From assembly GCA_947627195.1 (NCBI GenBank), contig CANQVC010000003.1, positions 9,871 through 73,870 on the forward strand: a stretch of 64,000 nucleotides of DNA. The letters are read 5' to 3'. Within the stretch, counting starts at the first letter, position 1; every line of letters begins with the position of its first letter. Source of the stretch: an uncultured Bacilli bacterium. Lineage in GTDB: Bacteria; Bacillota_I; Bacilli_A; ML615J-28; CAG-698. Under the pieces are notes generated by a model. That model had not been told where the DNA came from and did no database searches. It saw only the letters and a list, made by a program, of their open reading frames with translations. The position numbers were made by a program, and so were the translations under genes. Below, one piece after another: positions 1-64,000 of this stretch.

Positions 1-826
1 AAGTGAACTTTGTATCGATTGCTTTCATTTGCATGCAATCACTGACAATTAAACCTTTAAAATTGAATTTATGGCGTAAAATATCTGTTAGAATAGTTTT
101 TGATAAAGTAGTCGGGTAATCTTTATCTATTTTATCAAAAATTATATGAGCGCTCATAATAGCATCAACACCAGATTCAATAGCTTTTTTAAATGGCAAT
201 AATTCAATTTCTTCTAATCGTTTCATGTCATGAGAAACAGTTGGTAAACCTAAATGGCTGTCAACATTAGTGTCACCATGTCCTGGAAAATGTTTTGCAG
301 TTGCAATAACATTTTCACTTTGTAAACCACGAATATAAGAAATACCATATTCACTAACAACATTAGGATCATCAGAATAACTTCTAACACCAATAACAGG
401 ATTAGCTGGATTATTATTGACATCTAATGATGGTGCAAGATTCATATTAATTCCTAAATGAGTTAATTCTTCACCCATTCCTTTACCAACAATTTCAGCA
501 TTTTGTTTATTATCAGTGGCTGTTAAAGTCATATTTCCTGGCCAAAATGTTGCACCATCCATAATTCTTGTAACCATTCCACCTTCTTGATCAATGGAAA
601 TAAAAGGAATTGTTTTAGTATTTTTAATTACTTCTTGATGAATTTTTAAATTTAATTCAATTAATTGTTTTAAGGAAGAAATATTTCTAGTAAATAAAAT
701 AATATTTGCTACTTTATATTCTTCAATTAAAATACGTAAATGTTCATCATATTCATAACCATCAAATCCAGCAATAATTAATTGTCCCAATTTTTCTTTT
801 AGTGTCATTTCTTTTATTGTTCTCAT
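1..826 (-). CDS. nagZ: GH3 beta-N-acetylhexosaminidase (NagZ-type), 3' end runs off window
   Basis: Not in ORF track. Manual translation from ATG at 826 gives MRTIKEMTLKEKLGQLIIAGFDG; contains DQEGG and KHFPGHGDTNVDSH motifs. Confidence 0.9.
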   Translation of the reverse strand, partial: MRTIKEMTLKEKLGQLIIAGFDGYEYDEHLRILIEEYKVANIILFTRNISSLKQLIELNLKIHQEVIKNTKTIPFISIDQEGGMVTRIMDGATFWPGNMTLTATDNKQNAEIVGKGMGEELTHLGINMNLAPSLDVNNNPANPVIGVRSYSDDPNVVSEYGISYIRGLQSENVIATAKHFPGHGDTNVDSHLGLPTVSHDMKRLEEIELLPFKKAIESGVDAIMSAHIIFDKIDKDYPTTLSKTILTDILRHKFNFKGLIVSDCMQMKAIDTKFT

Positions 827-838
827 AAAATTAACCTT

Positions 839-1975
839 TTAATATAACAAATATTTCTTTCTTGTCATTTTAAATTTTTCTGTATCTTCATCTATAATTT
901 CAAATTGTTTTTCTAATGGATAAAGATCATCCATAATATATTGACATCCTGTATTAAATTGTAACATGCAATGATTTCCTTCTTTATATGGTGGAAGAAT
1001 TTTAAAATCGTTTGGATACATATCACGTATAACTTTCAACATTGCCCATCCAGTATGAACAGGTAAAAAGCCATCACGATCTAATACATGTACTTGAACA
1101 CCACCACATACTACTTTTTCATGTTTAGAAAATGTTGGGGTAAAATATTGTCTACGAAAATAAACACTAGGTAAACATAAACTATTTAATTTATCAGCTA
1201 AAGATTTAGGATCAATATATGGGGCACCAACAAATTCAAATGGAGCAGTTGTTCCTCTTCCTTCACTGACATTTGTGCCTTCAAAAATACATGTAGCATT
1301 ATAAACAATAGCAGTATTAACAGATGGAAAATTTGGTGAAGGCATTATCCATAATAAACCAGTTTCATCATAATATTTTTTACGATCATAACCTTCCATT
1401 TTTATTAAATGTAATTTACAGCCAATGCCAAATTCTTCATTAAACATTTTAGCTAATTCAGCAATTGTCATACCATGACGTTGAACTATTGGATAATATC
1501 CAACAAATGAACGATAATTAATATCTAATATATTTCCTTCAACATCTACACCATTAATTGGATTTGGTCGATCAAATACCACAAATTCTTTATTATGCTC
1601 TTTACAAGCCATCATGGCATATGCCATTGTATAAATATATGTATAAAATCTAGATCCACCATCTTGAATATCAATACATAATACATCAATTGTATCTAAC
1701 ATTTCTTTTGTTGGACGTTTATCTTTTGTATATAGACTATATACAATAATACCTGTTTCTTCATCAATATATGAATCGAAACGAACACCAGCTTGCATAT
1801 GTCCTCTTACGCCATGTTCTGGTGAAAACAAACAAACTAAATTAACTTTTTCTTTTAAAACATCAATTGAAGAGCGAAAAGAACTATCTACACCAGTAGG
1901 ATTTGTAATAAGTCCTACTCTTTTTCCTTTGAAAAAATCTAAATGTTGGTCAATACAATCAATTCCTAATTTCAT
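839..1975 (-). CDS. namZ: Exo-beta-N-acetylmuramidase NamZ (DUF1343/YbbC family)
   Basis: GLITNPTG, FSPEHG, DIQDGGSRFYTY, DRPNP, SEGRGT..PFE motifs; no signal peptide. Confidence 0.9.
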   Translation of the reverse strand: MKLGIDCIDQHLDFFKGKRVGLITNPTGVDSSFRSSIDVLKEKVNLVCLFSPEHGVRGHMQAGVRFDSYIDEETGIIVYSLYTKDKRPTKEMLDTIDVLCIDIQDGGSRFYTYIYTMAYAMMACKEHNKEFVVFDRPNPINGVDVEGNILDINYRSFVGYYPIVQRHGMTIAELAKMFNEEFGIGCKLHLIKMEGYDRKKYYDETGLLWIMPSPNFPSVNTAIVYNATCIFEGTNVSEGRGTTAPFEFVGAPYIDPKSLADKLNSLCLPSVYFRRQYFTPTFSKHEKVVCGGVQVHVLDRDGFLPVHTGWAMLKVIRDMYPNDFKILPPYKEGNHCMLQFNTGCQYIMDDLYPLEKQFEIIDEDTEKFKMTRKKYLLY

Positions 1976-2718
1976 TTTTTATCTCCTTTATTTGTTTTTG
2001 TATCATCTTCATAATTTTCTCTAACATCTTCATCTTTATTATCTAATTCATCTTTAGAAGAAAAACCATTATCTTGTAAATATGTATAAATTCTTCGCGA
2101 AATTAAATAAATGAGAAATAATGGAACACTAATACCAAAGAAAATCCAAATTGGTAAAAGTGGTAAATATATTATTAACATTAAAAAAGCCACAATAACT
2201 ACTACTTCTAAAAGAGTTGAGGGAATATATTTAAAAGCCATAAAGAATGATAATCTTATTTTTTGCATGAATGTTGCTCTAAAATATACGGTAACAATTA
2301 TTGTTTGAATACCAGCCATTAATATAACAAAAGCAAAACCCATCATTAAAAATACACATATAAATGCAATTGTATACCAAGTACTATCTCCTGGATATAA
2401 ATCCTGAGATGTTTCACCTAAAACACCATCATACCATAAATATGCATATCCTGAAATGCCTATCAGAGCAACTAATAAAATTCCAAAGCCAATTGTTTCT
2501 TTAAAAAGTAAGGCAAAATTACGAAAATATGGTTTGATTACTTCTCTTGTATATTCATCTTTAGCATCTTTAATTGATTTAAAACAAGCCGATATTGATG
2601 TAAAGATAGTGATGATACCAAGTGATGTAATTAATGTCAATACATTTAAGACAAATAATCGCCATAACCAATCAAAGAAAGTAAATAATTTACCATTACC
2701 AATATTTTCTTCTTTCAT
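1972..2718 (-). CDS. DUF624/YesL-like membrane protein
   Basis: Multi-TM; N-terminal 'DWLWRLFVLNVLTL..SLGIIT' and 'YFRNF' pattern typical of this sugar-ABC-associated family. Confidence 0.7.
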   Translation of the reverse strand: MKEENIGNGKLFTFFDWLWRLFVLNVLTLITSLGIITIFTSISACFKSIKDAKDEYTREVIKPYFRNFALLFKETIGFGILLVALIGISGYAYLWYDGVLGETSQDLYPGDSTWYTIAFICVFLMMGFAFVILMAGIQTIIVTVYFRATFMQKIRLSFFMAFKYIPSTLLEVVVIVAFLMLIIYLPLLPIWIFFGISVPLFLIYLISRRIYTYLQDNGFSSKDELDNKDEDVRENYEDDTKTNKGDKK

Positions 2719-2755
2719 TATTTCACCACCTTTTTTACTTCTTTTATTTTAGCAT

Positions 2756-2784
2756 ATTCTAGCAAAAAATACAATAAAAATCAA
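2756..2784 (-). promoter_or_regulatory. Sigma70 promoter for DUF624-namZ-nagZ
   Basis: TTGATT-17 nt-TAGAAT with extended -10 TG. Confidence 0.55.
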
Positions 2785-2799
2785 CGAGAATGAAGCCAC

Positions 2800-2830
2800 A
2801 AAAAAAGACCTAAGGAAAACCTTAGATCTT
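2800..2830 (-). terminator. Intrinsic terminator after SBP gene
   Basis: AAGATCTAAGG-TTTT-CCTTAGGTCTT followed by T run. Confidence 0.75.
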
Positions 2831-2842
2831 TATTTTCAATCA

Positions 2843-4636
2843 TTAGCTATAAGCAGCTGCTAATAAGTTTTGAATTCTATCAGCTTCACCAGCTATAGCA
2901 TCAGCCCATGAGCTTTTTTTACCTGTCATATATCCTCTAATATTTTCTACAAATGTACCAGAATATGTACTTACAACAGGGTTATCTGAAGTTGATAATG
3001 GTTCAAAGAATGAAATATCTTTTAATCTTGATTTAACGTAAACCATGGCATCAACACTTGCTGGAGAATCAGTGAATTTTTGAACAGTTCTTAGTCTTGC
3101 AGCTTCTTCATCATATCCACTATCTGGACCTTTATAAAATTCTCTAGTCTTCTTGTAATACATCATAACTGCTAGGTAAATATTTTCAGGATTAACTTCG
3201 TTTCCATATTTTGCATATTCGTTTTGTCTACCAACAGGCATTACCCATGTAGCAGTTCCACCAAGACCAACATGATAATCTTCTTTCTTACCAGTTAATG
3301 ATGGGAATGGAACATATCCATATTGAGTTGTACCTTCACCCCATTGATTATTAGTCCATCTACCAGCATCTCTTACGAACCATAAGTCACCAGTATTGAA
3401 TAATGCTGTTTGATTATTCCATGATTCAACAGAACCATCAACTGCTGATAAACTACCATCAACTAATTGAGCATCATATAAGTTTTTCATTAAATCTGCT
3501 GCTTTAGATTCAGCTTCTGCTTCTAGATAAACTTTCATTGCATATGGATCACAAATGTTAGTTCCACTAGCATTTACTAATCCAACCCAGTAATAAACAA
3601 CATGACCAGCTACTGCATGGTATTCTTTTTGTTGTGCATCTGGTAATGAATTCATAGCAGCTTGTGCTTTTGTACAATATGTTAAGAAATCATCATAACT
3701 CCATTCATCATCTAAGAATGCTTGTGCAGGTTCTTTTAATGATGGGTCAATTGCATTTAAAGATTTCCATAAGTTAACATTGTAATACATAACATTGTAA
3801 ATATCTGCATCACCATTTGTTACAGAATATAATTTACCTTGATATGTTCCTGATTTTTTATAAACAGGGTCTAAAATTTCTGTATTATCATCATATGTTC
3901 CATATTTTTGATAGAAATCAGATACATCGATTAAGCAGTTACCAGCAACGAATGTTGGAATTTGACTGTCTGGAACAGTAAGGAAATCAAAATCAGATAT
4001 ATTTTTTCTTCCTTGGTCAAGAATATAATTCCATCTTGCAGGTCCCCAATCGGCATTTGAAGGATATGCTACAGCTTCAAGTGAACAGTTGAATGTTTGT
4101 TCAACCCAGTTCCAAGCTGCAACTCTTGCATCTTTATCATCACCAGCATATGTTAATGAACCAGGAATTGGATTACCTTGATCATCTACATAAACAAATG
4201 TTGGGTCAGTTTCATGTAATGCATGTGATGCATTAGCAATTTTAATTGTATAACCACCTAGGTCTGGATATGATCCTACAGCACCAGCTGTATTTACACT
4301 AAATCTAACAACTGCTGTATTTCCATCTTTATCTTCAGCTCCGATTACAACAATACCTTTACCAGTTGCTACACCTGTAACAAGTCCATTTTGGTCAACT
4401 GTTGCAGCTTCTGGTTTATCAGATGTCCATGTAACTGAAACTTCTTTTAATGTTTTAGCATCTACAGCTTTTAATTGTACTTGTGCATTAACAGCAATAG
4501 AGCTAACAGTAAGAGTTTTGCCATTTGATTGAATTAGAATTTTTCCAGTGCTACCATTAGTTTGTTCAGTATTACCACAACCAACTAAAACGAAAGCAAA
4601 GAAAAGCATCAAAAACATAGCCATAAACTTTTTCAT
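2843..4636 (-). CDS. Sugar ABC solute-binding lipoprotein with N-terminal Ig-like (Big_2) domain
   Basis: Lipobox LVGC; 'VTWTSDKPEAATVDQNGLVTGV' Big_2 signature; family-1 SBP features (MYYNVNL, YGYVPFP). Confidence 0.8.
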   Translation of the reverse strand: MKKFMAMFLMLFFAFVLVGCGNTEQTNGSTGKILIQSNGKTLTVSSIAVNAQVQLKAVDAKTLKEVSVTWTSDKPEAATVDQNGLVTGVATGKGIVVIGAEDKDGNTAVVRFSVNTAGAVGSYPDLGGYTIKIANASHALHETDPTFVYVDDQGNPIPGSLTYAGDDKDARVAAWNWVEQTFNCSLEAVAYPSNADWGPARWNYILDQGRKNISDFDFLTVPDSQIPTFVAGNCLIDVSDFYQKYGTYDDNTEILDPVYKKSGTYQGKLYSVTNGDADIYNVMYYNVNLWKSLNAIDPSLKEPAQAFLDDEWSYDDFLTYCTKAQAAMNSLPDAQQKEYHAVAGHVVYYWVGLVNASGTNICDPYAMKVYLEAEAESKAADLMKNLYDAQLVDGSLSAVDGSVESWNNQTALFNTGDLWFVRDAGRWTNNQWGEGTTQYGYVPFPSLTGKKEDYHVGLGGTATWVMPVGRQNEYAKYGNEVNPENIYLAVMMYYKKTREFYKGPDSGYDEEAARLRTVQKFTDSPASVDAMVYVKSRLKDISFFEPLSTSDNPVVSTYSGTFVENIRGYMTGKKSSWADAIAGEADRIQNLLAAAYS

Positions 4637-4656
4637 TTTTCTTCCTCCTTGTTTTT

Positions 4657-4728
4657 ATTGTGTTATATCACAATAGTGTGAAAATGTTTACACATTATCA
4701 TTATACAACACATTTGTTTTTTTGGCAA
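4657..4728 (-). promoter_or_regulatory. Promoter with two palindromic operator candidates
   Basis: TTGCCA(4723-4728)-17-TATAAT(4700-4705); LacI/cre-like TGTGAAAATGTTTACACA 4677-4694; ATTGTG-N6-CACAAT 4657-4674. Confidence 0.6.
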
Positions 4729-4744
4729 GCATTTTTTACTTTTT

Positions 4745-5755
4745 TTATTTTTTTGTAATTATCTTATTAAGGTATTTATAAGATTTCCATACTTCAAAAT
4801 AAAATTTTTGATAAAACTCCATCAAACCAGTCCAATCGATCATCACTTCAGTGCATCCATCATGTCGCAATGAAGATATGGAAAATTGTAATAAATCATT
4901 TCCAAATCCATGTTTACGATATTTTTGATCAACACCAAGTGGACCGATTCCACCTAACGATTTAAACCTTTCCTTCCACATCATATTATATGCAATTATT
5001 TTAGTTTTTGCCCTATTTACACGGGAAAAAGCAATGATTGGATAATTTAAATCATTAGGATCACGAATTAATAAATAGTCGTCACCATTTCCACCTAAGG
5101 TGAAATAATCTTTAACTTCATATGCCCATCGATTCCAATGATTATTTAACATCATTTTTATCATTTCTTCTTGATCATCTATTGTCGCTTTAACATAATC
5201 ATAATTTTTATTTATAATATTATTTTCAATATTATTAATGTTATTAATATTGATATTAATATTATTATTATCATTAAATCTACAAATCAAATCGTGAGTA
5301 TAACGAGACCCTTGATACCCTCTTTTTTCCAACCAGACATCTGTTAGATTATCGAAGTCAGTTGCAACACCTGGAAAAAAATTACGAATATCTTTACCAA
5401 TGTGAATTTGCATTTCATCAAATGAACTTTCATTTAATATATTATGACAAATTTCTTCAGAAATATTAAATAATTTAGAACCTATTCCTTGTTTTCGATA
5501 TTTCTTTGCTACATAAAATAATGATATAAAAGCCATTTTTTTATAATCAGGTATTAAATCATCATCAAAGAATTTTAAAATGATAAAGCCAACTAAATTA
5601 TTATTAGAATCATATGCACATATTATTCTTTTTAATTTATAACAATCAATAGATTGATAAAACCAATCTTGGGGAATGGGATAAATCATTCCCATTTCCT
5701 GATTCCATAAAGATAAAATTTTTTCTTCTTTTTCTACTTCTTTAAAATACATCAA
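4745..5755 (-). CDS. Tandem-GNAT N-acetyltransferase (possibly glucosamine/glucosaminide acetyltransferase)
   Basis: Two acetyl-CoA motifs (YRKQGIGS, YRKHGFG), GIGPLGV; downstream of nagZ-nagB. Confidence 0.75.
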   Translation of the reverse strand: MMYFKEVEKEEKILSLWNQEMGMIYPIPQDWFYQSIDCYKLKRIICAYDSNNNLVGFIILKFFDDDLIPDYKKMAFISLFYVAKKYRKQGIGSKLFNISEEICHNILNESSFDEMQIHIGKDIRNFFPGVATDFDNLTDVWLEKRGYQGSRYTHDLICRFNDNNNINININNINNIENNIINKNYDYVKATIDDQEEMIKMMLNNHWNRWAYEVKDYFTLGGNGDDYLLIRDPNDLNYPIIAFSRVNRAKTKIIAYNMMWKERFKSLGGIGPLGVDQKYRKHGFGNDLLQFSISSLRHDGCTEVMIDWTGLMEFYQKFYFEVWKSYKYLNKIITKK

Positions 5756-5792
5756 TTTAAATTATTTTACTTTAGTATATTACTTAAGTATA

Positions 5793-6527
5793 TTACTTTA
5801 GTAATGAACATGCTTCTTCATCAGCTACAACAGTAACAACACCAGGATGTTTCTTTAATGCTGATGCTGGAAATTCTTCTGTAACTGGTCCATTAACTAA
5901 TTGATAAATTGCTTCAGCTTTGTTTTTACCACTTGCTACTAATAATACTGATTTAGCATTCATTATATTTTTAATACCCATTGTAATTGCATGTGTTGGA
6001 ACTTGATTAATATCATTATCAAAGAAACGTGCATTATCTTTTCTTGTCTTTTCAGTTAATGTCACAACTAATGTTTCACTTTCAAATGAAGTTCCTGGTT
6101 CATTGAAACCAATATGTCCATTAGCACCAATTCCTAATAATTGTAAATCAACAGTTACTTTATTTAAAGCATCACTATATTCTTGACAATTTTTTTGTAA
6201 ATCTTTACCTAATGATGAAGGTAAATGAACATTTTCTTCTTCAATATCAACATGATTGAATAAATTTGTATGCATGAATGAATAATAACTTTCAGGATGT
6301 TCTCTTGGTAAATCACAATATTCATCCAAATTGTATGTTTTCACATTCTTAAAGGAAACTTCACCTTTTTTATAGGCATCAATTAAATATTGATACAATC
6401 CTACTGGACTACTTCCTGTTGCTAAACCTAATACACAATTGGGTTTTTCTTTGATTTGATGAAGCATGATTTCTCCTGCAACTTTACTTAATTCTTGATA
6501 ATCTTTAACTTTGATGAATTTAATCAT
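5793..6527 (-). CDS. nagB: Glucosamine-6-phosphate deaminase
   Basis: GLATGSSP, NLDEY, LGIGANGHIGFNEP motifs. Confidence 0.95.
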   Translation of the reverse strand: MIKFIKVKDYQELSKVAGEIMLHQIKEKPNCVLGLATGSSPVGLYQYLIDAYKKGEVSFKNVKTYNLDEYCDLPREHPESYYSFMHTNLFNHVDIEEENVHLPSSLGKDLQKNCQEYSDALNKVTVDLQLLGIGANGHIGFNEPGTSFESETLVVTLTEKTRKDNARFFDNDINQVPTHAITMGIKNIMNAKSVLLVASGKNKAEAIYQLVNGPVTEEFPASALKKHPGVVTVVADEEACSLLK

Positions 6528-6528
6528 T

Positions 6529-8115
6529 TTACTTCTCCTCTTTTTTGTTATTCATCTTAATTGGTAACTTGCCATAAAAAACATTAGATTGTAAACAATT
6601 TGCTAAAGCTTTTAAAGATTCTTTTGTACAATCATATGTACAAATATAATCTTTACAATTAGGTAATAAATTAATATCATAAGGTGATCTTAAACTTATA
6701 ACAATTAATTTATCTTTGTCTAATGCTTCATACAACTTTGTTTGTATATCATCTTTTTTAAGGTTGTAAGTTACTAACAATATTTTATCATATTTTTGCT
6801 CTTTTTGCACTATATTTTCAAAATTTTTTAAGTCTTGATTAATAATTATTTCATCATAATTTAAATATTGATTTAAAGTTTCACATTTATTATTTGCATT
6901 ATCAACTAATGATGCTAAGTGAATTTCTGGAAATAAAATTAAAACTTTATCATTTTTCTTTAATGGTAATAAAGAATTGTCCACAACATGAGTAATACTT
7001 TTATTTGTTAATTCTATACTTAATTTTTCATTATTAATATTATTAATGATATTAATATTATTATTATTTAGATATTTTTGTTTTAATTTTAATATTTTTG
7101 TTACTGATTCATTAATTCTTGAAATGGAAATTTTTTTATCTTTAACTAAAGTTTGAAAAGCTTTAATAATTTCTAATTGTTCATTAATATCAGCTTTCCC
7201 ACAAAACATTAGTATATCATTTCCTGCCATTATACCATGATAAACAATTTCAGGAATGGAATATTTTTGCCATATAGCAGCCATTGTTAATGAATCAGTA
7301 ATAATAAGTCCTTTAAAATTCATCTTTTCTTTTAATAATTTAGTAATTATTTGATAAGATAATGATGCTGGTAAATTTTCATCAATTGAAGAATACAAAA
7401 TATGAGAAATCATAATACCATCAATATTTTCTTTTATACTTTTTTCAAATGGTATAAATTCACATTTTTTTAAATCTTCGATTGTTTTAGAAACAATTGG
7501 TAAGCCTAAATGACTATCAACATTTGTATCACCATGTCCAGGAAAATGTTTAAGTGTTGGTAATATTCCGCCATCTTGTAAAGCTTTTGCGGAAAGTGTA
7601 CAATATTTTGCCACAACTTCAGGATCATCTGCATAACTTCTAGAATTAATAACTGGATTTAAAGGATTATTATTAACATCAGCAACAGGAGCAAAATCTA
7701 AATCAAATCCTAATTTTTTTAAATCCATTCCTAATAATTTATTAACTAAATATATCTTATTAGGATCATCATAACAACTTGCACTTAAAGCCATTGCCCC
7801 TGGTACATATGTTATCCCACTTTCGATTCTTCTAACCATTCCTCCTTCTTGATCTAAACCAATCCATAAAGGATAAGTGGCATGACTTCTAATTGTGTCA
7901 TTTAATAATTTAACTTGTTCATTGTTTTCAATATTCCTTGCAAAATAAATAATTGAACCTATTTTTTCTTTTTCAATTAATATTTCTAATTGTTCATTCC
8001 AAGTTGTACCATGAAAAGCAAAGCATAACATTTGGGCAATTTTTTCTTCTAATGTCATTTTATCTAGCAATTCATTTATATTATTAATATTATTAATGTT
8101 GTTAATATTGTTCAT
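6529..8115 (-). CDS. nagZ: GH3 beta-N-acetylhexosaminidase, second paralog
   Basis: DQEGG, KHFPGHGDTNVDSH, ITDSLTM; C-terminal GH3 domain. Confidence 0.9.
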   Translation of the reverse strand: MNNINNINNINNINELLDKMTLEEKIAQMLCFAFHGTTWNEQLEILIEKEKIGSIIYFARNIENNEQVKLLNDTIRSHATYPLWIGLDQEGGMVRRIESGITYVPGAMALSASCYDDPNKIYLVNKLLGMDLKKLGFDLDFAPVADVNNNPLNPVINSRSYADDPEVVAKYCTLSAKALQDGGILPTLKHFPGHGDTNVDSHLGLPIVSKTIEDLKKCEFIPFEKSIKENIDGIMISHILYSSIDENLPASLSYQIITKLLKEKMNFKGLIITDSLTMAAIWQKYSIPEIVYHGIMAGNDILMFCGKADINEQLEIIKAFQTLVKDKKISISRINESVTKILKLKQKYLNNNNINIINNINNEKLSIELTNKSITHVVDNSLLPLKKNDKVLILFPEIHLASLVDNANNKCETLNQYLNYDEIIINQDLKNFENIVQKEQKYDKILLVTYNLKKDDIQTKLYEALDKDKLIVISLRSPYDINLLPNCKDYICTYDCTKESLKALANCLQSNVFYGKLPIKMNNKKEEK

Positions 8116-8161
8116 ATTATTATATTATAAATACCTCCATTCTATTATTTAAATTAAATAA

Positions 8162-8192
8162 GCGGCATATTTATATGATTCTTATATGCCGC
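8162..8192. terminator. Hairpin/terminator after dut
   Basis: GCGGCATAT...ATATGCCGC inverted repeat with AT flanks. Confidence 0.6.
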
Positions 8193-8197
8193 ATTTT

Positions 8198-8743
8198 TTA
8201 TTTAGTTGTACTGCCAAAACCACCATCACGGATAGATGTACATTCATCATCAATAGTTATACCATATTCAATAAATATTCCTTGCATAAATCCAGTATTT
8301 TTTTCTATGAAAATTGTTTTATTTTCATTGGTATCATTAGTTATTTTGGAAAATATATGTCCTTCGTTTGATGAATAATAATAATCACTATCAATAATAC
8401 CAACAGTGTTATTTAATTGTAATCGATATTTAAATCCTAATCCACTACGAGGAAAACATTGTAATACCCATTCTTCATTCATGTAGACTCTAATTCCTGT
8501 AGGGATTTTACATGTTTCATTAGGTTTTAATGTTATGTCATATGGGGCAAAGAAATCATATCCAGCTGAACCAATTGTTGCTCTTTTTGGTAAAAGAATT
8601 GCATCATAAATTTGTTGAATTTCTTCGATACTTTTATTAGGAAATATTTCTTTTACATCTTTTAAATATTGATTAAAACTTACTTTTTCGAATTTCGCAA
8701 TTCTTTTAGGGCTATTATTATGAATAAATATTTTGTTGTTCAT
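8198..8743 (-). CDS. dut: dUTP diphosphatase
   Basis: SAGYD, IPTG, PRSGLG, GIIDSDY, RDGGFGST. Confidence 0.95.
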   Translation of the reverse strand: MNNKIFIHNNSPKRIAKFEKVSFNQYLKDVKEIFPNKSIEEIQQIYDAILLPKRATIGSAGYDFFAPYDITLKPNETCKIPTGIRVYMNEEWVLQCFPRSGLGFKYRLQLNNTVGIIDSDYYYSSNEGHIFSKITNDTNENKTIFIEKNTGFMQGIFIEYGITIDDECTSIRDGGFGSTTK

Positions 8744-8746
8744 ATT

Positions 8747-9241
8747 TTATTTTCCTTCATATAAAACAATTTCTTTTGTTGATAATGATTTTTGGACATC
8801 AATAACTCTTTGATTAGTACTGCCAGCCCATGGATATTTTTCATCTAAAAGTTCTTTGACAAATGGTCCATCTACTAATACATCAATATGTTTTAACAAT
8901 GGCATATTTTCAATATCTTCAAATAAAAATCCTGTATATAGCCAGATTGTTTTTGTTGGGAAAAGTTTTTTAACTTCGGAAACTAATTTACCAACATCTT
9001 TAAAATTTAAAGGATGTAATGGATCTCCACCACTTAATGTCAATCCTGATACATAATCTTTATTAAGTTCAGTAAATATTTCTTCTTTTGCTGCTTCATC
9101 AAAAATAAGACCACCATTAATATCCCATGTTATGGGATTATGGCATCCATCACAATGATGAGTGCAACCACTTACCCATAATACGACACGTAAGCCACTT
9201 CCATTTAACATATCATCTTTTGTGATATTATGATATCTCAT
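8747..9241 (-). CDS. nrdG: Anaerobic RNR activase (radical SAM)
   Basis: CxxxCxxC (CTHHCDGC), SGGDP, GSTNQR. Confidence 0.95.
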   Translation of the reverse strand: MRYHNITKDDMLNGSGLRVVLWVSGCTHHCDGCHNPITWDINGGLIFDEAAKEEIFTELNKDYVSGLTLSGGDPLHPLNFKDVGKLVSEVKKLFPTKTIWLYTGFLFEDIENMPLLKHIDVLVDGPFVKELLDEKYPWAGSTNQRVIDVQKSLSTKEIVLYEGK

Positions 9242-9242
9242 G

Positions 9243-11381
9243 TTACATGCTCTTTCTTTCTTTTATCTCTGCCATTTTTGCAGCATTTAATCTTGTATCA
9301 CCTTTAACACGAGAATATGATAAATAACCATTCATACGATCTATTTTTGTTAAATTGGTGCTACCACATTTTGGGCATACATCCATATTTAATTCTTCAT
9401 GTCCACAATCTTCACAATATGCTAAACTAAGATTTACTCCTTCATAAAATCCCATTTTCATTGCCCTACGAACTAAAGTACGAACAGCATCAACATTATA
9501 ATCAATTGGATATTTAACATATTGAATTTTTCCTCCATTGGATAATTCCCAGAATCGACCTTCTAAGTCTTGTTTTTGAATTGGGGTGATTGATTCTGTA
9601 ACATGACAATGGAAACTATTGGAAACATATGGTCTATCTGATACACCTTCAATTATACCATATTTTTTACGGAATTGTTCAACTTGTAATCCACATAAAC
9701 TTTCCGCAGGTGTTCCATAAATTGCGTATAAATTACCATCAATTTTTTTGAATTCTTGAATTTTTTTATTGATGTAACTTAATACTTCATGAGCAAATTC
9801 TCCATCTTCAACTAATGATTTACCATTATATAACATTTGCAATTCATTCAATGCTGTATAACCAAATGAAGCAGTTGCTGTTTTTAATAATGGTTTAATT
9901 TTATCATGGATTCCTAAATGTCCACCATAAAAGCCACCTTCACAATAAGCAATTGGATTAATTGATGCTCTCATTTCACCTAAATATGCATATGTTTTAA
10001 TATGTAATTGACGAATTAATTCTAAATAATAATCTAATACTTCATAAAAATCTTTACTTTCTTGGCGAGCTTTTGCTAAAATCATTGGTAAATGCAAACT
10101 AATAGCACCAATATTGAAACGACCAACAAATACTGGCTTGTCATCTTCATCAGCTGGTTCCATTCCACCTCTTTCATACCATGGACTTAAGAAAGCACGG
10201 CAACCCATTGGACTAATAATTTTACCATATTTTTTATACATACTAGCAACATATCCTTCACCTGTTAGACTTAACCAATCAGGATACATTGTTTTACATG
10301 AACATTGAATTCCTTCTTCAAATACATCTTCTAATTCTTTACCTGGTCCATGTAAGTTTTCATCATATAAAAAGACAATTTTAGGGAATAACACAGCTTT
10401 TTTAAATCCTGGTTTACCTTGTCCACCTTTACGAGTACGTAACATTTGAATAGATGCCATTTTCGCAAATCTTCCTGTACCAGTACCCATTGTCATAGTA
10501 ATAAAAGGATAATCGCCACGACTAGATCCAATAGTATTAAATTTATATTCAAATCCTTGAAATCCTTGTTTGAATGTTTCTTCAACATCTTTTAAAGCTT
10601 GTTCTTCTGATGTTTTTTCATCTAAGCCTAAAGATAAATATTTTTCATAAGCTTTATCATAAGATTTTTGGGCATAAGGTTCTAATACTAAATCAATTGA
10701 TGGAACTGTAAAACCACCATATTGTTGACTTGCTGCACTTAAGACAACATCACCAATAACATCAAAAGCTACATCTAATGATTTAGGTTCGTTATACCAA
10801 ACATTTCCCATCTCAAAACCACCATGTAAGACTGTTTCGATATCAAACAAACAACAATTCATTGTATCACGTCTTGCTGACATATCATGAATATATATAT
10901 ATCCATCATTACATGCTTGCAATTCTTCTGTTGTTAAAAAGAATTTTTTGTAAAGTTCTTTGTTTAATTGATTAAAAATTAAACTACGCTTCGTGGAAAC
11001 AAGAGCACTATCGGTGTTACTATTTTCTTTATCACCTATATACATAATTGCTTGACTTTTAACATATACATCGTCCAACATTTTAACAAAGTCTTGTTTA
11101 TAATTACGATAATCACGATAACTTTTGGCTACTTGAGGAAAACTTTCTTCTAATGCATTTTCAACAAGATAATGCATAGTAGAAATATTAATTTCTTTCA
11201 TATCCATTTCTTGGATTTTACCAATAACACTGCCGATTATTTTTTGATAATCATCATCATTGAATTTAACCAACACTCTTTGTGCTGATTTTGTAATTGC
11301 ATTAACAATTTTTTGCGCATTAAACGCTTCTTTTGTACCATCTTTTTTGATGATAAAAACATTTTCCAACTTTTGTTCCAC
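9243..11381 (-). CDS. nrdD: Class III anaerobic ribonucleoside-triphosphate reductase
   Basis: ATP cone (IKKDG), MGCR, TPAES, CxxC/CxxC, RMNGY glycyl loop; GTG start. Confidence 0.95.
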   Translation of the reverse strand: MEQKLENVFIIKKDGTKEAFNAQKIVNAITKSAQRVLVKFNDDDYQKIIGSVIGKIQEMDMKEINISTMHYLVENALEESFPQVAKSYRDYRNYKQDFVKMLDDVYVKSQAIMYIGDKENSNTDSALVSTKRSLIFNQLNKELYKKFFLTTEELQACNDGYIYIHDMSARRDTMNCCLFDIETVLHGGFEMGNVWYNEPKSLDVAFDVIGDVVLSAASQQYGGFTVPSIDLVLEPYAQKSYDKAYEKYLSLGLDEKTSEEQALKDVEETFKQGFQGFEYKFNTIGSSRGDYPFITMTMGTGTGRFAKMASIQMLRTRKGGQGKPGFKKAVLFPKIVFLYDENLHGPGKELEDVFEEGIQCSCKTMYPDWLSLTGEGYVASMYKKYGKIISPMGCRAFLSPWYERGGMEPADEDDKPVFVGRFNIGAISLHLPMILAKARQESKDFYEVLDYYLELIRQLHIKTYAYLGEMRASINPIAYCEGGFYGGHLGIHDKIKPLLKTATASFGYTALNELQMLYNGKSLVEDGEFAHEVLSYINKKIQEFKKIDGNLYAIYGTPAESLCGLQVEQFRKKYGIIEGVSDRPYVSNSFHCHVTESITPIQKQDLEGRFWELSNGGKIQYVKYPIDYNVDAVRTLVRRAMKMGFYEGVNLSLAYCEDCGHEELNMDVCPKCGSTNLTKIDRMNGYLSYSRVKGDTRLNAAKMAEIKERKSM

Positions 11382-11420
11382 GATTCTACCCTCCCCAAAA
11401 AATTAACATATATCGACAAG

Positions 11421-11449
11421 AGTTTATCATTTTTTTTTATTGTTTGCAA
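11421..11449 (-). promoter_or_regulatory. nrdD promoter
   Basis: TTGCAA-17-TAAACT with extended TG. Confidence 0.55.
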
Positions 11450-11593
11450 GGGAAATGTATATGAAAATTTTTCATTTATTTTTTTGTATTTTTTAAGTTT
11501 TTTGTATTTTTTTTTGATTATTTCCTATAGGATTATTATAGTAAAAAAGATGTTTATAAATCATATAATAATTTATCAAACATCTAATATATA

Positions 11594-12463
11594 TTATGTT
11601 TTATCAAATAATTTTCTTTTAGCTTTTGATGAAGAAAATTTCATTTTTAAACTTTCACTATTATCTTCTTCAATATCTTTTTTTATCTTTTCTAATTCAA
11701 TAATGAATTGATTTATTTCACTGATTAAATAATCTTTATTTGATAAAAACAATTCACTCCATAATTCTTCATTTACTTTCGCAATTCTTGTTAAATCACG
11801 AAATGAATCTCCTGTATATTTAATATAATTTTCTGCTTCATGAGAATTCATTAAACTAACAGCTATAGCATGAGGAAGCTGGGATAAGAAACCAATAATT
11901 TCATCATGTTGTTCAGGGGTTAATATTTCAATATATTTGCATCCTAATAATAAAGCAAATTGTTTTAATAATTCAATTGCTTCTAAAGAATTTTTATTTG
12001 TTGGGGTAATAATGAAATTAGCTTTTTTAAATAAATCACCACTACTATTCATTATACCACTTGTTTCTTTTCCTGCCATAGGATGACTAGCAATAAATTC
12101 TAAATCATCTCTTAATATCATTTGTGCTTTTTCAATAATTTTTCTTTTAACACCAGTACAATCAGTAATAATAGTATGCGGTTTAATTTTATTTTGATTA
12201 TTTTCTAACCACGTCATTACATTATTAGGATATAAACCTAAAATGATAAAATCTGCTTCTTTAATACAATCATCAAAAGAAAGATTATGATTATCAATTA
12301 TATTATTTTTTATAGCATATTGCATTGTTTGTTGATTAATATCTATACCCATAGGTATTATATTATTTTCATTTAATACTTTGGCATAGCTACCACCAAT
12401 AAGACCTAAACCAACAATAAGAATTTTTTTCATTGAAAATATTTTAGTATTATTTATATTCAT
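11594..12463 (-). CDS. tyrA: Prephenate dehydrogenase
   Basis: GLGLIGGS Rossmann motif, HPMAG, SQLPH; start may be the later Met (MKKILIV). Confidence 0.9.
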   Translation of the reverse strand: MNINNTKIFSMKKILIVGLGLIGGSYAKVLNENNIIPMGIDINQQTMQYAIKNNIIDNHNLSFDDCIKEADFIILGLYPNNVMTWLENNQNKIKPHTIITDCTGVKRKIIEKAQMILRDDLEFIASHPMAGKETSGIMNSSGDLFKKANFIITPTNKNSLEAIELLKQFALLLGCKYIEILTPEQHDEIIGFLSQLPHAIAVSLMNSHEAENYIKYTGDSFRDLTRIAKVNEELWSELFLSNKDYLISEINQFIIELEKIKKDIEEDNSESLKMKFSSSKAKRKLFDKT

Positions 12464-13716
12464 ATTAGTTCAACTTTAACTCCTAATTTTCTTAAATCAG
12501 TAAAAAATGTTGGATATGATTTATTTATACATTCAACACCTGTTAATTTAACTGGATTAGCTGAAATTGTTGCCATAATTGCCATTGCCATACAAATGCG
12601 ATGATCATTATGACAATCAATTACTTCATTTGTTTTTATTTCATCTTTACCAGTTATAATAACTTTATCGGGATAAACGCAAAATGAAATATTAAATTTT
12701 TGTAATTCCTGTTGCATTGAAAGAATTCTATCAGATTCTTTTAAACGTAATCTTTCGATATTATAAAATGTTGTTTGACCATTTGCATGAGCACTTGCAA
12801 CCATTAAAATTGGTCCTAAATCTGGACAATCTTCTAAAGATATTTCAACATTCTTTAGTTTAGATGGATAAACTGTATGAGTAAGATCATCTATTCTACC
12901 ATTCATTTGCTTTAATATTTTTTCAATTGCTTTATCACCTTGTAAACTATTATTATTTAATCCTTGAATTGTTAATTCTTGATTAAATAAACCAAAAACA
13001 TAAAAGAAAGCAGCTTGTGAATAATCTCCTTCAACAATATAATTACAAGGTTTATATTGTTGCATACCTGGAATATAAAATAAATATTGAGATTTTCTTT
13101 CTATGTTTATGCCAAATTTATTTAATACATCTAATGTTAATTCTAAATATGAACCTGATTCAAGAGGAGGAATTATTTCAATTGAGGAAGATGTAGGAAG
13201 TAATGGAAGACTAAATAATAATCCAGTAATAAATTGACTCGAAACATTTCCTAATATCGAATAATGATTTCCTTTTAAACATGGTTTTACTTCTAAATAA
13301 TTTTCATAAATTTTTAAATTATCTTTAAATATATCTTGATATATACTAAGTGGTCTTGATAATAATTTAGGTGTTCCATATATCTTAGTATTTAAAGAAA
13401 ATAAAGAACAAATAGGAATCATGAAACGCAATGTAGATCCTGATTCATTGCAAGAAAAAGAAAGAGAATCTAATATTTTATTACTTCTACCAATAATTTC
13501 TAAATTATTATTTATAATATTAATATTTGCACCAAGATTTTTTACTGCATTAATGGTAGCTATAATATCATCACTTAAATTAACATTACTAATAATACTT
13601 TTACCATTTGCTAGGGAAGCACTAATAATACTGCGATGTGCTAAACTTTTTGATGTTGGCACTTTTATAAAATTAGTTTCATCTACTTTTTGATATGGAT
13701 AGATAATAGCATCCAT
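12460..13716 (-). CDS. aroA: EPSP synthase
   Basis: SKSLAHR, ESGSTLR, SSQF, KESDR, NDHRICM, KSYP. Confidence 0.95.
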   Translation of the reverse strand: MDAIIYPYQKVDETNFIKVPTSKSLAHRSIISASLANGKSIISNVNLSDDIIATINAVKNLGANINIINNNLEIIGRSNKILDSLSFSCNESGSTLRFMIPICSLFSLNTKIYGTPKLLSRPLSIYQDIFKDNLKIYENYLEVKPCLKGNHYSILGNVSSQFITGLLFSLPLLPTSSSIEIIPPLESGSYLELTLDVLNKFGINIERKSQYLFYIPGMQQYKPCNYIVEGDYSQAAFFYVFGLFNQELTIQGLNNNSLQGDKAIEKILKQMNGRIDDLTHTVYPSKLKNVEISLEDCPDLGPILMVASAHANGQTTFYNIERLRLKESDRILSMQQELQKFNISFCVYPDKVIITGKDEIKTNEVIDCHNDHRICMAMAIMATISANPVKLTGVECINKSYPTFFTDLRKLGVKVELI

Positions 13717-14732
13717 TACATATCACGTCCTATTATTTTCGCAATAGCTTTTCCTTTTCTAATCAATTCTGTAAAATGTTCAACAGTTAATGATTGTTGT
13801 CCATCACTTAAGGCTTTTTCTGGATGATTATGAACTTCAATAATTAAACCATCACATCCTGCAGCAATTGCCGCTAAAGACATCGATTCCACAAGTTCCC
13901 AATGTCCTGTGGCATGAGATGGATCAATAATAATTGGTAAATGACTTAATTTTTTAATTTGAGGAACAACTGATAAATCTAAGGTATTTCTTGTCGATCT
14001 TTCAAAAGTTCTAATTCCTCTTTCACATAATATGACATTAGGATTTCCTTCAGACATTATATATTCAGCACTCATTAACCATTCTTCTAAAGTATTAGCT
14101 AATCCTCTTTTTAATAAAATTGGTTTATTTGTTTTACCTAATGCACGCAATAAATCAAAGTTTTGCATATTTCTTGCCCCAACTTGAATTATATCAACAT
14201 TCTTAACGAATTCATCAATTTTATCAACTGACATAATTTCAGTAACTATTGGTAAATTAGTTTTTTCTCTTGCTTCGCATAAATATTTAATACCTTCACT
14301 TTTTAATCCTTGAAAAACATAAGGAGATGTTCTTGGTTTATATGCCCCACCTCTTAACATTTTAGCGCCAGCTTCTTTTACACCACTAGCTATTTCCATA
14401 ATTTGTTCTTCACTTTCCACAGAACAAGGTCCACCAATAACTACTACTGGTTCATTTCCACCAATTTTTATACCATTGACATCAATAATTGTATCTTCAG
14501 GATGAAATTGTCTACTTACTTTTTTATATGGAGTAGCAATATGAGTGACACTAATGACCCATGGATACATCCCTAGTCTACTTTCATCAACAATTGTTGT
14601 ATCACCAATTAAACCTAAAATATTAACAGTTTCTCCAACTATTTCTTGAACTTTTAAACCTTTACTTTCTATATCATGAATGACTGCCTCAACTTCTTCT
14701 CTTGGGGCTTTACTTTGGATTGTTATAACCAT
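13716..14732 (-). CDS. aroF: DAHP synthase class I-beta with N-terminal regulatory domain
   Basis: GPCSVE, KPRTSPY, GARNMQN, DPSH. Confidence 0.95.
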   Translation of the reverse strand: MVITIQSKAPREEVEAVIHDIESKGLKVQEIVGETVNILGLIGDTTIVDESRLGMYPWVISVTHIATPYKKVSRQFHPEDTIIDVNGIKIGGNEPVVVIGGPCSVESEEQIMEIASGVKEAGAKMLRGGAYKPRTSPYVFQGLKSEGIKYLCEAREKTNLPIVTEIMSVDKIDEFVKNVDIIQVGARNMQNFDLLRALGKTNKPILLKRGLANTLEEWLMSAEYIMSEGNPNVILCERGIRTFERSTRNTLDLSVVPQIKKLSHLPIIIDPSHATGHWELVESMSLAAIAAGCDGLIIEVHNHPEKALSDGQQSLTVEHFTELIRKGKAIAKIIGRDM

Positions 14733-15988
14733 TTTAATTCACCTAATATTCCTTTCACAGCATCAATTATATTATCATCATTTTTAATAACAATATCAGC
14801 ATATTGTTTATATAAATCTTTTCTTTCTTGATATCTCTTTTCTAAATCTTCTTTATTTTTAGTTAATGGTCTAGATTCTTCATCAACAATTATTTTATCA
14901 ATTGAACGGTCTATCCATATAATTATTCCATTACCTTTTAAATTATTGATATTATTTTGTCTTAAAATTACTCCTCCACCTGAAGAAATAATTTTTTGTT
15001 TTTCTAGTGATACTTCTTTTATCACATTTTCTTCTAAATCACGAAAATATTGTTCACCATATTTTTTAAATATTTCAGGAATTGTCATTTTAGCTTTTTC
15101 TTCAATGATTTTGTCACATTCTAATACATCCATATCGATACCATTAGAATGTAAAACTTTTTGTAGTTGTGATGCAATTGTTGACTTACCTGATCCAGGC
15201 ATACCAATTAATACAATATTTAATACTTCAGTTTTTAATTTTTGATAAATTCTAGTAATTTCATCATTATTAATTGGTGAATTATGAAAAAATATTTCAC
15301 TAGCAACTTTAGCTTGTGTTACTAACATTTCTAAACCAGAAACAGCTTTTATTTTCCTTTTTTCCGCCTCTAAAATGAGCTGTGTTCGAATTGGATTATA
15401 TACCACATCAATTATTGCTTCCACATTTTTATAACAATCTAGGTCAATAATTAGTTTACCTAAATTGGGATACATGCCAACAGGCGTTGTATTAACAAAT
15501 ATTTCAATTTCATTATGTAGAGCTAATTCTTCATATGTTAATAAATTTTCTTCATCTAAATCTTCAATTGTTGCTTTATAAACAATTTTAGCTTGTAAAT
15601 CTTCTAAAACACATTTAGCTGTTTTACTTGTTCCCCCAGTTCCTAAAATACAAACAGTTTTACCTTTTACTTCAATATTATGTTTCTTAATTAAATATAA
15701 AAAACCATCATAATCAGTATTATAACCATATAATTTACCATTATCATTAACAATGGTATTAACAGCTCCTATTTTTTTAGCACTTTCGCTTATTGTATCT
15801 AAATAAGGAATTACTTTTTGTTTATAGGGAATAGTTACATTAATTCCATCAAAGTCTTTTTTATCCATGAATTTATGAAAATCATCTTCATTTAATGGCC
15901 ATAATTCATAAGGTTCATTTCTTAATTCTTCATGAATAATTTTTGAATAAGAATGCCCAAGTTTACCACCTATTAATCCTAATTTCAT
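14723..15988 (-). CDS. aroE-aroK: Fused shikimate dehydrogenase-shikimate kinase
   Basis: N-term HSYS, NVTIPYK, AVNT, NTD; C-term GMPGSGKST, FRDLE, SGGG, RPL. Confidence 0.9.
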   Translation of the reverse strand: MKLGLIGGKLGHSYSKIIHEELRNEPYELWPLNEDDFHKFMDKKDFDGINVTIPYKQKVIPYLDTISESAKKIGAVNTIVNDNGKLYGYNTDYDGFLYLIKKHNIEVKGKTVCILGTGGTSKTAKCVLEDLQAKIVYKATIEDLDEENLLTYEELALHNEIEIFVNTTPVGMYPNLGKLIIDLDCYKNVEAIIDVVYNPIRTQLILEAEKRKIKAVSGLEMLVTQAKVASEIFFHNSPINNDEITRIYQKLKTEVLNIVLIGMPGSGKSTIASQLQKVLHSNGIDMDVLECDKIIEEKAKMTIPEIFKKYGEQYFRDLEENVIKEVSLEKQKIISSGGGVILRQNNINNLKGNGIIIWIDRSIDKIIVDEESRPLTKNKEDLEKRYQERKDLYKQYADIVIKNDDNIIDAVKGILGELKWL

Positions 15989-17080
15989 TTATTCCATCCA
16001 CATATAGCCATATCTTGATACATACAAATCTAATAAACCAATTGCTGTCATACTATCGACAACAACTCTTGCTCGATGAACAATGCATGGATCATGACGG
16101 CCTTTTCCTTTCATTATTATTTCTTTACTTGTCAATAAATCAACTGTTTGTTGTTCTTTACCGATTGATGGAGTAGGTTTAATAACAGTTTTAAAACGAA
16201 TTGGCATACCATTACTAATTCCTCCATTTATACCACCATTATTATTTGTTTTTGTTTCAATTTTATTATTAAAGATAAATGAATCATTAGCTTCACTACC
16301 ATATAAATTAGCAAATTCAAATCCTAAACCAAATTCAACACCTTTAACAGCAGGAATTGAAAATAATAGTGAAGAAAGTACAGATTCAATTGAGGAAAAG
16401 AATGGTTCACCAATTCCTCCTTCAATATTTAAAATAGCTGTTTCTAAAATGCCACCAACTGAATCTAAATTTTCTTTAGCTTTTTTTATTTCATCTAACA
16501 TTTTATTTTTAGAAGTAGATGATATAACAGCAAAATATGAATCATTTATTTTATCAATTTGTTTTTCTAATTCTTGAGGATTAACAGCAAAATCAACATC
16601 AATTGTATGATGAATTTGTTTGATATGAGTTGCTATTTTAATATGTTTATTTAATAAAATTTGTTTACAAATTGCTCCTGCAATAACAATTGGTGCCGTA
16701 ATTCTTCCCGAAAAATGGCCTCCACCACGATAATCTTGATAACCATCATATTTTAAAAAGGCAGTATAATCAGCATGTCCAGGACGAAGTATATTAGGTT
16801 GATAATCTGTTGATTTCGTATCTTCATTAGGAATTAAAATTGTTAATGGAGTACCTGTTGTATAACCATTAAAATAACCACTAATAATTTTAAAAGAATC
16901 TTTTTCTTGCCTTGATGTTGATATTGAACCTTGAGGTTTCCTTTTGTTTAATTCTTTTTCGATATTATCAATATCTAACATAATACCTTGTTTTAATCCA
17001 TCAATAACAACACCTATTGCCTCACCATGAGATTCACCAAATAAAGATATGTGAATGTTTTTACCAAATGATGATGCCAT
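15989..17080 (-). CDS. aroC: Chorismate synthase
   Basis: GESHG, RPGHAD, RGGGHFSGR, GRHDPC. Confidence 0.95.
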   Translation of the reverse strand: MASSFGKNIHISLFGESHGEAIGVVIDGLKQGIMLDIDNIEKELNKRKPQGSISTSRQEKDSFKIISGYFNGYTTGTPLTILIPNEDTKSTDYQPNILRPGHADYTAFLKYDGYQDYRGGGHFSGRITAPIVIAGAICKQILLNKHIKIATHIKQIHHTIDVDFAVNPQELEKQIDKINDSYFAVISSTSKNKMLDEIKKAKENLDSVGGILETAILNIEGGIGEPFFSSIESVLSSLLFSIPAVKGVEFGLGFEFANLYGSEANDSFIFNNKIETKTNNNGGINGGISNGMPIRFKTVIKPTPSIGKEQQTVDLLTSKEIIMKGKGRHDPCIVHRARVVVDSMTAIGLLDLYVSRYGYMWME

Positions 17081-17081
17081 A

Positions 17082-18089
17082 TTATTCCATCTCCTTTATT
17101 TTTTGATATAATTCATTAATAGAAATATTAACCATTTTGTATTTTTCAATTGCTTCTAATTGAATAATGGTAATTTCATTTTGCTGTCTTTTTTTATCAT
17201 TTAAAACAGCTTGATATATTTGATCTGTTTTATTTAGAATTGGTTTTTTTATATTCATTTTATTTAAGTAATTTAAGACTTGATTTTTAAGTTCTAAATC
17301 TTTTATCCATGGTATCATCCCAAAACCAACAGCTTCGCCATGGTAAATTTCTCCTAAATAAGCACTTTCAATTCCATGACCAATTGTATGGCCAAAATTT
17401 AATATTTTACGTAAGCCTGTTTCTTTTTCATCTTCTTCAACAATTTTTCTTTTAGCATCTAATGATCGATAAATAATTTCTTCTAAATTATTATCTATAT
17501 CATCAAATAAAGATAATAATGTTTTATCCATTATTAATCCCATTTTCATTGCTTCAACAAGTCCATTATAATATTGTCTTTTAGGTAAACTTTTTAATGT
17601 TTCAAAATCTATTAAAACACATAATGGTTGATAAAATGCCCCTACAACATTTTTCACATGTTCTAAATTGACAGCAACTTTTCCGCCAATTGAACTATCA
17701 ACCATAGAAAGTGTTGATGTAGGAATATTAATAAATTTACAGCCTCTTTTATATGATGAAGCTACAAATCCAGCTAAATCACCAACTACTCCCCCACCTA
17801 AAGCAATAATAGTATCAGTTCGAGAAAATTGTTTTTCTAATAATGATTTTAAGATTTTTTCATAAGTTTGTAATGTTTTACTAACTTCTCCTGGATGAAT
17901 AATATATTCATAACCATATTTTATCTTATCTAAAATTTTTTTACGATATGATGAAGGAATATTTTCATCACTTATTATCATAACTTTATTATTCAAAACA
18001 TTAGATGGAATATACTCATCTATTTTTTCTAATAAATTATGACCAAAATAAATATCATAACCTTGTTCTAAATTAACATGTAATTTCAT
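17082..18089 (-). CDS. aroB: 3-dehydroquinate synthase (start re-assigned to ATG 18089 behind AGGAGGT)
   Basis: GGGVVGD, DSSIGGK, LNFGHT, HGEAV; the ORF-track start at 18119 lies inside a terminator hairpin. Confidence 0.93.
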   Translation of the reverse strand: MKLHVNLEQGYDIYFGHNLLEKIDEYIPSNVLNNKVMIISDENIPSSYRKKILDKIKYGYEYIIHPGEVSKTLQTYEKILKSLLEKQFSRTDTIIALGGGVVGDLAGFVASSYKRGCKFINIPTSTLSMVDSSIGGKVAVNLEHVKNVVGAFYQPLCVLIDFETLKSLPKRQYYNGLVEAMKMGLIMDKTLLSLFDDIDNNLEEIIYRSLDAKRKIVEEDEKETGLRKILNFGHTIGHGIESAYLGEIYHGEAVGFGMIPWIKDLELKNQVLNYLNKMNIKKPILNKTDQIYQAVLNDKKRQQNEITIIQLEAIEKYKMVNISINELYQKIKEME

Positions 18090-18102
18090 AATACCTCCTA
18101 AC

Positions 18103-18133
18103 AAAAAATGTGTTACCATTTAGATAACACATT
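18103..18133 (-). terminator. Attenuator terminator just upstream of aroB RBS
   Basis: AATGTGTTATC-TAAAT-GGTAACACATT then TTTT. Confidence 0.8.
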
Positions 18134-18243
18134 AAATATTTATATTTATAAATCCGTGTTATCCCTGATATTGTTTATCGAATCAAGAATAACTTACAGA
18201 TATTTATCATGGCATTACTAAAATACCAAGATATGAGAGTAAA

Positions 18244-18318
18244 TTAAACTCGACTCTTTCTTGGATTAAAGTAATAGTAATAAAACATATTATTTATAAT
18301 ATTGTTTATAATGTTCAT
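18244..18318 (-). CDS. Phe/Tyr-rich leader peptide MNIINNIINNMFYYYYFNPRKSRV
   Basis: 24-codon ORF with six consecutive Phe/Tyr codons between promoter and terminator of the aro operon. Confidence 0.75.
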   Translation of the reverse strand: MNIINNIINNMFYYYYFNPRKSRV

Positions 18319-18371
18319 GTGCCACTTTTTAATGTCAATTAATGTATTGACATCTTCTCCATTCTACTAGT

Positions 18372-18400
18372 AGTATATCATATTATTCTTTTATTTGCAA
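18372..18400 (-). promoter_or_regulatory. aro operon promoter
   Basis: TTGCAA-17-TATACT with extended TG. Confidence 0.75.
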
Positions 18401-18438
18401 TAATAATTTGAAATATTACAATAATAATTACAATATTT

Positions 18439-19155
18439 TTATAATAATAATAGTGCTCCGAAGGCAAGCGTTGCTAATGCGGAAAGAGCATTATTGATAT
18501 AATGAAGAATAAATGGGATATATATTGAATCAGTTGCATATTCTAAGAATCCTAAAACAAGACCCATTACAATATATGGAAATACCATAATATAATCTTT
18601 ACCACTATAAACATGTAAAAAACCAAACACAAGAGCAACAATAAATACCACAACAAGACGAGGTATTTTAAAACTTCTTAAGACATCTGTAAGTGCTCTT
18701 CTAAAAACAAGTTCTTCAACAACAGGTCCAACAAAGGCAATAATAAAGAAGTAAGGTACACCATATGCACTTCTTAAAACTAAATCAAGACCTTCTTCAT
18801 TAATTGAATCACTTGGTAATTTCGCAATTTCAGAAATTAGATTAAAAATGACATTAAACATAATAGATATAGCAAATCCAATAGTCACTAAAATTAAACA
18901 TTTAATAGCATTTTGTTTGTTTAATGCGAGATAATCTTTTTTAATATCTTTATGTAATAAAACAACTGTAAAAATAAACATAAAAATATATATAATAAAA
19001 TTGACAAGAAAAGACGCTAACATTGGATTATCAGGATAAGCTTTTCTAAGTGCAGTAGCTAAATACTTTCCAAGCCATAAAAATACTAAAGCATATATAA
19101 CAACAACTATTATTTTAACTACTTCAAATCTTTTCACAAATTCTTTAAACTTCAT
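18439..19155 (-). CDS. CPBP (CAAX/Abi) intramembrane glutamic protease
   Basis: EELVFR, FGFLH, HYINN motifs; multi-TM. Confidence 0.9.
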   Translation of the reverse strand: MKFKEFVKRFEVVKIIVVVIYALVFLWLGKYLATALRKAYPDNPMLASFLVNFIIYIFMFIFTVVLLHKDIKKDYLALNKQNAIKCLILVTIGFAISIMFNVIFNLISEIAKLPSDSINEEGLDLVLRSAYGVPYFFIIAFVGPVVEELVFRRALTDVLRSFKIPRLVVVFIVALVFGFLHVYSGKDYIMVFPYIVMGLVLGFLEYATDSIYIPFILHYINNALSALATLAFGALLLL

Positions 19156-19164
19156 TTATTCCTC

Positions 19165-19872
19165 CTATAAATATTTTTTTATCGTTGATACAATTTCATT
19201 TAAAGCAATTGTAGGACAATCAATATTTTGTTCAGGATGTAAAATTAAATTATTACCAACTAAATAACATCTTAAAGAAGATTGTTTACAACATAAATAA
19301 TCTTCTATATCATTGTTACCAAATACTATTACTTCATCAGGTTTTAAATTAAATTTATCTAATAATGTTTGAAAATATTTAGGATTTGGCTTACAATATG
19401 AACTATTTTCATAACAAGTAATGTAATCAAAATCTTTTTCTGTTAAGCCAATGAAATTCATTCTTGTAAGAGTTCCAGATAAAGGAAAAATAGGGTTTGT
19501 TGATAAAATGGATAAAAGATTATTTTCCTTCACAAACTTAATTATATCTTTTACATATGGATTATCACTGCAAGTTTCTTTGGTATTTTTAAATTCATTA
19601 ACATAAAATGAATTAAATATTTCTTTGTCTTTTATTTTTTCATTACCATATTGACTAATAAAATATTGCCAAAAAGCTTCTTCATTTGTTTTGGATCCAT
19701 TATTATGATACATGGCATTTACTCCACCCCAAACTACTTCAATAAGTTTTTGTGGTTCATAACCATATGGTTTTGCTTTTTTGCATAATAAATTAAAATA
19801 TGATTTGGTAAATATATTTTCATCCATTGGTAGAAGTGTACCATCTAAATCAAAAAATACACTTTTCAACAT
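19165..19872 (-). CDS. HAD-family hydrolase
   Basis: DLDGTL, STN, KP, GNNDIED. Confidence 0.85.
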   Translation of the reverse strand: MLKSVFFDLDGTLLPMDENIFTKSYFNLLCKKAKPYGYEPQKLIEVVWGGVNAMYHNNGSKTNEEAFWQYFISQYGNEKIKDKEIFNSFYVNEFKNTKETCSDNPYVKDIIKFVKENNLLSILSTNPIFPLSGTLTRMNFIGLTEKDFDYITCYENSSYCKPNPKYFQTLLDKFNLKPDEVIVFGNNDIEDYLCCKQSSLRCYLVGNNLILHPEQNIDCPTIALNEIVSTIKKYL

Positions 19873-20034
19873 TCTTCTATTTCCTCCTTGTATAACAAGA
19901 TTTATAACATTTATTCTAGCAAGATATTATAATTTTGTCAATGATATTCAAATTTTTTTTAATTTTATTTCTTTTCTTACCATTTTATGATAAACTATTG
20001 TAAACAAAATATATTAAAAAAGGAATTAAACTAT

Positions 20035-21102
20035 ATGAAAGATTTAAAAGAAATTAGAAAAGAAATTAATCAAATTGATGAAGAGATGTTAAAACTATTT
20101 GAAAAGAGAATGGATGTTGTGAATGATGTCGCTTTATATAAAAAAGAAAATAATATTCCTATTTTAGATATATCTAGAGAAAAAAAAGTTATTGATGATA
20201 ATTGTAATAAAATTTATAACAAAGAATATCTTCCTTATTATGAAACATTTATTAAAGATATAATGGATATATCTAAAGAATATCAAAAAACAAAAATTGA
20301 AACTTTTCATATAGCATATCAAGGAAGTGAAGGAGCATTTTCTCATTTAGCAAGTCTAGCATGTTTTCCTAATGCTTCTTTCACATCTTTTCCAACATTT
20401 GAAGATGTTTTTATTGCAGTAAAAAATAATATAGTTGATTATGGAATTGTGCCATTTGAAAATTCATATACGGGTGAAGTTGGCGAAGTATTAGATTTAT
20501 TAGTAAAATATGATTTATATTTTAATAAAATATATGATTTAAAGATCCAACAAAATCTATTAGGTATTCCTGGAGCAACAATTAATGATATAACTGATGT
20601 TTATTCAAAAGATCAAGCAATTGCTCAATCTAGTAAATTTTTAAAAAATCGTAATTTCACAATTCATGAATTTTTAAATACAGCTTTAGCAGCTAAATAT
20701 GTTCATGAACAAAACGATAAATCTAAAGCAGCTATCGCATCTTTAGAAACTGCAAAATTATATCAATTAGAAGTAATTGCACAAGATATTAATACTGCTC
20801 AATCAAACACAACAAGATTTATAGTTTTATCGAAAAAACTTGATAAAACAGGTAATCGTATTAATCTTTCTTTTACTTTGTCTAATGAAGTTGGTTCATT
20901 AGCTAAGATTATTAATATTATTACTAATCATCATTTTAATATGGAAAAAATTCAATCAAGAGCTATTAAAGATTTGCCTTGGGAATATTATTTTCAAATT
21001 GAAATTGTTGGTGAATTAATTTCAAAATATACTGAAGAATTGTTAAATGAATTAAAAGAACATACTAAAGAACTTAAAATATTAGGTTGTTATACAAAAT
21101 AA
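20035..21102 (+). CDS. pheA: Chorismate mutase/prephenate dehydratase
   Basis: CM domain (LKEIRKEINQID), PFENS, NTTRF, ACT domain; start moved to ATG 20035 after AAGGAA. Confidence 0.93.
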   Translation: MKDLKEIRKEINQIDEEMLKLFEKRMDVVNDVALYKKENNIPILDISREKKVIDDNCNKIYNKEYLPYYETFIKDIMDISKEYQKTKIETFHIAYQGSEGAFSHLASLACFPNASFTSFPTFEDVFIAVKNNIVDYGIVPFENSYTGEVGEVLDLLVKYDLYFNKIYDLKIQQNLLGIPGATINDITDVYSKDQAIAQSSKFLKNRNFTIHEFLNTALAAKYVHEQNDKSKAAIASLETAKLYQLEVIAQDINTAQSNTTRFIVLSKKLDKTGNRINLSFTLSNEVGSLAKIINIITNHHFNMEKIQSRAIKDLPWEYYFQIEIVGELISKYTEELLNELKEHTKELKILGCYTK

Positions 21103-21107
21103 ATATC

Positions 21108-21142
21108 AAAAAAGTTGACTTTATAATAAGGTCAACTTTTTT
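21108..21142. terminator. Bidirectional terminator between convergent genes
   Basis: AAAAAAGTTGAC...GTCAACTTTTTT. Confidence 0.85.
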
Positions 21143-21926
21143 AATTAATATTATTTGCTTCAACTTTATTAGGATAATATTTATAATAGCGCATAATGTT
21201 TATAATTGATAAAATAATTGAAACAAGAGAAAATACTAAAAATAAAATAAAATATACTGATATAATTTCTAAATCAATCATATAACAAATAAAATATATG
21301 ACAAATAATAATTGTGATATAATTGTAAACATTGATAAGAAAATATTTTTATGAATATTTTTAACTAATTGACTTTCAACGATTCCTTCGATTTCTTCTT
21401 TATTATCTTTTAAAACTTTGGTATCTATTGATACTATATAACTACGATTAAAATATAATTTCAATGCAGGAAGAGCAATAAATAATAATGGGGTTACAAA
21501 TAATTCAATTAAGAAAACAAATCTTAATATTGTTAATATGGCTATTGTTCCTTCTTCAATAGGTAATTTTTTTAATATAGCACATAGTAACAAAAATATA
21601 ACAACTAAAATATCTGATATAAATGATATTAAAGGAAATATATGTCTTTTACATTCAATGACATGGTATTTTAAATAAGTATAATTAGTACCATATATTT
21701 TCTTTTTTCTTAAATCAATTGTTTCAAATGATTCATTACTAAATGATAAATAATCAACATGAAATAAATTAGCTAATATTTTTATTTGTTCTTCTGTTGG
21801 ATCATCTTTTTCTTTTTCCCATTGATATATAGTTTTTTTAGAAACATTTAAAATTGAAGAAATTTCTTTAATACTTATTTTATATTCTTTACGATATTTA
21901 TATAAATTATATGCAACAAAATTCAT
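21141..21926 (-). CDS. XRE-family HTH protein with C-terminal TM helices
   Basis: LNVSKKTIYQWE HTH followed by about 4 hydrophobic segments; own promoter TTCCAA-17-TATAAT at 21973-22001. Confidence 0.8.
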   Translation of the reverse strand: MNFVAYNLYKYRKEYKISIKEISSILNVSKKTIYQWEKEKDDPTEEQIKILANLFHVDYLSFSNESFETIDLRKKKIYGTNYTYLKYHVIECKRHIFPLISFISDILVVIFLLLCAILKKLPIEEGTIAILTILRFVFLIELFVTPLLFIALPALKLYFNRSYIVSIDTKVLKDNKEEIEGIVESQLVKNIHKNIFLSMFTIISQLLFVIYFICYMIDLEIISVYFILFLVFSLVSIILSIINIMRYYKYYPNKVEANNIN

Positions 21927-22020
21927 TTTCTAATCTTTATTACCTTTATTTCATTATCTTTTTATATCATTGATTATACCACATGTTACTTTATTTTGGA
22001 ATAATATTTTATTAAATTTA

Positions 22021-22049
22021 AAAAAGAACAGAGTGATATCTGTTCTTTT
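22021..22049. terminator. Intrinsic terminator-like hairpin
   Basis: AAAAGAACAGA-GTGATA-TCTGTTCTTTT. Confidence 0.75.
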
Positions 22050-22235
22050 GCAAAATGGTTCGTTATTGTTTTGATATACAATAAGTTGACCATATCTAAT
22101 ATACTCATTAATTTAGGAGTGAGTATTGCTCCTTCGAATTCAATTTAGTGAATGTTCCCTAGGCCTCGATTCACTTTTATACTAAAATGAATTGGCGAAG
22201 TTCATTTAGTAATTATCATAGGATTTCCTATCTAT
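22050..22235. ncRNA. Unclassified structured RNA candidate
   Basis: Four consecutive stem-loops, GC-richer than flanks, bounded by a terminator; family not recognised. Confidence 0.35.
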
Positions 22236-22308
22236 TTAATATAAAAGTTATTTTTGCCTTAAATAATCTTTTATACAATAATATTATGGATAATATTTAA
22301 ATTATTAT

Positions 22309-24099
22309 TCATTTTTTTTGAAAAAATTTTTCAAAGTCAGTTAATTCATTATATTTATTTGAATTATCTTTAAAAATAATATTTGAATAAAATTTTTCTA
22401 AAATTGTTTTATAATCAAGTCCTTGAGAAGCATATCCATTTGCACCATATTGAGACATACCTACTCCATGTCCATATCCACCACCATAAAAATGTAAAGT
22501 ATCATTTTGCCATTCTAAGGCAAAGAATCCTGAACCTAATACATTGTCATTAGTTGTTTGCGATGAATATGTATTATCAGAACTTTTCGCATGTTCAGTT
22601 ATAACAGTGCTTTTAGCATCTTTAGGACGTATAGTAAAACGAATATTATATTGATTTATAATACGAAATGTTAATTTATCAGTTGTAATTTTTAAACTAA
22701 TTACAACACCACTTTTACTTCTTTGGTCGACTTCTATATTTTGAATATTACCAATATCATTAGGAAATTCTTTAATTACCCATTGATTATTTTCTAATTG
22801 AGGATAAGATGTTGGATATGTATTAGTCATATTTTCAATATTAGCATTAATTGTATTTTTTAATTGTTCTTTGGTTAATGAAACATGCCAACGATGATTT
22901 GATGAATTACCACATGGGGAATCCATTTTAATTGTTTTAAAGAAATTAAGCATCCTTTCTTCATTTGTTGGATCAAAACTAATTGGATTACCATTTGAAT
23001 CTTTTGTTAAATTATGACCTAATAAATAAGGGATTTCTTCAATTGGTTTATCTTCTATCCAAACATCATTACCATCAGCTGTTAAACCACATGAACAAGA
23101 ATAATAATATGCTATAATTGGTTCATCTAGATAAAACATGGTTATTCCTTTAGTATTATTGACAGCATTTGTGGACGATGGGGCAGTATTAATATTATTA
23201 TATACTTGACTTTGTTCACTATCGTCTACAGCATATCCATATTGAGGAAATTTTCGATTGTAAATATCACGATATGCATAAGTTCTAGCGGCAACTGCTT
23301 GAGCTTTTAAAGCTTCCATATTCCATGATGAAGGCATTTCAGATGGAACAACTTTTGTTAAATAGTTTTCCATATCTACTTCATTGATTAATAATAATCT
23401 ATTATTACAAATAGATATTTCCATATTACCTTGATAAAATGGATTACCAACATTTCTTCTAATAGATGTTACTTGAACTTCATGATTACCACCTTTTAAT
23501 ATTAATCGTTTATCACTTTTAATTAATGTATTGCCAATCCATGTAACAATATTACCATCTTTAATTTCAAATTTTAAAGTAGAATGATCAGGAATTTGAT
23601 ATTTTTCTAATCCATCAAATGTCATCATTTCTATCGAAAATGGACATAATATAGTTATTTCATCATGATATAAATTATTGATATTAGCAATATCAGCTAT
23701 TGAATTTCTTATAGCAACTCTAATTGTATTAAATACTGGTTCATTATCAATTAAGATTTTTTTGATATTTGTTTTATCATATTGGACATATACATTATTC
23801 ATACCTATTAATAAATCATTTAATGTACCATAAACTATATTATTATTTTGTAATAATAAAATTTCTATTGAATCATCAAATGATGTTGTTGGACAATTTA
23901 ATAATTCCATATAATGATTTTCTTCATCTATTAATAAAACTTCAGTATGAATAATGTTTTCTTCTGTTTCTGAAGGATTATCAGAAATAGTTGGATTAGG
24001 ATTAGTTGGTTTATTTTCTTTACAACTAAATAAAAAGAAAGATAAAATAAATATAAGAACTAAATTGAAAATTTTCTGAAAATTACATCTTTTAAACAT
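22309..24099 (-). CDS. SpoIID/LytB-domain lipoprotein (putative lytic transglycosylase)
   Basis: Lipobox LFSC; YLTKVVPSEMP, EALKAQAVAARTY, QVY, GHGVGMSQYGA. Confidence 0.9.
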   Translation of the reverse strand: MFKRCNFQKIFNLVLIFILSFFLFSCKENKPTNPNPTISDNPSETEENIIHTEVLLIDEENHYMELLNCPTTSFDDSIEILLLQNNNIVYGTLNDLLIGMNNVYVQYDKTNIKKILIDNEPVFNTIRVAIRNSIADIANINNLYHDEITILCPFSIEMMTFDGLEKYQIPDHSTLKFEIKDGNIVTWIGNTLIKSDKRLILKGGNHEVQVTSIRRNVGNPFYQGNMEISICNNRLLLINEVDMENYLTKVVPSEMPSSWNMEALKAQAVAARTYAYRDIYNRKFPQYGYAVDDSEQSQVYNNINTAPSSTNAVNNTKGITMFYLDEPIIAYYYSCSCGLTADGNDVWIEDKPIEEIPYLLGHNLTKDSNGNPISFDPTNEERMLNFFKTIKMDSPCGNSSNHRWHVSLTKEQLKNTINANIENMTNTYPTSYPQLENNQWVIKEFPNDIGNIQNIEVDQRSKSGVVISLKITTDKLTFRIINQYNIRFTIRPKDAKSTVITEHAKSSDNTYSSQTTNDNVLGSGFFALEWQNDTLHFYGGGYGHGVGMSQYGANGYASQGLDYKTILEKFYSNIIFKDNSNKYNELTDFEKFFQKK

Positions 24100-24282
24100 A
24101 TGTCATCACCTCTAATTAAAAAAGCTTTTATATAATATATGATATCATAATATTTTAAGTATTGTCAACTTTATCATTTTAAAAAAATTATAAATTAAGA
24201 CAACATTAATAATTTAATTTGATTAGTTGTGAAAAAAACTACCAATGATTTAACATTAGTAGGTTTCTTGATAATTATAATT

Positions 24283-25719
24283 TTAATAATCTACTTCTAT
24301 AACACGAATAGTATTTGTACCACCAATTGAACCACCCATTCCTGATGTAATAATTACTTTAGATCCTATTGGTAATCTTTTTCTACGAGCAATTTCATTA
24401 GCAACACCATCATATCCAGCAATATTACGAATGTTTTCAACAATAGTAGGGAACACTCCCCAATAATGTTCTAATTGTAAACACACTTCTTCTTTTTCTG
24501 TGCAAGCAATAATTGGTACATTAGGTCGATACATACTAATTCTTCTAGCTGTTGAACCTGTTTCTGTAAATGCAATAATTGCACTTACATTATCTAAATT
24601 TAATGTACATTCCACAACAGATATACAAATAGCATCATTAATAGTTCTTTGTCGTTTTTCTATTGCTTTATTTAATCTTTCACGATAAGGAATAAATGGT
24701 TCAATTGAAGAGGCAATTTTAACCATCATTTCTACTGATTCCACAGGATATTCACCTGCAGCACTTTCACCACTTAACATAACAGCATCTGTACCATCTA
24801 ATATAGCATTGGCAACATCACTTGCTTCTGCTCTAGTTGGGGTGGGATTTGCACACATTGAATCTAACATATGGGTTGCTGTAACAACAGGTTTACCTAA
24901 TTGATTACATAATTTGATGATTTGTTTTTGATATACTGGTACATCTTCAGGTTCAGTTTCAACTGCTAAATCTCCACGGGCAACCATAATAGCATCACTT
25001 GCTTGAATAACTTCATTTAAATTTTGTACAGCTTCTTTACTTTCAATTTTGGCCATAATAGTTAGTGATGGAGCACCTAATTGTTTTAAATAATTTTTTA
25101 CTTCATAAATATCTTCAGGACATCTTACAAAAGATAAAGATAAAATATCAACATCTTCTTGTACCCCAAAAGCAATATCGTCCATATCTTTTTGACTTAA
25201 AAATGGCATATTAATATGAACATCAGGAATATTAACACCTTTACGATCTTTTAACCATCCATGTGTCAGTACTTTACATGTGAAGCCATCTTCTTCAATG
25301 GAAATAATTTCAAAACGCATTTTACCATCATCAAACAATATTAAGTTTCCAATATTTACATCACTAAACACTTCTTTACATTGTAAAGTGAATCTTTCTT
25401 TTGTACCAATTACATCATCACGAACAATACGAACAATGTCATCTTTAGAAAAATAAGCTTTTCCATCAGTAAATAAACCAGTTCTAATTTCTGGTCCTTT
25501 AGTATCTAGCATAATGGCAATTTTTTTATTTTTTTTACGACTTACATTGCGAATATTTTTTATTCTTTTGCCATGTTCTTGATAATCGCCATGTGAAAAA
25601 TTAAGTCTAGCTATATTCATTCCTGCATCAACTAATTTACCTAACATTTCAATAGATTCACTAGCAGGTCCTATGGTACAAACAATTTTAGTTTTAATTT
25701 GATTTTCCATATATATCAC
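24283..25719 (-). CDS. pyk: Pyruvate kinase
   Basis: TIGPAS, RLNFSHG, DTKGPEIR, MVARGDL. Confidence 0.97.
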   Translation of the reverse strand: MIYMENQIKTKIVCTIGPASESIEMLGKLVDAGMNIARLNFSHGDYQEHGKRIKNIRNVSRKKNKKIAIMLDTKGPEIRTGLFTDGKAYFSKDDIVRIVRDDVIGTKERFTLQCKEVFSDVNIGNLILFDDGKMRFEIISIEEDGFTCKVLTHGWLKDRKGVNIPDVHINMPFLSQKDMDDIAFGVQEDVDILSLSFVRCPEDIYEVKNYLKQLGAPSLTIMAKIESKEAVQNLNEVIQASDAIMVARGDLAVETEPEDVPVYQKQIIKLCNQLGKPVVTATHMLDSMCANPTPTRAEASDVANAILDGTDAVMLSGESAAGEYPVESVEMMVKIASSIEPFIPYRERLNKAIEKRQRTINDAICISVVECTLNLDNVSAIIAFTETGSTARRISMYRPNVPIIACTEKEEVCLQLEHYWGVFPTIVENIRNIAGYDGVANEIARRKRLPIGSKVIITSGMGGSIGGTNTIRVIEVDY

Positions 25720-25809
25720 TCCATAAATTAAATAAATTATACTATAAATAACAAAAAAAAGAAATACATAAATATCGTTTTCATGTATTTCTTAATATTT
25801 ATTAAAATA

Positions 25810-26124
25810 TCATACTAATAAAGAAACAACACCAGCACCTAAAAGGGCAAAAGAAATAATAGAAATAACTATAGAAACTCCTAAGTCAATTAAAAACCCA
25901 ATAAGTCCACCTTTTTTAGCATCTTCATCACCTAAACAAAGAGCAAGAATTAAGCCAATTAGACCAAGTAGTAATCCTAATAATATACCTATTCCTTTTC
26001 CTTTAATTGGTTTATCTGAACTATTATTTACTTGAACATTTAGATTTGCATTACATGGGGTGCCACAATTAGGGCAAAATGTTGCATCATCATTTATTTC
26101 TTGTCCACAATTTTTACAATACAT
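25810..26124 (-). CDS. Zinc-ribbon domain membrane protein
   Basis: CKNCG...FCPNCG followed by two TM helices. Confidence 0.8.
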   Translation of the reverse strand: MYCKNCGQEINDDATFCPNCGTPCNANLNVQVNNSSDKPIKGKGIGILLGLLLGLIGLILALCLGDEDAKKGGLIGFLIDLGVSIVISIISFALLGAGVVSLLV

Positions 26125-26206
26125 ATATAATTCCTCCTATAACTTAAATTATATACTAAATATTAAATATTTGTCAACAAAAAATGAAAGTTTCATTAGA
26201 TTAATT

Positions 26207-26240
26207 TAAAAAATGAAGTTATCAGAATATAACTTCATTT
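26207..26240 (-). terminator. Intrinsic terminator
   Basis: AAATGAAGTTAT...ATAACTTCATTT inverted repeat with T run. Confidence 0.7.
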
Positions 26241-26247
26241 ATATATT

Positions 26248-26700
26248 TTAGGCATTTTTTCTTAAGAATGATTGGATTTTATCATCAGTTGAACGATAAT
26301 CATCTAATACAGACTGAACTCTTGATATGAAGTTTTTATTCATTTCTTTATTATCGTGAAGAAACCGAATTGAACCAATTATACCCATATGAACTGCTTT
26401 CAATGATGCAATGCATATTCTAAAATCATTACTTAATAATTTAACTTTTGAACTTTCCATTGCTACTGACATTGATTCAAATACAGTAAGTTCATCAGTC
26501 GGATTTCCTCCAACATGTTCAATAATAGATGTCATTTTTTCTTCATGAGTTTTAAAAATTTCAGATATTTCGGAAAACAATTTTTTTAATTCTTCATTTT
26601 CAGCTTTTTCAAAATAAATTCGAAAAACATTATTTCCCATATGAATACCTGATAAAAATTTATTCATTCTTTTGATATCTTTTGTTGATGCTTTATTCAT
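26248..26700 (-). CDS. Ferritin-like (DUF2383-type) protein
   Basis: Four-helix pattern, 'KFLSGIHMG', 'H...GGNP'. Confidence 0.55.
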   Translation of the reverse strand: MNKASTKDIKRMNKFLSGIHMGNNVFRIYFEKAENEELKKLFSEISEIFKTHEEKMTSIIEHVGGNPTDELTVFESMSVAMESSKVKLLSNDFRICIASLKAVHMGIIGSIRFLHDNKEMNKNFISRVQSVLDDYRSTDDKIQSFLRKNA

Positions 26701-26750
26701 TTATTTTACACCTCAACAATATGATATCCAAAATATATTATTCAATACAA

Positions 26751-27986
26751 TTAAAATACAAAATTACCATTAATAAATATTTTGACATTTTTTCCATCTT
26801 TAGTAGTACCAACAATTTCCATATCTTTACTACCAAACATGAAATCAACATGAACAATTGATTTATTATAACCTTTTTTCATCAATTCTTCTTCACTTAA
26901 ATTATTACCATCTTTAATATTCATTGTATAAGCATTTCCTAATGCTAAATGACAAGAAGCATTTTCATCAAATAAAGTATTATAAAACAATATATTCATA
27001 TTAGATATAGGTGAATCATGAGATATCAAAGCAACTTCACCTAATCTAGAACTACCACTATCTGTTTCAAGTAATGCTTTTAATGTTTCTTTTTCTTTTT
27101 TAGCATCAAAATCAACTACTTTTCCATCTTTAAAAATCAAATAAAAATCTTCAATTAATTTGCCTTGATAATTAAGAGGTTTTGTGGCAACTACTTTACC
27201 ATTTACACCATGAGAATGAGGCATTGAAAATGTTTCTTCTGTTGGAATATTAGGGGCAAAATAGACACCTTTTTGCGAATATTCTCCACCTCCACCCCAA
27301 ATATGTCCATCAACAAGTTTAACTTCTAAATCAGTTCCTAAATTATTTTTAAAATGTAATTTATCAAAAGCATACTTATTTAACATATCATTATGTTTAG
27401 CAAGTCTATCCATATGTTCTTGCCAAGCTTCTACAGGATTATTATCTTTAGTAACTCTACTTGCATTTAAAATTGCTTCTAATAATTTATCTTGGGCAAT
27501 TTCATCATCACAATTTGGAAAAACTTTTTTCGCCCAAGCAAGTGTTGGATAAGCTACAACAACCCATTGAGTAGCATTACTCATCGTGAATTTTCTAAAA
27601 AATCCTAATTTGTTTTGCGAAGCAATATTTGCTAATTTAATTTTATTGGGATCAACATCCTTCATTAATCCAGGTGTTGGTGAAGAAATACTTATTAAAC
27701 AAGCATTTTGATCTACAAAATAATGATTCTTTTCAATAACATATTGTGGAACATCTTTTAATACTTCTTCATCAACATTTTCATAATATTCTTTATTTAC
27801 ATAATCATCAGACCATTCAACAATCACATTTTTAGCTTTAGCTTCATATGCAGCTTTAACTAATTCTCTAACAAATAATACACATTCAACATTTGAACGA
27901 ATAACAACGAGTTGATTTTTTTGAACATTAACACCTACTTGAATTGTTAGAGTAGCGTACTTTTTTAATAATTCTTGATTAACCAT
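26751..27986 (-). CDS. pepS: M29 family aminopeptidase
   Basis: NIPTEE, RLGEVAL, DENASCHLALG, HVDFM. Confidence 0.9.
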   Translation of the reverse strand: MVNQELLKKYATLTIQVGVNVQKNQLVVIRSNVECVLFVRELVKAAYEAKAKNVIVEWSDDYVNKEYYENVDEEVLKDVPQYVIEKNHYFVDQNACLISISSPTPGLMKDVDPNKIKLANIASQNKLGFFRKFTMSNATQWVVVAYPTLAWAKKVFPNCDDEIAQDKLLEAILNASRVTKDNNPVEAWQEHMDRLAKHNDMLNKYAFDKLHFKNNLGTDLEVKLVDGHIWGGGGEYSQKGVYFAPNIPTEETFSMPHSHGVNGKVVATKPLNYQGKLIEDFYLIFKDGKVVDFDAKKEKETLKALLETDSGSSRLGEVALISHDSPISNMNILFYNTLFDENASCHLALGNAYTMNIKDGNNLSEEELMKKGYNKSIVHVDFMFGSKDMEIVGTTKDGKNVKIFINGNFVF

Positions 27987-27998
27987 TTAATAACTCCT

Positions 27999-29792
27999 TT
28001 ATTGATTATTTTTTAGGTTACTTTCATATTGTAATCGATACAATTTATAATAATAACCATGTAACTTTAATAATTCTTGATGATTTCCTTCTTCAATAAT
28101 TGTTCCTTTTTGCATAACAATAATATTATCAGCATGTTGAATAGTTGATAGACGATGAGCAACAATTAACATAGTACCAATATTTTTCATCTTTTCTAAA
28201 GAATCTTGAATTAATAATTCTGTTTCTGTATCAATATTTGCCGTTGCTTCATCTAATATCATTACTTTAGGTTTATGAACAATAGTTCTAGCAAATGATA
28301 ACAATTGTCTTTGTCCACTCGAAAAATTATTTCCTCTTTCTCTTACTTCTTCATCATATCCATTAGGTAATTGATCGATAAAATGATTAGCATTTACATA
28401 TGTTGATGCTTTTTTAACATCATCTAAAGAAATACTTTCTTCACGCATTTGAATATTAGAAAATATTGTACCACTAAATAAGAATACATCTTGTAACATT
28501 TGTCCAATTTGTTTACGTAAACTAGCAATTTTAATATGTTTAATATCAATGCCATCAATTAATATTTCTCCTTTTTGGATATCATAATTTCGAACAATTA
28601 ATGATAAAATTGTCGTTTTACCGCTACCTGTTGCCCCAACAAATGCAACAGTATCACCAGCATTAATTTTAAACGAAACATCTTTTAATATCCATTCATC
28701 AGGAATATAACTAAACCATACATGTTTAAATTCTATATCACCACGAATATTATTTAATTCAATGGCATCAGGACTATCAACGATTACAGGTTTAGTGTCT
28801 AATACTTCAAATATTCTTTCACTTGCCGCAAATGCACTTTGCATTACATTAAATTGATCAGCTAATTGTTGAATAGGATCAAACAATTTAGTAATATATT
28901 GTTGGAATATAATTATAATGGCAAATGTTACTACACCACTTGTTAATGCCATTTTACAGCCAATATAAATAACCAAAATTAAAGTAGTAATATATAATAC
29001 ATATATAATTGGTCTAAAGATAGCAAATACCCAAATTTCTTTCATTGAACTTTTTCTTAATTGTTTATTTCTATCTTGAAATTCATTAAACTTTTTCTTT
29101 TCTTGATTAAATACTTGAGTTATTTTCATTCCACTTAAATTTTCAGAAAGAAAAGCATTAATATTACTTACATTGGCTCTTACTTCGGAATAAGCTTTTC
29201 TTGATACTTTTCTAAATATAATAGAAACTACAACTAATAATGGTGCAAATGCTAAAACAATTAAAGCTAACTTCCATTGAATTACAAACATAATAATAAT
29301 GACAACTATAATTGTTAATATATTTTTAATTAAATTAATAACAATATTAGTATACATTTCATTAACTGCATTTGTATCACTTGTTACTCTTGTAACTAAT
29401 TTACCAACAAGAATAACATTTAATTGTTCATTAGAAAATGTTTCAATAGTTCTAAAAACATCTTCACGAATTGTATACATAATTTCTTGCCCAACTTTTT
29501 GTAATGATATTGATTGAATATATTGAATAATATATTCAACAATCATAAATATAGCATATAAAATTATATATAATAAAACAACTGAAAATTTAATAACATC
29601 TTTTCCTAATTCATCGACAATTTTACCTGTAAATATTGGTAAAGATGTATCTAAACCAACTACAATAACCATTAAGAAAAAAGCAATAACAAATGATTTT
29701 ACATGTCCATTAATATAATGTAATAATCTTTTCATTAAACCTTTTTGTTGAGGTGTTTTTGTTTTCTTAACTAATATTTTCATATTATTCAT
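27999..29792 (-). CDS. ABC exporter (TMD+NBD), heterodimer subunit
   Basis: GATGSGKT, FSSGQRQ, ILDEAT. Confidence 0.9.
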   Translation of the reverse strand: MNNMKILVKKTKTPQQKGLMKRLLHYINGHVKSFVIAFFLMVIVVGLDTSLPIFTGKIVDELGKDVIKFSVVLLYIILYAIFMIVEYIIQYIQSISLQKVGQEIMYTIREDVFRTIETFSNEQLNVILVGKLVTRVTSDTNAVNEMYTNIVINLIKNILTIIVVIIIMFVIQWKLALIVLAFAPLLVVVSIIFRKVSRKAYSEVRANVSNINAFLSENLSGMKITQVFNQEKKKFNEFQDRNKQLRKSSMKEIWVFAIFRPIIYVLYITTLILVIYIGCKMALTSGVVTFAIIIIFQQYITKLFDPIQQLADQFNVMQSAFAASERIFEVLDTKPVIVDSPDAIELNNIRGDIEFKHVWFSYIPDEWILKDVSFKINAGDTVAFVGATGSGKTTILSLIVRNYDIQKGEILIDGIDIKHIKIASLRKQIGQMLQDVFLFSGTIFSNIQMREESISLDDVKKASTYVNANHFIDQLPNGYDEEVRERGNNFSSGQRQLLSFARTIVHKPKVMILDEATANIDTETELLIQDSLEKMKNIGTMLIVAHRLSTIQHADNIIVMQKGTIIEEGNHQELLKLHGYYYKLYRLQYESNLKNNQ

Positions 29793-31545
29793 TCACCTCA
29801 TCTTCTAGTTTTTGTAAATAAACCATTCTTTCATATTCTTTACATGTCTTTAATAATTCATCATGGCTACCATATCCTATTATCTTTCCATCATCAATTA
29901 ATAATATTTTATCCATTTGTTTGATTGTGGAAATACGATGAGCAATTAAAATTGTTGTTTTATCTTTTCTTATATTTTTAAGATTTCTTAAAATACTTTC
30001 TTCTGTTTTAGTATCAACAGCTGATACAGAATCATCTAAAATTAATATTTTAGCATCTTTTATTAATGCTCTTGCAATACTTATTCTTTGCTTTTGACCA
30101 CCAGAGACTGTTACACCTCTTTCACCTAAAATAGTATCATAGCCATCTTTAAATTCAATAATATTATCATGAACATCACTATATTTTGCTGCTTCAATTA
30201 CTTGTTCTATATTTGTCTTTTCTTGACAAAAGGCAATGTTATTAGAAATTTTATCGCTAAATAAAAAGTTGTCTTGAGGTACATAAGCTATTATATTACG
30301 AAGTTCTTTAATTGGTAATTTCATAATATCAATATCATCAATAAATAATGAGGCTTTTTCATTAGTTGGTAAATTATAAATACGTAATAATAAATCAACT
30401 AATGTTGTTTTACCACTACCAGTTCGACCAATAATACCAACACTTTGTCCAGCTTCAATAGTAAATGTAACATCATGTAGTACTTCTCTTTCTGAATCAG
30501 GATAAGTAAATGATAAATGATTGAATGATATTTTACCTTGATATGAATGATTTTTAACAACATCATTTGCATCATTTATTTCCACAGGATAATTTAATAA
30601 TTGATCGACACGATTCAATGATGCTCTAGCTTGAGAATGTAAATTAATTAATTGTCCTAATGCCATCATTGGCCATGTTAAAGTAGTAAAATATGATAAA
30701 TATGCAGTTAAATCACCGATAGTAAATCCTGTTTTATTTTGATATACTATCCAACCACCATAGGCATATATAGCAACACCAACCATTCCTATTAATGTTC
30801 CATATAATAAAACATTAACTAATGTGGACATTTTTATATAATCGACATTTTTATCTTGGTTATCTTTATTAACTATCGCAAATGCTTTTAATTCATGTAC
30901 TTCTTTTACAAAAGCTTTTATAACACTTAATCCCGAAAAACTTTCTTGAGCAAAATCTGATAAGTCACCATATGCTTTTTGTCTAATTTGGAATTTCTTA
31001 CGCATAAATCTTCCCGCAATTAAACTAGCAATAGCTAACATAATTAAAGGAATAATACATATTATAGATAATCTAACATCCTTACGAATCATTTTTATAA
31101 AAGAAATAATTCCTAAAAATGTTGCATCAACAAACATCATAGTTCCACTTGCAAATGAAGCACGTATTGTTTGTAAATCATTAGTATATAATGCCATTAA
31201 ATTACCTGTTTTATTATGTTGATAAAATCTTTGACTTAATAATTCAGAATGAGCAAATAATTTAGCACGCATATCTGCTTCTATGCGCACCCCATTACCA
31301 AAAATACAAATACGCCAAGTAAATCTTCCAAGAAAGATTGCTAAAACAATTAATGCCATTTTTTTAGTATAATCAGCAAGTAGTTCAAGGCTAAATGTAT
31401 TATTATTTAAGTGGTCAACAATTTTTCCAATATAATCAGGAATTTGTAATTGTAATATATCAACAACAATTAAGGCAATAATTCCAATGACAAAAAAGTG
31501 TAAATATTTTAAATAATAGATATTAACATTTCTTCCTATTAGCAT
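29785..31545 (-). CDS. ABC exporter (TMD+NBD), degenerate-site subunit
   Basis: GRTGSGKT, VSGGQKQ, ILDDS. Confidence 0.9.
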   Translation of the reverse strand: MLIGRNVNIYYLKYLHFFVIGIIALIVVDILQLQIPDYIGKIVDHLNNNTFSLELLADYTKKMALIVLAIFLGRFTWRICIFGNGVRIEADMRAKLFAHSELLSQRFYQHNKTGNLMALYTNDLQTIRASFASGTMMFVDATFLGIISFIKMIRKDVRLSIICIIPLIMLAIASLIAGRFMRKKFQIRQKAYGDLSDFAQESFSGLSVIKAFVKEVHELKAFAIVNKDNQDKNVDYIKMSTLVNVLLYGTLIGMVGVAIYAYGGWIVYQNKTGFTIGDLTAYLSYFTTLTWPMMALGQLINLHSQARASLNRVDQLLNYPVEINDANDVVKNHSYQGKISFNHLSFTYPDSEREVLHDVTFTIEAGQSVGIIGRTGSGKTTLVDLLLRIYNLPTNEKASLFIDDIDIMKLPIKELRNIIAYVPQDNFLFSDKISNNIAFCQEKTNIEQVIEAAKYSDVHDNIIEFKDGYDTILGERGVTVSGGQKQRISIARALIKDAKILILDDSVSAVDTKTEESILRNLKNIRKDKTTILIAHRISTIKQMDKILLIDDGKIIGYGSHDELLKTCKEYERMVYLQKLEDEVNE

Positions 31546-31682
31546 ATGTAATTCCTTTCATTATAATACAATATTATATCACTTTTATAACTAAAAATAA
31601 AGATATTTATACTAGTACTTTTAATAACAAAAAAAGAGCTGATTATGAATAACCAACTCTTTATAATATTATTTATAATATT

Positions 31683-33008
31683 TTACATACCTGTAATACC
31701 AGTACGTTCAATAGATTCAACAAATTGTCTTTGAACAAAGAAATAAGCAATTATTAATGGTAGCATCATTAGTAATGCAGCTGTATTTAAGATTAATCCA
31801 TAGAACATTCTATCTTCAGTAATCTTTCCAAGTTCTTGTGACAAAGATCTAAATGATGTTTCAAATAATGAATTGAATGATTCAGCACTACTTGCTAATG
31901 CTGTAGTTAATACTGGTAAAACTTTTTTATCACGGAAGCCGAATAATGTTGCAAAATAGTAATCATTATATTGCCATACAAATGAGAACAAACCAACAGT
32001 AATGATAGCTCCACGAGCATTAGGAAGCATTACACTCCAGAATGTTCTAATTACACCAGCACCATCAATTTCCGCAGATTCTTCAAGTTCAATTGGAACA
32101 CCACGGAAGAATTGTCTAAACAAATATATGAAAATAGCTGAACGTAATCCCATACCAAATGCTGACATTATAAATATAGCAAACATATTATTCATTAATT
32201 GAATTCCGAAGAATGGTAGTTCAACATAAAGAATTTTTCTGGCAATATTTAAAGCTTCATTTGGAACTATTAAAGTAATAATTACTGTATAGAAGAAAAT
32301 ATTACTAAAATATTTAACTTTTAAACGAGCAAATGCATATCCTGCAACAGCTGTAGCCATAATTTGAATAAACATTGTTACCGTTGATAAGAAAACAGTA
32401 TTAAGAAATACGTTATTTGATTCAAGCGTTAAATATTTATAGGCGATTTGAATATTTAAAACGCTCCATTCGGCTGGTATCCAAACTACTTCAGGTCTAG
32501 TAATATCTGTAGGATAACGACAAGCATATGATATTTTTTCTAGAATTGGTAAGATAATGACAAAACATAAACCAATTAGAATAAATGTTCTAAAAATGGC
32601 ACCTAAGATTTGTAAAGTTTTACGACTTCTAACCATTCTTAATGTTGGATCATGCCAATCAGATTTTGCTTTCGCAATTCTGTATTTAATTTCTTGACCA
32701 ACTGTCATATTATCTAATGCTAATTCAACCGTTTCTTGTGTTTCTTCTTTTCTTGTTAAAGCACTATCTTCATCTTCATCTAAGATTTGTTGCAAAGCAC
32801 GTTCAGCACAAAGTTTAGTAATATATGCATCACGTTCAGCTTTCGCAAGTTCTTCTTTTTCTTGTGGTGTTAATTCATCAGATGTAGTAGCTTCATTTAC
32901 ATCATTTGCATCTTCAAGATTTTCTTCATTAGAAACTTCTTGTTCTTGAATATTTTCTTGTTCAGTTATAGCGATTTTTTCTTTTTCTTCTTTATTTTTA
33001 TTCGTCAT
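31683..33008 (-). CDS. Carbohydrate ABC permease (MalG-like) with acidic N-terminal extension
   Basis: ELEESAEIDGA EAA loop, WQYNDY. Confidence 0.88.
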   Translation of the reverse strand: MTNKNKEEKEKIAITEQENIQEQEVSNEENLEDANDVNEATTSDELTPQEKEELAKAERDAYITKLCAERALQQILDEDEDSALTRKEETQETVELALDNMTVGQEIKYRIAKAKSDWHDPTLRMVRSRKTLQILGAIFRTFILIGLCFVIILPILEKISYACRYPTDITRPEVVWIPAEWSVLNIQIAYKYLTLESNNVFLNTVFLSTVTMFIQIMATAVAGYAFARLKVKYFSNIFFYTVIITLIVPNEALNIARKILYVELPFFGIQLMNNMFAIFIMSAFGMGLRSAIFIYLFRQFFRGVPIELEESAEIDGAGVIRTFWSVMLPNARGAIITVGLFSFVWQYNDYYFATLFGFRDKKVLPVLTTALASSAESFNSLFETSFRSLSQELGKITEDRMFYGLILNTAALLMMLPLIIAYFFVQRQFVESIERTGITGM

Positions 33009-34158
33009 AATAGAACACCACCTTTGACAATACTCCTAATACAATAGCTAATAATATTCCAATAACAACTGTAAAAATTAAGGAAATTGATGCACCAATA
33101 CCATAATTTGATAATACATTTTTGCCATCAATTAATAATCCTAAATCTTCACTTGTAACTTCTTGAGTACCAGGTTTAGAGAATTTATCTAAAATTGTAA
33201 TCATTGGTGAACGCAAGAAGGAATCGACGACTGTATACACAGCTGCCGCGAGCAGCATTGGCGAAACCATCGGGAAAGTAATTTTCCAGAACATTTCATA
33301 TTGGGTTGCCCCTTCCATTTTTGCCGCTTCATACAAATGTCTCGGAACAGACTGAATAGCTGATAAGAATATTAATATTTGAATACCTGAATATGCAATA
33401 ATATCATAAATCTTTTGCGATGCATTTCCTAAAAAGTCGACGAGCCATTTCGGGAAATTAGCATTCGTTAAAAAGTCTTTAAAACTAAACATTTGTTCAA
33501 ACAAATCTTTAGTAGCGCCACTTGTCGACTCATCTAAAACTGTATATGCTTTGGTTGCAACGTCAATGGCTTGAGAGTTAAAGATTACAGGAACAAAGAA
33601 TACAGCACGAACAAAGGCACGTCCTTTAAATTTAGAATTCAAAACTACAGCCATGATTAAACTAAAGATCAATATAATTGGAATATCAGTTAATATTGAA
33701 ATAATTGATTGTGTTAAGAATTCTAAGAATGTTAATTCTGATTCACCTCTAGGAGTAGCTGTTGCTTCGGTGAATACATAAATATAATTCTTAATACCAA
33801 CAAAACTAACTTTAAGTCCAACACTTCCTCCTGATTCAATAAAACCTAAACTAAACCAAATAGTATAGATAAATGGAATTAAGAAGAAATAAACAAATCC
33901 AATTAACAATGGAAGAACAAAAATAATTCCCCAAATAGTTTTACGTGTATGGTTTGTAAGTTCGCCAAACTTTCTTGGAATGAAAGTTACAACTGGTCCT
34001 ACTTTCTTACCAAATTTGGATTCGGCAATTTTATGAAACAAATTTTTAATAGCATCCATGCATATATGATAAACATGTGCTATCTTACTGCCAATAAACG
34101 AAAAGAAACTTTTTATTTTATTTTTAATATTGGCAAAGAAACTTTTAATTTTTTTCAT
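32998..34158 (-). CDS. Carbohydrate ABC permease (MalF-like)
   Basis: LYEAAKMEGA EAA loop, RAVFFVP. Confidence 0.88.
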   Translation of the reverse strand: MKKIKSFFANIKNKIKSFFSFIGSKIAHVYHICMDAIKNLFHKIAESKFGKKVGPVVTFIPRKFGELTNHTRKTIWGIIFVLPLLIGFVYFFLIPFIYTIWFSLGFIESGGSVGLKVSFVGIKNYIYVFTEATATPRGESELTFLEFLTQSIISILTDIPIILIFSLIMAVVLNSKFKGRAFVRAVFFVPVIFNSQAIDVATKAYTVLDESTSGATKDLFEQMFSFKDFLTNANFPKWLVDFLGNASQKIYDIIAYSGIQILIFLSAIQSVPRHLYEAAKMEGATQYEMFWKITFPMVSPMLLAAAVYTVVDSFLRSPMITILDKFSKPGTQEVTSEDLGLLIDGKNVLSNYGIGASISLIFTVVIGILLAIVLGVLSKVVFYYDE

Positions 34159-37100
34159 TAGTCCTCCTCCCCTTTTACTTTATAACTTTCTTTAGGATAA
34201 GTTTTTCCTTCATATGTTGTGTCCATATTTGTTGAATTGATATAAATACCAATACGTGAACCATCTTTTTTCTCGTATTCAACAAATACTAAATTTGGGT
34301 TAAGAATTTCATGATTAACTAATCTAGCATTATAAATACCTAATTGTTCTAATTCATTGATTTGATTAATCATAGTTTCCTTAATGTTTTGATAATATGC
34401 TTGGAAATAATATGTATAATCAGTTTTTAATAATGTACTTGGATCTTCATATGAAACTAAATAATTTATGTTACTACCTGTTTCAATTGCTTTTAATAAG
34501 AACCATTTTTCATTATGTCCAGCAGTATTAGAATTAATAGCAATTGTTGAATAATCAAATAAACCATTGACAACTAATTGATAGAATGGAATCATTTGAT
34601 CAAACATACCATACATAGAAGATGTAACAGGAACATCAACTGCTGTTGTTACATATTTAAATGCATAATCATATGGAGCAGATAATTTTAATTGGTTTTG
34701 TTCAGCTAAAATATCTAATGCTTTCATTTGATATTCTAGTGATTGTTGACCATAAACTTCTTTATTTTTTGCATAATTAGGAATAAATGAATTTCCTAAA
34801 TCAGAAACAAATAATCCACCATAAGCTTTGTTTGAGTCATTCCAAACTTTTAATTTGTTAATTGATTTATTTAATTTAGTTGCAATGCTTTCATAATATT
34901 GTGGAGCAATGATATATGTACGAGGAGCTTTTTTATCTTGTCTTAAAGTACCTGGATCAAATGTATATCTTATTGCTGTATCATTACTTACACTTCTTGT
35001 TGAATATTTTTGATTACCAAAATTAAGATCATATCCTTTTGTTGTGGTAACAAACATTTCAGGATAGAATGTAATAGTATTGTCAACACAATATTGGAAG
35101 AACTTCTTCATAGAAGTTGCTTTTCCTAAAACACTTGAAACTTTCACAGCTCCACCAAGTTCATATTCAAAGTTTTCTTTTGTCCAACCAGTATATGAAA
35201 TATTAAAATTATTAACATTATTAGCTTTTAATTCTTCAATAATTTCTTGAGCTTGATTAAATGTTGTTAATGAATCAGATGTCTTATATTTAATACCAAT
35301 TGCTAAGGCATATTTATCATATGAGCCTAGGAAATTAAGATTTAATACAGGACTTGTAGTTGTATCTTTTAATTCTAATCCATCACGTTCAATTAAATAA
35401 TTACGATAAATATTAGCTAGATCAACATAATCTAATTCAGTTTCATCAAGGAAAATGTAACGATAAATAAGATCATTATCAGCTATATTCTTACTCCATT
35501 TTTCATAAGTTCTTGATTCATAAACAGTACCAACTTGAACTGATTCTTTAATACGAAGATTTGCTGAAAAATATGCATAATTTGTACCAACGGCAGCAGC
35601 TGCAAGTACTGTTTGAGCTCCACCTTTTTCAACAATTCCCATATATCCTTTAGGAACATCAGATGCACCGTTAGTGCTATTTCTATTAACAACAAAACCA
35701 AACATACCTAATAACATATTTCCTTGTTCAATTGTATATGTTTTAGAAATATATGCACTATCTTCACCATAATAATTATTAACATAACCACGATAGCCCA
35801 TTTCTTCATTCTTTTTATTATTGAAATCAATGATAGCACCAGATCCATCAGGAACAAGAATATATCCATCAGTATCAACACTTTGACTAGCAAGTGGAAC
35901 ATTTGTCATATTTTGTAAAATACTAATTTGTGATAATGAATGATCTCCTTTAATTAAATCATAATTAAAATCATCTTCTGTTGCGTTTTGACCATCACGT
36001 AAAGAATCACCTAAGATTGTTGTAACTAAGCCCTTATCGGTAATTTTAAATTCAACACATACATTAAAGATAGGTAAAGATGTTTCAGTTGCAACACCAA
36101 ACATTTCGTTATCTAATGCAACTTGTTCCAATGAGTAAATAGTATTTTTAATATAACCATCTTCATAAATTACAGTTCCGTCACTATTTCTAGCAATAAT
36201 TCCACCACCAACAAATGGTGTCATTTCATCTTTATATAGTGGAAAGCCTCTTGTTTGATTTTGTAATAATTCTCCATAATTATATAATATTGCATATCCA
36301 CCTCTGATGTTTTCTAAAGCACCACTTTTTAATTCATAAAATGGATATGGAAATTCTTTAGAAGGATATTGCGAATCAAATATACCCTTTAAAAAGTTCC
36401 ATTGTTGTTCAGGTAAAAATGGATTATTTGTTAATGGAGAATCAGGATTATTAAAATATTTTTTGTATAATTCACCATCAACATCTAATAATTCTAAAGG
36501 TAGACCGACGAATTTAAAATATTTAGTATTACCATAATTACCATATGATGTATCTTCACCAAGAGTGCTGTCAACGATTGGATTACCTTCAAAAGTATAG
36601 AATCCTTCTTCTTCACTTCCCAAAATTAATCCCATATCAGCTAAATCAGGTAGAACTGTATGTAACATATATTCATACCCTTCTTTAGTATAGACATTCA
36701 TCTTTCCATCATATTTAACTATTCTAATTTCTTGACCATCAACATTAACAGCTTTAGCTTGGGTTGATCTTAATAAAGTATTACCTCTAAATCTTTCTTC
36801 AAAAGTATTACCTAAATTACCAACATAATTCATATATTCTTCCCAAGCATCATGGGCATTTTTAAATGCTTCTTCATCTAATTCCAATGTTTGAGCATTA
36901 ATATATGCTTCTTCAAATGGTTCATACCAAGTATTATACATTCTAGTTGGGAAATAACCAGCACCAGCACTAAAATTACCAATAGTATATAGAACTTGTA
37001 CAGCATCATATCCATTTTGTTCTTTTGTTAAATAACGTAAACGATAATGTTTTTCACTACCTTCAGTTAGTGAATTAAGGTAAGAAACACTATTTGTATA

Positions 37101-37586
37101 ACTATCAAGAACAATTGAACTTGCTGTACCAGTCTCAGTTTGGAAATAACTAAGGCTTACATTAGCAGCAGTTCTATCACTTTTAGTAGGATCAGCTGTT
37201 GTATATTTTAATTTATAACTATTAGGATTATCAGCTGGTTGACCAGCAATCAATGTAGTAGTATCAACAACAGTAACAATAGTTGAATCTTCATCAAAGA
37301 ACATTTTATATTTACCAGCTGTACCAATAACCACATTATTATTTAATTCTAATAAATCACCAGTATAACTTGGACTTAAATACCATTCAGTTTTATCTTT
37401 CTGACGATAAGCTTCCATATCTTTAAATTCTTCAGGTAAGAATTCAATATTATCTGACTTTTCATATTTATAATTTAATTGATCAACATAATACATACAA
37501 AGTACAGTAACAATTAAAACAACAAGTATGAAGGCAACAATGTTTCTTAATCTAAATATTCTACGTAATATTTTTCTTGTTTTCAT
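34158..37586 (-). CDS. Large membrane-anchored DUF5696-like protein
   Basis: N-terminal TM; 'GYILVPDGSGAII', 'YVDLANIYRNYL', 'IPFYQLV.NG' pattern; position after YIP1 gene. Confidence 0.7.
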   Translation of the reverse strand: MKTRKILRRIFRLRNIVAFILVVLIVTVLCMYYVDQLNYKYEKSDNIEFLPEEFKDMEAYRQKDKTEWYLSPSYTGDLLELNNNVVIGTAGKYKMFFDEDSTIVTVVDTTTLIAGQPADNPNSYKLKYTTADPTKSDRTAANVSLSYFQTETGTASSIVLDSYTNSVSYLNSLTEGSEKHYRLRYLTKEQNGYDAVQVLYTIGNFSAGAGYFPTRMYNTWYEPFEEAYINAQTLELDEEAFKNAHDAWEEYMNYVGNLGNTFEERFRGNTLLRSTQAKAVNVDGQEIRIVKYDGKMNVYTKEGYEYMLHTVLPDLADMGLILGSEEEGFYTFEGNPIVDSTLGEDTSYGNYGNTKYFKFVGLPLELLDVDGELYKKYFNNPDSPLTNNPFLPEQQWNFLKGIFDSQYPSKEFPYPFYELKSGALENIRGGYAILYNYGELLQNQTRGFPLYKDEMTPFVGGGIIARNSDGTVIYEDGYIKNTIYSLEQVALDNEMFGVATETSLPIFNVCVEFKITDKGLVTTILGDSLRDGQNATEDDFNYDLIKGDHSLSQISILQNMTNVPLASQSVDTDGYILVPDGSGAIIDFNNKKNEEMGYRGYVNNYYGEDSAYISKTYTIEQGNMLLGMFGFVVNRNSTNGASDVPKGYMGIVEKGGAQTVLAAAAVGTNYAYFSANLRIKESVQVGTVYESRTYEKWSKNIADNDLIYRYIFLDETELDYVDLANIYRNYLIERDGLELKDTTTSPVLNLNFLGSYDKYALAIGIKYKTSDSLTTFNQAQEIIEELKANNVNNFNISYTGWTKENFEYELGGAVKVSSVLGKATSMKKFFQYCVDNTITFYPEMFVTTTKGYDLNFGNQKYSTRSVSNDTAIRYTFDPGTLRQDKKAPRTYIIAPQYYESIATKLNKSINKLKVWNDSNKAYGGLFVSDLGNSFIPNYAKNKEVYGQQSLEYQMKALDILAEQNQLKLSAPYDYAFKYVTTAVDVPVTSSMYGMFDQMIPFYQLVVNGLFDYSTIAINSNTAGHNEKWFLLKAIETGSNINYLVSYEDPSTLLKTDYTYYFQAYYQNIKETMINQINELEQLGIYNARLVNHEILNPNLVFVEYEKKDGSRIGIYINSTNMDTTYEGKTYPKESYKVKGEED

Positions 37587-37599
37587 TATCTCAACCTCC

Positions 37600-38280
37600 C
37601 TACAATAAGTCCCTTAACGTTATTTCACGGTAAATTGTATAAACAAATCCATACATTCTTTGGAATAAATCAAAGAACAATAAACATGCAAAGATTACAA
37701 TCATAACAGCAATAACAGTAGCTAAAATTGTTAATACACATTGTAATAATCCATATTCATGAATACTAATAATGCCAAAGAAGAACATATAGAATGTTAA
37801 GAACGCACCTAAAGCAATAACTAATGTATAAAGAGCCATTTCATCTTCCGCAAGCACATTACTTAAAATCATTCCAATTGATGTTGCCCAAATTAATGGA
37901 TAAGTACAATAACATACCATCATAAAGATTTCTTTCATATTACCTTTTCCATCAAATAAGGTTGTAACAGACCAGTTAGCAACAGTAACAACAGCAATTA
38001 TTCCTACAACATAAGCTAATTGAGTAAATGTATTTAAATCTTGAACATCATTATCATTTACTAAAAATCCATTGTATTGGAAGCTTAAAATATTAACAAT
38101 AATCATGATAACTGCAAAAGCAATTGCTACAGATAGTTTTGCTCTTTTATAACGTTTAAATTCATCAAAACCTTTTAATGGGTGAATCAAAATGTATGCA
38201 GGAAATTTAATCATTTCTGTATAAACAAATTTGAAAAATTGTTTAATTTTTTGACCAACTAATTTCATTTTTTCATTCAT
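37600..38280 (-). CDS. YIP1-family membrane protein
   Basis: HPLKGF, NWSVTTLFDGKG, IHEY; about 5 TM. Confidence 0.75.
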   Translation of the reverse strand: MNEKMKLVGQKIKQFFKFVYTEMIKFPAYILIHPLKGFDEFKRYKRAKLSVAIAFAVIMIIVNILSFQYNGFLVNDNDVQDLNTFTQLAYVVGIIAVVTVANWSVTTLFDGKGNMKEIFMMVCYCTYPLIWATSIGMILSNVLAEDEMALYTLVIALGAFLTFYMFFFGIISIHEYGLLQCVLTILATVIAVMIVIFACLLFFDLFQRMYGFVYTIYREITLRDLL

Positions 38281-40145
38281 TATTCATCACCTATTCCTGT
38301 CTCTTCTTCTTTCACAATGCCAAGTTTTTTTCTACGAATGTGGATTAAAACTTCAACACCAACAATAACTACTACTATTGTTATTACTACGGCAGAAAAG
38401 TATTTTTTAATAAGAGCATCACGATATTGTTTAAATGCTTTTCCATAATAAACACGATCAGCACCTAATTTGAAATATTTCATTGCTTCTTTATAATCAC
38501 CAAGTTCATTATATTTTTTACCAATACCAACATATGCATATTCATAATTAGCATTTAAGGCAATAACTTGTTCCCAATAATCAGCTGCTGCTAATTCTTC
38601 AGTTTCTATACCAGTATCTTCATTTCCAATAATCCAATGACCATTTGCTTCTGTCACATCTTTATTTGGATCAGTAATTTTAGTATTGTAACTACCTATC
38701 CACCATGTCTTAGTGTTTTTGTTATAGGTAGGAATTTCACGAATGCTTCTACCGTTATATTCTTCTTTAACTGCTTTATTAATTATTTTCGCAATTTCAG
38801 TTGGTTCAAACTTAATAATTGTTTTGTAATATTTATCTAATACAAGAATTGTTTCACCTAAATATTGAACAGCAACAGGGTTTTGAATATTATCTGTATA
38901 TACATCACCTTTTTCACCAGAGATGTATAATAAGTTACCTTCATTGTCGTATGTAAATAAACGTCCACGTTTAGAATCTACAACTGTATATACACCATAA
39001 TCATTAACAGTAATACCATCAAATGTTGATGGATTAGTTGTACCTTGACCATCATTTGTTTTGATATATTTTGCATCACCTTTTGGAGCTGAATAACCAT
39101 TACGACGTAATACATCTTTTCCAGATGGATTAATCTTTTTAATCATAATGTTATCATTTGTAATTCCTCCTGATTTAGGATCAGTAATGGCATATGATGT
39201 TGCATAAATCATGAAATTTGTATATACCATATCAGTAAATGATGTATTATGATAAGTTGTCATTTTTTCTCTTTGTGCTTGAGAAGCAAAGTTTCTCCAG
39301 AAAATATCCCATGCACTTAATGTTACATAGTTAACACCTACATAAGCATTAAATTGACCATCTTTACCAAACTGCATAATTCCTTCACCAACATTATCAC
39401 AAATAACATAAATTCTTCCAGCTGTATCTGATAATACTTCAGAAGGTGAAAACTTTTTATTTTCTAGTTGTTCTTCAGGTGCTGAGATAACTTGATATAC
39501 ATGAAATGTACCTTTTTCTTCATCAAATGAATTAGGATCAATAACTACAATTTGTTCATTTCCATTATCACAAATATAAATTAAATCAGAAAGTTCTCCT
39601 TTTTCTTTATCAGCATTAGGATTAATACCACGATGAATGCTTAATGGAGAATTCAAATAAAGTTCTCCTTTTTTTATTGTGTCTTCATCTTTTTGTGTTT
39701 CACCTGGAGCTTGTTCTTCAGGAGTCGTTTCGCCTGGAGTTGGTTCTTCTGGTTCTTCTTCTTTTTCTGCTTGGACACCATTGACATCATCATCATTTGT
39801 ATAACGTAATGTATCCGCATCATAAATGAATTTATTTGTTTTTAAAATCAAATTCAAGTTTTCATCAAAAACAAACATATAATTTGATTTACTATCTAAT
39901 GCATAAATCAATGTTTCATCTTCACCATTAAATACAAATAAGTCTGATGGTGAACTAAAATCACTAGCTTCAATACCTAACTTTTTATAATTATAAGGCA
40001 TCTCATTAACTGTAAATCCTTCAGCTGAATAAATTACTTCACTTTTATGATTATAAGTGTAACCTGTAGCAGCTGAAACATGAGGTGTTGTAAAACAAAC
40101 AAGAGCTAATAAAACAATGATATAAAATCTAATTTTTTTCTTCAT
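38280..40145 (-). CDS. NHL-repeat beta-propeller/TPR protein with C-terminal membrane anchor
   Basis: Signal peptide, repeated P.D/S..V...IY..D units, TPR-like 'AYVGIGK...AMKYF', C-terminal TM. Confidence 0.7.
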   Translation of the reverse strand: MKKKIRFYIIVLLALVCFTTPHVSAATGYTYNHKSEVIYSAEGFTVNEMPYNYKKLGIEASDFSSPSDLFVFNGEDETLIYALDSKSNYMFVFDENLNLILKTNKFIYDADTLRYTNDDDVNGVQAEKEEEPEEPTPGETTPEEQAPGETQKDEDTIKKGELYLNSPLSIHRGINPNADKEKGELSDLIYICDNGNEQIVVIDPNSFDEEKGTFHVYQVISAPEEQLENKKFSPSEVLSDTAGRIYVICDNVGEGIMQFGKDGQFNAYVGVNYVTLSAWDIFWRNFASQAQREKMTTYHNTSFTDMVYTNFMIYATSYAITDPKSGGITNDNIMIKKINPSGKDVLRRNGYSAPKGDAKYIKTNDGQGTTNPSTFDGITVNDYGVYTVVDSKRGRLFTYDNEGNLLYISGEKGDVYTDNIQNPVAVQYLGETILVLDKYYKTIIKFEPTEIAKIINKAVKEEYNGRSIREIPTYNKNTKTWWIGSYNTKITDPNKDVTEANGHWIIGNEDTGIETEELAAADYWEQVIALNANYEYAYVGIGKKYNELGDYKEAMKYFKLGADRVYYGKAFKQYRDALIKKYFSAVVITIVVVIVGVEVLIHIRRKKLGIVKEEETGIGDE

Positions 40146-40155
40146 TTGTTTCCTC

Positions 40156-41136
40156 CTATTTCATTCCTGAATGTGCCATTGTTTCCATAACTTGTGATTG
40201 AGAAATAACAAACACAACAATTGGAATAATAATCATAATTAAACTTACAGCAGCAAGTGTTCCTTGTCTTGCAGCACCAGCTGTCGCAATTTGACTTAAA
40301 GCATAACTTACCATCTTGAAATCTTCACGATAGATTGTTGTGGAACCTGAGTTTGCCCACAAACTTTGGAATAGTAAGATTATTAATGTAACCCACGCAG
40401 GTTTAACAAGTGGCATTACAATTGTCCAATAAATTCTAAATTCACTAGCGCCATCTATTTTAGCTGCTTCTATTAAACTTGTTGGTATTTGTTCCATGAA
40501 TTGTTTCATTAAGAATAATCCCATTGAATAAGCAAAGGCAGGTAAAATAATTGACCAATATGAATCAATCAAATGTAACCAATTTAATACCATATAGTTT
40601 GGAATAGCTGTTACTGATGATGGGAACATCAATGAATAAACAACAAGACCAAATATTAATGCACCACCTGGTACTTTATATTTTGCAAGTGGATAAGCAC
40701 ACATTGAAGCAATTATTACATGTCCAAATGTTCCAAGAATTGTTACAAAAATAGTATTGAAGAAGTAACGACTAAATGGAACAAGTGATGAGCCTAAGGC
40801 GTTTGCTAAATCAGAAAAGTTATCAAGAGTTGGGTTCTTTACAAAAAATCTTGGAGGGTATAGGAAAATTTCATCTAGAGGTTTAAAAGCATTTGATACT
40901 GTTAAAACTAAAGGTAAAATACTTAATATACCAAATAATGCTAAAAAGACAAATAAGGCAATATCTCCACGAAGAGAACGGTTAACTCTTTTTCTTTTCT
41001 TTGAACGCATTTGAACTTTTAAATCACTGATTTCGGCGAAAGGACGGGAATCAATTTTTTTCGACTTACGTTCATTACGGTCAAGCTTTTGCTTTTTTTC
41101 TTTTTTCTCTTTCTTCTCTTTAGCCACCCTAATCAC
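40156..41136 (-). CDS. Carbohydrate ABC permease (MalG-like)
   Basis: IEAAKIDGA EAA loop. Confidence 0.9.
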   Translation of the reverse strand: MIRVAKEKKEKKEKKQKLDRNERKSKKIDSRPFAEISDLKVQMRSKKRKRVNRSLRGDIALFVFLALFGILSILPLVLTVSNAFKPLDEIFLYPPRFFVKNPTLDNFSDLANALGSSLVPFSRYFFNTIFVTILGTFGHVIIASMCAYPLAKYKVPGGALIFGLVVYSLMFPSSVTAIPNYMVLNWLHLIDSYWSIILPAFAYSMGLFLMKQFMEQIPTSLIEAAKIDGASEFRIYWTIVMPLVKPAWVTLIILLFQSLWANSGSTTIYREDFKMVSYALSQIATAGAARQGTLAAVSLIMIIIPIVVFVISQSQVMETMAHSGMK

Positions 41137-42124
41137 CCAACTTTCTAATAATCTTTTGAATTAATTTGTTCAATAAAATTGATGCGACAAACAATATCGT
41201 TGCAATAGCTGATGCATAACCCATTTCAAAACGTAAACTACCATAATCTGTTAAGTGGTTTACAATTGTATGACCAGCATAAGATACTGAAGGGAAACCA
41301 GCTAAAGATGTTGTAATAGAACCTACTCCTAAAGCAGAAGATATTTGAATAACGGCACTAAACATTAGTTGTGGTTTTAATTGTGGTAAAGTAATATACC
41401 ATAATTCTTGCCAACGATTCTTTACTCCATCGACAGCTGCTGCTTCATATAGTGTTTTATCTACACCTTTTAAACCAGCTATTAATGCTAAGAAGTTAAC
41501 ACCTAAACTCATCCATAATTGAACAATAATTACGATTGGTAAAATGTATTTCGCATTTGTTAACCAAGTAATTGGTTGAGAAATAAATCCCCATGACATT
41601 AAGAACGAGTTAGCATATCCATACATATCACTTGAGAATATTAATGTCCAAATAGTAATGGCATTTCCTGAAAGAGATGGTGCATAGAAAACTAAGGTCA
41701 TGATGGTTCTTAATTTACCAGGTAATTCATTAATTAACCATGCCATAACAAATGACATTAAATAACCAAGTGGTCCACATATAACTGCTATAATTAATGT
41801 ATTCTTAACAGCTGTTATAAATATTTCATCATCTAAAAATAAAGTTAAATAGTTTTTAAATCCTAACCATGAAGGAGCTTCTAACATATTAAAGTAGGTG
41901 AAACTTAAGCAGAAACTCATAACTACAGGAACGACTGTAAATAATGTAAATAGAATAACATAAGGTAACATCATTAAATATAATGTTCTATTTAAATATA
42001 ATTTACGTCTTAATGGTTTTTTTCTACTCCAATGGTCGATTTTAATACCAGTTCGATGTTTCCAATCTAAGAATTGGTGCCATTTTTCTTTGAACCAGTT
42101 TTCTTTTTTTACTGTTTCTTCCAT
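41129..42124 (-). CDS. Carbohydrate ABC permease (MalF-like)
   Basis: LYEAAAVDG EAA loop, MGYASA. Confidence 0.9.
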   Translation of the reverse strand: MEETVKKENWFKEKWHQFLDWKHRTGIKIDHWSRKKPLRRKLYLNRTLYLMMLPYVILFTLFTVVPVVMSFCLSFTYFNMLEAPSWLGFKNYLTLFLDDEIFITAVKNTLIIAVICGPLGYLMSFVMAWLINELPGKLRTIMTLVFYAPSLSGNAITIWTLIFSSDMYGYANSFLMSWGFISQPITWLTNAKYILPIVIIVQLWMSLGVNFLALIAGLKGVDKTLYEAAAVDGVKNRWQELWYITLPQLKPQLMFSAVIQISSALGVGSITTSLAGFPSVSYAGHTIVNHLTDYGSLRFEMGYASAIATILFVASILLNKLIQKIIRKLGD

Positions 42125-42134
42125 TATTTTCCTC

Positions 42135-45100
42135 CTACTTCTTTGCTGCTTTCGTTGATGTTGCTAAACCAAATTCTTCACGTTTTCTGTCAATTTCACT
42201 ATTGATTGTTAAGATGTAATCAGATAATGTTTGACGTGGGTTTTCGTTATTATTAACAACATAACGGAATGCATTTTCAAGGTTACGTCCAGTATAATAT
42301 CCACCAGCAACTTCTGGAACACCAATTGTTTGTTCCCATTGATCTAACAATACGGCTTGTTCTTTTGTCGTCCATGATAAACGTTTAAATGCTTCAACAT
42401 TTGCAGTATTATGACGAGCTGCAGCTCCTAAAATTGCTTCAATTTCACGAGCATATCCAGCTTGTGTATCAGCACTTGTGAACCATTGCATGAACTTCCA
42501 TGATTCAAATGGTACATCTGTTTGTTTCATCATTATTAATGCTGTACCACTTGCAGCACCTAAATAATCAATTTCACCATTTTCTTTTTCAATACCAGGA
42601 AGTAATGCAAAATCCCATTTACCACGAATTTCTGGTGCAGAAACAGCTAATGTATTATAAATATCATAATTAACAATACCAATTGGTGTTTCACCACTAC
42701 GGAAACGGTTAACGAAACTTGCTTGAAGTGGGAAACTATAATCAGTATAGAAACTAGTCCAAAATTCGAATGCTCTCATTGCAGCTTCAGAATCAAAATT
42801 TGATTCAACATATTCTTCACCAAATTCATTAATAGATGTTCTATAAAATGCTGATTCTCTAGCATTATCAACTGATTGATATAAATATGATGCAAATATT
42901 TGGTTAACAACACTTGATGAACCTACTGTATTCAATGGTAAATAACATTCAAAATGTTGAATCTGTAATTCAGGAATTAAATTGATTAAATTATCCCAAG
43001 TTCTTGGAACTGACCAATCATATTCTTCAAACATATCAGTACGATAGAATAATACTAAGAAACTTTGAGTATATGGAAGAGCATAATAACCACCTTCAAA
43101 TTCATATGGTACCATCGCACTTTGTTTGAACCACATTGTTTCTTCATTTAAGGCAATTTCTTCAAATGAAGGGACATTATTATAACCAATTTCATCTAAT
43201 GCAGATCTTGAGAAAGTTGTTAAATCAAATGTAGCACCACGTAAAGCATAATTTACAGGAGTACCATTTGCTACGTTAATTGCAACATCTGGACCACGCC
43301 CTGCAAGTGTTGCCGTTAATAATACATCTGGAGAAACAACTTTTAGACTTACATTAACTCCATTTAATACACTATTAGGATTACTTCTTTCTTCATTAAT
43401 CATACTACTAATTGCATTAGCTTGTTCACGTCCTTGGTTTTCACTAGTTAATAGCCATACATCTACATCTTTCCATTCACTATTAGCTTCAGTCAAACCA
43501 ACACTTTCATAATCATAGAAGAATGATAAAACAAATCCTTTAATATTAAACCATAGACTACCAAAGGCATTTGGATTTGCTTTTGGAAGTTTGTAATCAG
43601 AACTATGAACTACAAGATAATCAATTGATAAAGCTTGTTGACTTACATCTAGAATCCATGTTCCTAATGAAGAAATATTTGTACTAAAATCAGATAGATT
43701 TTTTTGAATTTTATAATGATCTTTAATAAATTGTTTTAATTGAACTGACATTGTTTCAAGTGATGCTGTTTCACTACTCTTTTCTCCAGAAATTTCAGTA
43801 ATTTTTTTGGAAACATCAGTTAATGTATCAACAGCTTCTTGGAATTTTTCTTTTGCTTCAGCAATGAATTCTTTTCCACTGTCACCACCAAAATAATTAA
43901 TGTATGGGTCAGGATTAATACCAGTCTTTTGAATGATACGACGATATAATTTATTTAAATCATCAATGACATATTGAACACGACTAATTTGTGTTGCATA
44001 ATCACCTAAAGTACATTCTAATGTAATTGTATGTTTTCCTTTAGTTAGGTAGAATAAGAATGCTTCTTTATCAGTACCTAATGTAACGATACTCCAGTCA
44101 CTATTGTAAACAAATTTACAATTTTGTGCTTCTGCAAAAGGTGTTTCACCATCAATAGCAAGTTTTCTTGTTGAGAATAATCCACGGGAAACATTTTGTT
44201 TACAACGAAGTGATATTTCATACATGCCTTCTTCTTGAACTTCAAAGTCCCATGTAATCCAATCACCTGGTGTACTCCATTTAGCACCACCAATTGTATT
44301 TAATACTAATTTAACTGGTGATGATTTTGTTTTATTATGGTTTTCATCAATACAAACATTATATGCACTTGTTCTATCAGATACAGCATAAATTGTTGAA
44401 GAAGATCTAACAACATTAGTTGTACGACCATCTTCTTCAGGTCCACCTTCACCTTGAATTTGATATGCTACTTTACCACTAACAACTGGTTTACCTTGAT
44501 ATTGTGCTTTGTATTCTTCATATGAAATATATTTTTCAATACTTGTAACAAATACTTTAGAAACTAACATATTTTCACGAATTGATTCAATACCAATTGT
44601 ATGAGCACCAGCTGTAAAATAAATCATATATGGTTCTGTCACATATCCAACTTGATCATATACATATGAAGCTCTTAATTCAGGTTTTTCAACTTGTTTT
44701 GGTTTAATTTCATTTCCAGCTAAATCGACTAATTTACTACTTCCATCAGTAAATATTCTTTGGAATGCAACATTTGATAAATCGCTATATGGTATTTCTC
44801 CATCTATTTCAATTGCACGTTCAATATTAGCACCACCACTTGGTTCACCATCAGGATATACTTCTTCAGTTGATGGCATATATTCTAACAATAAATTATA
44901 AAAACCATTTTCAGGAATAACAACATCATAAATTAATTTTCCTAATGTTCCACTATAATTATAACTAACTTCATTAATTGTATGTGTAGCTCCTGTTGTA
45001 GTATCAAGTCCACTATTAGCATCTTGAGTTAATGTTGCATTATATTCAGCAGGAATTGCTTTATTTTCACCATTAACAACATAAGGATGATTTTCTGGGA

Positions 45101-45302
45101 AATTTTGTGGATAACTTTCCACATATTCTTTGTATTCACCACTTAATTCACTACCTCTAAGTGGAGTTGAATTAGACAATTTATGTCCACTACCAAAGCT
45201 TTGAATAACAACAACAAGAAGAAAAACAAATACAGCAACGCCTATAGCAATTAACGCTATTCTTTTTATCATCTTGCTCGATATTTTAATTTTGCGTTTC
45301 AT
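42135..45302 (-). CDS. Giant solute-binding protein with N-terminal CBM-like domains
   Basis: N-terminal TM; two beta-sandwich-like repeats; helical linker; C-terminal family-1 SBP (GPDV, LFYRTD, WDFALLPG); start set at ATG 45302 after GAAGGAGG. Confidence 0.8.
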   Translation of the reverse strand: MKRKIKISSKMIKRIALIAIGVAVFVFLLVVVIQSFGSGHKLSNSTPLRGSELSGEYKEYVESYPQNFPENHPYVVNGENKAIPAEYNATLTQDANSGLDTTTGATHTINEVSYNYSGTLGKLIYDVVIPENGFYNLLLEYMPSTEEVYPDGEPSGGANIERAIEIDGEIPYSDLSNVAFQRIFTDGSSKLVDLAGNEIKPKQVEKPELRASYVYDQVGYVTEPYMIYFTAGAHTIGIESIRENMLVSKVFVTSIEKYISYEEYKAQYQGKPVVSGKVAYQIQGEGGPEEDGRTTNVVRSSSTIYAVSDRTSAYNVCIDENHNKTKSSPVKLVLNTIGGAKWSTPGDWITWDFEVQEEGMYEISLRCKQNVSRGLFSTRKLAIDGETPFAEAQNCKFVYNSDWSIVTLGTDKEAFLFYLTKGKHTITLECTLGDYATQISRVQYVIDDLNKLYRRIIQKTGINPDPYINYFGGDSGKEFIAEAKEKFQEAVDTLTDVSKKITEISGEKSSETASLETMSVQLKQFIKDHYKIQKNLSDFSTNISSLGTWILDVSQQALSIDYLVVHSSDYKLPKANPNAFGSLWFNIKGFVLSFFYDYESVGLTEANSEWKDVDVWLLTSENQGREQANAISSMINEERSNPNSVLNGVNVSLKVVSPDVLLTATLAGRGPDVAINVANGTPVNYALRGATFDLTTFSRSALDEIGYNNVPSFEEIALNEETMWFKQSAMVPYEFEGGYYALPYTQSFLVLFYRTDMFEEYDWSVPRTWDNLINLIPELQIQHFECYLPLNTVGSSSVVNQIFASYLYQSVDNARESAFYRTSINEFGEEYVESNFDSEAAMRAFEFWTSFYTDYSFPLQASFVNRFRSGETPIGIVNYDIYNTLAVSAPEIRGKWDFALLPGIEKENGEIDYLGAASGTALIMMKQTDVPFESWKFMQWFTSADTQAGYAREIEAILGAAARHNTANVEAFKRLSWTTKEQAVLLDQWEQTIGVPEVAGGYYTGRNLENAFRYVVNNNENPRQTLSDYILTINSEIDRKREEFGLATSTKAAKK

Positions 45303-47139
45303 GAGCTCCTCCTTCATAAAAATCTAAACTCTTTATAGCAAATTCTTTCAGTTTTTCTAAATTTAAAATAGTTTTATCTAAACCACTATATTTATTACGA
45401 ATTAACCAAATTCTTTTTAATTCCAATATTAATCCATCTATCGAACCAATTGCTTCTTTTAGACAAGCAAGGCGATATTCGATATCAACTTTTGGTTGAT
45501 GAGCTAGACTAACTTTCATAATTGTTTTTAAAACATTAATTGAATGAATAATTTCATCTTTAACTAATGAATCAACATCAGCAAATGATAATTCTTTACA
45601 TTTTTGTTCAAAGAAATCATTCAATAAAATAAATTCTTCTAAACTTAAATAATTATATTTCATTTTAGAAGTGAAATATTGAATTGGATCTTTTTCTTTT
45701 AAAGCATTTAATGCCCAAACCATTGAATAAAATGTTACACTACCATTACCTGTATAATGTGGTTCATATTTAAAATATGTACCAATATCCATCAATATAT
45801 CAGAAATTAATTCTTTGGAATCATGGAAGATATAATGATTTAAATAATATTTTAAATCTTTATAAGTTCCTTCTTTACAACGATAACTTAATAAACCAGC
45901 ATAAGCTAAAGGAGCAAATGAAATTGGTAAATGTTGCAAATGACCAACATCTCCCCAATCAGTAAGAATAACTCCCATTCCACCTAATTTATAAATATCC
46001 CAAACAGCATTATTAATTGTTTCTAACCAGTCTTGAGTTCGACCTAATAATGTGCACCATGTAGTAGTTCCTGGAGCAGCCATAAATTTAACCCCAGCAT
46101 TTTTTAATTTTGATAAATGATCGTAGAAAGGATATTCAGCATCATATCCCCAATCAACAAATATCATATCTTTAGGAATTTTTGATAAGACATTGTCATG
46201 ACGAATAAGAACATCTCCCCAAATTAATGGTGTTTTATGATATTTCTTTATTTCTTCATATGCTTTTATTGTATAATCTAAATATACATTTTCTTCGCCA
46301 TATTTTTCACATTCTTCTTTAGATTTATCTTTTCCTAATTCGAATGGTTCATCAAAATTCATATGAAAATAAGATGATTTAAAATGAGGGAGCATATCGT
46401 GATACATTTTTTTAACTAATTCAATTGACTTTTCATCTAAAGGATTTAAAGTACTAGGTTTCCGATGTGAGCCCCATAAATCAATTCCATTAGGTGCTTC
46501 AGCAAGTTCTTTAAATTCATCTTTTTCAAGCCAATCAGTCATATGTCCAAATCCATTTTGATTTGGTACAAAATCTATTTCGTGTAATAAAGCATAATCT
46601 TCAATTTCATGATATTCATCAAGACTTAAATATGAATCTTTTTCTAGATATTGTTTAAATGATTTATATTCAAAACTAAATCCTTCAACATATAATTCTA
46701 AATGATTCATTTTTAAATCACTCATTATATCAATAATTTTCTTTACAGTTTCTACCTTTGGCACTTTATTACGACTAATATCGTAAGTAAATCCTCTAAT
46801 TTCAATATCAGGACCATCTTCAATATGAACACATTTCATAAAAGGGTGATATATCTGTTTTAACGTTTTCACAGCATAATAAAAACCACTATTACTATTA
46901 GCATATATTGTAATTTTGTTTGGTTCAATATCAAGTTCGTAATATTGATCTTTTAAAGATTTTTTTGTTATTAATAAAAAGTTGCTTTCCTCTTTAGATA
47001 CTTGTTTATATTTTATAAATTCATTTAATTCTTGTATAACAGATTTTATGTTTATATCAAAGTAAATAAAGAATTCTGTTATATTTAATTCACCAAGTAA
47101 ATCCTTTTGAATTTTTACTCTAGGGTAAATGAGATACAT
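45286..47139 (-). CDS. GH20 beta-N-acetylhexosaminidase
   Basis: RGFTYDISR, GH, HMNFDE catalytic pair, WGD, TDWGD; no signal peptide. Confidence 0.88.
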   Translation of the reverse strand: MYLIYPRVKIQKDLLGELNITEFFIYFDINIKSVIQELNEFIKYKQVSKEESNFLLITKKSLKDQYYELDIEPNKITIYANSNSGFYYAVKTLKQIYHPFMKCVHIEDGPDIEIRGFTYDISRNKVPKVETVKKIIDIMSDLKMNHLELYVEGFSFEYKSFKQYLEKDSYLSLDEYHEIEDYALLHEIDFVPNQNGFGHMTDWLEKDEFKELAEAPNGIDLWGSHRKPSTLNPLDEKSIELVKKMYHDMLPHFKSSYFHMNFDEPFELGKDKSKEECEKYGEENVYLDYTIKAYEEIKKYHKTPLIWGDVLIRHDNVLSKIPKDMIFVDWGYDAEYPFYDHLSKLKNAGVKFMAAPGTTTWCTLLGRTQDWLETINNAVWDIYKLGGMGVILTDWGDVGHLQHLPISFAPLAYAGLLSYRCKEGTYKDLKYYLNHYIFHDSKELISDILMDIGTYFKYEPHYTGNGSVTFYSMVWALNALKEKDPIQYFTSKMKYNYLSLEEFILLNDFFEQKCKELSFADVDSLVKDEIIHSINVLKTIMKVSLAHQPKVDIEYRLACLKEAIGSIDGLILELKRIWLIRNKYSGLDKTILNLEKLKEFAIKSLDFYEGGAHETQN

Positions 47140-47153
47140 GATTCCTCCTTTCT

Positions 47154-47209
47154 AGAAAAAGCGTTTTTTCTCTTATGTTTATTATACCATAGTATACCAT
47201 TTTTTTCAA
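47154..47209 (-). promoter_or_regulatory. Promoter and cre/LacI-like operator of the GH20-ABC operon
   Basis: TTGAAA(47204-47209)-17-TATAAT(47181-47186) with TG; near-palindrome AGAAAAAGCGTTTTTTCT 47154-47171. Confidence 0.65.
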
Positions 47210-47617
47210 GGCATATTTCAATTTTTGTTAATACTTTTTCAAAATGATACCAGTTTCTCATTTTTCAAAATGATACCACCTATTTGATATTTTTTTAATT
47301 GTTTTAATATATATGACCATATATTCAATAATATTTGAAATTGTATTTATTTCATAAATTGTTTTAAAATTAATGATTTTATTAACACATATAACTCTTT
47401 TTAATTAAAAACAGCTAATAAATAAAGTATTTTATCTAAAAAAAAGTCAATTTAAAATTTAAATTATATTTCAAATAAAAATAATCAATAGCTAAAGATT
47501 ACTAAATATTTTAAAAAAATTATTTTACTTAACTAAAACAATATTATATTTTTACTAATTTCAAATATTTAAATGGTATCATTTTGATTAATGATTAACA
47601 GGCATATTTCAATTTTT
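47209..47617. repeat. Two families of exact intergenic repeats
   Basis: AGGCATATTTCAATTTTT at 47209-47226 and 47600-47617; TTTTTCAAAATGATACCA at 47235-47252 and 47261-47278, inverted 14-mer at 47574-47587. Confidence 0.85.
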
Positions 47618-47717
47618 ATGTGCAATGTGCACATTTTTATTTTTTGTTTAAGATATAATAAAAAAATAATTAATTAAAAATTTCCTACTTATAAATATAA
47701 TAAAAAAGCTGATAATG

Positions 47718-48335
47718 TCATTTAAGATCATTATCAACTTTATTACTTTCTAACAAAGAATATTTACATCCACAATATTCTTGACGGTATAAATTATATT
47801 TTTTCGATAATTGAATAGATTTTTTATATCCTTCTTTTTTCTTAAAATTGGAATAGAAAAAAGGAATATCATAAACTTTAGAAAAATGTTCACCAAGTTC
47901 ATTTATCCAATCACTATTTTTATAAGGGCTAATTGAAAGAGTTGTTGTGAAAAAATCATAACCTAATCTTTTAGCTTCTTTAGCTGTTTCTTCTAAACGG
48001 AAGCTATAACAACAATAACATCTTTTACTTCCTTCTTTTAAATGTTCAAACCCTAATATAGCATTATCATATCTAAGTGGGTCATACTTTCCCTCGATGA
48101 ATTTAAATTCTAGAGGAATCTTTTTAAATTGTTCTTTTCTTTTATCATATTCTTCTTTAGGAAAAATATTAGGATTATCATAAAAAATAGTAATTGCAAA
48201 ATATTTATTTAAAATGTCCAATACTTCAGTAGAACAAGGTGCACAACAAGCATGAATTAATATTTTAGGTTTAGGATTTTGTGGTTCTGATTTAAGAAAT
48301 TCAGTATAAGCTAAATAGCTATCAACTTTAAACAT
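47718..48335 (-). CDS. queH: Epoxyqueuosine reductase QueH (DUF208)
   Basis: HACCAPCS, NPNI, RC..C...RL, YRQEYCGC. Confidence 0.92.
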   Translation of the reverse strand: MFKVDSYLAYTEFLKSEPQNPKPKILIHACCAPCSTEVLDILNKYFAITIFYDNPNIFPKEEYDKRKEQFKKIPLEFKFIEGKYDPLRYDNAILGFEHLKEGSKRCYCCYSFRLEETAKEAKRLGYDFFTTTLSISPYKNSDWINELGEHFSKVYDIPFFYSNFKKKEGYKKSIQLSKKYNLYRQEYCGCKYSLLESNKVDNDLK

Positions 48336-48336
48336 T

Positions 48337-49662
48337 TTAATAAGGTTTTACATCCTTTGTCCAAGCTTTTAATAATAATTCTCTAGCTTTAACTAATGTT
48401 GGTTTATCATTTTTAACAAAGTCATGATATGTAAAGAAAACACATCCTTTAACATTTTCATATAAATCATTAACTTTCAATTGGTTAATTATTTCTTCAG
48501 GATTTCCCCAATTGCCATGATCAGTATAACGATAAATTCCTTGACCAATATATAATTTAACATTAGTCTTTTTTGCTGCCCAACTCCACCAATCAACTAA
48601 ATCAGCATATTTCACAATTTCAATTGTTTTGCCATCTTCTGCTACTTTAAAACTATCTAAGGAAAAATAATCTTGAGGAACAACATAATCTATCCAACCT
48701 TTTTCCATCCATAGATATATATCAGCATATAATCCTTCATAACATTGGAAACATGAATGATGATTATGTGAGCCATATTCCCATCCGCCTTCTTTACCAG
48801 CTTCAGCGAAATGACTAGAATGAGTACGATAAATACCAAATGGACTAATACCAAATTCTACTTTATGATCTAACGTATTTAACGCATCATGAATTTTCTT
48901 AATCATGGTATTAACATTTTCTCTTCTAAAATCATCTAAAGAAAGTTCAGGGTGTAATGCTTGATGTTTTTTTTCTTCAAGTGGATCACTAATTGGATCA
49001 TATGGATAAAAATAATCATCGATATGAATAGCTTTAATTGGATATTTTTTCGCAATTTCTAATACTGTATCAACAAGATAATCTTGAACTTTCGAACTAG
49101 CTGGATCTAATATTAATTTATGTTCAGATGTTTCAATAACACAATCAGGATATTTACGAGCAAAATTTTTAGGACTTAATTTTTCTTGTAAGAATTGTTC
49201 TTTTGTCATGTTAATTTCATTTAATTTTGTACCTCTAACACGATAAGGATTCATCCATGCATGTACATCAATTTCAGCTTCTTTTGCTTTATTAACAAAA
49301 TAACCAAATAAATCAAATCCAGGATCTTCATCTTCAGTTTTTGTCTTACTTAAATAACAACTCCATGGATTAATATCTGATTGGTAAAAGGCATCACATC
49401 CTGGACGTACTTGAAATACAACAGTATTTAAATGATATTTTTTACAAGTTTTAATGACATCATCCATTTGTTCTTTGTATTCTTCAATAGAATCACAAGG
49501 ATGTATATCAATATTTTCCACAGTAGAAAACCAAACACCTCTAGTTTCTTGCTTTTTTTCTTTCACATTTTCGTTAATCATGACAGGTTTATCAGTACCA
49601 TAATATGTAATAAATCCTTCACGTTCAACACATTCAATTTTCTTCATCATTATTCTCCTCAT
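48337..49662 (-). CDS. GHL10 (YddW/DigH-like) glycosyl hydrolase, cytoplasmic
   Basis: RGVW, FQVRP, HAWMNPYR, HIDDYFYP, FGISPFG, DYVVPQ. Confidence 0.85.
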   Translation of the reverse strand: MRRIMMKKIECVEREGFITYYGTDKPVMINENVKEKKQETRGVWFSTVENIDIHPCDSIEEYKEQMDDVIKTCKKYHLNTVVFQVRPGCDAFYQSDINPWSCYLSKTKTEDEDPGFDLFGYFVNKAKEAEIDVHAWMNPYRVRGTKLNEINMTKEQFLQEKLSPKNFARKYPDCVIETSEHKLILDPASSKVQDYLVDTVLEIAKKYPIKAIHIDDYFYPYDPISDPLEEKKHQALHPELSLDDFRRENVNTMIKKIHDALNTLDHKVEFGISPFGIYRTHSSHFAEAGKEGGWEYGSHNHHSCFQCYEGLYADIYLWMEKGWIDYVVPQDYFSLDSFKVAEDGKTIEIVKYADLVDWWSWAAKKTNVKLYIGQGIYRYTDHGNWGNPEEIINQLKVNDLYENVKGCVFFTYHDFVKNDKPTLVKARELLLKAWTKDVKPY

Positions 49663-50593
49663 ATAATTCTTCTAAAATTGTTATTTCTTGTTTATTAGCA
49701 TCTAATCTTACTTTTAAGCCAATTGGTAAATTAATAAAAGGAAATTGATGACCAGATGCAAAATGATAAATAACAGGTTTATTTAAATTTTGAAAATATT
49801 CTTGAATTAATTCATCAACTTCAGGTTCATCATCATCTTTATGACAATTTGTGAAATGTCCAAAGATAAATCCTTTAGCTTCATCAAGATATCCCCCTAA
49901 TCTTAATTGAGCAAACATCCGATCAATATTATATGGTTGTTCATCAACTTCTTCAATAAAAACAATTTTATCTTTAAAATCAATTTCATAAGGAGTACCT
50001 ATCAAATCGGATATTAAACATAAGTTGCCACCACTCATTTCTCCTTCAACAATTCCTCCACATAATGTTTTAGCATCATTATAAGGATTTTTTAAAACAC
50101 GGTTTAAAGTGTTAGTTGTCAATAATGTTTTAAATTCATTTAAGGAAAATTCATCACATTTAGGACTTGATATAAATATTCCAACTTGTCCATGAACCGT
50201 TGGTAAATAACTATATTTATATAAATTATTTAATAATACAGTAATATCACTAAATCCCATAAATAATTTAGGATGTTTTTTAATCATTTCATAATCTATT
50301 TTATCAACAATTCTACTTGCTCCACAGCCACCTTTATAACATATAATAGCTTTTATATTAGGATCTAAAAACATTTGATGAATGTCATTTATTCTTTCTT
50401 CATCATTTCCTGCTAAATAGCCATGTTGTAAATAACATGTTTTGCCAAATTGAACATTATAACCAAAAGAAGAAAAAATATCTTCAATTTTTTTCATTCT
50501 TTCTTGTTGTTTATTTCTTGAAGAAGGGCAAATAAAACCAATTGTATCCCCTTTCTTCAACATTCTTACTTGACATTTATTCATATTAATCAC
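49634..50593 (-). CDS. ldcA: S66 LD-carboxypeptidase
   Basis: GFSDIT, GGNL, FIEEVDE, SGH triad motifs. Confidence 0.9.
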   Translation of the reverse strand: MINMNKCQVRMLKKGDTIGFICPSSRNKQQERMKKIEDIFSSFGYNVQFGKTCYLQHGYLAGNDEERINDIHQMFLDPNIKAIICYKGGCGASRIVDKIDYEMIKKHPKLFMGFSDITVLLNNLYKYSYLPTVHGQVGIFISSPKCDEFSLNEFKTLLTTNTLNRVLKNPYNDAKTLCGGIVEGEMSGGNLCLISDLIGTPYEIDFKDKIVFIEEVDEQPYNIDRMFAQLRLGGYLDEAKGFIFGHFTNCHKDDDEPEVDELIQEYFQNLNKPVIYHFASGHQFPFINLPIGLKVRLDANKQEITILEELYEENNDEEN

Positions 50594-51284
50594 TAAATGA
50601 ATTAGGTTTTACAGTAAATTTGCCATAATCTTGGACATTAAATGCTTGAGCATGTTCACATTTAGCTAAGCATCCACGAACATAAGTTAAATGAGTATAA
50701 TAATTATAATATTTAAAATCTTTACTGTTCATAATAAACCAATGTTTAGCAATAGCTTTTGTCCATAAATCATAACCTTCAGAACAATTAACTAAAATAT
50801 ATGGATCAAATCCTATTCTATCTTCCCAGTTTTCACAGAAATATACTGGAGAATACCATCTTTCAAGAGGTACTTTATCCCCCATATCAATGCCTGCATA
50901 AAATTGAGCATCAACTACAATTTTAGAACATGTTGCATGATCTTTATGCATACTATTTTTCCAATGAGTGAAAATTGCATTTGGACGATATTTACGAATT
51001 AAAGCTGCAACTTGTAATCTAACTTCATCATTATCAGGAAGTTCACCATCACAATAAGGGAATACAATTGATTCACCATTTAACATTTCCGCAAATTCTT
51101 TTGCTTCTTTTACTTTTTGCACACGATATTCTTCAACAGTCATTGTTTTGGGATTTCCTCTTTCACCTGCTGTTAAAGCAACAGTAATAATTCTATCACC
51201 TATTAATGCTTGTGTAGCTAATACACAACCACATGTTAACTCCATATCACCGATATGTCCACCAATTGCCATAAATGTTTTCAT
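50586..51284 (-). CDS. PIG-L/LmbE family de-N-acetylase
   Basis: GHIGDME variant of HPDDE, TAGE, HKDH. Confidence 0.8.
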   Translation of the reverse strand: MKTFMAIGGHIGDMELTCGCVLATQALIGDRIITVALTAGERGNPKTMTVEEYRVQKVKEAKEFAEMLNGESIVFPYCDGELPDNDEVRLQVAALIRKYRPNAIFTHWKNSMHKDHATCSKIVVDAQFYAGIDMGDKVPLERWYSPVYFCENWEDRIGFDPYILVNCSEGYDLWTKAIAKHWFIMNSKDFKYYNYYTHLTYVRGCLAKCEHAQAFNVQDYGKFTVKPNSFSD

Positions 51285-51314
51285 TTTTTAATTCTCCTTT
51301 TTTATATTTATTTT

Positions 51315-52370
51315 TTATTCAAACATTGTATCTAAATGAGTAAAGATATAATTTGCTAATCTTGCTCTGAATGGAATAATTTTATTATTTTGTCTTGTAG
51401 GATGTACACGGTTACTTAAAACGCAATATGCTACTTTATTTTGACGATCAATGACAATATTAGTGCCAGTAAAACCTGTATGCATAATCGTTTCATCACT
51501 AGCAAATTCTCCACAACAACATTGTTTTCCTTTCACAATCCAACCTATTCCTCTTCGATATGTATCTAAACTAATTCCTTCTTTTTCTTCTACTTGGGGT
51601 TTAAAGAATAAATCGATACTTTGTTTAGACAATATTCTTTTTCCTTTGTACATACCATTATCTAAAATCATTTTAAGAAAATGACTTAAATCTTTAACAC
51701 AACTGAATAAACCAGCATGGCCTGCAACACCATCTAATGTATGAGCAACTTCATCATGAACATAGCCACGATCTATTTTGTCACCTCTATCTTCAGTAGG
51801 GGCACATCTATTTACATCAGTTGGACAATACCCTGAATCAAACATTTCTAAAGGTTCAAGCAAGTTCTCTTTCACAAACTTATCTAATGGCATATTACTT
51901 ACTTTTTCAATAATCCATCCAAGTAAAATAAATCCTAAATCAGAATAAACCATTTTAGTGTTTTTTTCATATTCCTTTTCACAACTCATGATATTATCAT
52001 ATAATTCTTGTTTGGACAAGAAATGTCCATTTATTAAATCAGCTGGTAAACCAGAAGTATGAGTTAATAAATCCCATATTGTAACATCTTTATGAATAAA
52101 ATCAGGAAGAAATACTGATACATAATCATATAAACGAATCAATCCTCTTTCAGCTAACATCATTATTGAACTTGTTGTGGCAACAACTTTTGTACATGAT
52201 GCCATATCATAAAGAGTATTAATATCATTATCTTCTTCAACTGGATATAAACTCTTTTTGCCATATGCATGAAAATAAGTTTTGTCATTAATTATTAAAC
52301 ATAATGTTGCTCCAGGAAATACTCCATCTTTAACTGCTTTAGTCATTATTTCATTAACTTTTTCAATCAT
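51315..52370 (-). CDS. Beta-lactamase-fold serine hydrolase (AmiE-like)
   Basis: SCTK, LLTHTSG, YSD, GHAGLFS, HTGFTG. Confidence 0.8.
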   Translation of the reverse strand: MIEKVNEIMTKAVKDGVFPGATLCLIINDKTYFHAYGKKSLYPVEEDNDINTLYDMASCTKVVATTSSIMMLAERGLIRLYDYVSVFLPDFIHKDVTIWDLLTHTSGLPADLINGHFLSKQELYDNIMSCEKEYEKNTKMVYSDLGFILLGWIIEKVSNMPLDKFVKENLLEPLEMFDSGYCPTDVNRCAPTEDRGDKIDRGYVHDEVAHTLDGVAGHAGLFSCVKDLSHFLKMILDNGMYKGKRILSKQSIDLFFKPQVEEKEGISLDTYRRGIGWIVKGKQCCCGEFASDETIMHTGFTGTNIVIDRQNKVAYCVLSNRVHPTRQNNKIIPFRARLANYIFTHLDTMFE

Positions 52371-52378
52371 ATTGCCTC

Positions 52379-54583
52379 CTAATCTTCTGATGTCATAACT
52401 ATCTTATCATGATAACGACGATAGAAATTTTGGTAACATATTTTATCAATATCTTCTTCACTTAATCCTATTTTTTGCATTCCTTCTATAATACGATAAG
52501 CAAATGTTGCATCTTTTACTTCTTCTAAATTACTATTAGGAAAATCAGATAAATAATCCATAAAATCAAATCCAAAGCACACATTATCAACGCCCATAAT
52601 AGAAATAGCATATTTTAAATGTTCTAAAAAGCGATCTAATGTTTGATTGTTTTCATCTTTATCAACAAAATTATTAGCTAATGTCAATCCTAATAAACCA
52701 TCAACTTTCTTTAAAGCTTTCATTTGATCATCAGTGACATTTCTAACATGAGAACATAATTTCTTTACATTTCCATGGGAATAAATAATATTTTTATTAA
52801 CTACTTTTAAAGCATCATAAAAACTTTTTTCGTTTAGATGAGCTAAATCAATAATCATTCCTAATTGTTCCATTCTTTTTAGTAGACGAATTCCTTCTTC
52901 AGTAAAGCCTCTTTCAGGATTAGATTTAGCTCCTGTTGCATATTTATTTTCTTCATTCCATGTTACCATAGCATGACGAAATCCCATATTGTATAAAATA
53001 TCAATATCTTCAACACATTTTAAATTTCTTAAGCCTTCTAGTCCTAATACTACTTTAAAATTGGCAAGTTCTTTTAAATTGATTTCTTTTAATGCTATTT
53101 TACATGCTTCAATTAAGTCAAAGTCATTTGGTGAATACATTGTAAATATACTACCTTTAATAACACTTTGTGATAATTGTGGGACATGATATTTTTCAAA
53201 ACGATGATCAATTCCTTTTGTTTTGTTTGTCCATAAATCATATAACATATCACTATGACAATCAAACATACGTTTTATCGGAGTAGAAATCATTGTTCGA
53301 CATAAATCTTCATATTCTTCACGACGGATTGTTAAATGGACATGATCATTATTAACAAAAATAACAGCTCCACGTACCATGCCATTGTAATTTGAACTCA
53401 TAGAATAACCATATGCTCCAGTACAATATGTAACTAAAACATCATTTTCTTTAACTTTTGTTAATGGATAATCAGTAACAATAATATCCCCAGATTCACA
53501 GCATGGTCCAACTACATCAACAATTTCTTTATCTTGAATATTTTCATCAACATGATTAGCTATATCAACACTATATTTGGCTTGATATAAAGCAGGGCGA
53601 ATATTATCAGTCATTCCGCCATCAACGAAAACATATTTTTTACCTCCATATGTTTTCTTTGTTCCACCAACTGTATATAATGTGAAGCCAGCATCACCAA
53701 CAATACTTCGACCAGGTTCAATCATGACTTTTTTTAAACTTAAATGATATTTATCAATAAATGAATCAATAGTATTAGTAATGGCTTTAACCATTGATGC
53801 TAAATCTATTTCAGTATCTTCATTAGTATATTGAATGCCAAATCCTCCACCAAGATTTAAAACTTCAAATGAACAATTATTTCTTTCTTCTACATCTTTC
53901 ATGAAATTTAAAAGGGTACTTGTGGCATCTTGAAAACTTTTAGGTTGATGAATATTCGAACCAATATGACTATGAAAACCTAATAATGTTAAATATTGGC
54001 TTTCATTTGCTTTTTTAACTATTTTATCAATTTTATCTTTATCAAAAATTGATTCACCAAACTTACTACTTAATAAAGATGTTTGAATATATTCATGAGT
54101 ATGAGCACTAATACCAGGATTAACGCGTAATAAAATGGATACTTTAGTATTTTCTTCTTGAGCAATCTTTTCTAACTCTTCTATTTCTTCTAAATGGTCA
54201 ACAACAATATAACCAACATGATGTTTAATTGCATATTTTAATTCACTTGTCGTTTTATTGTTTCCATGTAAAACTACTTTTTCCATTGGAAATCCACTAC
54301 GATTAATTATGTATAAATCTCCTTCACTTACACTATCTAATCCCATACCATATTCATGTATTATTTGCATCATATATGGACATAAAAAAGCTTTAGTAGC
54401 ATAAACTGTCATACATTCATATTTATTACTTTGAAAATTTTCTTTTAAAACATCTAATTTATGACGAATGTGTTTTTCATCATAAACATATAATGGTGTT
54501 TTATATCTAGTTGCTAATTCTTGCAATTTAAATGAACCAACATATAATTCATTATTTTGAACTTTCATAGAGATTGTTCTCAT
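52379..54583 (-). CDS. lysA: Diaminopimelate decarboxylase fused to M19 metallo-dipeptidase
   Basis: N-half YATKAF, HSHIGS, EPGR, CESGD, GAYG; C-half DCHSD, LEG, DLAH, YSHGN, RN, GFDF. Confidence 0.9.
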   Translation of the reverse strand: MRTISMKVQNNELYVGSFKLQELATRYKTPLYVYDEKHIRHKLDVLKENFQSNKYECMTVYATKAFLCPYMMQIIHEYGMGLDSVSEGDLYIINRSGFPMEKVVLHGNNKTTSELKYAIKHHVGYIVVDHLEEIEELEKIAQEENTKVSILLRVNPGISAHTHEYIQTSLLSSKFGESIFDKDKIDKIVKKANESQYLTLLGFHSHIGSNIHQPKSFQDATSTLLNFMKDVEERNNCSFEVLNLGGGFGIQYTNEDTEIDLASMVKAITNTIDSFIDKYHLSLKKVMIEPGRSIVGDAGFTLYTVGGTKKTYGGKKYVFVDGGMTDNIRPALYQAKYSVDIANHVDENIQDKEIVDVVGPCCESGDIIVTDYPLTKVKENDVLVTYCTGAYGYSMSSNYNGMVRGAVIFVNNDHVHLTIRREEYEDLCRTMISTPIKRMFDCHSDMLYDLWTNKTKGIDHRFEKYHVPQLSQSVIKGSIFTMYSPNDFDLIEACKIALKEINLKELANFKVVLGLEGLRNLKCVEDIDILYNMGFRHAMVTWNEENKYATGAKSNPERGFTEEGIRLLKRMEQLGMIIDLAHLNEKSFYDALKVVNKNIIYSHGNVKKLCSHVRNVTDDQMKALKKVDGLLGLTLANNFVDKDENNQTLDRFLEHLKYAISIMGVDNVCFGFDFMDYLSDFPNSNLEEVKDATFAYRIIEGMQKIGLSEEDIDKICYQNFYRRYHDKIVMTSED

Positions 54584-54621
54584 TATAAATCACTCTCCTA
54601 GTTTTTATTATATCATATTTA

Positions 54622-55593
54622 TTAGTAATTGTTAATCAAATCATTTGTAAGATTATTAATTAAATCTAAAAATTCATCTTTTGTATGAACATACATAAGT
54701 TTTGTTTTAAATTCTTTAGCATTTGCCATTCCTTTAACATACCAAGCTGCTAATGTTCTCATTTCTAAAACTGCTATTTTTTCAGTCTTTAATTCAACTA
54801 AATCTAAAAAATGTTTTTTAAGAACATTTAGTTTTTCCATATTTGTTGGTGGAGTATATAAAACGTTTTGTAAATGACATTGAAATTCTTTAAATATCCA
54901 AGGATTACCTAATGATGCTCTACCAATCATTACAGCATCTACTCCTGTCTTTAACATATTATCTAAATCATCAGTTGTCTTAATATCACCATTACCAATA
55001 ACAGGAATATTGACACTTTCCTTGACTTTTTTAATAATATCTAAAGATGCAGAGCCATGGTATAAATCACTTTTGGTTCTACCATGAATGGTAATACCAC
55101 TAGCGCCAGCTTCCTCCATGGCTTTGGCCATTTCAACACAATTAATACTTTGATGATCCCATCCTGTTCTCATTTTTACTGTTACTGGTTTAGCTATATT
55201 ATTAACTATTTTATTAACAATTTCTTTGGCATGAGAAATGTTTTTCATTAAATAAGATCCACTTTCAGCTTTAATGACTTTTTTAACAGGGCAACCCATA
55301 TTTATATCAATAATATCACAATTAGTTCTTTTTTCAATTTCTTTAGAAGCTTTAACCATTTCATCAATATTGGAACCAAATAATTGAATACTAACTGGAT
55401 GTTCATTTTCATCTATTTTACACATTTCCCATGTTTTATCATTTTCATATAATAATCCTTTATCACTTATCATTTCTGATGTTGTTAATGAAGCACCATA
55501 TTGATGACATAATAAACGATATACTTGATTAGTATATCCTGCCATTGGGGCTAATACTAATTTACCTTGAATATTAACATTACCAATTTTCAT
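54622..55593 (-). CDS. dusB: tRNA-dihydrouridine synthase
   Basis: LAPMAG, DINMGCP, IHGRT, GNGDI, MIGR. Confidence 0.92.
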   Translation of the reverse strand: MKIGNVNIQGKLVLAPMAGYTNQVYRLLCHQYGASLTTSEMISDKGLLYENDKTWEMCKIDENEHPVSIQLFGSNIDEMVKASKEIEKRTNCDIIDINMGCPVKKVIKAESGSYLMKNISHAKEIVNKIVNNIAKPVTVKMRTGWDHQSINCVEMAKAMEEAGASGITIHGRTKSDLYHGSASLDIIKKVKESVNIPVIGNGDIKTTDDLDNMLKTGVDAVMIGRASLGNPWIFKEFQCHLQNVLYTPPTNMEKLNVLKKHFLDLVELKTEKIAVLEMRTLAAWYVKGMANAKEFKTKLMYVHTKDEFLDLINNLTNDLINNY

Positions 55594-55607
55594 TTTAACA
55601 CCTATAA

Positions 55608-57164
55608 TTATAATAACAATATTGTTGCTAATAAGAAATATGTAGCAATTGCTATCATATCATTTAATGTTGTAATAAGAGGACCACTAGCAGCAGTTGG
55701 ATCTATATGAATCATGTTAAAGAATATTGGCATTAAACTACCAAATAAACTTGAAAGAGACATTGATAAAAAGATTGAAACAGCAACAATTAAGGAAATC
55801 ATCCAAATTGGATTGTTATCTTTAGATGATATTAGTAAATATAAATATACGACAATAAATGAACCTATTCCTAAAAAGAATCCTAATGATATACCATTTC
55901 TTAGTTCTTTTAAAATATATATTATTTTTTGTTTTTTGGTTTGAATCAGTTGACTAGAAATATTTCTAACACAAATAGCTAAACTTTGCGTACCAACATT
56001 TCCAGCTAATCCTAAAACAATTGGTTGAAATAATACTAATATTGTAGCTTTATTAATCATATTTTCAAATGAAGATATGACTAAACAAACAAATATATCT
56101 AATATACATAAAATTAATAACCAAGAAATACGTCTCTTTAATTTAGAAAAAATACTTTCTTCTGATTCATGTTCACCACTTAAACCAGCTAATTGATTAT
56201 ATTCTTCTTCTCTTGTTTCATGTAAGGCTCTAAATGCATCATCAATAGTAATAATTCCTTCAATTTGTCCATTCTTTAATACAGGAAGTGAATATATATC
56301 ATAATCATTAACAATAGAAACTACTTTTTCAACTGTATCGTCAACTTCAACTCTTTTACAATTTTCATTTGTAATATCTTTTACTAAACAAGGAGATTTA
56401 GTAACTATTAACTTTTTAAAATCTAATACACCAATAAATTTATGATCAAGTGATACAAATAAAGGATTAATATTTTCTACTTCTTTAGCTTTTTGTAATA
56501 ATATTTTCATCGCTTCTTTAACATCCATCATTCCATCTAATAAAATAAAATTAGTATCCATGATAGAACCTGCTTCATCATCAGAATATTTCGCTAATTC
56601 AGTTAATTCCTGTTTTGCTTCTTCATCCATTAAATTTAAATATTGTTCTTTATCATCTTGTTCTAATTCATTGATAATATCAACTGCATCATCAACATCA
56701 AGATTTTCTAAAACATCACTAGCTTTTTCTTGACTTAATTCAGTTATATAAATTGCAGCATCATCTTCTTCAAATTCACCAAAAATATCTGATAATTGTT
56801 CGATATTAAATAATTTATAAAAATGATTTCTTTTGTCTTCAGTCATTTCTTCTAAATATTTCGCAATATCTTTGGGATGCATTGATTTAATATTATCTTG
56901 AAATTGTTTAATATGTTCAATTGTTTTATTATCAACAATATGTAAATAATAATGATTTTTTAAAGAAGATAAAACATAATTTTTTCTTTCATCATTTAGA
57001 TATGATAAATATTCTTTTCTTTCTTGAAGATTATTTAAAAAGAATTGCCTTAATTCATAATTACTAAATGATTGCAATAATTCTTTTTTCTCTAGATCAG
57101 ATAATGAATTAATAAATTTATTTTGTTCTAATTCATTTTTCTTAAAAAATTCTTCTTTAATCAT
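55608..57164 (-). CDS. mgtE: Magnesium transporter MgtE with N-terminal extension
   Basis: CBS pair, GNVGTQS, DPTAASGPLITTLND. Confidence 0.9.
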   Translation of the reverse strand: MIKEEFFKKNELEQNKFINSLSDLEKKELLQSFSNYELRQFFLNNLQERKEYLSYLNDERKNYVLSSLKNHYYLHIVDNKTIEHIKQFQDNIKSMHPKDIAKYLEEMTEDKRNHFYKLFNIEQLSDIFGEFEEDDAAIYITELSQEKASDVLENLDVDDAVDIINELEQDDKEQYLNLMDEEAKQELTELAKYSDDEAGSIMDTNFILLDGMMDVKEAMKILLQKAKEVENINPLFVSLDHKFIGVLDFKKLIVTKSPCLVKDITNENCKRVEVDDTVEKVVSIVNDYDIYSLPVLKNGQIEGIITIDDAFRALHETREEEYNQLAGLSGEHESEESIFSKLKRRISWLLILCILDIFVCLVISSFENMINKATILVLFQPIVLGLAGNVGTQSLAICVRNISSQLIQTKKQKIIYILKELRNGISLGFFLGIGSFIVVYLYLLISSKDNNPIWMISLIVAVSIFLSMSLSSLFGSLMPIFFNMIHIDPTAASGPLITTLNDMIAIATYFLLATILLL

Positions 57165-58525
57165 TAAATGAATCCTCCAACAATTAATATTAAATATGCT
57201 AATGTATAATATATAACAACACCAAACATATCATTTAAAGTTGTAATAAATGGACCACTAGCTACAGCAGGATCAATATGAATTTTTTCTAAGAAAATAG
57301 GAACAATTGAGCCAATAAAATTAGATAATGTAATTGCTAGCATCATTGAAAGAGCAACCACTAAAGAAATCATGATAATTTTTCCATCAGTTTTCTTAAT
57401 TAACATAAATATATAAGTAATAATAAAACTACAGATTGCTAATAAAATACCACTTAATAAGCCAGATATAAATTCTTTTCTTAAATATTTGTGAATTATT
57501 TTTTTATTATTTAAATCACCTTTAGATATACTAACAACCGATGTTGCTAATGATTGAGTACCAGCATTTCCCCCCATATCTAAAATTAATGATTGAAAGA
57601 ATACTAAAGATGTAGCAACAGCAATAATTTCTTCAAAGAAGCCTAAGATTGTTGATACGAGGAAACTTAATAAAAGTAATATAAATAACCAAGGTAAACG
57701 AGAACGAAATATTGATAAAAATTCACCTTTGTTTTTACCACTTAAACCAGCTAATTTATCATAATCTTCTGTTACTTCTTCATCTAAATAATCAATTGCA
57801 TCATCAATGGTAATAATACCTACTAATTTATTATCATCTAAAACAGCAAGTACTGTTAAATGATATTCTTTTAAAAGAAAAACTGCGTCTTTGATATCAT
57901 CTTTGGCATTTATTGTTTTGAAATTTGTTATCATTATATTTTGAATATTTTCATCTTTATTGGCAACAATTAAATCTTTTAAAGAAACAATTCCTTTTAA
58001 ATGCTCATCTTCATCAACAATAAATAAATAATCAATTAATTCTTGTTCATTAGATTCTTTAATTAATTTTTTCATTACGTCTTTAGCAACCATTGGATTA
58101 TTTATACTAAAGAAATGATTATTCATAATTGAGCCAGCCATTGTTTCATCATATTTAGTTAATTCTTTTATATCCAAAAATGTGTCATCATCTAAATATT
58201 TTAAAACTTTATTTCGATTCTTATCATCTAATGCTTGAATGACATCTACTGCATCATCAGATTCCATGGCTGATAAAATTTCAGCACTATCATGTTCATC
58301 TAAATGTTCAATTATTGGTAATGTATCTTCAACATCTAAATAACTAATTATATCAGCAAATTCTAAAGGATTTAAAGCTTGTTTTATTTTTTCTTGTTGT
58401 TCTAAACTTAAATCCATAAATATATTAGCAATATCATACGGATGGTATTCGATAAGTTTATCATGCAATATTGATAAATTTTCTTCATTTAAATCTTCTA
58501 ATATTTGTTCATTAATATCAATCAT
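57164..58525 (-). CDS. mgtE: Magnesium transporter MgtE
   Basis: HPYDIA, CBS pair, GGNAGTQS, DPAVASGPFITTLND. Confidence 0.92.
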   Translation of the reverse strand: MIDINEQILEDLNEENLSILHDKLIEYHPYDIANIFMDLSLEQQEKIKQALNPLEFADIISYLDVEDTLPIIEHLDEHDSAEILSAMESDDAVDVIQALDDKNRNKVLKYLDDDTFLDIKELTKYDETMAGSIMNNHFFSINNPMVAKDVMKKLIKESNEQELIDYLFIVDEDEHLKGIVSLKDLIVANKDENIQNIMITNFKTINAKDDIKDAVFLLKEYHLTVLAVLDDNKLVGIITIDDAIDYLDEEVTEDYDKLAGLSGKNKGEFLSIFRSRLPWLFILLLLSFLVSTILGFFEEIIAVATSLVFFQSLILDMGGNAGTQSLATSVVSISKGDLNNKKIIHKYLRKEFISGLLSGILLAICSFIITYIFMLIKKTDGKIIMISLVVALSMMLAITLSNFIGSIVPIFLEKIHIDPAVASGPFITTLNDMFGVVIYYTLAYLILIVGGFI

Positions 58526-58670
58526 ATCAATACCTCCATTTCATGTAATTACTTATCATATTATACCATTTTATCCTTAGAAATAGAAGACAGAAATTAA
58601 AAATTTAAAAAATTCTACCTAACATTTGAATATTGCTTGGTAGAATATATTATTACATAATATTTAATGA

Positions 58671-59336
58671 TTAAAAATCTTCATATATTATTAATCCATC
58701 AATTAGCTTAGATATATCAGTATCATCCAAAATATTATCTTTTTCAACAACACAAGGAATGTTTTTAATATGTTTAATATTATTAATTTCATTAATATTA
58801 TTAACTTTGTTACTATTAGAAGAATTTGTTACAACATATATAAAACCTAGAGCATCTTTAGTAATCATTTCAATTCTATCTAAAGATTTACTAGAAATTA
58901 TAGATATGTAATCGACATCATATTTTTTAGAAATCAAAGAAAATTCTTCTTTTTCTTCATATGGAACATCTAATAATATAATGCCATTTACAATATTATG
59001 ACATTTTTTAAAAAATTTATCAGTACCATATGAAAATACTACATTAGCATAAGTTACAAAAACAATTAATATGTCAATATCCTTTTTAATATTTTCTAGA
59101 AAATCAAAAATATCATCTGTTGTTATTCCTTGTTTTAAAGCTCTAATACTTTGTTCTTTTATTTTATCACTTTCTAATGTTGGATCAGAAAATGGTATAC
59201 CTAATTCAATCATTTTATAACCTTTTTTATAAACGTTATAAATGATTTCTTTAGTAACATTAAGATTAGGATCACCACACATTATATATGGAATTTTAAT
59301 TTGTCCATTATTAAAAATATCCCTAATTTTATTCAT
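58671..59336 (-). CDS. trpA: Degenerate tryptophan synthase alpha subunit
   Basis: [13 protein letters not shown] present; GVTG, GFGI and GS motifs absent; start at ATG 59336 after GGGGAGG. Confidence 0.8.
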
Positions 59337-60519
59337 GAATTTCCTCCCCTCTATATCTAGCAATTGATAAACAATCTTTATCTCCTCTACCAGATATTGT
59401 AATAACTATTATTTTATCTTTACTCATTTCTTTAGCTAATTTTATGCCATAACTGACAGCATGTGATGATTCGATTGCGGGAATTATTCCTTCTGTTTTA
59501 GATAAATATTCAAATGCTTGAACAGCTTCTATATCTGTAATAGCGACATATTTTACTCTACCAATATCATGTAAATATGCATGTTCTGGACCAATGCCTG
59601 GATAATCTAATCCTGCTGATATTGAATATACTGGGGCAATTTGTCCATATTTATCTTGGCAAAAGTATGATTTCATGCCATGAAATATACCAACACTACC
59701 TGTATTGATTGTAGCAGCTGTTTCAAAAGTATCTATTCCTCTTCCAGCTGCTTCGCAACCAATTAATTCTACTTCTTTATCTTCAATAAAGTGGTAAAAT
59801 GAACCAATAGCATTAGATCCTCCTCCTACACATGCTATAATAGCATTAGGTAATCTATTTTCTTTTAATAATATTTGTTCTTTAATTTCTTTGGAAATAA
59901 CAGCTTGAAAATCACGAACAATAGTAGGAAAAGGATGAGGCCCTACTGCTGATCCTAAACAATAATGAGTATCTTCAATTCTTTTACACCATTCACCCAT
60001 TGCCATTGATACGGCATCTTTTAATGTTCCTGTGCCATTATTAACTGATATTACTTTTGCACCTAATAATCTCATTTTATAAACATTTAATGATTGACGT
60101 TTTATATCTTCTTTACCCATATATATTTCACATTCCATATCCATTAAAGCTGCAGCAGTAGCAGTTGCAACCCCATGTTGTCCAGCTCCAGTTTCCGCAA
60201 TCAATCTCTTTTTACCCATCTTTTTTGCTAGTAATGCTTGACCTAAAACATTATTAATTTTGTGAGCACCTGTATGATTTAAATCTTCTCTTTTTAAATA
60301 TATTTTAGCCCCACCTAAATCTTCTGTCATCTTTTTCGCAAAATATAATCTTGATGGTCTTGCTGCATATTCATTTAATAAAAAAGTTAATTCATTTTGA
60401 AATGATGAATCATTTTTATAATAATTATATGCCTGTTCTAATTCTATTATAGCATCCATTAACATTTCTGGTAAAAATTGCCCACCATGAATGCCAAATC
60501 TTCCTTTATTTTCTTTCAT
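59329..60519 (-). CDS. trpB: Tryptophan synthase beta subunit
   Basis: [37 protein letters not shown]. Confidence 0.97.
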
Positions 60520-60544
60520 TTTATCACCTCATTATTTAAATTTA

Positions 60545-60806
60545 AAAAAGTCCTCGATAGAAAAAAATCTATCAAGGACGAATAATATTATCCGCGGTGC
60601 CACCTTGGTTTCACGAAAATCGTGCACTTTTTAGGATACTTACATATCCCTAGCAACTTACGTATGCTTTCACGTTGCAGAATAATTTGATATAAATCAT
60701 TTCACTGCACCCTCCACGGTCCATTTGACAAACTGTATCTTACCTGACTCTCACCATCACAGGCTCTCTTTGAAGTCATATTTGCCTTTATCTCCGTATC
60801 AACGGT
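60545..60806 (-). ncRNA. Trp T-box riboswitch with terminator
   Basis: AGAGAG and GGTGAGA stem I boxes, specifier TGG at 60721-60723, T-box AACCAAGGTGGCACCGCGG 60592-60610, terminator 60550-60579 + T run. Confidence 0.92.
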
Positions 60807-60812
60807 TTAAAA

Positions 60813-62420
60813 TTATTTACTTGCTCTAAAAGCATTTGAATTTTGAACAATAGCTTTAATTAAAGTATGACTACCATCTTCTCCATATTCCCAGAACATG
60901 ATACCACCTAAATTATTATCAATAACATATTTACATTTTAAATCAATACTTTGTTCATCATCATAACTAATGAATTGTTTGTTCTTTGAATCATATAAAT
61001 ATGGAGCTTTAGCTTGATCATCCCAATATCTTTGAACTTCTCCACCTAAACGACTTATATAATCACTATATATTTTAGTATAAAGAATTGTTTCACCTTT
61101 TTTAGTAGGAGTGGCTTTTGGAGCATAACTACCAGCTTCATAAATTCTACCATAGAATGCAGCGCCAAGAACTAGCTTTTTAGAATCAATTCCTCTACTT
61201 GTATATATCTTAACAGATGCATCACAACTACATTGACTAACAGTATATTCTGAATCAAATAAGGCAGTATGATGAGTTAAAGAGCCTCTATCATCTAAAT
61301 CATAAGTCATTAAGTTAATATAATCAAAATAATCATTTAATTTTTCTAATTCGTAACGTTCAGGTCCCCATGGTCCACCTGGTAAAGCTGCTGATAATAA
61401 ATAATTAGGATTAGCTGCTTTTAATTGACGATGAATTTCTTTAACTAATTCAGTATAATTAGGTCTATCAACACTTGTATCTCTTCCTGTTTCATAACCA
61501 GGATATTCCCAGTCTAAATCAATACCATCTATTTGATATTTTATAACCATATCAACCATGTTTTTCGCTAAAGTTTCTCTTCCTTCTTTTGTTGCGGCAG
61601 CATTACTGTAACGAGTACCTTCAGCACCATATCCACCAAATGAAACCATAACACGAACACCATGATTACGCATTTCAGTAACTTCTTTAATTCTACTAAC
61701 ACCACTCATATCAATTGCAAATGTTTCAGGATCAATAGATGCAAAACAGAAATCAACGATATCAATTGTATTCATATCTGTTTCATCAAATGGTTTATAA
61801 TTATAATTTGTTAAATAAGCGATAACTACTTTACCTTTTGATATATCTCTTAATTCTACTTTTGGAACATTAACTTTTAATTCAATTGAATCAAAAACTA
61901 AAGCAACAGTAATATTAGCAGTTAAGGTAACTACTTCATCATTATATGAGCGATGAAGTTCACCAGCGATATTTATAATTTCTGGTTTATCAGAATTCCA
62001 ACCAACACGAGCACTAATTCCATTTGGGCAATCAATAACTAATGGTAAAACAATATCTTCAGTTGCTTCACTAGGTATTATTTCTTGTAAATATTCTTTC
62101 ACATAATCAATTGCTTCTAATCTTTTAGTAGATTCATCTTTTAGAGCTTGTAAAGCACTTTCGAGATTTGTTAGGACATCATAATTTGTTACTAATGCTT
62201 TTTCATCATCATTTAATGCATCGTACATAGCTCTTGTTGAAGCGATTAATTCTTCATCAGATAATTGAACTTTGCTTACATCTGGTAACATTAAAATCAT
62301 ATTTTCTACTTCGTTTACTTTATTTTGGTTAACAACTTGTTTAGATGGATTATTGCCATCACAGCCAACACAAAATGCAACACAACAAATTAATATTAAC
62401 ATCAATACTTTTTTCATCAT
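60813..62420 (-). CDS. GH18 chitinase-family lipoprotein with N-terminal helical and Ig-like domains
   Basis: Lipobox CVGC; SFGG, DGIDLDWEYP, MTYD, FYG, WE. Confidence 0.9.
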   Translation of the reverse strand: MMKKVLMLILICCVAFCVGCDGNNPSKQVVNQNKVNEVENMILMLPDVSKVQLSDEELIASTRAMYDALNDDEKALVTNYDVLTNLESALQALKDESTKRLEAIDYVKEYLQEIIPSEATEDIVLPLVIDCPNGISARVGWNSDKPEIINIAGELHRSYNDEVVTLTANITVALVFDSIELKVNVPKVELRDISKGKVVIAYLTNYNYKPFDETDMNTIDIVDFCFASIDPETFAIDMSGVSRIKEVTEMRNHGVRVMVSFGGYGAEGTRYSNAAATKEGRETLAKNMVDMVIKYQIDGIDLDWEYPGYETGRDTSVDRPNYTELVKEIHRQLKAANPNYLLSAALPGGPWGPERYELEKLNDYFDYINLMTYDLDDRGSLTHHTALFDSEYTVSQCSCDASVKIYTSRGIDSKKLVLGAAFYGRIYEAGSYAPKATPTKKGETILYTKIYSDYISRLGGEVQRYWDDQAKAPYLYDSKNKQFISYDDEQSIDLKCKYVIDNNLGGIMFWEYGEDGSHTLIKAIVQNSNAFRASK

Positions 62421-62522
62421 TTTCTCCTTCCATTATTATCATGGATACATATTAAATATACCATAATAATTTATTTTTTTCTAGTATCTATAATGTTTTT
62501 CCAAATATTACTAATTAAAAAT

Positions 62523-64000
62523 TTATTTTCGATAACGAATTGTTACAATAATTGAACAAATCATATAAATAATAAACATACTTAAAGCAGCAACAATACT
62601 TATTAAAACAGATGACGATGTGAACATTAAACGAACACGATGAATTACAGCATTTAATTCTCCATTAAAGAATGAATATGTAAATAATTGATTAATTAAC
62701 GCTACAGCACCTAATGTTAATAAGATACTAACTCCACCTAAAATAATTGTTAATACAAAATAAGTTAGGAAATGTAAAAAGTACATATGTTTAGGTCTAA
62801 CACCTAACATAGAAAGACGAACAACTGTATCTCTTTCTCTTCTCTCCTTTAAGTATACAAAACCAATAGAAATTAATATTGCAACAACTAATAAAAATAA
62901 ATACATACTACTAGCAATTTCTAGTATATAATTACCTGTATTACTTGAATCTGTTGTATAATACACTGAAAATAAATAATAAGGAGAAATATTTCCATCT
63001 GATGTATAATATGATTCATCTATTGCTAATTTCTTTAATACTGAACTTTTAATATAAACGAAATTAGGTTCAACAATATTATCTACTGTGCCAAAGACAA
63101 CATCATCATGAACAAAATATCCAACATCATCAATTGTTTGAATTTCATAGTCATAATAAAGAGAAGCTAAGCCATTAAAATCTACTTCTGCTACTGTTTC
63201 TCCTTTTCCTTCAACGAACTCTAAATATGCCCCTGGCATTACATCAACAGGTACTAATGAATAACCAACTTTAAATAATTGTTCCATTAAGGTCATTCTA
63301 TTTTTTAAATTAATATCTTTTAAATCAACTATTAATTCTTGATCTTTATTTTTGCCAAATTGAATTATATTGTAATATGTATCAAAACTTACAAAAATAT
63401 CATTTAAATCATTATCTTTTGTTATTCCAACAATTTTAAATGTGTCATGATATGTCTCATTATGCCATACAAATGATAATTCAACTTCTTTATTAGCTAT
63501 TGATTCAAAACTTTCTTGAACTGTATTGGAATTAGTAAAGGAAAGATTAGGAAATAATAGCTTAGCTAAATATTGAGTAATCATAATTTCATTATCTTCT
63601 AAATTATTGGAAGTTATTGATTTAGCTATTATTCTATTATAATAATCAATATTTAAATTATCGTCAACTCCAGCAAGTTTTTCTCCTCTTTCAGTTATCC
63701 ATCCTGTGAAATTATATTGACCAGTAAATGGAGCAATAGTAGGTTTAATATTAATATCATTTGTATATATCATATCTAATTGAATGTTTCCATAATATTG
63801 GTTAGAAACGAATTTATCTTCTAAATCATCATTTATAACAACATATCCAAATGGTTGAAACTTTGCGGAATTCATGAATTCATCATCACGATCTTGAGTC
63901 TTAAATTCAGGCAACAAAATGAAAAGATTAGAATCGGTATTATATGCATAATAATTAAGTAAACCTGTTTCAATTATTCCTGAAACAACATAACTACATG
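62523..64000 (-). CDS. FtsX/MacB-like ABC permease, 5' end beyond window
   Basis: Frame stays open to window end; C-terminal TMs with 'ERRERDTVVRLSMLGV'. Confidence 0.65.
   Translation of the reverse strand, partial: CSYVVSGIIETGLLNYYAYNTDSNLFILLPEFKTQDRDDEFMNSAKFQPFGYVVINDDLEDKFVSNQYYGNIQLDMIYTNDINIKPTIAPFTGQYNFTGWITERGEKLAGVDDNLNIDYYNRIIAKSITSNNLEDNEIMITQYLAKLLFPNLSFTNSNTVQESFESIANKEVELSFVWHNETYHDTFKIVGITKDNDLNDIFVSFDTYYNIIQFGKNKDQELIVDLKDINLKNRMTLMEQLFKVGYSLVPVDVMPGAYLEFVEGKGETVAEVDFNGLASLYYDYEIQTIDDVGYFVHDDVVFGTVDNIVEPNFVYIKSSVLKKLAIDESYYTSDGNISPYYLFSVYYTTDSSNTGNYILEIASSMYLFLLVVAILISIGFVYLKERRERDTVVRLSMLGVRPKHMYFLHFLTYFVLTIILGGVSILLTLGAVALINQLFTYSFFNGELNAVIHRVRLMFTSSSVLISIVAALSMFIIYMICSIIVTIRYRK

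Follow-up and report, generated by a model that had tools for sequence, protein, structure and literature searches.

The window, that is, the whole stretch of 64,000 nucleotides analysed here, has a GC content of 23-32% and its ORFs are intact under table 11. DNA matching it was found in animal-gut metagenomes. Its host is an AT-rich gut bacterium that has a wall of mDAP-type peptidoglycan and belongs to a Mollicutes-related order of Bacilli (probably ML615J-28, family CAG-698), and its genome is 98% complete with a size of 1.84 Mb. The features of interest are the following.

2-826, minus strand: N-terminal part of a NagZ (GH3)-MupG (GH170) fusion (Glyco_hydro_3)
839-1975, minus: NamZ (GH171) exo-beta-N-acetylmuramidase homologue, predicted cytoplasmic (NamZ_N 288, NamZ_C 154 bits)
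1972-2718, minus: MusI-like accessory protein of ABC sugar importers, with six membrane helices (NF052431, transmembrane segments)
2843-4636, minus: SBP597, lipoprotein with Ig-like and oligosaccharide-type solute-binding domains (Big_2, lipobox LVGC, fold)
4745-5755, minus: tandem GNAT acetyltransferase (Acetyltransf_1, two stretches)
5793-6527, minus: NagB, glucosamine-6-phosphate deaminase (TIGR00502 308 bits, cut-off 237)
6529-8115, minus: second NagZ-type GH3 beta-N-acetylhexosaminidase, predicted cytoplasmic (Pfam 270 bits)
8116-31682, unstranded: intervening housekeeping block of 23.6 kb, interrupting a locus that runs unbroken in close relatives
22309-24099, minus: SpoIID/LytB-domain lipoprotein, lytic transglycosylase family (SpoIID 98 bits, TIGR02669 194 bits)
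31683-45317, minus: ABC cluster as a whole (Pfam, transmembrane segments, homology)
31683-33008, minus: perm1, first ABC permease pair (BPD_transp_1)
32998-34158, minus: perm2, first ABC permease pair (transmembrane segments and homology only)
34158-37586, minus: DUF5696 protein, 1142 aa, with N-terminal membrane anchor (PF18952 391 bits)
37600-38280, minus: Yip1-domain membrane protein, conserved module member (PF04893 50 bits)
38280-40145, minus: NHL-repeat (beta-propeller) protein, secreted and C-terminally anchored, conserved module member
40156-41136, minus: perm3, second ABC permease pair (BPD_transp_1)
41129-42124, minus: perm4, second ABC permease pair (homology)
42135-45317, minus: SBP1060, 1060 aa, membrane-anchored, with C-terminal solute-binding domain (SBP_bac_8 and SBP_bac_1)
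45286-47139, minus: GH20 beta-hexosaminidase-like protein, predicted cytoplasmic (Glyco_hydro_20 68, Glyco_hydro_20b 37 bits)
48337-49662, minus: GHL10 (DUF187) glycosidase-like protein, predicted cytoplasmic (PF02638 170 bits)
49634-50593, minus: S66 LD-carboxypeptidase, LdcA-like (Peptidase_S66 128, S66C 126 bits)
50586-51284, minus: PIG-L family de-N-acetylase (PF02585 71 bits)
51315-52370, minus: serine hydrolase of beta-lactamase/PBP4B/AmpH fold with SCTK motif, predicted cytoplasmic (PF00144 176 bits)
52379-54583, minus: fusion of LysA (diaminopimelate decarboxylase) and M19 dipeptidase (TIGR01048 445 bits, cut-off 298; M19 202 bits)
60813-62420, minus: GH18 lipoprotein, chitinase or endo-beta-N-acetylglucosaminidase type (GH18 224 bits)

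All the enzymes named in the original prediction were recovered at their positions by Pfam, NCBIfam and fold searches. The NagZ-MupG ORF extends to the left beyond the window and measures 885 aa in full (C3:8039-10696; Pfam Glyco_hydro_3 312 bits, MupG_N 180, MupG_C 76); against NF003740, which has a cut-off of 207, the fusion reached 206 bits and the second GH3 protein 213. The MusI-like protein scored 54 bits with NF052431 (MusI_fam), below the cut-off of 160; it adjoins NamZ in most relatives, and the NamZ loci contain 36 homologues with a length of 200 aa or more. Big_2 is the sole Pfam match of SBP597, with no Pfam match to a solute-binding protein; the binding protein predicted at 2.8 kb was recognised by structure, its AlphaFold model (pLDDT 80) resembling oligosaccharide-binding proteins (Foldseek E 1e-14, TMt 0.6-0.69). 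RNA-library contigs from two runs of one study cover 2835-4742 at 97-98% identity, and as assembled contigs they carry neither level nor strand. The GNAT gene recurs in the relatives' loci L061, L076 and L078.

Signal sequences and lipoboxes were called by a simple script based on the N-terminus and hydropathy, a heuristic rather than SignalP. As had been anticipated for the glycan enzymes, it gave no signal sequence in either GH3 protein, NamZ, GH20 or GHL10, and the same held for the S66, PIG-L and beta-lactamase-fold proteins. Since these glycosidases and peptidases lack signal sequences, their substrates must enter as oligomers.

In the operon at the right, the GH20 gene overlaps the end of the SBP1060 gene and occupies the same position in L076, L078 and L079, while GHL10 is kept in L076, L077 and L078, and PIG-L also occurs in the loci of L078 and L061. 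The S66 protein scored 139 bits with NF008424, below the cut-off of 378. For the beta-lactamase-fold protein the top NCBIfam match was PBP4B, with 165 bits against a cut-off of 385; it is 33-35% identical to the neighbour of NagZ/NamZ in two Bacillaceae loci, and on its sequence it is a candidate MurNAc-peptide amidase or D-peptidase. The LysA-M19 fusion was found in 4/17 related genomes. Because its LysA part is the only LysA-type decarboxylase of the genome (1/1 PF02784 match) and DapF is also present, this domain may simply serve housekeeping lysine synthesis.

The ABC module carries two permease pairs; within the locus we saw no ABC ATPase and no regulator. Perm1 and perm2 adjoin NamZ in relatives, and homologues of the second pair are 57-64% identical in Acholeplasmataceae-type loci. 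SBP1060 matches SBP_bac_8 and SBP_bac_1 over residues 653-957 and has a transmembrane segment at 12-30. Homologues of the Yip1 protein, 41-47% identical, are present in 17 loci. The NHL-repeat protein had no Pfam match of its own; its assignment comes from Atlas neighbours carrying NHL (score 0.98) and from the L061 homologue, which has NHL and TPR matches, and the script gave it a signal sequence and a C-terminal transmembrane segment. The DUF5696 protein has a transmembrane segment at 6-24 according to the same script, followed by a predicted ectodomain with a glycoside-hydrolase-like arrangement in which a (beta/alpha)8 barrel lies between two beta-sandwiches, in a model that is poor over half its length (pLDDT 56 overall, 70-90 over approximately residues 700-1140). 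The best Foldseek matches of this model were GH129, GH101 and GH31/36 (E 1e-19 to 1e-9). These families act on alpha-linked sugars and not on the beta-1,4 bonds of peptidoglycan, an observation that speaks against a peptidoglycan reading of the protein. Of the order's 106 genomes, 99 carry DUF5696, some with as many as 4 copies; since it is also found in genera without NamZ (g5, 3/3; g15, 2/2; g22, 2/2), it is not peptidoglycan-specific as a family.

The original prediction described the system as dispersed. In four close relatives, however, the genes lie together in a single uninterrupted locus of about 40 kb, in which LysA/M19, the beta-lactamase-fold hydrolase, S66, GHL10, GH20 and the ABC module (DUF5696, NHL, Yip1) are followed by NagZ, NagB, GNAT, a solute-binding protein, NamZ, NagZ-MupG, kinases and MurQ; the enzymes do belong together, as had been proposed, and the conservation of gene order indicates that their clustering goes beyond chance. 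The four relatives keep an operon of Dus, LysA/M19, beta-lactamase-fold hydrolase, GNAT or PIG-L, S66, GHL10, QueH, GH20 and SBP1060, which abuts the ABC module in three of them. Among the 53 NamZ loci fetched, a GH3 NagZ adjoins NamZ in 41, MurQ occurs in 33 and permeases in 22, and DUF5696 together with permeases adjoins NamZ in 19, which ties the ABC cluster to MurNAc catabolism. In Acholeplasma equifetale (L061) a co-directional and tightly packed run comprises perm4, perm3, NHL, Yip1, DUF5696, perm2, perm1, MusI-like, NamZ, NagZ, kinase, MurQ, GNAT, NagB, a ROK-family protein and PIG-L. Across the order, NamZ and DUF5696 matches share a contig in 37 of the 91 NamZ-bearing genomes, 7-58 kb apart, as counted by manual cross-reading of two genome listings.

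The block that separates the two halves in the window holds a dUTPase-like gene (assigned by Pfam), nrdG/nrdD, aromatic amino-acid genes, SpoIID, pyruvate kinase, an aminopeptidase and two ABC exporters, the other functions having been read from ORF translations; in L024, L025, L026 and L030 the perm1 homologue is directly followed by that of the second GH3 gene (6529-8115). SpoIID, with lipobox LFSC, occurs in 24/57 genomes of the family, 13 of those 24 without SEDS. The GH18 protein matched a ChiD-like model with 135 bits and an Endo H-like one with 37, both below cut-off. The script found lipoboxes in both proteins, consistent with the surface location foreseen for them; SpoIID, sitting in the intervening block, has an indirect link to the locus, and GH18, also outside the conserved order, is no more than a possible member.

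No wall-synthesis gene was found inside the window, as noted before. Elsewhere in the host genome, profile searches identified MurA (411 bits, cut-off 393), MurB, MurC, MurD, MurE, a MurF-like ligase, Ddl, MraY and MurG, together with one SEDS protein and two PBPs (class A and class B), all as intact ORFs; FolC was found as well. MurE has a DNPR motif and an mDAP-ligase as its top model, and MurC, the MurF-like ligase and both PBPs scored below the NCBIfam equivalog cut-offs. The premise of a probably wall-less host was thus overturned by the full synthesis pathway that the original prediction itself had associated with ordinary recycling. Moreover, the region 2-5 kb left of the window encodes MurQ (C3:5109-5972; TIGR00274 375 bits, cut-off 302), AnmK (NF007142 458 bits, cut-off 435) and a BadF-type kinase, and contig C12 carries NagA. 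Given this wall pathway and these enzymes, ordinary recycling could take place in the host.

We then considered the wall status of relatives, judged from MAGs by three marker families or, across the order, by SEDS alone. In 11/17 tested locus-bearing (NamZ-bearing) genomes we found 0 PBP, 0 SEDS and at most one Mur-ligase match; they include the cultured A. equifetale, with the locus core, and a 3-contig genome of the host's family (G013), with the whole contiguous locus. Across the order, 41/46 SEDS-less and 50/60 SEDS-bearing genomes carry NamZ. Ten genera are without SEDS throughout and yet have NamZ in 29/29 genomes, whereas an eleventh (g15, 2 genomes) has no NamZ; in the host's genus SEDS and NamZ co-occur in 5/5 genomes. 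For the 11 genomes, no use is left other than the breakdown of walls made by other bacteria.

From the domains found, the cell compartments predicted for them, the preserved gene order and its spread over walled and wall-less genomes, we read the window as most of a conserved super-locus for peptidoglycan uptake and catabolism, serving salvage of the own wall and, probably, feeding on the walls of other bacteria, with a probability of about 0.7. The foraging role is probable because the gene set is retained in wall-less relatives; the host itself is walled, and this weighs the other way. The earlier interpretation therefore held in part: its inventory and, in altered form, its foraging idea stood, while its wall-less premise did not.

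Under this reading we infer substrates, all deduced from family names, the order of the steps and the bonds cut by each surface protein. At the surface, wall fragments would be captured and trimmed by SBP597, by SBP1060 and the glycoside-hydrolase-like DUF5696 protein, both anchored, and by the NHL propeller, possibly with help from proteins encoded elsewhere on the contig or genome (the SpoIID lipoprotein and lipoproteins of the Amidase_2 and NamZ types). The two permease pairs would import oligomers, both glycan oligosaccharides and muropeptides, and the signal-less enzymes would dismantle them from their ends in the cytoplasm. There the glycan could be handled by the two NagZ copies, NamZ, MupG, GH20 and GHL10, and the stem peptide removed by Amidase_2 and/or the beta-lactamase-fold hydrolase; S66 would trim this peptide, M19 would split dipeptides and LysA would convert mDAP to lysine. 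AnmK and the BadF-type kinase would yield MurNAc-6P, and MurQ, NagA and NagB would lead to fructose-6-P. The host could use such a system for its own wall turnover and for foreign wall material.

That the locus recovers only the host's own turnover products, in the manner of the Bacillus subtilis murQ operon or the E. coli AmpG-NagZ-AmpD-LdcA-AnmK-MurQ route, with no feeding on foreign walls, is unlikely. The complete mDAP-type pathway, the co-occurrence of SEDS and NamZ in the genus, and the likeness of AnmK, LdcA-like S66, NagZ and cytoplasmic Amidase_2 to the Gram-negative cytoplasmic recycling set agree with it, but such a system should vanish with the wall, and the locus is instead intact in the 11 genomes mentioned above, G013 among them, with NamZ as frequent in SEDS-less as in SEDS-bearing genomes. 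Among the genes assigned here there was also no Mpl-type re-use ligase. Still less probable in our view is a general foraging on amino-sugar glycans, in which the ABC/DUF5696 module, GH20, GH18 and GH3 would target host or dietary HexNAc glycans (chitin, N-/O-glycans) and the MurNAc genes would be a side branch using the same GlcNAc-6P route. The nearest folds of DUF5696 are indeed those of alpha-N-acetylgalactosaminidases and of kindred enzymes in GH129/GH101, GH18 and GH20 are families classically associated with chitin and N-glycans, some genera have DUF5696 modules without NamZ, and the matching DNA comes from animal-gut metagenomes; however, for NamZ, MupG, MurQ, AnmK and S66/LdcA no substrate other than peptidoglycan is known, on family knowledge and passages of PMC8054146, the cytoplasmic NamZ of A. 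equifetale shares its gene run with the ABC module, the sole importer in that run, and GH18 is outside the conserved locus. A wall-less host living on other bacteria's peptidoglycan, suggested by low GC, the small genome and an order with 46/106 genomes without SEDS, was rejected on the gene content of its 98%-complete genome.

The super-locus resembles the murQ-murR-murP-amiE-nagZ-namZ(ybbC) operon of Bacillus subtilis, with which it shares NagZ (GH3), NamZ (GH171), MurQ and an adjoining beta-lactamase-fold hydrolase; two Bacillaceae loci of this layout were retrieved (L062 and L075). Passages of PMC8054146 describe an exo-lytic dismantling from the non-reducing end in B. subtilis, with NagZ, AmiE and NamZ secreted and MurNAc entering via the PTS MurP. 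The locus copies here are instead signal-less, import would rely on ABC permeases, and the locus contains neither a PTS nor MurR; AnmK, MupG, S66, M19-LysA, GHL10, GH20 and DUF5696 are added.

In the cytoplasmic recycling of E. coli and other Gram-negatives, based on AmpG, NagZ, AmpD, LdcA, AnmK and MurQ, oligomers are imported before cleavage. Cytoplasmic NagZ, Amidase_2 (AmpD family), LdcA-like S66, AnmK and MurQ are likewise found here, but the locus has ABC importers and solute-binding proteins instead of an AmpG-type permease, and also NamZ and MupG, and the genes assigned here include no Mpl.

Tannerella forsythia, according to PMC5388701 and PMC5790795, takes up foreign peptidoglycan fragments and depends on its neighbours, and this uptake is similar to the role proposed here. 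It is, however, a walled MurNAc auxotroph that builds the sugar into its wall, whereas the present host has MurA and MurB and, for its wall-less relatives, anabolic use of MurNAc is impossible. As in the MurP-MupG-MurQ system of Staphylococcus aureus, a MupG (GH170) domain lies beside MurQ-pathway genes, but here it is fused to NagZ and placed beside NamZ, with no PTS. According to a passage of PMC8054146, NamZ is absent in all cases in which MupG occurs; in contrast, the two are adjacent in 19/53 loci of this clade, and in the window as well.

The Pfam search placed every domain listed in the original prediction where it had been reported in the window, which is AT-rich (GC 0.23-0.32) and densely coding on the minus strand, with long ORFs unbroken under table 11. 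The glycan enzymes supported by Pfam were two GH3 proteins, NamZ (NamZ_N plus NamZ_C), GH20, GHL10, GH18, and SpoIID. The other enzymes were the tandem GNAT, NagB, S66, PIG-L, a beta-lactamase-fold protein, and a fusion of an Orn/DAP decarboxylase with an M19 dipeptidase. The ABC cluster contained proteins with SBP (1060 aa), DUF5696, and Yip1 domains. On the basis of the NCBIfam models, NagB scored above its cut-off (TIGR00502, 308 bits), the decarboxylase is LysA (445 bits vs a cut-off of 298), and one GH3 passed the NagZ-type model, the other being 1 bit short. S66 resembled LdcA and the beta-lactamase-fold protein was nearest to PBP4B/AmpH, both with scores under the cut-off. The uptake genes and their landmarks in the window are as follows.

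1972-2718 (-): 248-aa membrane protein, which resembles MusI
2843-4636 (-): 597-aa lipoprotein (SBP597)
6529-8115 (-): second NagZ-type GH3 (GH3b)
8116-31682: 23.6-kb housekeeping block
31683-34158 and 40156-42124: two ABC permease pairs (perm1 to perm4)
34158-37586 (-): DUF5696 protein
38280-40145 (-): 621-aa protein, which clusters with NHL-repeat proteins
42135-45317 (-): 1060-aa SBP protein (SBP1060)

Signals and anchors were called with a simple N-terminus and hydropathy script, not with SignalP. Lipoboxes were found in SpoIID, GH18, and SBP597, membrane anchors in the DUF5696 protein and SBP1060, and, in the NHL protein, both a signal sequence and an anchor at the C-terminus. The script found no signal sequence in any glycosidase or peptidase of the locus, in agreement with the expectation of signal-less glycan enzymes. 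Low-complexity runs of the NINNINN type, usual in very AT-rich genomes, are inserted in the otherwise conserved proteins at 6529-8115 and 4745-5755 and in MurE on contig C20.

MurQ and NagA, which the original prediction had named as genes to look for beyond the window, were both found. MurQ is on contig C3, some 4 kb to the left of the window (C3:5109-5972; TIGR00274, 375 bits vs a cut-off of 302), and NagA on contig C12 (TIGR00221, 333 bits vs 226). The left flank also includes the remaining part of the first GH3 gene (in full, an 885-aa NagZ-MupG fusion), a putative BadF/BadG-type sugar kinase (75 bits), AnmK (NF007142, 458 bits vs 435), an alpha/beta hydrolase, an 872-aa lipoprotein with aBig_2 domains, and a signal-less Amidase_2 protein. 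With AnmK to make MurNAc-6P, the genome encodes all the members of MurQ-type MurNAc catabolism: MurQ, AnmK, NagA, and NagB. Judging from sequence, the left flank is the predicted completion of the MurNAc pathway; no PTS was found in the locus. A second NamZ (C19:12281-13546, minus strand) carries the lipobox ISGC according to the same script and the NamZ of the locus carries none, so the genome would have one surface and one cytoplasmic NamZ.

Some flanking genes deserve mention on their own. The aBig_2 lipoprotein (C3:1575-4193, minus strand) is the terminal gene of the locus, with homologues of 790-1444 aa in five loci of relatives (L024, L028, L030, L033, and L034); its C-terminal 300 aa gave no family match and no usable Atlas match, and the protein may act at the surface as a binder or a hydrolase. 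The NagZ-MupG fusion of a genus-mate (L024:11147-14683, plus strand) reaches 1178 aa, with an extra C-terminal part at the position of the BadF-type kinase, and may be a NagZ-MupG-kinase triple fusion. On the other side, GH18 is followed (window 62523-64000; C3:72393-77611) by two large putative fused ABC ATPase / FtsX-like permease proteins of 968 and 767 aa. Beyond these, right of the window, there is a 688-aa lipoprotein whose C-terminal half looks like the Amidase_2 protein by eye and which had no NCBIfam match.

Then, we scanned the species-representative genomes with NamZ, obtaining 53 loci, and compared the called ORFs with all those of contig C3. A GH3 NagZ lies by NamZ in 41 of the 53 loci, the 12 loci lacking it being very short or from distant phyla (Sumerlaeota, Planctomycetes, and others). 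MurQ accompanies NamZ in 33/53 loci, the ABC permeases of the window's cluster in 22/53, DUF5696 in 19/53, and MupG, free or fused, likewise in 19/53. In Acholeplasma equifetale (L061), a tight co-directional run reads perm4, perm3, NHL, Yip1, DUF5696, perm2, perm1, and the MusI-like protein, continuing with NamZ, NagZ, a kinase, MurQ, GNAT, NagB, a ROK-family protein, and PIG-L. Among the full loci, the four closest (L024, L025, L026, and L030) have perm1 directly followed by GH3b, NagB, GNAT, SBP597, the MusI-like protein, NamZ, and further genes. The surroundings of the LysA-M19 fusion are also ordered in four close relatives: Dus, LysA/M19, the beta-lactamase-fold protein, GNAT or PIG-L, S66, GHL10, QueH, GH20, and SBP1060. 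In one relative (G013), the two fetched pieces lie 8 kb apart on one contig, so the whole locus there runs unbroken for about 37 kb.

The window keeps the gene order of its relatives, with the housekeeping block separating perm1 from GH3b. What had been described as a dispersed gene set is therefore one locus in relatives, split in the window by that block. The spacing between NamZ and DUF5696 differs within the window's genus, being about 9 kb in two genomes (G075 and G077) and 32-58 kb in the window's own genome and G074, and thus the split is recent. SpoIID and GH18 are at most putative members of the system: both have the expected domains and lipoboxes, but SpoIID is located in the inserted block and GH18 outside the conserved order. 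The epoxyqueuosine reductase QueH (47718-48335, minus strand), which has no obvious link to peptidoglycan (PG), occupies the same place in the conserved PG operon of two loci (L076 and L079).

The window belongs to a 1.84-Mb genome in 78 contigs, with a completeness of 98%, whose owner had been considered probably wall-less. This view had to be abandoned: the MurA-F set, Ddl, MraY, MurG, SEDS, and PBPs are all encoded, a result that the original prediction itself had associated with ordinary recycling. More precisely, the genome search found two PBP transpeptidase genes (a SpoVD/PBP2-like class B and a PBP1A-family class A, both slightly under the NCBIfam cut-off), a single SEDS protein with the MurG gene beside it, MraY, MurB, DapF, a MurA scoring above its cut-off, and Ddl beside the MurF-like gene. 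The six Mur_ligase_M genes are MurC, MurD, MurE, the MurF-like gene, a MurE-like paralogue, and FolC. MurE best matched the mDAP-ligase model, above its cut-off, and has the DNPR motif.

MurE (C20:16713-17999, minus strand) is only 428 aa long and matches the mDAP-ligase profile from position 99 onward, so that the usual N-terminal domain is seemingly absent; it is also the carrier of the asparagine-rich NINN insert on C20. The MurF-like ligase (C4:17269-18909, minus strand) bears an N-terminal extension, hydrophobic and about 170 aa long, and reaches only 156 bits vs the murF cut-off of 289. The MurE-like paralogue (C12:8678-10048, minus strand; 128 bits to murE, under the cut-off) is a candidate re-use or variant ligase.

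We assessed the wall status of 17 genomes behind the NamZ loci with PBP, SEDS, and Mur-ligase markers, which agreed in 17/17. Eleven lack both PBP and SEDS and show at most a single Mur-ligase match, of FolC size; nine of these are labelled Acholeplasmataceae, Tenericutes, Mollicutes, or Izemoplasmatales (A. equifetale included) and two "Bacilli." The remaining six carry all three markers. G013, a wall-marker-less genome in 3 contigs from the window's own family (equated with G101 on the basis of matching coordinates), carries the super-locus in full, AnmK and LysA-M19 among its genes. The window's order was sampled as 106 genomes from two families, with NamZ in 91, SEDS in 60, and DUF5696 in 99. 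Cross-reading the lists, NamZ is present in 41/46 SEDS-less vs 50/60 SEDS-bearing genomes, where the relatives are MAGs, non-independent by kinship, and wall status at this level comes from SEDS alone. Ten wholly SEDS-less genera with NamZ comprise 29 genomes, all with the gene (29/29), and one SEDS-less genus (2 genomes) lacks it. SpoIID-domain genes occur in 24/57 genomes of the family, 13 of them SEDS-less. Passages of PMC10868615 independently predict that ML615J-28, RFN20, and Acholeplasmatales contain walled as well as PG-deficient species.

The strongest rival of foraging is the recycling of the cell's own wall. In the window's organism, which is walled, the two are inseparable from sequence. 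Wall-less genomes, too, retain the locus, and a set persisting in lineages without their own wall cannot be recycling there. For the locus as a family, this retention speaks for foreign PG as a real substrate. The provision of lysine from foraged mDAP was dropped as evidence: wall-less G013, which keeps LysA-M19, has DapF, and three other relatives (G011, G012, and G015) gave no DapF match but are MAGs. The LysA domain of the M19 fusion is the genome's sole LysA, so the fusion may link the salvage of peptides with the supply of lysine, or it may be incidental. Chance co-location is ruled out by the conserved gene order, kept across genomes whose NamZ is only 53-78% identical to that of the window.

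DUF5696 had no match in 14 control genomes. Its structural model has a mean pLDDT of 56, being good over about residues 700-1140, and Foldseek on this weak model placed GH129 nearest (E 1e-19, TMt 0.53-0.56, identity 10-12%), followed by GH101 and GH31/36, families that cleave alpha-linkages. This suggests a membrane-anchored glycosidase, with a putative (beta/alpha)8 barrel flanked by beta-sandwich domains. The invariant D984, D996, and E1035, in the barrel region, are candidate catalytic residues. DUF5696 is multi-copy and also present in NamZ-less genera, which indicates a generic module with paralogues differing in substrate. As parts of a putative CUT1-like ABC carbohydrate importer, the locus has two SBPs and four permeases (BPD_transp_1 on the two scanned); no ABC ATPase gene was found in the locus. 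SBP597 had no SBP match in Pfam or in PDB phmmer, and BLASTP against SBP1060 was also blank; the predicted SBP at 2.8 kb is supported by the fold search, its model (pLDDT 80) fitting oligosaccharide SBPs (Foldseek E 1e-14, TMt 0.6-0.69).

DNA of the stretch was found in rabbit-gut and other gut metagenome runs of two studies, one possibly including the source sample; runs with small shares were left out of this habitat reading. Joints seen in the DNA runs were discarded, having short sides (20-30 letters) that look like repeats or other organisms. In two runs of a third study, RNA-library contigs span the SBP597 gene with 97-98% identity, which fits its transcription in a close strain, the contigs giving no level. 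Along the 20-kb stretch, RNA contigs lay on SBP597 and on a small number of short pieces; elsewhere there was no RNA contig cover, which is uninformative either way.

The best explanation for the locus is a system of PG uptake and cytoplasmic exo-lytic catabolism. A broader reading, to which we tentatively assign a probability of about 0.4, is that the super-locus is a dedicated PG-feeding system that outlived repeated wall loss in Mollicutes-related Bacilli. Wall-less Acholeplasmataceae (including the cultured A. equifetale), Izemoplasmatales, and wall-less ML615J-28 genera would then live partly on the walls of others. Its core, formed by the anchored DUF5696 glycosidase-like protein, the NHL propeller, Yip1, the double permease pair, and the giant SBP, would be a new Gram-positive "polysaccharide utilisation" module, this paralogue being PG-glycan-specific. 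In guts and sediments, peptidoglycan stores carbon and nitrogen in large amounts, and fragments of it act as immune signals; to our knowledge, bacteria dedicated to PG foraging have so far been poorly characterised. The conserved gene set ties an uncharacterised ABC module (DUF5696, NHL, and Yip1) to MurNAc catabolism, bears on the evolution of wall loss in Mollicutes-related orders, and offers a cultured test organism, A. equifetale ATCC 29724.

In the body of literature searched, we found no paper on DUF5696 or on NamZ with Acholeplasma, and no description of MurNAc scavenging in wall-less Acholeplasma or ML615J-28. The passages searched in PMC10868615 speculate on scavenged muropeptides and leave recycling and muramic-acid genes untreated, and murP in Spiroplasma melliferum is mentioned in passing in PMC3563533.

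The enzymes are those of known MurQ pathways. The pairing of GH3 NagZ with GH171 NamZ is shared with the exo-lytic cascade of the B. subtilis type, and the predicted activities here are on MurNAc-GlcNAc and GlcNAc-MurNAc. In that cascade the enzymes are secreted, whereas here the copies of the locus are signal-less, the lipobox being limited to the C19 NamZ. Compared to the systems of B. subtilis, E. coli, S. aureus, and T. forsythia, the exo-enzymes are predicted to be all cytoplasmic, and import is proposed to occur via the ABC permeases and the DUF5696/NHL/Yip1 module. NamZ and MupG stand side by side, an adjacency that in this clade contradicts the pattern given in passages of PMC8054146. 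Finally, unlike in those four systems, the locus persists, in relatives, without a wall.

Follow-up and report, generated by a model that had tools for sequence, protein, structure and literature searches.

A probable tyrosine/phenylalanine leader-peptide attenuator upstream of the shikimate-tyrA operon in an uncultured Bacilli bacterium, and its RNA family

The aroB leader region and the operon downstream

The window analysed here is a stretch of 64,000 nucleotides from the genome (27% GC) of an uncultured gut bacterium of the Bacilli, referred to as G000; its sister species is referred to as G002. The leader and the operon described lie on the minus strand of the window, and their paired segments are given 5' to 3' in the RNA, with descending coordinates. 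The operon under consideration (18099-11594) comprises aroB (likely start 18089, end 17082; Pfam DHQ_synthase, 8e-46), aroC (17080-15989; Chorismate_synt, 1.5e-120), an aroE-aroK fusion (15988-14723; Shikimate_dh_N and SKI), a DAHP synthase gene (14732-13716; DAHP_synth_1, 1.7e-82), aroA (13716-12460; EPSP_synthase, 5.8e-79) and the prephenate dehydrogenase gene tyrA (12463-11594; PDH_N/PDH_C). From aroB to tyrA the reading frames abut or overlap, and the genes presumably share one transcript. The program-called aroB ORF begins at 18119, within the terminator described below. The true start is most likely the ATG at 18089, judging by its position after the Shine-Dalgarno (SD) sequence AGGAGG (18099-18094).

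An earlier note on this DNA had placed a promoter, a 24-residue leader ORF and a set of alternative helices in front of aroB. The predicted promoter (18400-18372) is present, with a -35 hexamer TTGCAA (18400-18395), a 17-nt spacer and an extended -10 element TG-n-TATACT (18377-18372). It scores nine of 12 hexamer matches plus the upstream TG; promoter-like matches as such are at chance level in this region (12, against 9.3 +/- 3.8 in shuffles). The leader ORF (18318-18244) is present as well. Its 24 codons run from the ATG at 18318 to the TAA at 18246-18244, and the predicted peptide is MNIINNIINNMFYYYYFNPRKSRV, the C-terminal part of which reads MFYYYYF NPRKSRV*. The codons TTT TAT TAC TAT TAC TTT (FYYYYF, 18285-18268) are the proposed stall site under shortage of Tyr-tRNA or Phe-tRNA, and the operon behind them feeds Phe/Tyr synthesis and has tyrA as its last gene. 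The note's proposal of a Phe/Tyr attenuator for the shikimate operon is supported, with the revision that the run is mainly Tyr and the usual target of the RNA family described below is a probable tyrosine importer.

As the note had remarked, the leader SD (AAGTGG, 3 nt before the ATG) is weak, and that of G002 is weak too. Because read-through would need a stalled ribosome, poor initiation at these sites would blunt the switch. Aromatic runs are in themselves not rare. At least five consecutive F/Y/W residues occur in 65 of the 25,817 ATG-started short ORFs of the G000 genome, and eight of the 65 are intergenic. A search of its intergenic short ORFs for other leader-peptide attenuators (His, Trp, Thr, Leu, ILV and other runs) found none, and the lone His-run candidate elsewhere in the genome was rejected as an off-frame reading of a small protein gene.

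Competing helices between the leader ORF and aroB

The predicted folding energy of the whole leader is -64.7 kcal/mol, compared with -41.0 +/- 4.0 kcal/mol for shuffled sequences (z = -5.9; none of 200 shuffles was as good). Directly after the aromatic run, hairpin A (18264-18226) pairs CCAAGA 18264-18259 with UCUUGG 18231-18226 and AGAGU 18257-18253 with ACUCU 18240-18236. The leader stop codon and segment 1 lie within this hairpin, and we propose that it keeps segment 1 from segment 2 when no ribosome is present; it may act as a pause hairpin too. Segment 1 (18256-18239; GAGUCGAG-UU-UAAUUUAC) covers the last three sense codons, the stop codon and 5 nt beyond, and its partner is segment 2 (18201-18180). 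Within the 1:2 domain sits an inner hairpin (18233-18205), in which UGGUAUU 18228-18222 pairs with AAUGCCA 18216-18210 and UAUC 18233-18230 with GAUA 18208-18205; it cannot form together with the 3' arm of hairpin A. Two alternative partners are open to segment 2: segment 1, giving the read-through state, and segment 3 (18169-18152), giving the anti-antiterminator, helix B. Segment 3 can instead pair, via GGAUAACACG (18164-18155), with segment 4 to form the antiterminator. The intrinsic terminator (18133-18101) consists of segment 4 (AAUGUGUUAUC), a loop, segment 5 (GGUAACACAUU) and then UUUUUUGUU, that is, an 11-pair hairpin (18133-18107) and a U-run. Since the helices 1:2, 2:3 and 3:4 share segments, they are mutually exclusive.

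The stems proposed in the note are all present, and two of them could be lengthened. Its 12-bp stem (18193-18182 with 18169-18158) contains two G-U pairs and is extended by 18201-18196 with 18157-18152, so that helix B has 18 bp with a 2-nt bulge. The antiterminator, given as 18163-18156 with 18130-18123, extends to 10 bp (18164-18155 with 18131-18122). The terminator before the aroB SD is the sole terminator-like site in 17900-18700 (mean of 0.1 in shuffles). One assignment was replaced. The segment AATCCAAGAA had been put forward as the sequestering partner of 18182-18193; its CCAAGA pairs locally with UCUUGG 18231-18226, and a better partner is the end of the ORF including the stop codon (18256-18239 with 18197-18180). 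The energies of the competing structures in the two species (G000 and G002 respectively, in kcal/mol) are -26.3 and -23.7 for the 1:2 domain, -16.2 and -16.0 for helix B, -10.2 and -12.7 for the antiterminator, and -11.6 and -9.7 for the terminator.

The same element precedes aroB in a sister species

G002, whose aroB is 71% identical to that of G000, carries an element of the same architecture at the same place. Its promoter (TTGATT-17-TGcTATACT) has the same relative position, in surroundings where just 35 of 82 positions are identical. The leader peptide, MSVTMNMFYFYDYFNPRKGRV*, differs by an extra in-frame codon (a 3-nt indel) and by a two-base change from Tyr to Phe; six of seven aromatic codons are kept, in frame. 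Substitutions between the two species fall on 13 of 110 paired positions, compared with 29 of 79 unpaired ones. Only three of 76 pairs are broken, where 13.5 would be expected (P = 5e-5), or 9.5 with the same mix of transitions and transversions (P = 0.002). An A-to-G change at 18190, in segment 2, preserves pairing with both of the alternative partners. In the inner hairpin, 19 bases including the loop are identical. A look-up of sequencing runs containing the stretch listed no RNA run; the DNA contigs of four runs showed no letters differing from the stretch and are uninformative on variation.

A conserved RNA family in the order

A search for the leader by blastn (relatives, family and order) found G002 only, together with a 48-nt terminator match in a further genome, G005. 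The latter pointed to the wider RNA family, whose members blastn greatly under-reports. Scanning 106 genomes of the order for the motif TACTTT-N0-3-CCAAGA-N15-40-TCTTGG gave matches in 15 (two matches for the reversed control). We built a covariance model, R1, from eight members with G000 left out. R1 matches 33 of the 106 genomes; it missed G000 in this stricter whole-genome run, and it matched 18271-18100 of the window over its full length at 44.4 bits (E = 8.7e-7 in 107,767 bases) and G002 at E = 3.8e-5. This match places the G000 element in a conserved family, as one of its diverged members. Taking R1, the motif scan and inspection by eye together, the family is found in 38 of the 106 genomes of the order and in one of 137 sampled genomes elsewhere in the class. 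One of these members, G062, is counted on motif and leader ORF only, R1 having given no significant match.

Leader ORFs with in-frame Tyr/Phe codons were found in all 36 members read, spread over at least three families, and the run has at least three such codons in 35 of them; the weakest is that of G001, with FF and YYF and other residues between. The aromatic run lies directly 5' of a CCAAGA...(U)CUUGG hairpin and the stop codon inside segment 1, an arrangement that holds for G000. The N-terminal parts of the peptides vary freely across the family. Its SDs are mostly canonical, of the AAGGAG type with a spacing of 7-9 nt to the ATG. The sequence that pairs best with segment 2 extends across the stop codon, from about -13 to +10..17, in 13 of 15 members (the segmentation failed for G022); the 1:2 partner was not above shuffles in G001 (p = 0.49) and G003 (p = 0.08).

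Both conformations covary. In an alignment of 34 sequences, the termination state (29 pairs) is 93.8% paired with double changes in 15 pairs, and the read-through state (37 pairs) is 90.0% paired with double changes in 26. None of 500 shuffles reached the covariation of either state, and slid controls were 30-61% paired. Considered separately, hairpin A pairs in 94.0% of alignment cells, its CCAAGA/CUUGG arms being invariant columns. Helix 1:2 has compensatory changes in eight of 10 pairs, the inner hairpin in 10 of 11 (91.0% of cells paired) and the terminator in 10 of 13 (94.3% paired); helix B (93.0%) and the antiterminator (89.4%) have them in four and five pairs respectively. Hairpin A, helix B and the antiterminator are absent from the structure in the R1 model.

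The RNA family matches no Rfam model, and no description of it was found in the literature searched. Against Rfam 15 the leader gave no family at the gathering threshold and, at E<=10, three chance-level matches to unrelated families; the aroB loci of the relatives and the leader of the G000 importer gave no matches. An exact 20-mer of segment 2 was found at eight loci among all genome contigs, seven of which belong to unrelated taxa, among them archaea and Flavobacteriales, and were put down to chance. The remaining locus, L061, is a short contig titled uncultured Bacilli MAG. A metagenome scan with AroB returned three distant loci (39-43% identity), none of them useful.

The usual target of the family is a probable tyrosine importer

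The gene downstream of the element encodes an ABC substrate-binding lipoprotein of PF04392 in each of the 31 other members tested. Its closest solved relative is CD0873 (6HNI; E = 9.9e-60), which is described as binding tyrosine (PMC6816091). By this similarity the PF04392 target is probably a tyrosine importer. Among the 38 family-bearing genomes, G000 and G002 alone have the element before aroB. In both, the importer retains a leader of its own that is without an aromatic ORF, and R1 gave no significant match to either importer leader.

We infer that the family normally controls the probable tyrosine ABC importer and that the ancestor shared by G000 and G002 recruited an element to its shikimate/tyrA operon. 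On balance we lean towards a specific history, in which the window element is a relocated copy of a Tyr-sensing leader-peptide RNA that ancestrally switched on the tyrosine importer, and in which the move to a position before shikimate-tyrA in the two-species ancestor was accompanied by loss of the peptide ORF from the importer leader. Such a relocation, if true, would amount to the natural exchange of a sensor between uptake and synthesis.

A model for ribosome-dependent attenuation

We think it likely, from the sequence and its comparison, that the element is a ribosome-mediated transcription attenuator which senses charged Tyr-tRNA/Phe-tRNA and controls aroB-aroC-aroE/K-DAHP synthase-aroA-tyrA. 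The note's reading of the element as a leader-peptide attenuator is thereby supported: all the anatomical features of such an attenuator are present, the leader SD being weak, and the element matches a covariance model of eight other members. Transcription would start at about 18365, and a ribosome would then translate the 24-codon leader. With ample Tyr and Phe, it would reach the stop codon (18246-18244) and mask segment 1 (18256-18239); helix B and the terminator (18133-18107) would form, and transcription would end before aroB. A ribosome stalled on FYYYYF (18285-18268) would instead mask the 5' arm of hairpin A and leave segment 1 free to take segment 2, so that segment 3 could pair with the 5' arm of the terminator and transcription would read through into aroB. 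An RNA free of ribosomes would fold into hairpin A, helix B and the terminator, giving basal termination. The model predicts leader translation, ribosome stalling, a kinetic order of helix formation and a response to starvation. The mechanism itself would be classical ribosome-mediated attenuation, a kind already known.

Folding with a ribosome footprint, a check suggested in the note, agrees with the model in both species. When the folding took in only the RNA 3' of the ribosome, as far as the terminator loop, an A site placed at the F/Y codons led to the antiterminator, and one placed at the stop codon led to the anti-antiterminator. In G000, helix 1:2 and the antiterminator form for A-site codons 9-18, and helix B for codons 19 and 21-25 (stop); in G002 the corresponding ranges are codons 6-18 and 19-22. 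With the whole 5' leader of G000 free to pair, the equilibrium probability of the antiterminator is 0.74-0.84 at A-site codons 11-13 and also high at 19-20, but just 0.01-0.33 at codons 14-18, because the leader SD/AUG region can then pair with the terminator arm. This pairing is not kept in G002. The state predicted when no ribosome is present is termination in G000 and read-through in G002. Folds of nine members, which are qualitative, included two (G062 and G001) in which the minimum-energy structure retains the antiterminator even with a ribosome at the stop codon. Since these equilibrium folds do not switch, the model requires kinetic, co-transcriptional folding. Transcription in Bacillus subtilis reportedly runs ahead of translation, and this would count against leader-peptide attenuation in Bacilli. 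If the present proposal is true, the distance between RNA polymerase and the ribosome behind it must be short enough in this Bacilli lineage for classical attenuation to work, unlike the situation reported for B. subtilis.

Other explanations of the element

The G000 copy might be a decaying or constitutive remnant, made up of a promoter and a leaky terminator, that does not sense amino acids. The weak SD would fit such a remnant, as would the low R1 score (44 bits, compared with 128-176 bits for the training members), the presence of the element at aroB in only two of the 38 family-bearing genomes and the loss of the aromatic ORF from the importer leader of the same two. We nevertheless regard decay as unlikely, given that two genomes at 71% aroB identity still share the promoter, the in-frame aromatic run, the stop codon in segment 1 and the four alternative helices. 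Paired positions, moreover, have a third of the substitution frequency of unpaired ones, and the substitutions are biased to transitions that preserve pairs.

A second explanation accepts the switch as real and has it set not by a stalled ribosome but by some other factor (protein, uncharged tRNA or small ligand) with a stabilising effect on the 1:2 domain or the strictly conserved inner hairpin, the F/Y ORF being incidental or serving to tune the response. In its favour, the inner hairpin (18228-18210) is identical, loop included, between G000 and G002, the C-terminal residues of the peptide are conserved mainly because their codons are segment 1, and the SDs of these two species are weak. 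Against it, the inner hairpin has double changes in 10 of 11 pairs across the family, so its sequence as such is not required. In addition, all 36 leader ORFs keep in-frame Tyr/Phe codons just 5' of hairpin A (runs of at least three in 35), their N-terminal parts vary freely, the SDs of the family are mostly canonical, and the stop codon falls inside segment 1 in 13 of 15 members. The leader has no T-box, riboswitch or other Rfam match, and control by a T-box, by TRAP-like protein binding or by a riboswitch was rejected, no signature of any of these having been found. We consider a switch of this kind improbable. An origin by chance, as AT-rich intergenic DNA with a short aromatic-run ORF beside a terminator, is barely credible: such ORFs do occur in the genome (65 of 25,817, eight intergenic) and promoter-like matches are at chance level, but the fold z-score of -5.9, the significant match by a model built without the G000 sequence, the family-wide covariation of two alternative structures and the conservation in G002 all speak against it.

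Relation to known leaders

Textbooks use leader-peptide attenuation to illustrate the coupling of transcription to translation. It is rare in Firmicutes, a phylum dominated by T-boxes, and most of its cases there are predictions. One of the closest known systems, alike in function by its published description, is the aroR leader peptide of the actinobacterium Corynebacterium glutamicum, also a short Phe/Tyr ORF before a shikimate-pathway gene. It lies upstream of aroF (DAHP synthase) and has Phe-Tyr-Phe codons (PMC11802643, summarising Neshat et al. 2014; PMC4046766). In these accounts, ribosome stalling under Phe limitation enhances read-through, and there is reportedly no response to Tyr (PMC11802643, PMC4046766). 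In contrast to the three regulatory codons of aroR, the G000 leader has six, mainly Tyr, as well as a longer chain of alternative helices, and its family mostly controls an importer.

With pheL-pheA, pheM-pheST and trpL of Escherichia coli, where the position of the ribosome is described as choosing between antiterminator and terminator (PMC11802643, PMC3082878), the element shares the order of promoter, leader ORF with cognate codons, and mutually exclusive antiterminator and terminator. Unlike the E. coli Phe leaders, the G000 run is Tyr-rich and not pure Phe, and the leader gave no match to Rfam Phe_leader at E<=10. The logic is also different from that of trpL, in which the stalled ribosome masks segment 1. 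In G000 the stalled ribosome would have to spare segment 1 and mask the arm of the enclosing hairpin, and it is the terminating ribosome that would mask segment 1. The enterobacterial his leader has six pairing segments, with A:B, C:D and E:F set against B:C and D:E. Here too the chain has more than four segments and alternate helices define the states (hairpin A, helix B and terminator against 1:2 and antiterminator); the amino acid, sequence and phylum are different, and the resemblance is one of design, not descent.

Within Firmicutes, His leaders have been predicted or shown in the Bacillus cereus group, Peptostreptococcaceae and Erysipelotrichales (PMC9413887, PMC2965389), ilv-leu of Staphylococcus aureus is reported to have a Leu-rich attenuator peptide (PMC5794164), and Rfam holds a Leu/phe leader from Lactococcus (PMC2864571), which did not match the G000 leader. 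These His and Leu leaders show that classical leader peptides exist in the phylum beside T-boxes. They have the same general anatomy as the G000 element and serve other amino acids and operons. The literature searched yielded no Firmicutes example of a Tyr/Phe leader upstream of aro genes or of a PF04392 importer.

In Firmicutes, aromatic genes and TrpX-type (PF04392) importers are usually regulated by T-boxes. The trpX importer gene of Streptococcus suis, for example, is described as T-box controlled (PMC9382623). A T-box is similarly a 5' leader that chooses terminator or antiterminator by tRNA charging, with the difference that it reads the uncharged tRNA directly and does not need translation. 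Rfam found no T-box signature in the G000 leader. The G000 genome has 11 T-box matches, eight of them above the cut-off, and one lies in the window at 60571-60811.

With members in 38 genomes, canonical ORFs and covariation of both conformations, the family would be a good candidate for an Rfam entry, and it would be suited to testing how tightly transcription and translation are coupled in non-model Bacilli. It gives a regulatory label, tyrosine, to the PF04392 importer family of uncultured gut bacteria, and the aroB copies would show cleanly how one sensor has been put to a second use in nature, in front of a biosynthetic operon. For annotation of the window, the element accounts for a 320-nt "empty" region and corrects the start of aroB.

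The leader of the aroB operon

On the comparisons of sequence and predicted structure below, we regard the leader of aroB as a real and conserved leader-peptide attenuator of predicted function; the main reason for doubt is the weak Shine–Dalgarno (SD) sequence of the copy in this genome (G000). The element lies on the minus strand, in the 320 nt that separate aroB from a CAAX-protease-like gene (18439-19155). The promoter, 24-residue aromatic ORF and terminator that an earlier note had proposed are all present: a promoter-like TTGCAA-17-TATACT with an upstream TG (18400-18372), the leader ORF MNIINNIINNMFYYYYFNPRKSRV (24 codons, ATG 18318 to TAA 18246-18244), and an intrinsic terminator with its U-run (18133-18107), the sole terminator-like site in 17900-18700 (shuffles, 0.1). 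The leader folds much better than shuffled sequence (z = -5.9; none of 200 shuffles was as good). The SD of aroB, AGGAGG, follows, with an ATG at 18089. The longest mechanical aroB ORF opens within the terminator hairpin, at ATG 18119 (18087-18119, minus strand). The true start is likely ATG 18089, behind AGGAGG and matching the start used in the sister species of the same genus (G002), and automatic annotation of aroB could run 10 codons too long.

Downstream of the leader lie aroB, aroC, an aroE-aroK fusion, DAHP synthase, aroA and tyrA, in ORFs that abut or overlap. The apparent fusion is a 421-aa ORF (14723-15988, minus strand) with a shikimate dehydrogenase N-domain (residues 5-79) and a shikimate kinase domain (264-407). 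The second gene upstream of the leader is pheA (19873-21102), which runs the opposite way on the plus strand, encodes chorismate mutase, prephenate dehydratase and ACT domains, and has an upstream region of only some 114 nt.

An Rfam search of the aroB leader matched no family, even at E<=10. The sole Rfam match in the window is a T-box leader (60571-60811, minus strand; 94.4 bits, with 93 as the gathering score), and the whole genome has 11 T-box matches, 8 of them above the cut-off, so this organism uses T-boxes beside the leader peptide. A candidate His leader elsewhere in the genome proved false. It is accounted for by a small ORF with a strong SD (contig C4, about 48867-49010; locus L065, 268-411), reading MFGYNNYGYAPSCGCGSNQG... 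and then a hydrophobic tail, which we take to resemble small sporulation-type proteins.

Alternative helices and ribosome position

The minimum-energy fold consists of hairpin A, helix B and the terminator. Hairpin A pairs CCAAGA (18264-59) with UCUUGG (18231-26), and AGAGU with ACUCU, enclosing the leader stop codon; helix B joins segments 2 and 3 (18201-18182 with 18169-18152). Holding part of the leader ORF single-stranded gave a second fold, in which segment 1, at the end of the ORF, pairs with segment 2 (18256-18249 with 18187-18180 and 18246-18239 with 18197-18190) around a small hairpin (18228-18210), and the antiterminator (3:4) joins GGAUAACACG (18164-18155) to the 5' arm of the terminator (18131-18122). 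Helices A, 1:2, 2:3 (B), 3:4 and 4:5 (terminator) thus form a mutually exclusive chain. Folding bore out the stems of the earlier note: its 12-bp stem is part of helix B, and its antiterminator and terminator both recur. The pairing that it had suggested between AATCCAAGAA and 18193-18182 is weaker than helix 1:2 (18256-18239 with 18197-18180). The computed energy of the 1:2 domain (-26.3 kcal/mol) exceeds that of helix B (-16.2), and antiterminator and terminator are about equal (-10.2 and -11.6 kcal/mol).

To place the ribosome, only the RNA 3' of it (first base of the A-site plus 13) was folded, up to the terminator loop. With A-site codons 9-18, all the F/Y codons among them, the G000 leader formed 1:2 and the antiterminator; codons 19 and 21-25 (stop) gave helix B and left the terminator arm unpaired, and codon 20 was mixed. 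The split in G002 fell between codons 6-18 and 19-22. This codon-dependent switch is explained by the geometry. A terminating ribosome covers segment 1 because the stop codon lies inside it, and one stalled on the F/Y run reaches only to about 18271-18256, masking the arm of hairpin A that carries CCAAGA while segment 1 stays free. A stall on the run would therefore mask this arm of hairpin A, allow 1:2 and the antiterminator to form and permit read-through; a ribosome at the stop codon would mask segment 1, favour helix B and the terminator, and stop transcription.

Some equilibrium results speak against this model. When the whole 5' leader is free to pair, the antiterminator probability is high only at codons 11-13 and 19-20; the predicted state without a ribosome differs between G000 and G002; and two further family members (G062 and G001) keep the antiterminator in the equilibrium fold even when the ribosome has reached the stop codon. 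The attenuator model hence depends on the sequence in which the helices fold during transcription.

Conservation in the sister species and covariation

A search of 60 relatives with AroB yielded 30 loci, in which the region upstream of aroB was inspected; two had too little upstream DNA. The leader was found before aroB in G002 only (AroB 71% identical). In three other genomes of the genus (G001, G003, G004) aroB directly follows the CAAX gene, and in most genomes of a second family it is preceded by pheA. The G002 leader ORF, MSVTMNMFYFYDYFNPRKGRV, has one in-frame codon more and a Tyr-to-Phe replacement that took two base changes, yet retains the aromatic run. Identity between the two leaders is patchy (35/82 positions from promoter to ATG, 5/12 in the loop of helix B, 11/19 in the antiterminator loop, 55/64 in 18243-18180), a pattern that would be expected for structure. 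Substitutions affect 13 of 110 paired positions (10 transitions) and 29 of 79 unpaired ones (6 transitions). Only 3 of 76 pairs are broken, all of them terminal, where random changes would break 13.5 (P=5e-5) and changes with the same transition share 9.5 (P=0.002). The changes at 18190, 18160, 18155 and 18255 preserve pairing with both alternative partners.

Covariation was assessed in a model-guided alignment of 34 sequences (A6). The termination state (A, B and terminator; 29 pairs) is paired in 93.8% of cells, with 15 pairs changed on both sides; the read-through state (1:2, inner hairpin and antiterminator; 37 pairs) is paired in 90.0%, with 26 pairs changed on both sides (120 cells). None of 500 shuffles reached the observed values for either state, a count that is not a probability, the sequences being related. 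Sliding the partner by 1-3 columns lowered pairing to 30-61%. Helices A (94.0% of cells paired), B (93.0%) and the antiterminator (89.4%) were absent from the structure used to fit the alignment, so their support is not built in; that for helix 1:2, the inner hairpin and the terminator leans on the structure of R1, the covariance model of the family. For 13 of 15 members, the stretch that pairs best with segment 2 runs across the leader stop codon.

In one subgroup (I; alignment A4, columns 1-7 with 133-139; e.g. loci L074 and L075) RNAalifold predicts a 7-bp pairing of the UACUUUC that ends the run with a GAAAGUA immediately 5' to segment 3, each pair being present in 6-8 of 8 sequences. This pairing was not seen in G000. 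Where it forms, an unoccupied run could block the antiterminator directly, a second route favouring termination.

A family of Tyr/Phe leaders

A 48-nt blastn match of the terminator led to a whole homologous leader in another genome (G005), with promoter, SD (GGAGA-7-ATG), ORF MKPFVSVNVKFYYYYYFPRGCHV*, CCAAGA...UCUUGG hairpin, helix B, antiterminator and terminator, and a lipoprotein gene downstream. The motif TACTTT-N0-3-CCAAGA-N15-40-TCTTGG was scanned across the 106 genomes of the order, with the reversed motif as control (2 hits). It matched in 15, all within the family of the window, and 14 of the matches are leaders; that in G074 lies within coding sequence and was rejected as chance. 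G003 has a variant leader that the motif missed. R1, trained on eight members excluding G000, matched 33 of the 106 genomes (23/56 of the window's family, 10/49 of the second) and, outside the order, one of 137 genomes of a class-wide sample (G130). In a search of individual loci it matched positions 18100-18271 over its full length (44.4 bits, E=8.7e-7), the G002 leader (E=3.8e-5) and G001, G003 and G004. Taken together, R1, the motif and inspection by hand place members in 38 of the 106 genomes, G062 being counted on motif and ORF alone.

The earlier note had asked whether the F/Y codons are conserved, and they are: Tyr/Phe codons occur in frame in 36 of 36 leader ORFs, with a run of at least three in 35, typically (F)YYYYY(F)PR. 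This set excludes the leaders of G011, G043 and G045 and the second copy in G014. The weakest ORF, that of G001, has FF and YYF split by other residues. SDs are mostly AAGGAG-type, 7-9 nt before the ATG.

Relation to known systems

The leader would work in the manner of trpL, pheL and hisL. Among known systems aroR-aroF of C. glutamicum comes closest in function; its leader has Phe-Tyr-Phe and is reported to respond to Phe and not to Tyr (PMC11802643, PMC4046766). Firmicutes have few leader peptides. His leaders have been predicted in several groups (PMC2965389, PMC9413887), a Leu-rich leader peptide is active in S. aureus (PMC5794164), and Lactococcus is represented in Rfam by a Leu/phe leader (PMC2864571). 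The present family matched no Rfam model and had no counterpart in the literature searched, which largely excluded subscription journals and yielded no Tyr/Phe leader before aro genes or PF04392 importers in Firmicutes. Aromatic regulation in low-GC Gram-positives was reportedly treated by Panina et al. in 2003.

Genes under predicted control and an apparent change of target

The gene downstream of the leader encodes a PF04392 substrate-binding lipoprotein in all 31 other members tested. In G130, from another family of the class (C64:15802-15963, locus L117; leader ORF MILQFIQEQLYSYYYYNQGDVLINDLAF), the leader precedes the BPD_transp_2 permease and ABC ATPase genes of a PF04392-type system, not the binding protein. 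The closest solved structure to the family's PF04392 protein is Clostridioides difficile CD0873 (6HNI, E=9.9e-60), which binds tyrosine, its relatives 3LKV and 3LFT binding Phe and Trp (PMC6816091). A Tyr-rich leader before a probable tyrosine importer is physiologically sensible, which supports the codons as the sensor.

The element precedes aroB in G000 and G002 only. G000 also has a PF04392 gene (C21:15362-16342) that retains, in alignment to 6HNI with an inferred numbering offset, the Glu and Tyr named as specificity residues in PMC6816091. The leader of this gene (C21, about 15100-15362; locus L083, 1240-1510), outside the window and 86% identical in G002, has a promoter (TTGACT-17-TAGTATAAT), a U-run and repeats able to form anti-antiterminator, antiterminator and terminator. 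No aromatic short ORF was found in it, and neither Rfam nor R1 matched it; it resembles a family element that has lost its sensing half and kept the 3' one. The importer arrangement occurs in three genus-mates and ~30 further genomes. Parsimony makes the importer the original target and aroB a later one, and the sensor has apparently moved from uptake to synthesis. G014 carries two family leaders on the same strand, ~1.3 kb apart (C3:15745-15907 and 17094-17251; locus L100, 152-314 and 1501-1658; 54.7 and 68.3 bits), which may belong to tandem importer genes with one attenuator apiece.

Follow-up and report, generated by a model that had tools for sequence, protein, structure and literature searches.

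Murein peptide recycling in Escherichia coli involves LdcA, MpaA, YcjG, PepD, and Mpl, and the DAP it releases can be used by LysA. The Bacillus subtilis ykfABCD operon encodes an LdcA homologue (YkfA), an L-Ala-D/L-Glu epimerase (YkfB), and a gamma-D-Glu-DAP endopeptidase (YkfC). MupG of Staphylococcus aureus and NamZ of B. subtilis are intracellular or exo-muramidases, and Tannerella forsythia rebuilds its own wall with scavenged MurNAc. The B. subtilis murQ-murR-murP-amiE-nagZ-ybbC (namZ) cluster is described as breaking muropeptides down stepwise, through a hexosaminidase, a beta-lactamase-fold enzyme, and a muramidase leading to MurQ, with AmiE and NagZ working outside the cell (PMC5061867). 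T. forsythia is described as a MurNAc auxotroph relying on wall components from neighboring bacteria (PMC6721243).

The locus described here lies in a window (the whole stretch of DNA analyzed, 64,000 nucleotides) from the genome of an uncultured Bacilli bacterium. As in E. coli murein peptide recycling, a cytoplasmic LdcA would trim tetrapeptides and DAP from wall peptides could become lysine; however, this genome yielded neither MpaA (M14) nor an epimerase of the YcjG type, an M19 dipeptidase is instead fused to LysA, and the cluster is also present in genomes without a wall. Like ykfABCD, it appears to be a dedicated cytoplasmic operon for stem-peptide breakdown with an S66 carboxypeptidase acting first, but NlpC/P60 was not found in this genome, nor was the epimerase, and ykfABCD is without M19 and LysA. 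The likeness to the B. subtilis MurNAc cluster lies in a proposed stepwise breakdown toward MurQ and in MurQ, NamZ, and GH3 genes on the same contig. Unlike that cluster, the enzymes here all lack signal peptides, GH20 and GHL10 are employed, the peptide-handling LdcA, M19, and LysA are included, and uptake would be by ABC proteins, not a PTS. The dependence on neighbor-made wall components would recall T. forsythia, yet many carriers here are without a wall, and the fusion puts the emphasis on DAP/lysine as the salvaged item. In our view, the five genes probably form the core of a larger locus whose products complete, in the cytoplasm, the breakdown of imported foreign peptidoglycan fragments; the parts of these would be recovered as food and as lysine.

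Layout of the locus

Five minus-strand ORFs fill positions 48337 to 54583 exactly as the sequence-only reading had placed them (Table 1). Their spacings, from the fusion through the serine hydrolase, PIG-L, and LdcA to GHL10, are +8, +30, -8 (overlap), and -29 nt (overlap), which bears out the tight packing it described. By a simple hydropathy test, neither the five proteins, described in that reading as free of signal peptides, nor the neighboring GH20 has a signal or membrane segment at the N terminus. Profile matches upheld the labels LysA–M19, PIG-L, LdcA (S66), and GHL10 given in that reading. The five genes turned up in the same order in 19 loci of related genomes; the arrangement is not due to chance. 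Catalytic motifs of all five proteins were intact in every orthologue examined, including those from wall-less genomes.

Table 1. Features of the window, with positions counted from its first letter
Feature	Positions	Strand	Length or extent	Matches and remarks
LysA–M19 fusion ORF	52379-54583	-	734 aa	
LysA domain	53315-54583	-	residues 1-423	meso-diaminopimelate decarboxylase
M19 domain	52379-53275	-	residues 437-734	renal-dipeptidase-type zinc dipeptidase; PF01244, 202 bits
Serine hydrolase	51315-52370	-	351 aa	cytoplasmic, beta-lactamase fold (S12); PF00144, 176 bits
PIG-L	50586-51284	-	232 aa	PIG-L/LmbE-family metal-dependent de-N-acetylase; PF02585, 71 bits
LdcA	49634-50593	-	319 aa	LdcA-type LD-carboxypeptidase; Peptidase_S66 N- and C-terminal domains, PF02016, 128 bits, and PF17676, 125 bits
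GHL10	48337-49662	-	441 aa	small signal-less glycosidase; PF02638, 170 bits
queH	47718-48335	-		epoxyqueuosine reductase; PF02677, 213 bits; 1 nt downstream of GHL10
GH20	45286-47139	-		signal-less beta-N-acetylhexosaminidase; PF00728, PF02838
Binding protein	42135-45317	-	1060 aa	membrane-anchored; C-terminal sugar-type ABC solute-binding domain; SBP_bac_1, SBP_bac_8
ABC permease	41129-42124	-		BPD_transp_1
ABC permease	40156-41136	-		BPD_transp_1
Promoter-like site	54607-54635	-		TTAACA-17-TGnTATAAT; just upstream of fusion gene; best minus-strand match
Promoter-like site	47181-47209	-		upstream of GH20 gene
Companion amino-sugar cluster	2-8115	-		at window start
GH3::MupG fusion	2-826	-	N-terminal part	companion cluster
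NamZ	839-1975	-		companion cluster
Tandem GNAT	4745-5755	-		companion cluster
NagB	5793-6527	-		companion cluster
GH3	6529-8115	-		companion cluster

The five genes had been read as a compact operon; they are present as a core, but the locus is larger, continuing downstream with GH20, the binding protein, and the permeases. GH20 accompanies the cluster in 17 of 20 loci (16 of the 19 related loci). The binding protein carries an N-terminal hydrophobic anchor by the simple hydropathy test, and its homologues adjoin serine hydrolase loci in other families. Between GHL10 and GH20 lies queH, which is probably cotranscribed with GHL10 but functionally unrelated. The two promoter-like sites in Table 1 are weak evidence, since such sites across the region (126) do not exceed the number in shuffles (128.6). 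The companion cluster extends upstream of the window on the same contig with a BadF/ROK kinase, AnmK, MurQ, and a signal-less Amidase_2.

Conservation across genomes

Twenty-five genomes of family f1 were searched (this genome and 24 relatives). LysA and M19 occur together in 20, fused in 14 (this genome counted) and adjacent and translationally coupled in 6. All genomes are draft assemblies, in which failure to find a gene does not prove that it is absent. The serine hydrolase is present in all 20 cluster loci, GHL10 in 18, LdcA in 15, a tandem GNAT in 14, and PIG-L in 9. The five-gene composition given by the sequence-only reading thus recurs, but PIG-L, LdcA, and GHL10 are each missing from some loci, and the tandem GNAT, absent from the window's cluster, is frequent elsewhere.

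Such variable presence would fit neighbors that share no pathway, with LysA completing lysine synthesis from imported free DAP, M19 serving amino-acid nutrition as a general dipeptidase, and slow genome rearrangement keeping the other genes, housekeeping hydrolases of no related function, side by side. Genes for tRNA modification are conserved within the same run (dusB in 16 and queH in 8 of 19 related loci), so synteny within a single family is weak evidence. Furthermore, in sister family f2, LysA and M19 lie on different contigs in all 14 of the 16 genomes that possess both, and loci of M19 homologues in Lachnospiraceae and Anaerosphaera had no cluster genes nearby. Nevertheless, we regard this alternative as unlikely, given the fusion or coupling of LysA and M19 kept in 20 genomes and the co-occurrence of the serine hydrolase, GHL10, PIG-L, tandem GNAT, and M19 across families in varied orders and combinations, in loci that also hold AnmK, MurQ, MurR-type regulators, and Amidase_2. 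A wider sample of 20 loci (17 from other orders, 3 from f2) was fetched from 70 genomes of the class with a serine hydrolase homologue. GHL10 genes adjoin the serine hydrolase in 13 of these and AnmK does so in 8, the loci coming from families f13, f16, f18, and f19. One annotated locus contains an RpiR/MurR-type regulator, AnmK, GH4, GHL10, a double GHL10, the serine hydrolase, a Big_2–Amidase_2 protein, and a binding protein. A Haploplasma modicum record carries, on one strand, a NagK-type kinase, MurQ (379 bits against a cut-off of 302), GH20, an esterase, M19, PIG-L, and a tandem GNAT.

Enzymes and proposed route

The LysA domain, the sole LysA match in this genome, scores 444.8 bits against TIGR01048 (cut-off, 297.9), and this part of the AF2 model is of high confidence, with solved meso-DAP decarboxylases as best Foldseek matches (TMt, 0.85 to 0.90). 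Its motifs A[ST]KAF, EPGR, and CES[GSA]D are intact in 20/20 orthologues. Residues 424 to 436, linking LysA to M19, are of low confidence (pLDDT, <50). The M19 domain has GliJ, Lmo2462, and Sco3058 as PDB relatives, and its metal/catalytic positions (HxD, E, H, H, and D; ligands as listed in PMC9305348) are intact in 21/21 orthologues. LdcA scores 139 bits against NF008424, under the equivalog cut-off of 378, and retains the Ser, Glu, and His motif positions in all 15 orthologues. PIG-L similarly falls under the BshB1 equivalog cut-off (79 bits; cut-off, 182.5), and its H..D and HKDH motifs are intact in 9/9 orthologues; TT1542 and BshB are among its PDB relatives.

The serine hydrolase retains SxxK, Y[ST]D, and HTG in 20/20 orthologues, and its PDB matches are only esterases and PBP-like proteins. 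We infer that it is either an AmiE-like MurNAc-L-Ala amidase or a stem-peptide DD-peptidase. The label "AmiE-like" that it had been given is unproven, since its best NCBIfam model, PBP4B, is matched at 165 bits, under the cut-off of 385, it lacks a signal peptide, and the genome has other amidase candidates. These are two signal-less Amidase_2 proteins, which could carry out the amidase step rather than the serine hydrolase.

The closest solved relative of GHL10 is Clostridioides difficile Cwp19 (5oq2; E = 6.3e-63 over residues 37 to 417), a GHL10 lytic transglycosylase described as freeing anhydro- and reducing-end muropeptides from peptidoglycan (PMC6016235). Their catalytic domains are homologous, and the proposed active-site residues of Cwp19 are conserved; the motifs NPYR and DDYFYP align between the two and are intact in 18/18 orthologues. 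Judged from this similarity, the likely targets of the small GHL10 are the bonds between MurNAc and GlcNAc in imported glycan. Whereas Cwp19 is described as an S-layer autolysin that is secreted and carries CWB2 repeats (PMC6016235), the small GHL10 is a bare domain without a signal peptide and is located in a catabolic operon; two larger GHL10 paralogues on contig C35, unlike the small one, have signal peptides. Its proposed role in catabolism resembles that of MupG and NamZ, but it belongs to another protein family. Since this genome encodes all three, GHL10 may take a distinct substrate, such as longer or anhydro-ended glycans.

Use of another GlcNAc polymer, such as chitin oligomers or host glycans, with the peptidases serving unrelated peptide catabolism, would fit the GH20 in the locus, the resemblance of PIG-L to diacetylchitobiose deacetylases (E, ~3e-7), and the weak match of the binding protein to NgcE (chitobiose; 26 bits). 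A Deinococcus GHL10 protein is reported, in the title of PMC9967864, to act on starch, so the family is not confined to peptidoglycan. However, the chemistry of LdcA and LysA is wall specific (D-amino acids and DAP), homologous loci are accompanied by two (anhydro)MurNAc-specific enzymes, AnmK and MurQ, and the closest characterized GHL10 is a peptidoglycan enzyme. We therefore give this alternative little credence.

From gene content, conservation, synteny, motif conservation, the absence of DapA/DapB, and the absence of wall synthesis in many relatives, we infer a route for peptidoglycan scavenging, including each substrate and the order of steps. Secreted GHL10 and Amidase_2 proteins, whose genes lie in other parts of the genome, would cut foreign wall material, and glycan or glycan-peptide fragments would be imported by the adjacent binding protein and two permeases. 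GH20 would remove terminal GlcNAc, the small GHL10 would cut MurNAc-GlcNAc bonds as its relative Cwp19 does, and MurNAc or anhydro-MurNAc would pass via AnmK or a kinase to MurQ, NagA, and NagB; the genes for these enzymes, too, lie away from the cluster. The N-acetylation state of the amino sugars would probably be adjusted by PIG-L and, in relatives, also by the tandem GNAT. The serine hydrolase would either free the stem peptide from MurNAc or trim D-Ala-D-Ala ends and cross-links, and LdcA would remove the terminal D-Ala of tetrapeptides. A further enzyme would cut gamma-D-Glu–mDAP, and the M19 domain would hydrolyze the resulting L-X–D-X dipeptides (L-Ala–D-Glu and/or mDAP–D-Ala). Released meso-DAP would be converted to L-lysine by the fused LysA domain, with LL-DAP made usable by DapF; in walled members such as this one, salvaged DAP could additionally feed MurE. 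The Cwp19 match and the contexts with AnmK/MurR/Amidase_2 and with MurQ thus favor the earlier idea of muropeptide dismantling as far as a cytoplasmic peptidoglycan-fragment cluster is concerned. Its map of successive steps, however, has a gap, as neither a known gamma-D-Glu–mDAP peptidase (NlpC/P60, M14) nor an L-Ala-D/L-Glu epimerase (MR/MLE) was found in this genome.

Wall synthesis and the lysine pathway

Neither MurE nor MraY was found in 13 of 24 f1 relatives (completeness, 93 to 98%), the set being the same for the two genes; 11 of these 13 carry the cluster. Such carriers make up 11 of the 20 cluster-bearing genomes; the other 9 are walled. This genome has MraY and a MurE with the DNPR motif, so it is likely to make a wall of the DAP type. 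Classical own-wall recycling, in which turnover fragments are reimported and degraded as E. coli or B. subtilis does, would agree with these two genes, with the walled carriers, and with LdcA, a hallmark of recycling. Yet the 11 carriers without MurE and MraY, where own-wall recycling is impossible for the cluster, retain intact genes with conserved catalytic motifs, and in this genome recycling and scavenging are not mutually exclusive. We consider own-wall recycling an improbable account of the cluster.

Neither dapA nor dapB was found in this genome (98% complete), and across 41 genomes they exceeded the cut-off in only 3 and 2, respectively, while LysA was matched in 38 and DapF in 30. That the cluster is found in genomes lacking wall synthesis as well as DapA/DapB speaks for scavenging and the salvage of lysine, not for recycling. 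The cluster is conserved in small-genome gut bacteria, many of them apparently wall-less, which would dismantle wall pieces imported from other bacteria and turn their DAP into lysine. LysA can play its usual biosynthetic part in two genomes (G001 and G020), as these possess dapA-dapB. The sequence-only reading had missed the main point, that the cluster occurs in genomes lacking both wall synthesis and DapA/DapB. MurQ was above its cut-off in 34 of the 41 genomes, including 18 of the 20 that bear the cluster and 10 of the 11 wall-less carriers.

Layout and recurrence of the five-gene locus

The sequence-only reading had described five tightly packed or overlapping genes without signal peptides, and ORF listing, Pfam/NCBIfam matches and a hydropathy test agree with that description. 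Minus-strand ORFs form an unbroken run at the locus, with gaps of 8 and 30 nt and overlaps of 8 and 29 nt between the five genes, and the hydropathy test detected no signal peptide or membrane segment in the five proteins. The upstream flank holds dusB, two mgtE genes and trpA. Downstream, queH starts 1 nt after GHL10 and is followed by a GH20 hexosaminidase that lacks a signal peptide, a 1060-aa protein combining an N-terminal membrane anchor with an ABC binding domain of the sugar type, two permeases, a 621-aa protein without a family match, Yip1, DUF5696 and two further permeases. A promoter and terminator scan of the region gave counts not above those of shuffled sequence; the best two minus-strand promoter-like sites lie directly before the fusion gene and GH20, at a site frequency no higher than the shuffled level. 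Rfam returned no lysine riboswitch in the window, its sole match being a T-box leader. The palindrome downstream of queH has a terminator score on the plus strand only, where no gene ends, and may thus be an operator. At least two relatives from the genus share the MgtE pair. DNA sequencing runs with the region come from animal gut metagenomes of two studies, and no RNA runs were listed.

Coordinates of the five genes and of other features in the window (plain numbers), elsewhere in its genome (G000; C, contig) and in fetched loci (L)
Feature	Position	Strand	Remarks
LysA–M19 fusion gene	52379-54583	-	LysA domain (TIGR01048) + Peptidase_M19 domain
Serine hydrolase gene	51315-52370	-	beta-lactamase fold; best curated model PBP4B
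PIG-L gene	50586-51284	-	Pfam/NCBIfam
LdcA gene	49634-50593	-	both S66 domains
GHL10 gene	48337-49662	-	Pfam/NCBIfam
Palindrome	47618-47634		perfect 7-bp stem, ATGTGCA..TGCACAT
MgtE magnesium-transporter paralogues	55608-58525	-	two in tandem; ~36% mutual identity
trpA	58671-59363		
T-box leader	60571-60811	-	94.4 bits, gathering score 93; upstream of trp genes
Second transporter module	31683-40145	-	621-aa protein, Yip1-domain protein, 1142-aa DUF5696 protein, two ABC permeases of unusual length (386 and 441 aa)
621-aa protein	38280-40145		
Tandem GNAT of the window	4745-5755		
NamZ	839-1975		
GH3 (NagZ-type)::MupG	2-826 + L080 8039-9868		apparent single-frame fusion, ~880 aa
Large GHL10 paralogues	C35:16285-21196 (L084)		two in tandem, 693 and 897 aa, with signal peptides
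MurE of G000	C20:16725-18029 (L033)		
Stand-alone M19	L032 8522-11095		G005, a genome without lysA
Mur-ligase-family gene (431 aa) and LacI-type regulator	L134 3680-6083		sister family f2

We searched 41 genomes: G000, 24 relatives from its own family (f1) and 16 genomes of the sister family (f2). These genomes measure 1 to 2 Mb, the window has a G+C content of ~27%, and the fusion protein was matched in 38 of the 41. Within f1, an uninterrupted LysA–M19 fusion occurs in 14 genomes, G000 included, and lysA is followed directly by M19 in 6, with stop and start overlapping or a few codons apart; in G014 an in-frame TAA splits the two. M19 stands alone in 2 f1 genomes and neither gene was found in 3. 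Both genes are present in 14 of the 16 f2 genomes, on different contigs in all 14. The stand-alone M19 of L032 lies between dusB and a NagB-type glucosamine-6-phosphate deaminase gene. Five other M19 loci, from Lachnospiraceae, Dorea, Anaerosphaera and two further Bacilli (L072-L076), have no cluster genes nearby; their ORF layout looks monocistronic.

The sequence-only reading had suggested a gene-neighbourhood search, and the cluster order does recur when the window's proteins are searched by tblastn against 20 fetched loci: dusB, lysA and M19 (fused or separate), serine hydrolase, (tandem GNAT), (PIG-L), (LdcA), GHL10, (queH), GH20 and binding protein. Among the 20 lysA+M19 loci, window included, the serine hydrolase is present in all 20, GHL10 in 18, GH20 in 17, LdcA in 15, the tandem GNAT in 14 (its identity checked by Pfam on two loci) and PIG-L in 9; all five of the originally grouped genes occur together in 7. 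For all five proteins, the orthologues examined keep their catalytic motifs without exception.

Predicted activities of the encoded proteins

The LysA domain scores 444.8 bits against TIGR01048, whose equivalog cut-off is 297.9. Fourteen fusion sequences went into an AF2 model (mean pLDDT, 83.9; pTM, 0.58), which contains two well-folded domains joined by a linker of low confidence (residues 424-436), and this linker and the pTM indicate that LysA and M19 have no fixed packing in the model. Foldseek on the N-terminal domain of the model recovered the structure of a fold-type III PLP decarboxylase, the top hits being 1tuf, 5x7m and 1hkw (TMt, 0.85 to 0.89), and the superposition on solved meso-DAP decarboxylases gave TMt values of 0.85 to 0.90. 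All 20 orthologues keep the motifs A[ST]KAF, EPGR and CES[GSA]D, which we take to be the PLP-lysine and catalytic motifs of LysA. The domain is a predicted decarboxylase of meso-DAP to L-lysine. M19 enzymes, the renal dipeptidase family, hydrolyse dipeptides, and bacterial members prefer the L-X–D-X form. The M19 domain scores 202.3 bits in Pfam (gathering score, 26), with a match that begins at profile position 104. Its E, H and H ligands were aligned to GliJ and its HxD was placed by position on the domain's first strand; all five zinc-ligand positions, given for the human enzyme as His20, Asp22, Glu125, His198 and His219 (excerpt of PMC9305348), are kept in 21 of 21 orthologues, consistent with a putative dipeptidase.

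The second protein had been called AmiE-like, a label that its serine-hydrolase motifs fit, unlike its score against the closest curated model and its lack of a signal peptide. SxxK (SCTK at 58) and [KH]TG (HTG at 297) are kept in 20 of 20 orthologues. PBP4B is the best of 36 NCBIfam matches (the runner-up, AmpH, reaches 64 bits), yet the score of 165.2 bits lies below the equivalog cut-off of 385. Furthermore, the protein has no signal peptide and its Pfam match runs from residue 6, whereas AmiE is exported and works extracellularly (PMC5061867, in part). Homologue searches returned generic names only ("serine hydrolase," "CubicO group peptidase"), and a PDB sequence search returned only esterases and PBP-like proteins. 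Since G000 has Amidase_2 proteins (two signal-less, four secreted), the serine hydrolase need not be the MurNAc–L-Ala amidase; its SxxK/YSD/HTG layout presumably also suits a DD-peptidase.

Both S66 Pfam domains of LdcA exceed their gathering scores (128 and 125.5 bits), and the G[FLY]SD, [IL]E[ED]V and GH positions, which we take to hold the Ser-Glu-His triad, are kept in 15 of 15 orthologues; against the E. coli-type muramoyltetrapeptide carboxypeptidase equivalog the protein scores 139.3 bits, below the cut-off of 378. PIG-L likewise matches its Pfam family (71.1 bits; gathering score, 28.2) and falls below the cut-off of the bacillithiol BshB1 equivalog (79.2 versus 182.5 bits). All 9 orthologues keep its metal-binding motifs (H..D, HxDH), here GH[IV]GD and HKDH, and a protein atlas search returned PIG-L clusters only. 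PIG-L and the tandem GNAT may serve to tune how far amino sugars derived from partly deacetylated walls are N-acetylated. The tandem GNAT gene of the window was considered as a relocated orthologue of the in-cluster GNAT of relatives and rejected, the similarity being at motif level only; the true G000 homologues are found on contigs C67 and C10, where their neighbours are genes for GDPD and a metallophosphatase.

GHL10 scores 170 bits in Pfam (gathering score, 27.9) and matches Clostridioides difficile Cwp19 (5oq2) over residues 37-417 (E = 6.3e-63). Cwp19, a peptidoglycan glycosidase or lytic transglycosylase, is described as cleaving MurNAc-GlcNAc bonds of peptidoglycan to release 1,6-anhydro- and reducing-end muropeptides (excerpt of PMC6016235). 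The proposed Cwp19-type active-site residues Arg132, Asp195, Asp196 and Tyr197 (PMC5765458, in part) align in 5oq2 with NPYR and H[IM]DDYFYP, which are kept in 18 of 18 orthologues. By analogy with Cwp19, the only member from which the activity is known, we predict MurNAc-GlcNAc cleavage for the cluster enzyme. The GHL10 proteins repeatedly fall into two classes, large secreted ones (693-1328 aa) and a single small signal-less one (404-441 aa), a division that suits a first cut outside the cell and completion within it. The two large paralogues on contig C35 of G000, the second of which (897 aa) carries Listeria-Bacteroides repeats, are probably surface or secreted wall-cutting enzymes.

Wall synthesis, DAP supply and amino-sugar genes

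MurE and MraY show identical patterns, being present in G000, in 11 of the 24 f1 relatives and in all 16 f2 genomes. Neither was found in the other 13 f1 relatives (G006, G008, G010-G015, G018-G021 and G023; completeness, 93 to 98%), which we call wall-less here. Since 13 of 24 lack both genes and the rest have both, walled and wall-less lineages seem to be interleaved within the family. Of the 41 genomes, 3 exceeded the cut-off for dapA. Two of them, both from f1, also did so for dapB, and there the genes are adjacent; neither gene was found in G000 (98% complete). DapF was present in 30 of the 41 and LysA in 38. The wall-less set includes 11 of the 20 cluster-bearing genomes, of which 10 are without dapA and dapB and 10 have MurQ above the cut-off. 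Given the missing MurE and MraY and, mostly, dapA and dapB, the cluster cannot recycle an own wall in these 11 carriers and their LysA has no endogenous source of DAP. Recycling of the cell's own wall is therefore excluded as an explanation there, although it may run alongside scavenging in G000. In the wall-less carriers, DAP would most simply be derived from imported wall peptides of other bacteria and then turned into lysine. The MurE of G000 carries the DNPR motif, which we take to mark DAP-adding enzymes, and salvaged DAP may also be needed there for the own wall. This MurE also has an Asn-rich insert. In G000 and G001-G004, the model alignment of MurE (frames of 394-479 aa) begins only at about position 51-82, so that the N-terminal UDP-MurNAc-binding domain seems, from the alignment, to be missing in the genus; in walled relatives outside it the match starts at position 1-2.

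Related gene sets occur beyond the two families. Haploplasma is a wall-less mollicute genus, and a Haploplasma modicum locus (L066) carries on one strand genes for a NagK-type kinase, MurQ (379 bits; cut-off, 302), GH20, an esterase, an NAGPA-type protein, a protein without assigned family, M19, PIG-L, a tandem GNAT 42 to 46% identical to the in-cluster GNAT of relatives and a HAD hydrolase. The 621-aa protein of the window showed no similarity to the 806-aa protein of that locus. Homologues of the serine hydrolase occur in 70 of 300 scored genomes of the class, and 20 of these 70 loci were fetched; 17 of them belong to other orders and 3 to f2. Beside the serine hydrolase, GHL10 genes lie in 13 and AnmK in 8, across four families, and PIG-L and GNAT in 5 each. 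One locus (L128) reads RpiR/MurR-type regulator, AnmK, GH4, small GHL10, secreted double GHL10, serine hydrolase, secreted Big_2–Amidase_2, an unannotated gene and binding protein. This recurrence of the combination across families weakens the alternative that the genes are unrelated neighbours without a common pathway, even though the presence of dusB and queH in the run is a reminder that synteny by itself does not establish function.

At the start of the window's contig lie genes for NamZ, GH3::MupG (MupG being a 6-phospho-N-acetylmuramidase) and, upstream of the latter, a BadF/ROK kinase, AnmK, MurQ, an alpha/beta hydrolase and a signal-less Amidase_2; a second GH3, NagB and GNAT are nearby, and NagA is elsewhere in G000. 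For the sugar enzymes, use of a different GlcNAc polymer is possible, but it would leave LdcA, LysA, AnmK and MurQ unexplained.

A candidate route from foreign wall peptides to lysine

Under the scavenging reading, the adjacent ABC system would import wall fragments, GH20 and the small GHL10 would dismantle the glycan, and AnmK or the kinase, followed by MurQ, would handle MurNAc. The serine hydrolase and LdcA would process the peptide, M19 would cleave L-X–D-X dipeptides, and the fused LysA would turn freed meso-DAP into lysine. That M19 and LysA are fused or translationally coupled gives the strongest hint that the product of M19 is the substrate of LysA or arises alongside it; both mDAP–D-Ala and L-Ala–D-Glu have the L-X–D-X form that bacterial M19 enzymes prefer. 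Canonical stem-peptide recycling (MpaA or YkfC plus YcjG/YkfB) uses an M14 or NlpC/P60 peptidase and an MR/MLE epimerase. In G000 (98% complete), a gamma-D-Glu–DAP peptidase of the M14 (PF00246) or NlpC/P60 (PF00877) families gave no match, and in the search for an L-Ala-D/L-Glu epimerase the sole PF13378 match was an enolase (26.9 bits). We offer only tentatively, and regard as rather doubtful, the full proposal that Mollicute-like gut bacteria with neither a wall nor a DAP pathway use the peptidoglycan of others as part of their diet and obtain lysine by a dedicated route whose last two steps are fused (M19–LysA). On that view, since none of these enzymes was found, one of the cluster's hydrolases (the S12 beta-lactamase-fold protein, the M19 domain or PIG-L) would be a new gamma-D-Glu–mDAP, or otherwise mDAP-releasing, amidase.

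Peptidoglycan recycling, MurNAc scavenging and peptidoglycan fragment catabolism are already known; the mDAP-releasing step of the cluster is potentially new. Our literature searches returned Cwp19 and MurNAc-recycling papers, none of which covers the cluster, a LysA–M19 fusion or the use of peptidoglycan in relatives that lack a wall. If correct, a conserved cytoplasmic route from foreign wall peptides to lysine would be a new nutritional strategy, notably for cells without a wall and a DAP pathway, and would account for the survival of orphan LysA and DapF in reduced genomes. It would also give a physiological role to cytoplasmic GHL10 proteins, short bacterial M19 dipeptidases and signal-less beta-lactamase-fold hydrolases. 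The cluster further points to a missing mDAP-releasing enzyme and bears on the removal of immunologically active muropeptides by gut communities. As a minor observation, the short Mur-ligase-family gene of L134, which together with a LacI-type regulator gene precedes the cluster of f2 by a few kb on its upstream side, could encode an Mpl-type recycling ligase.
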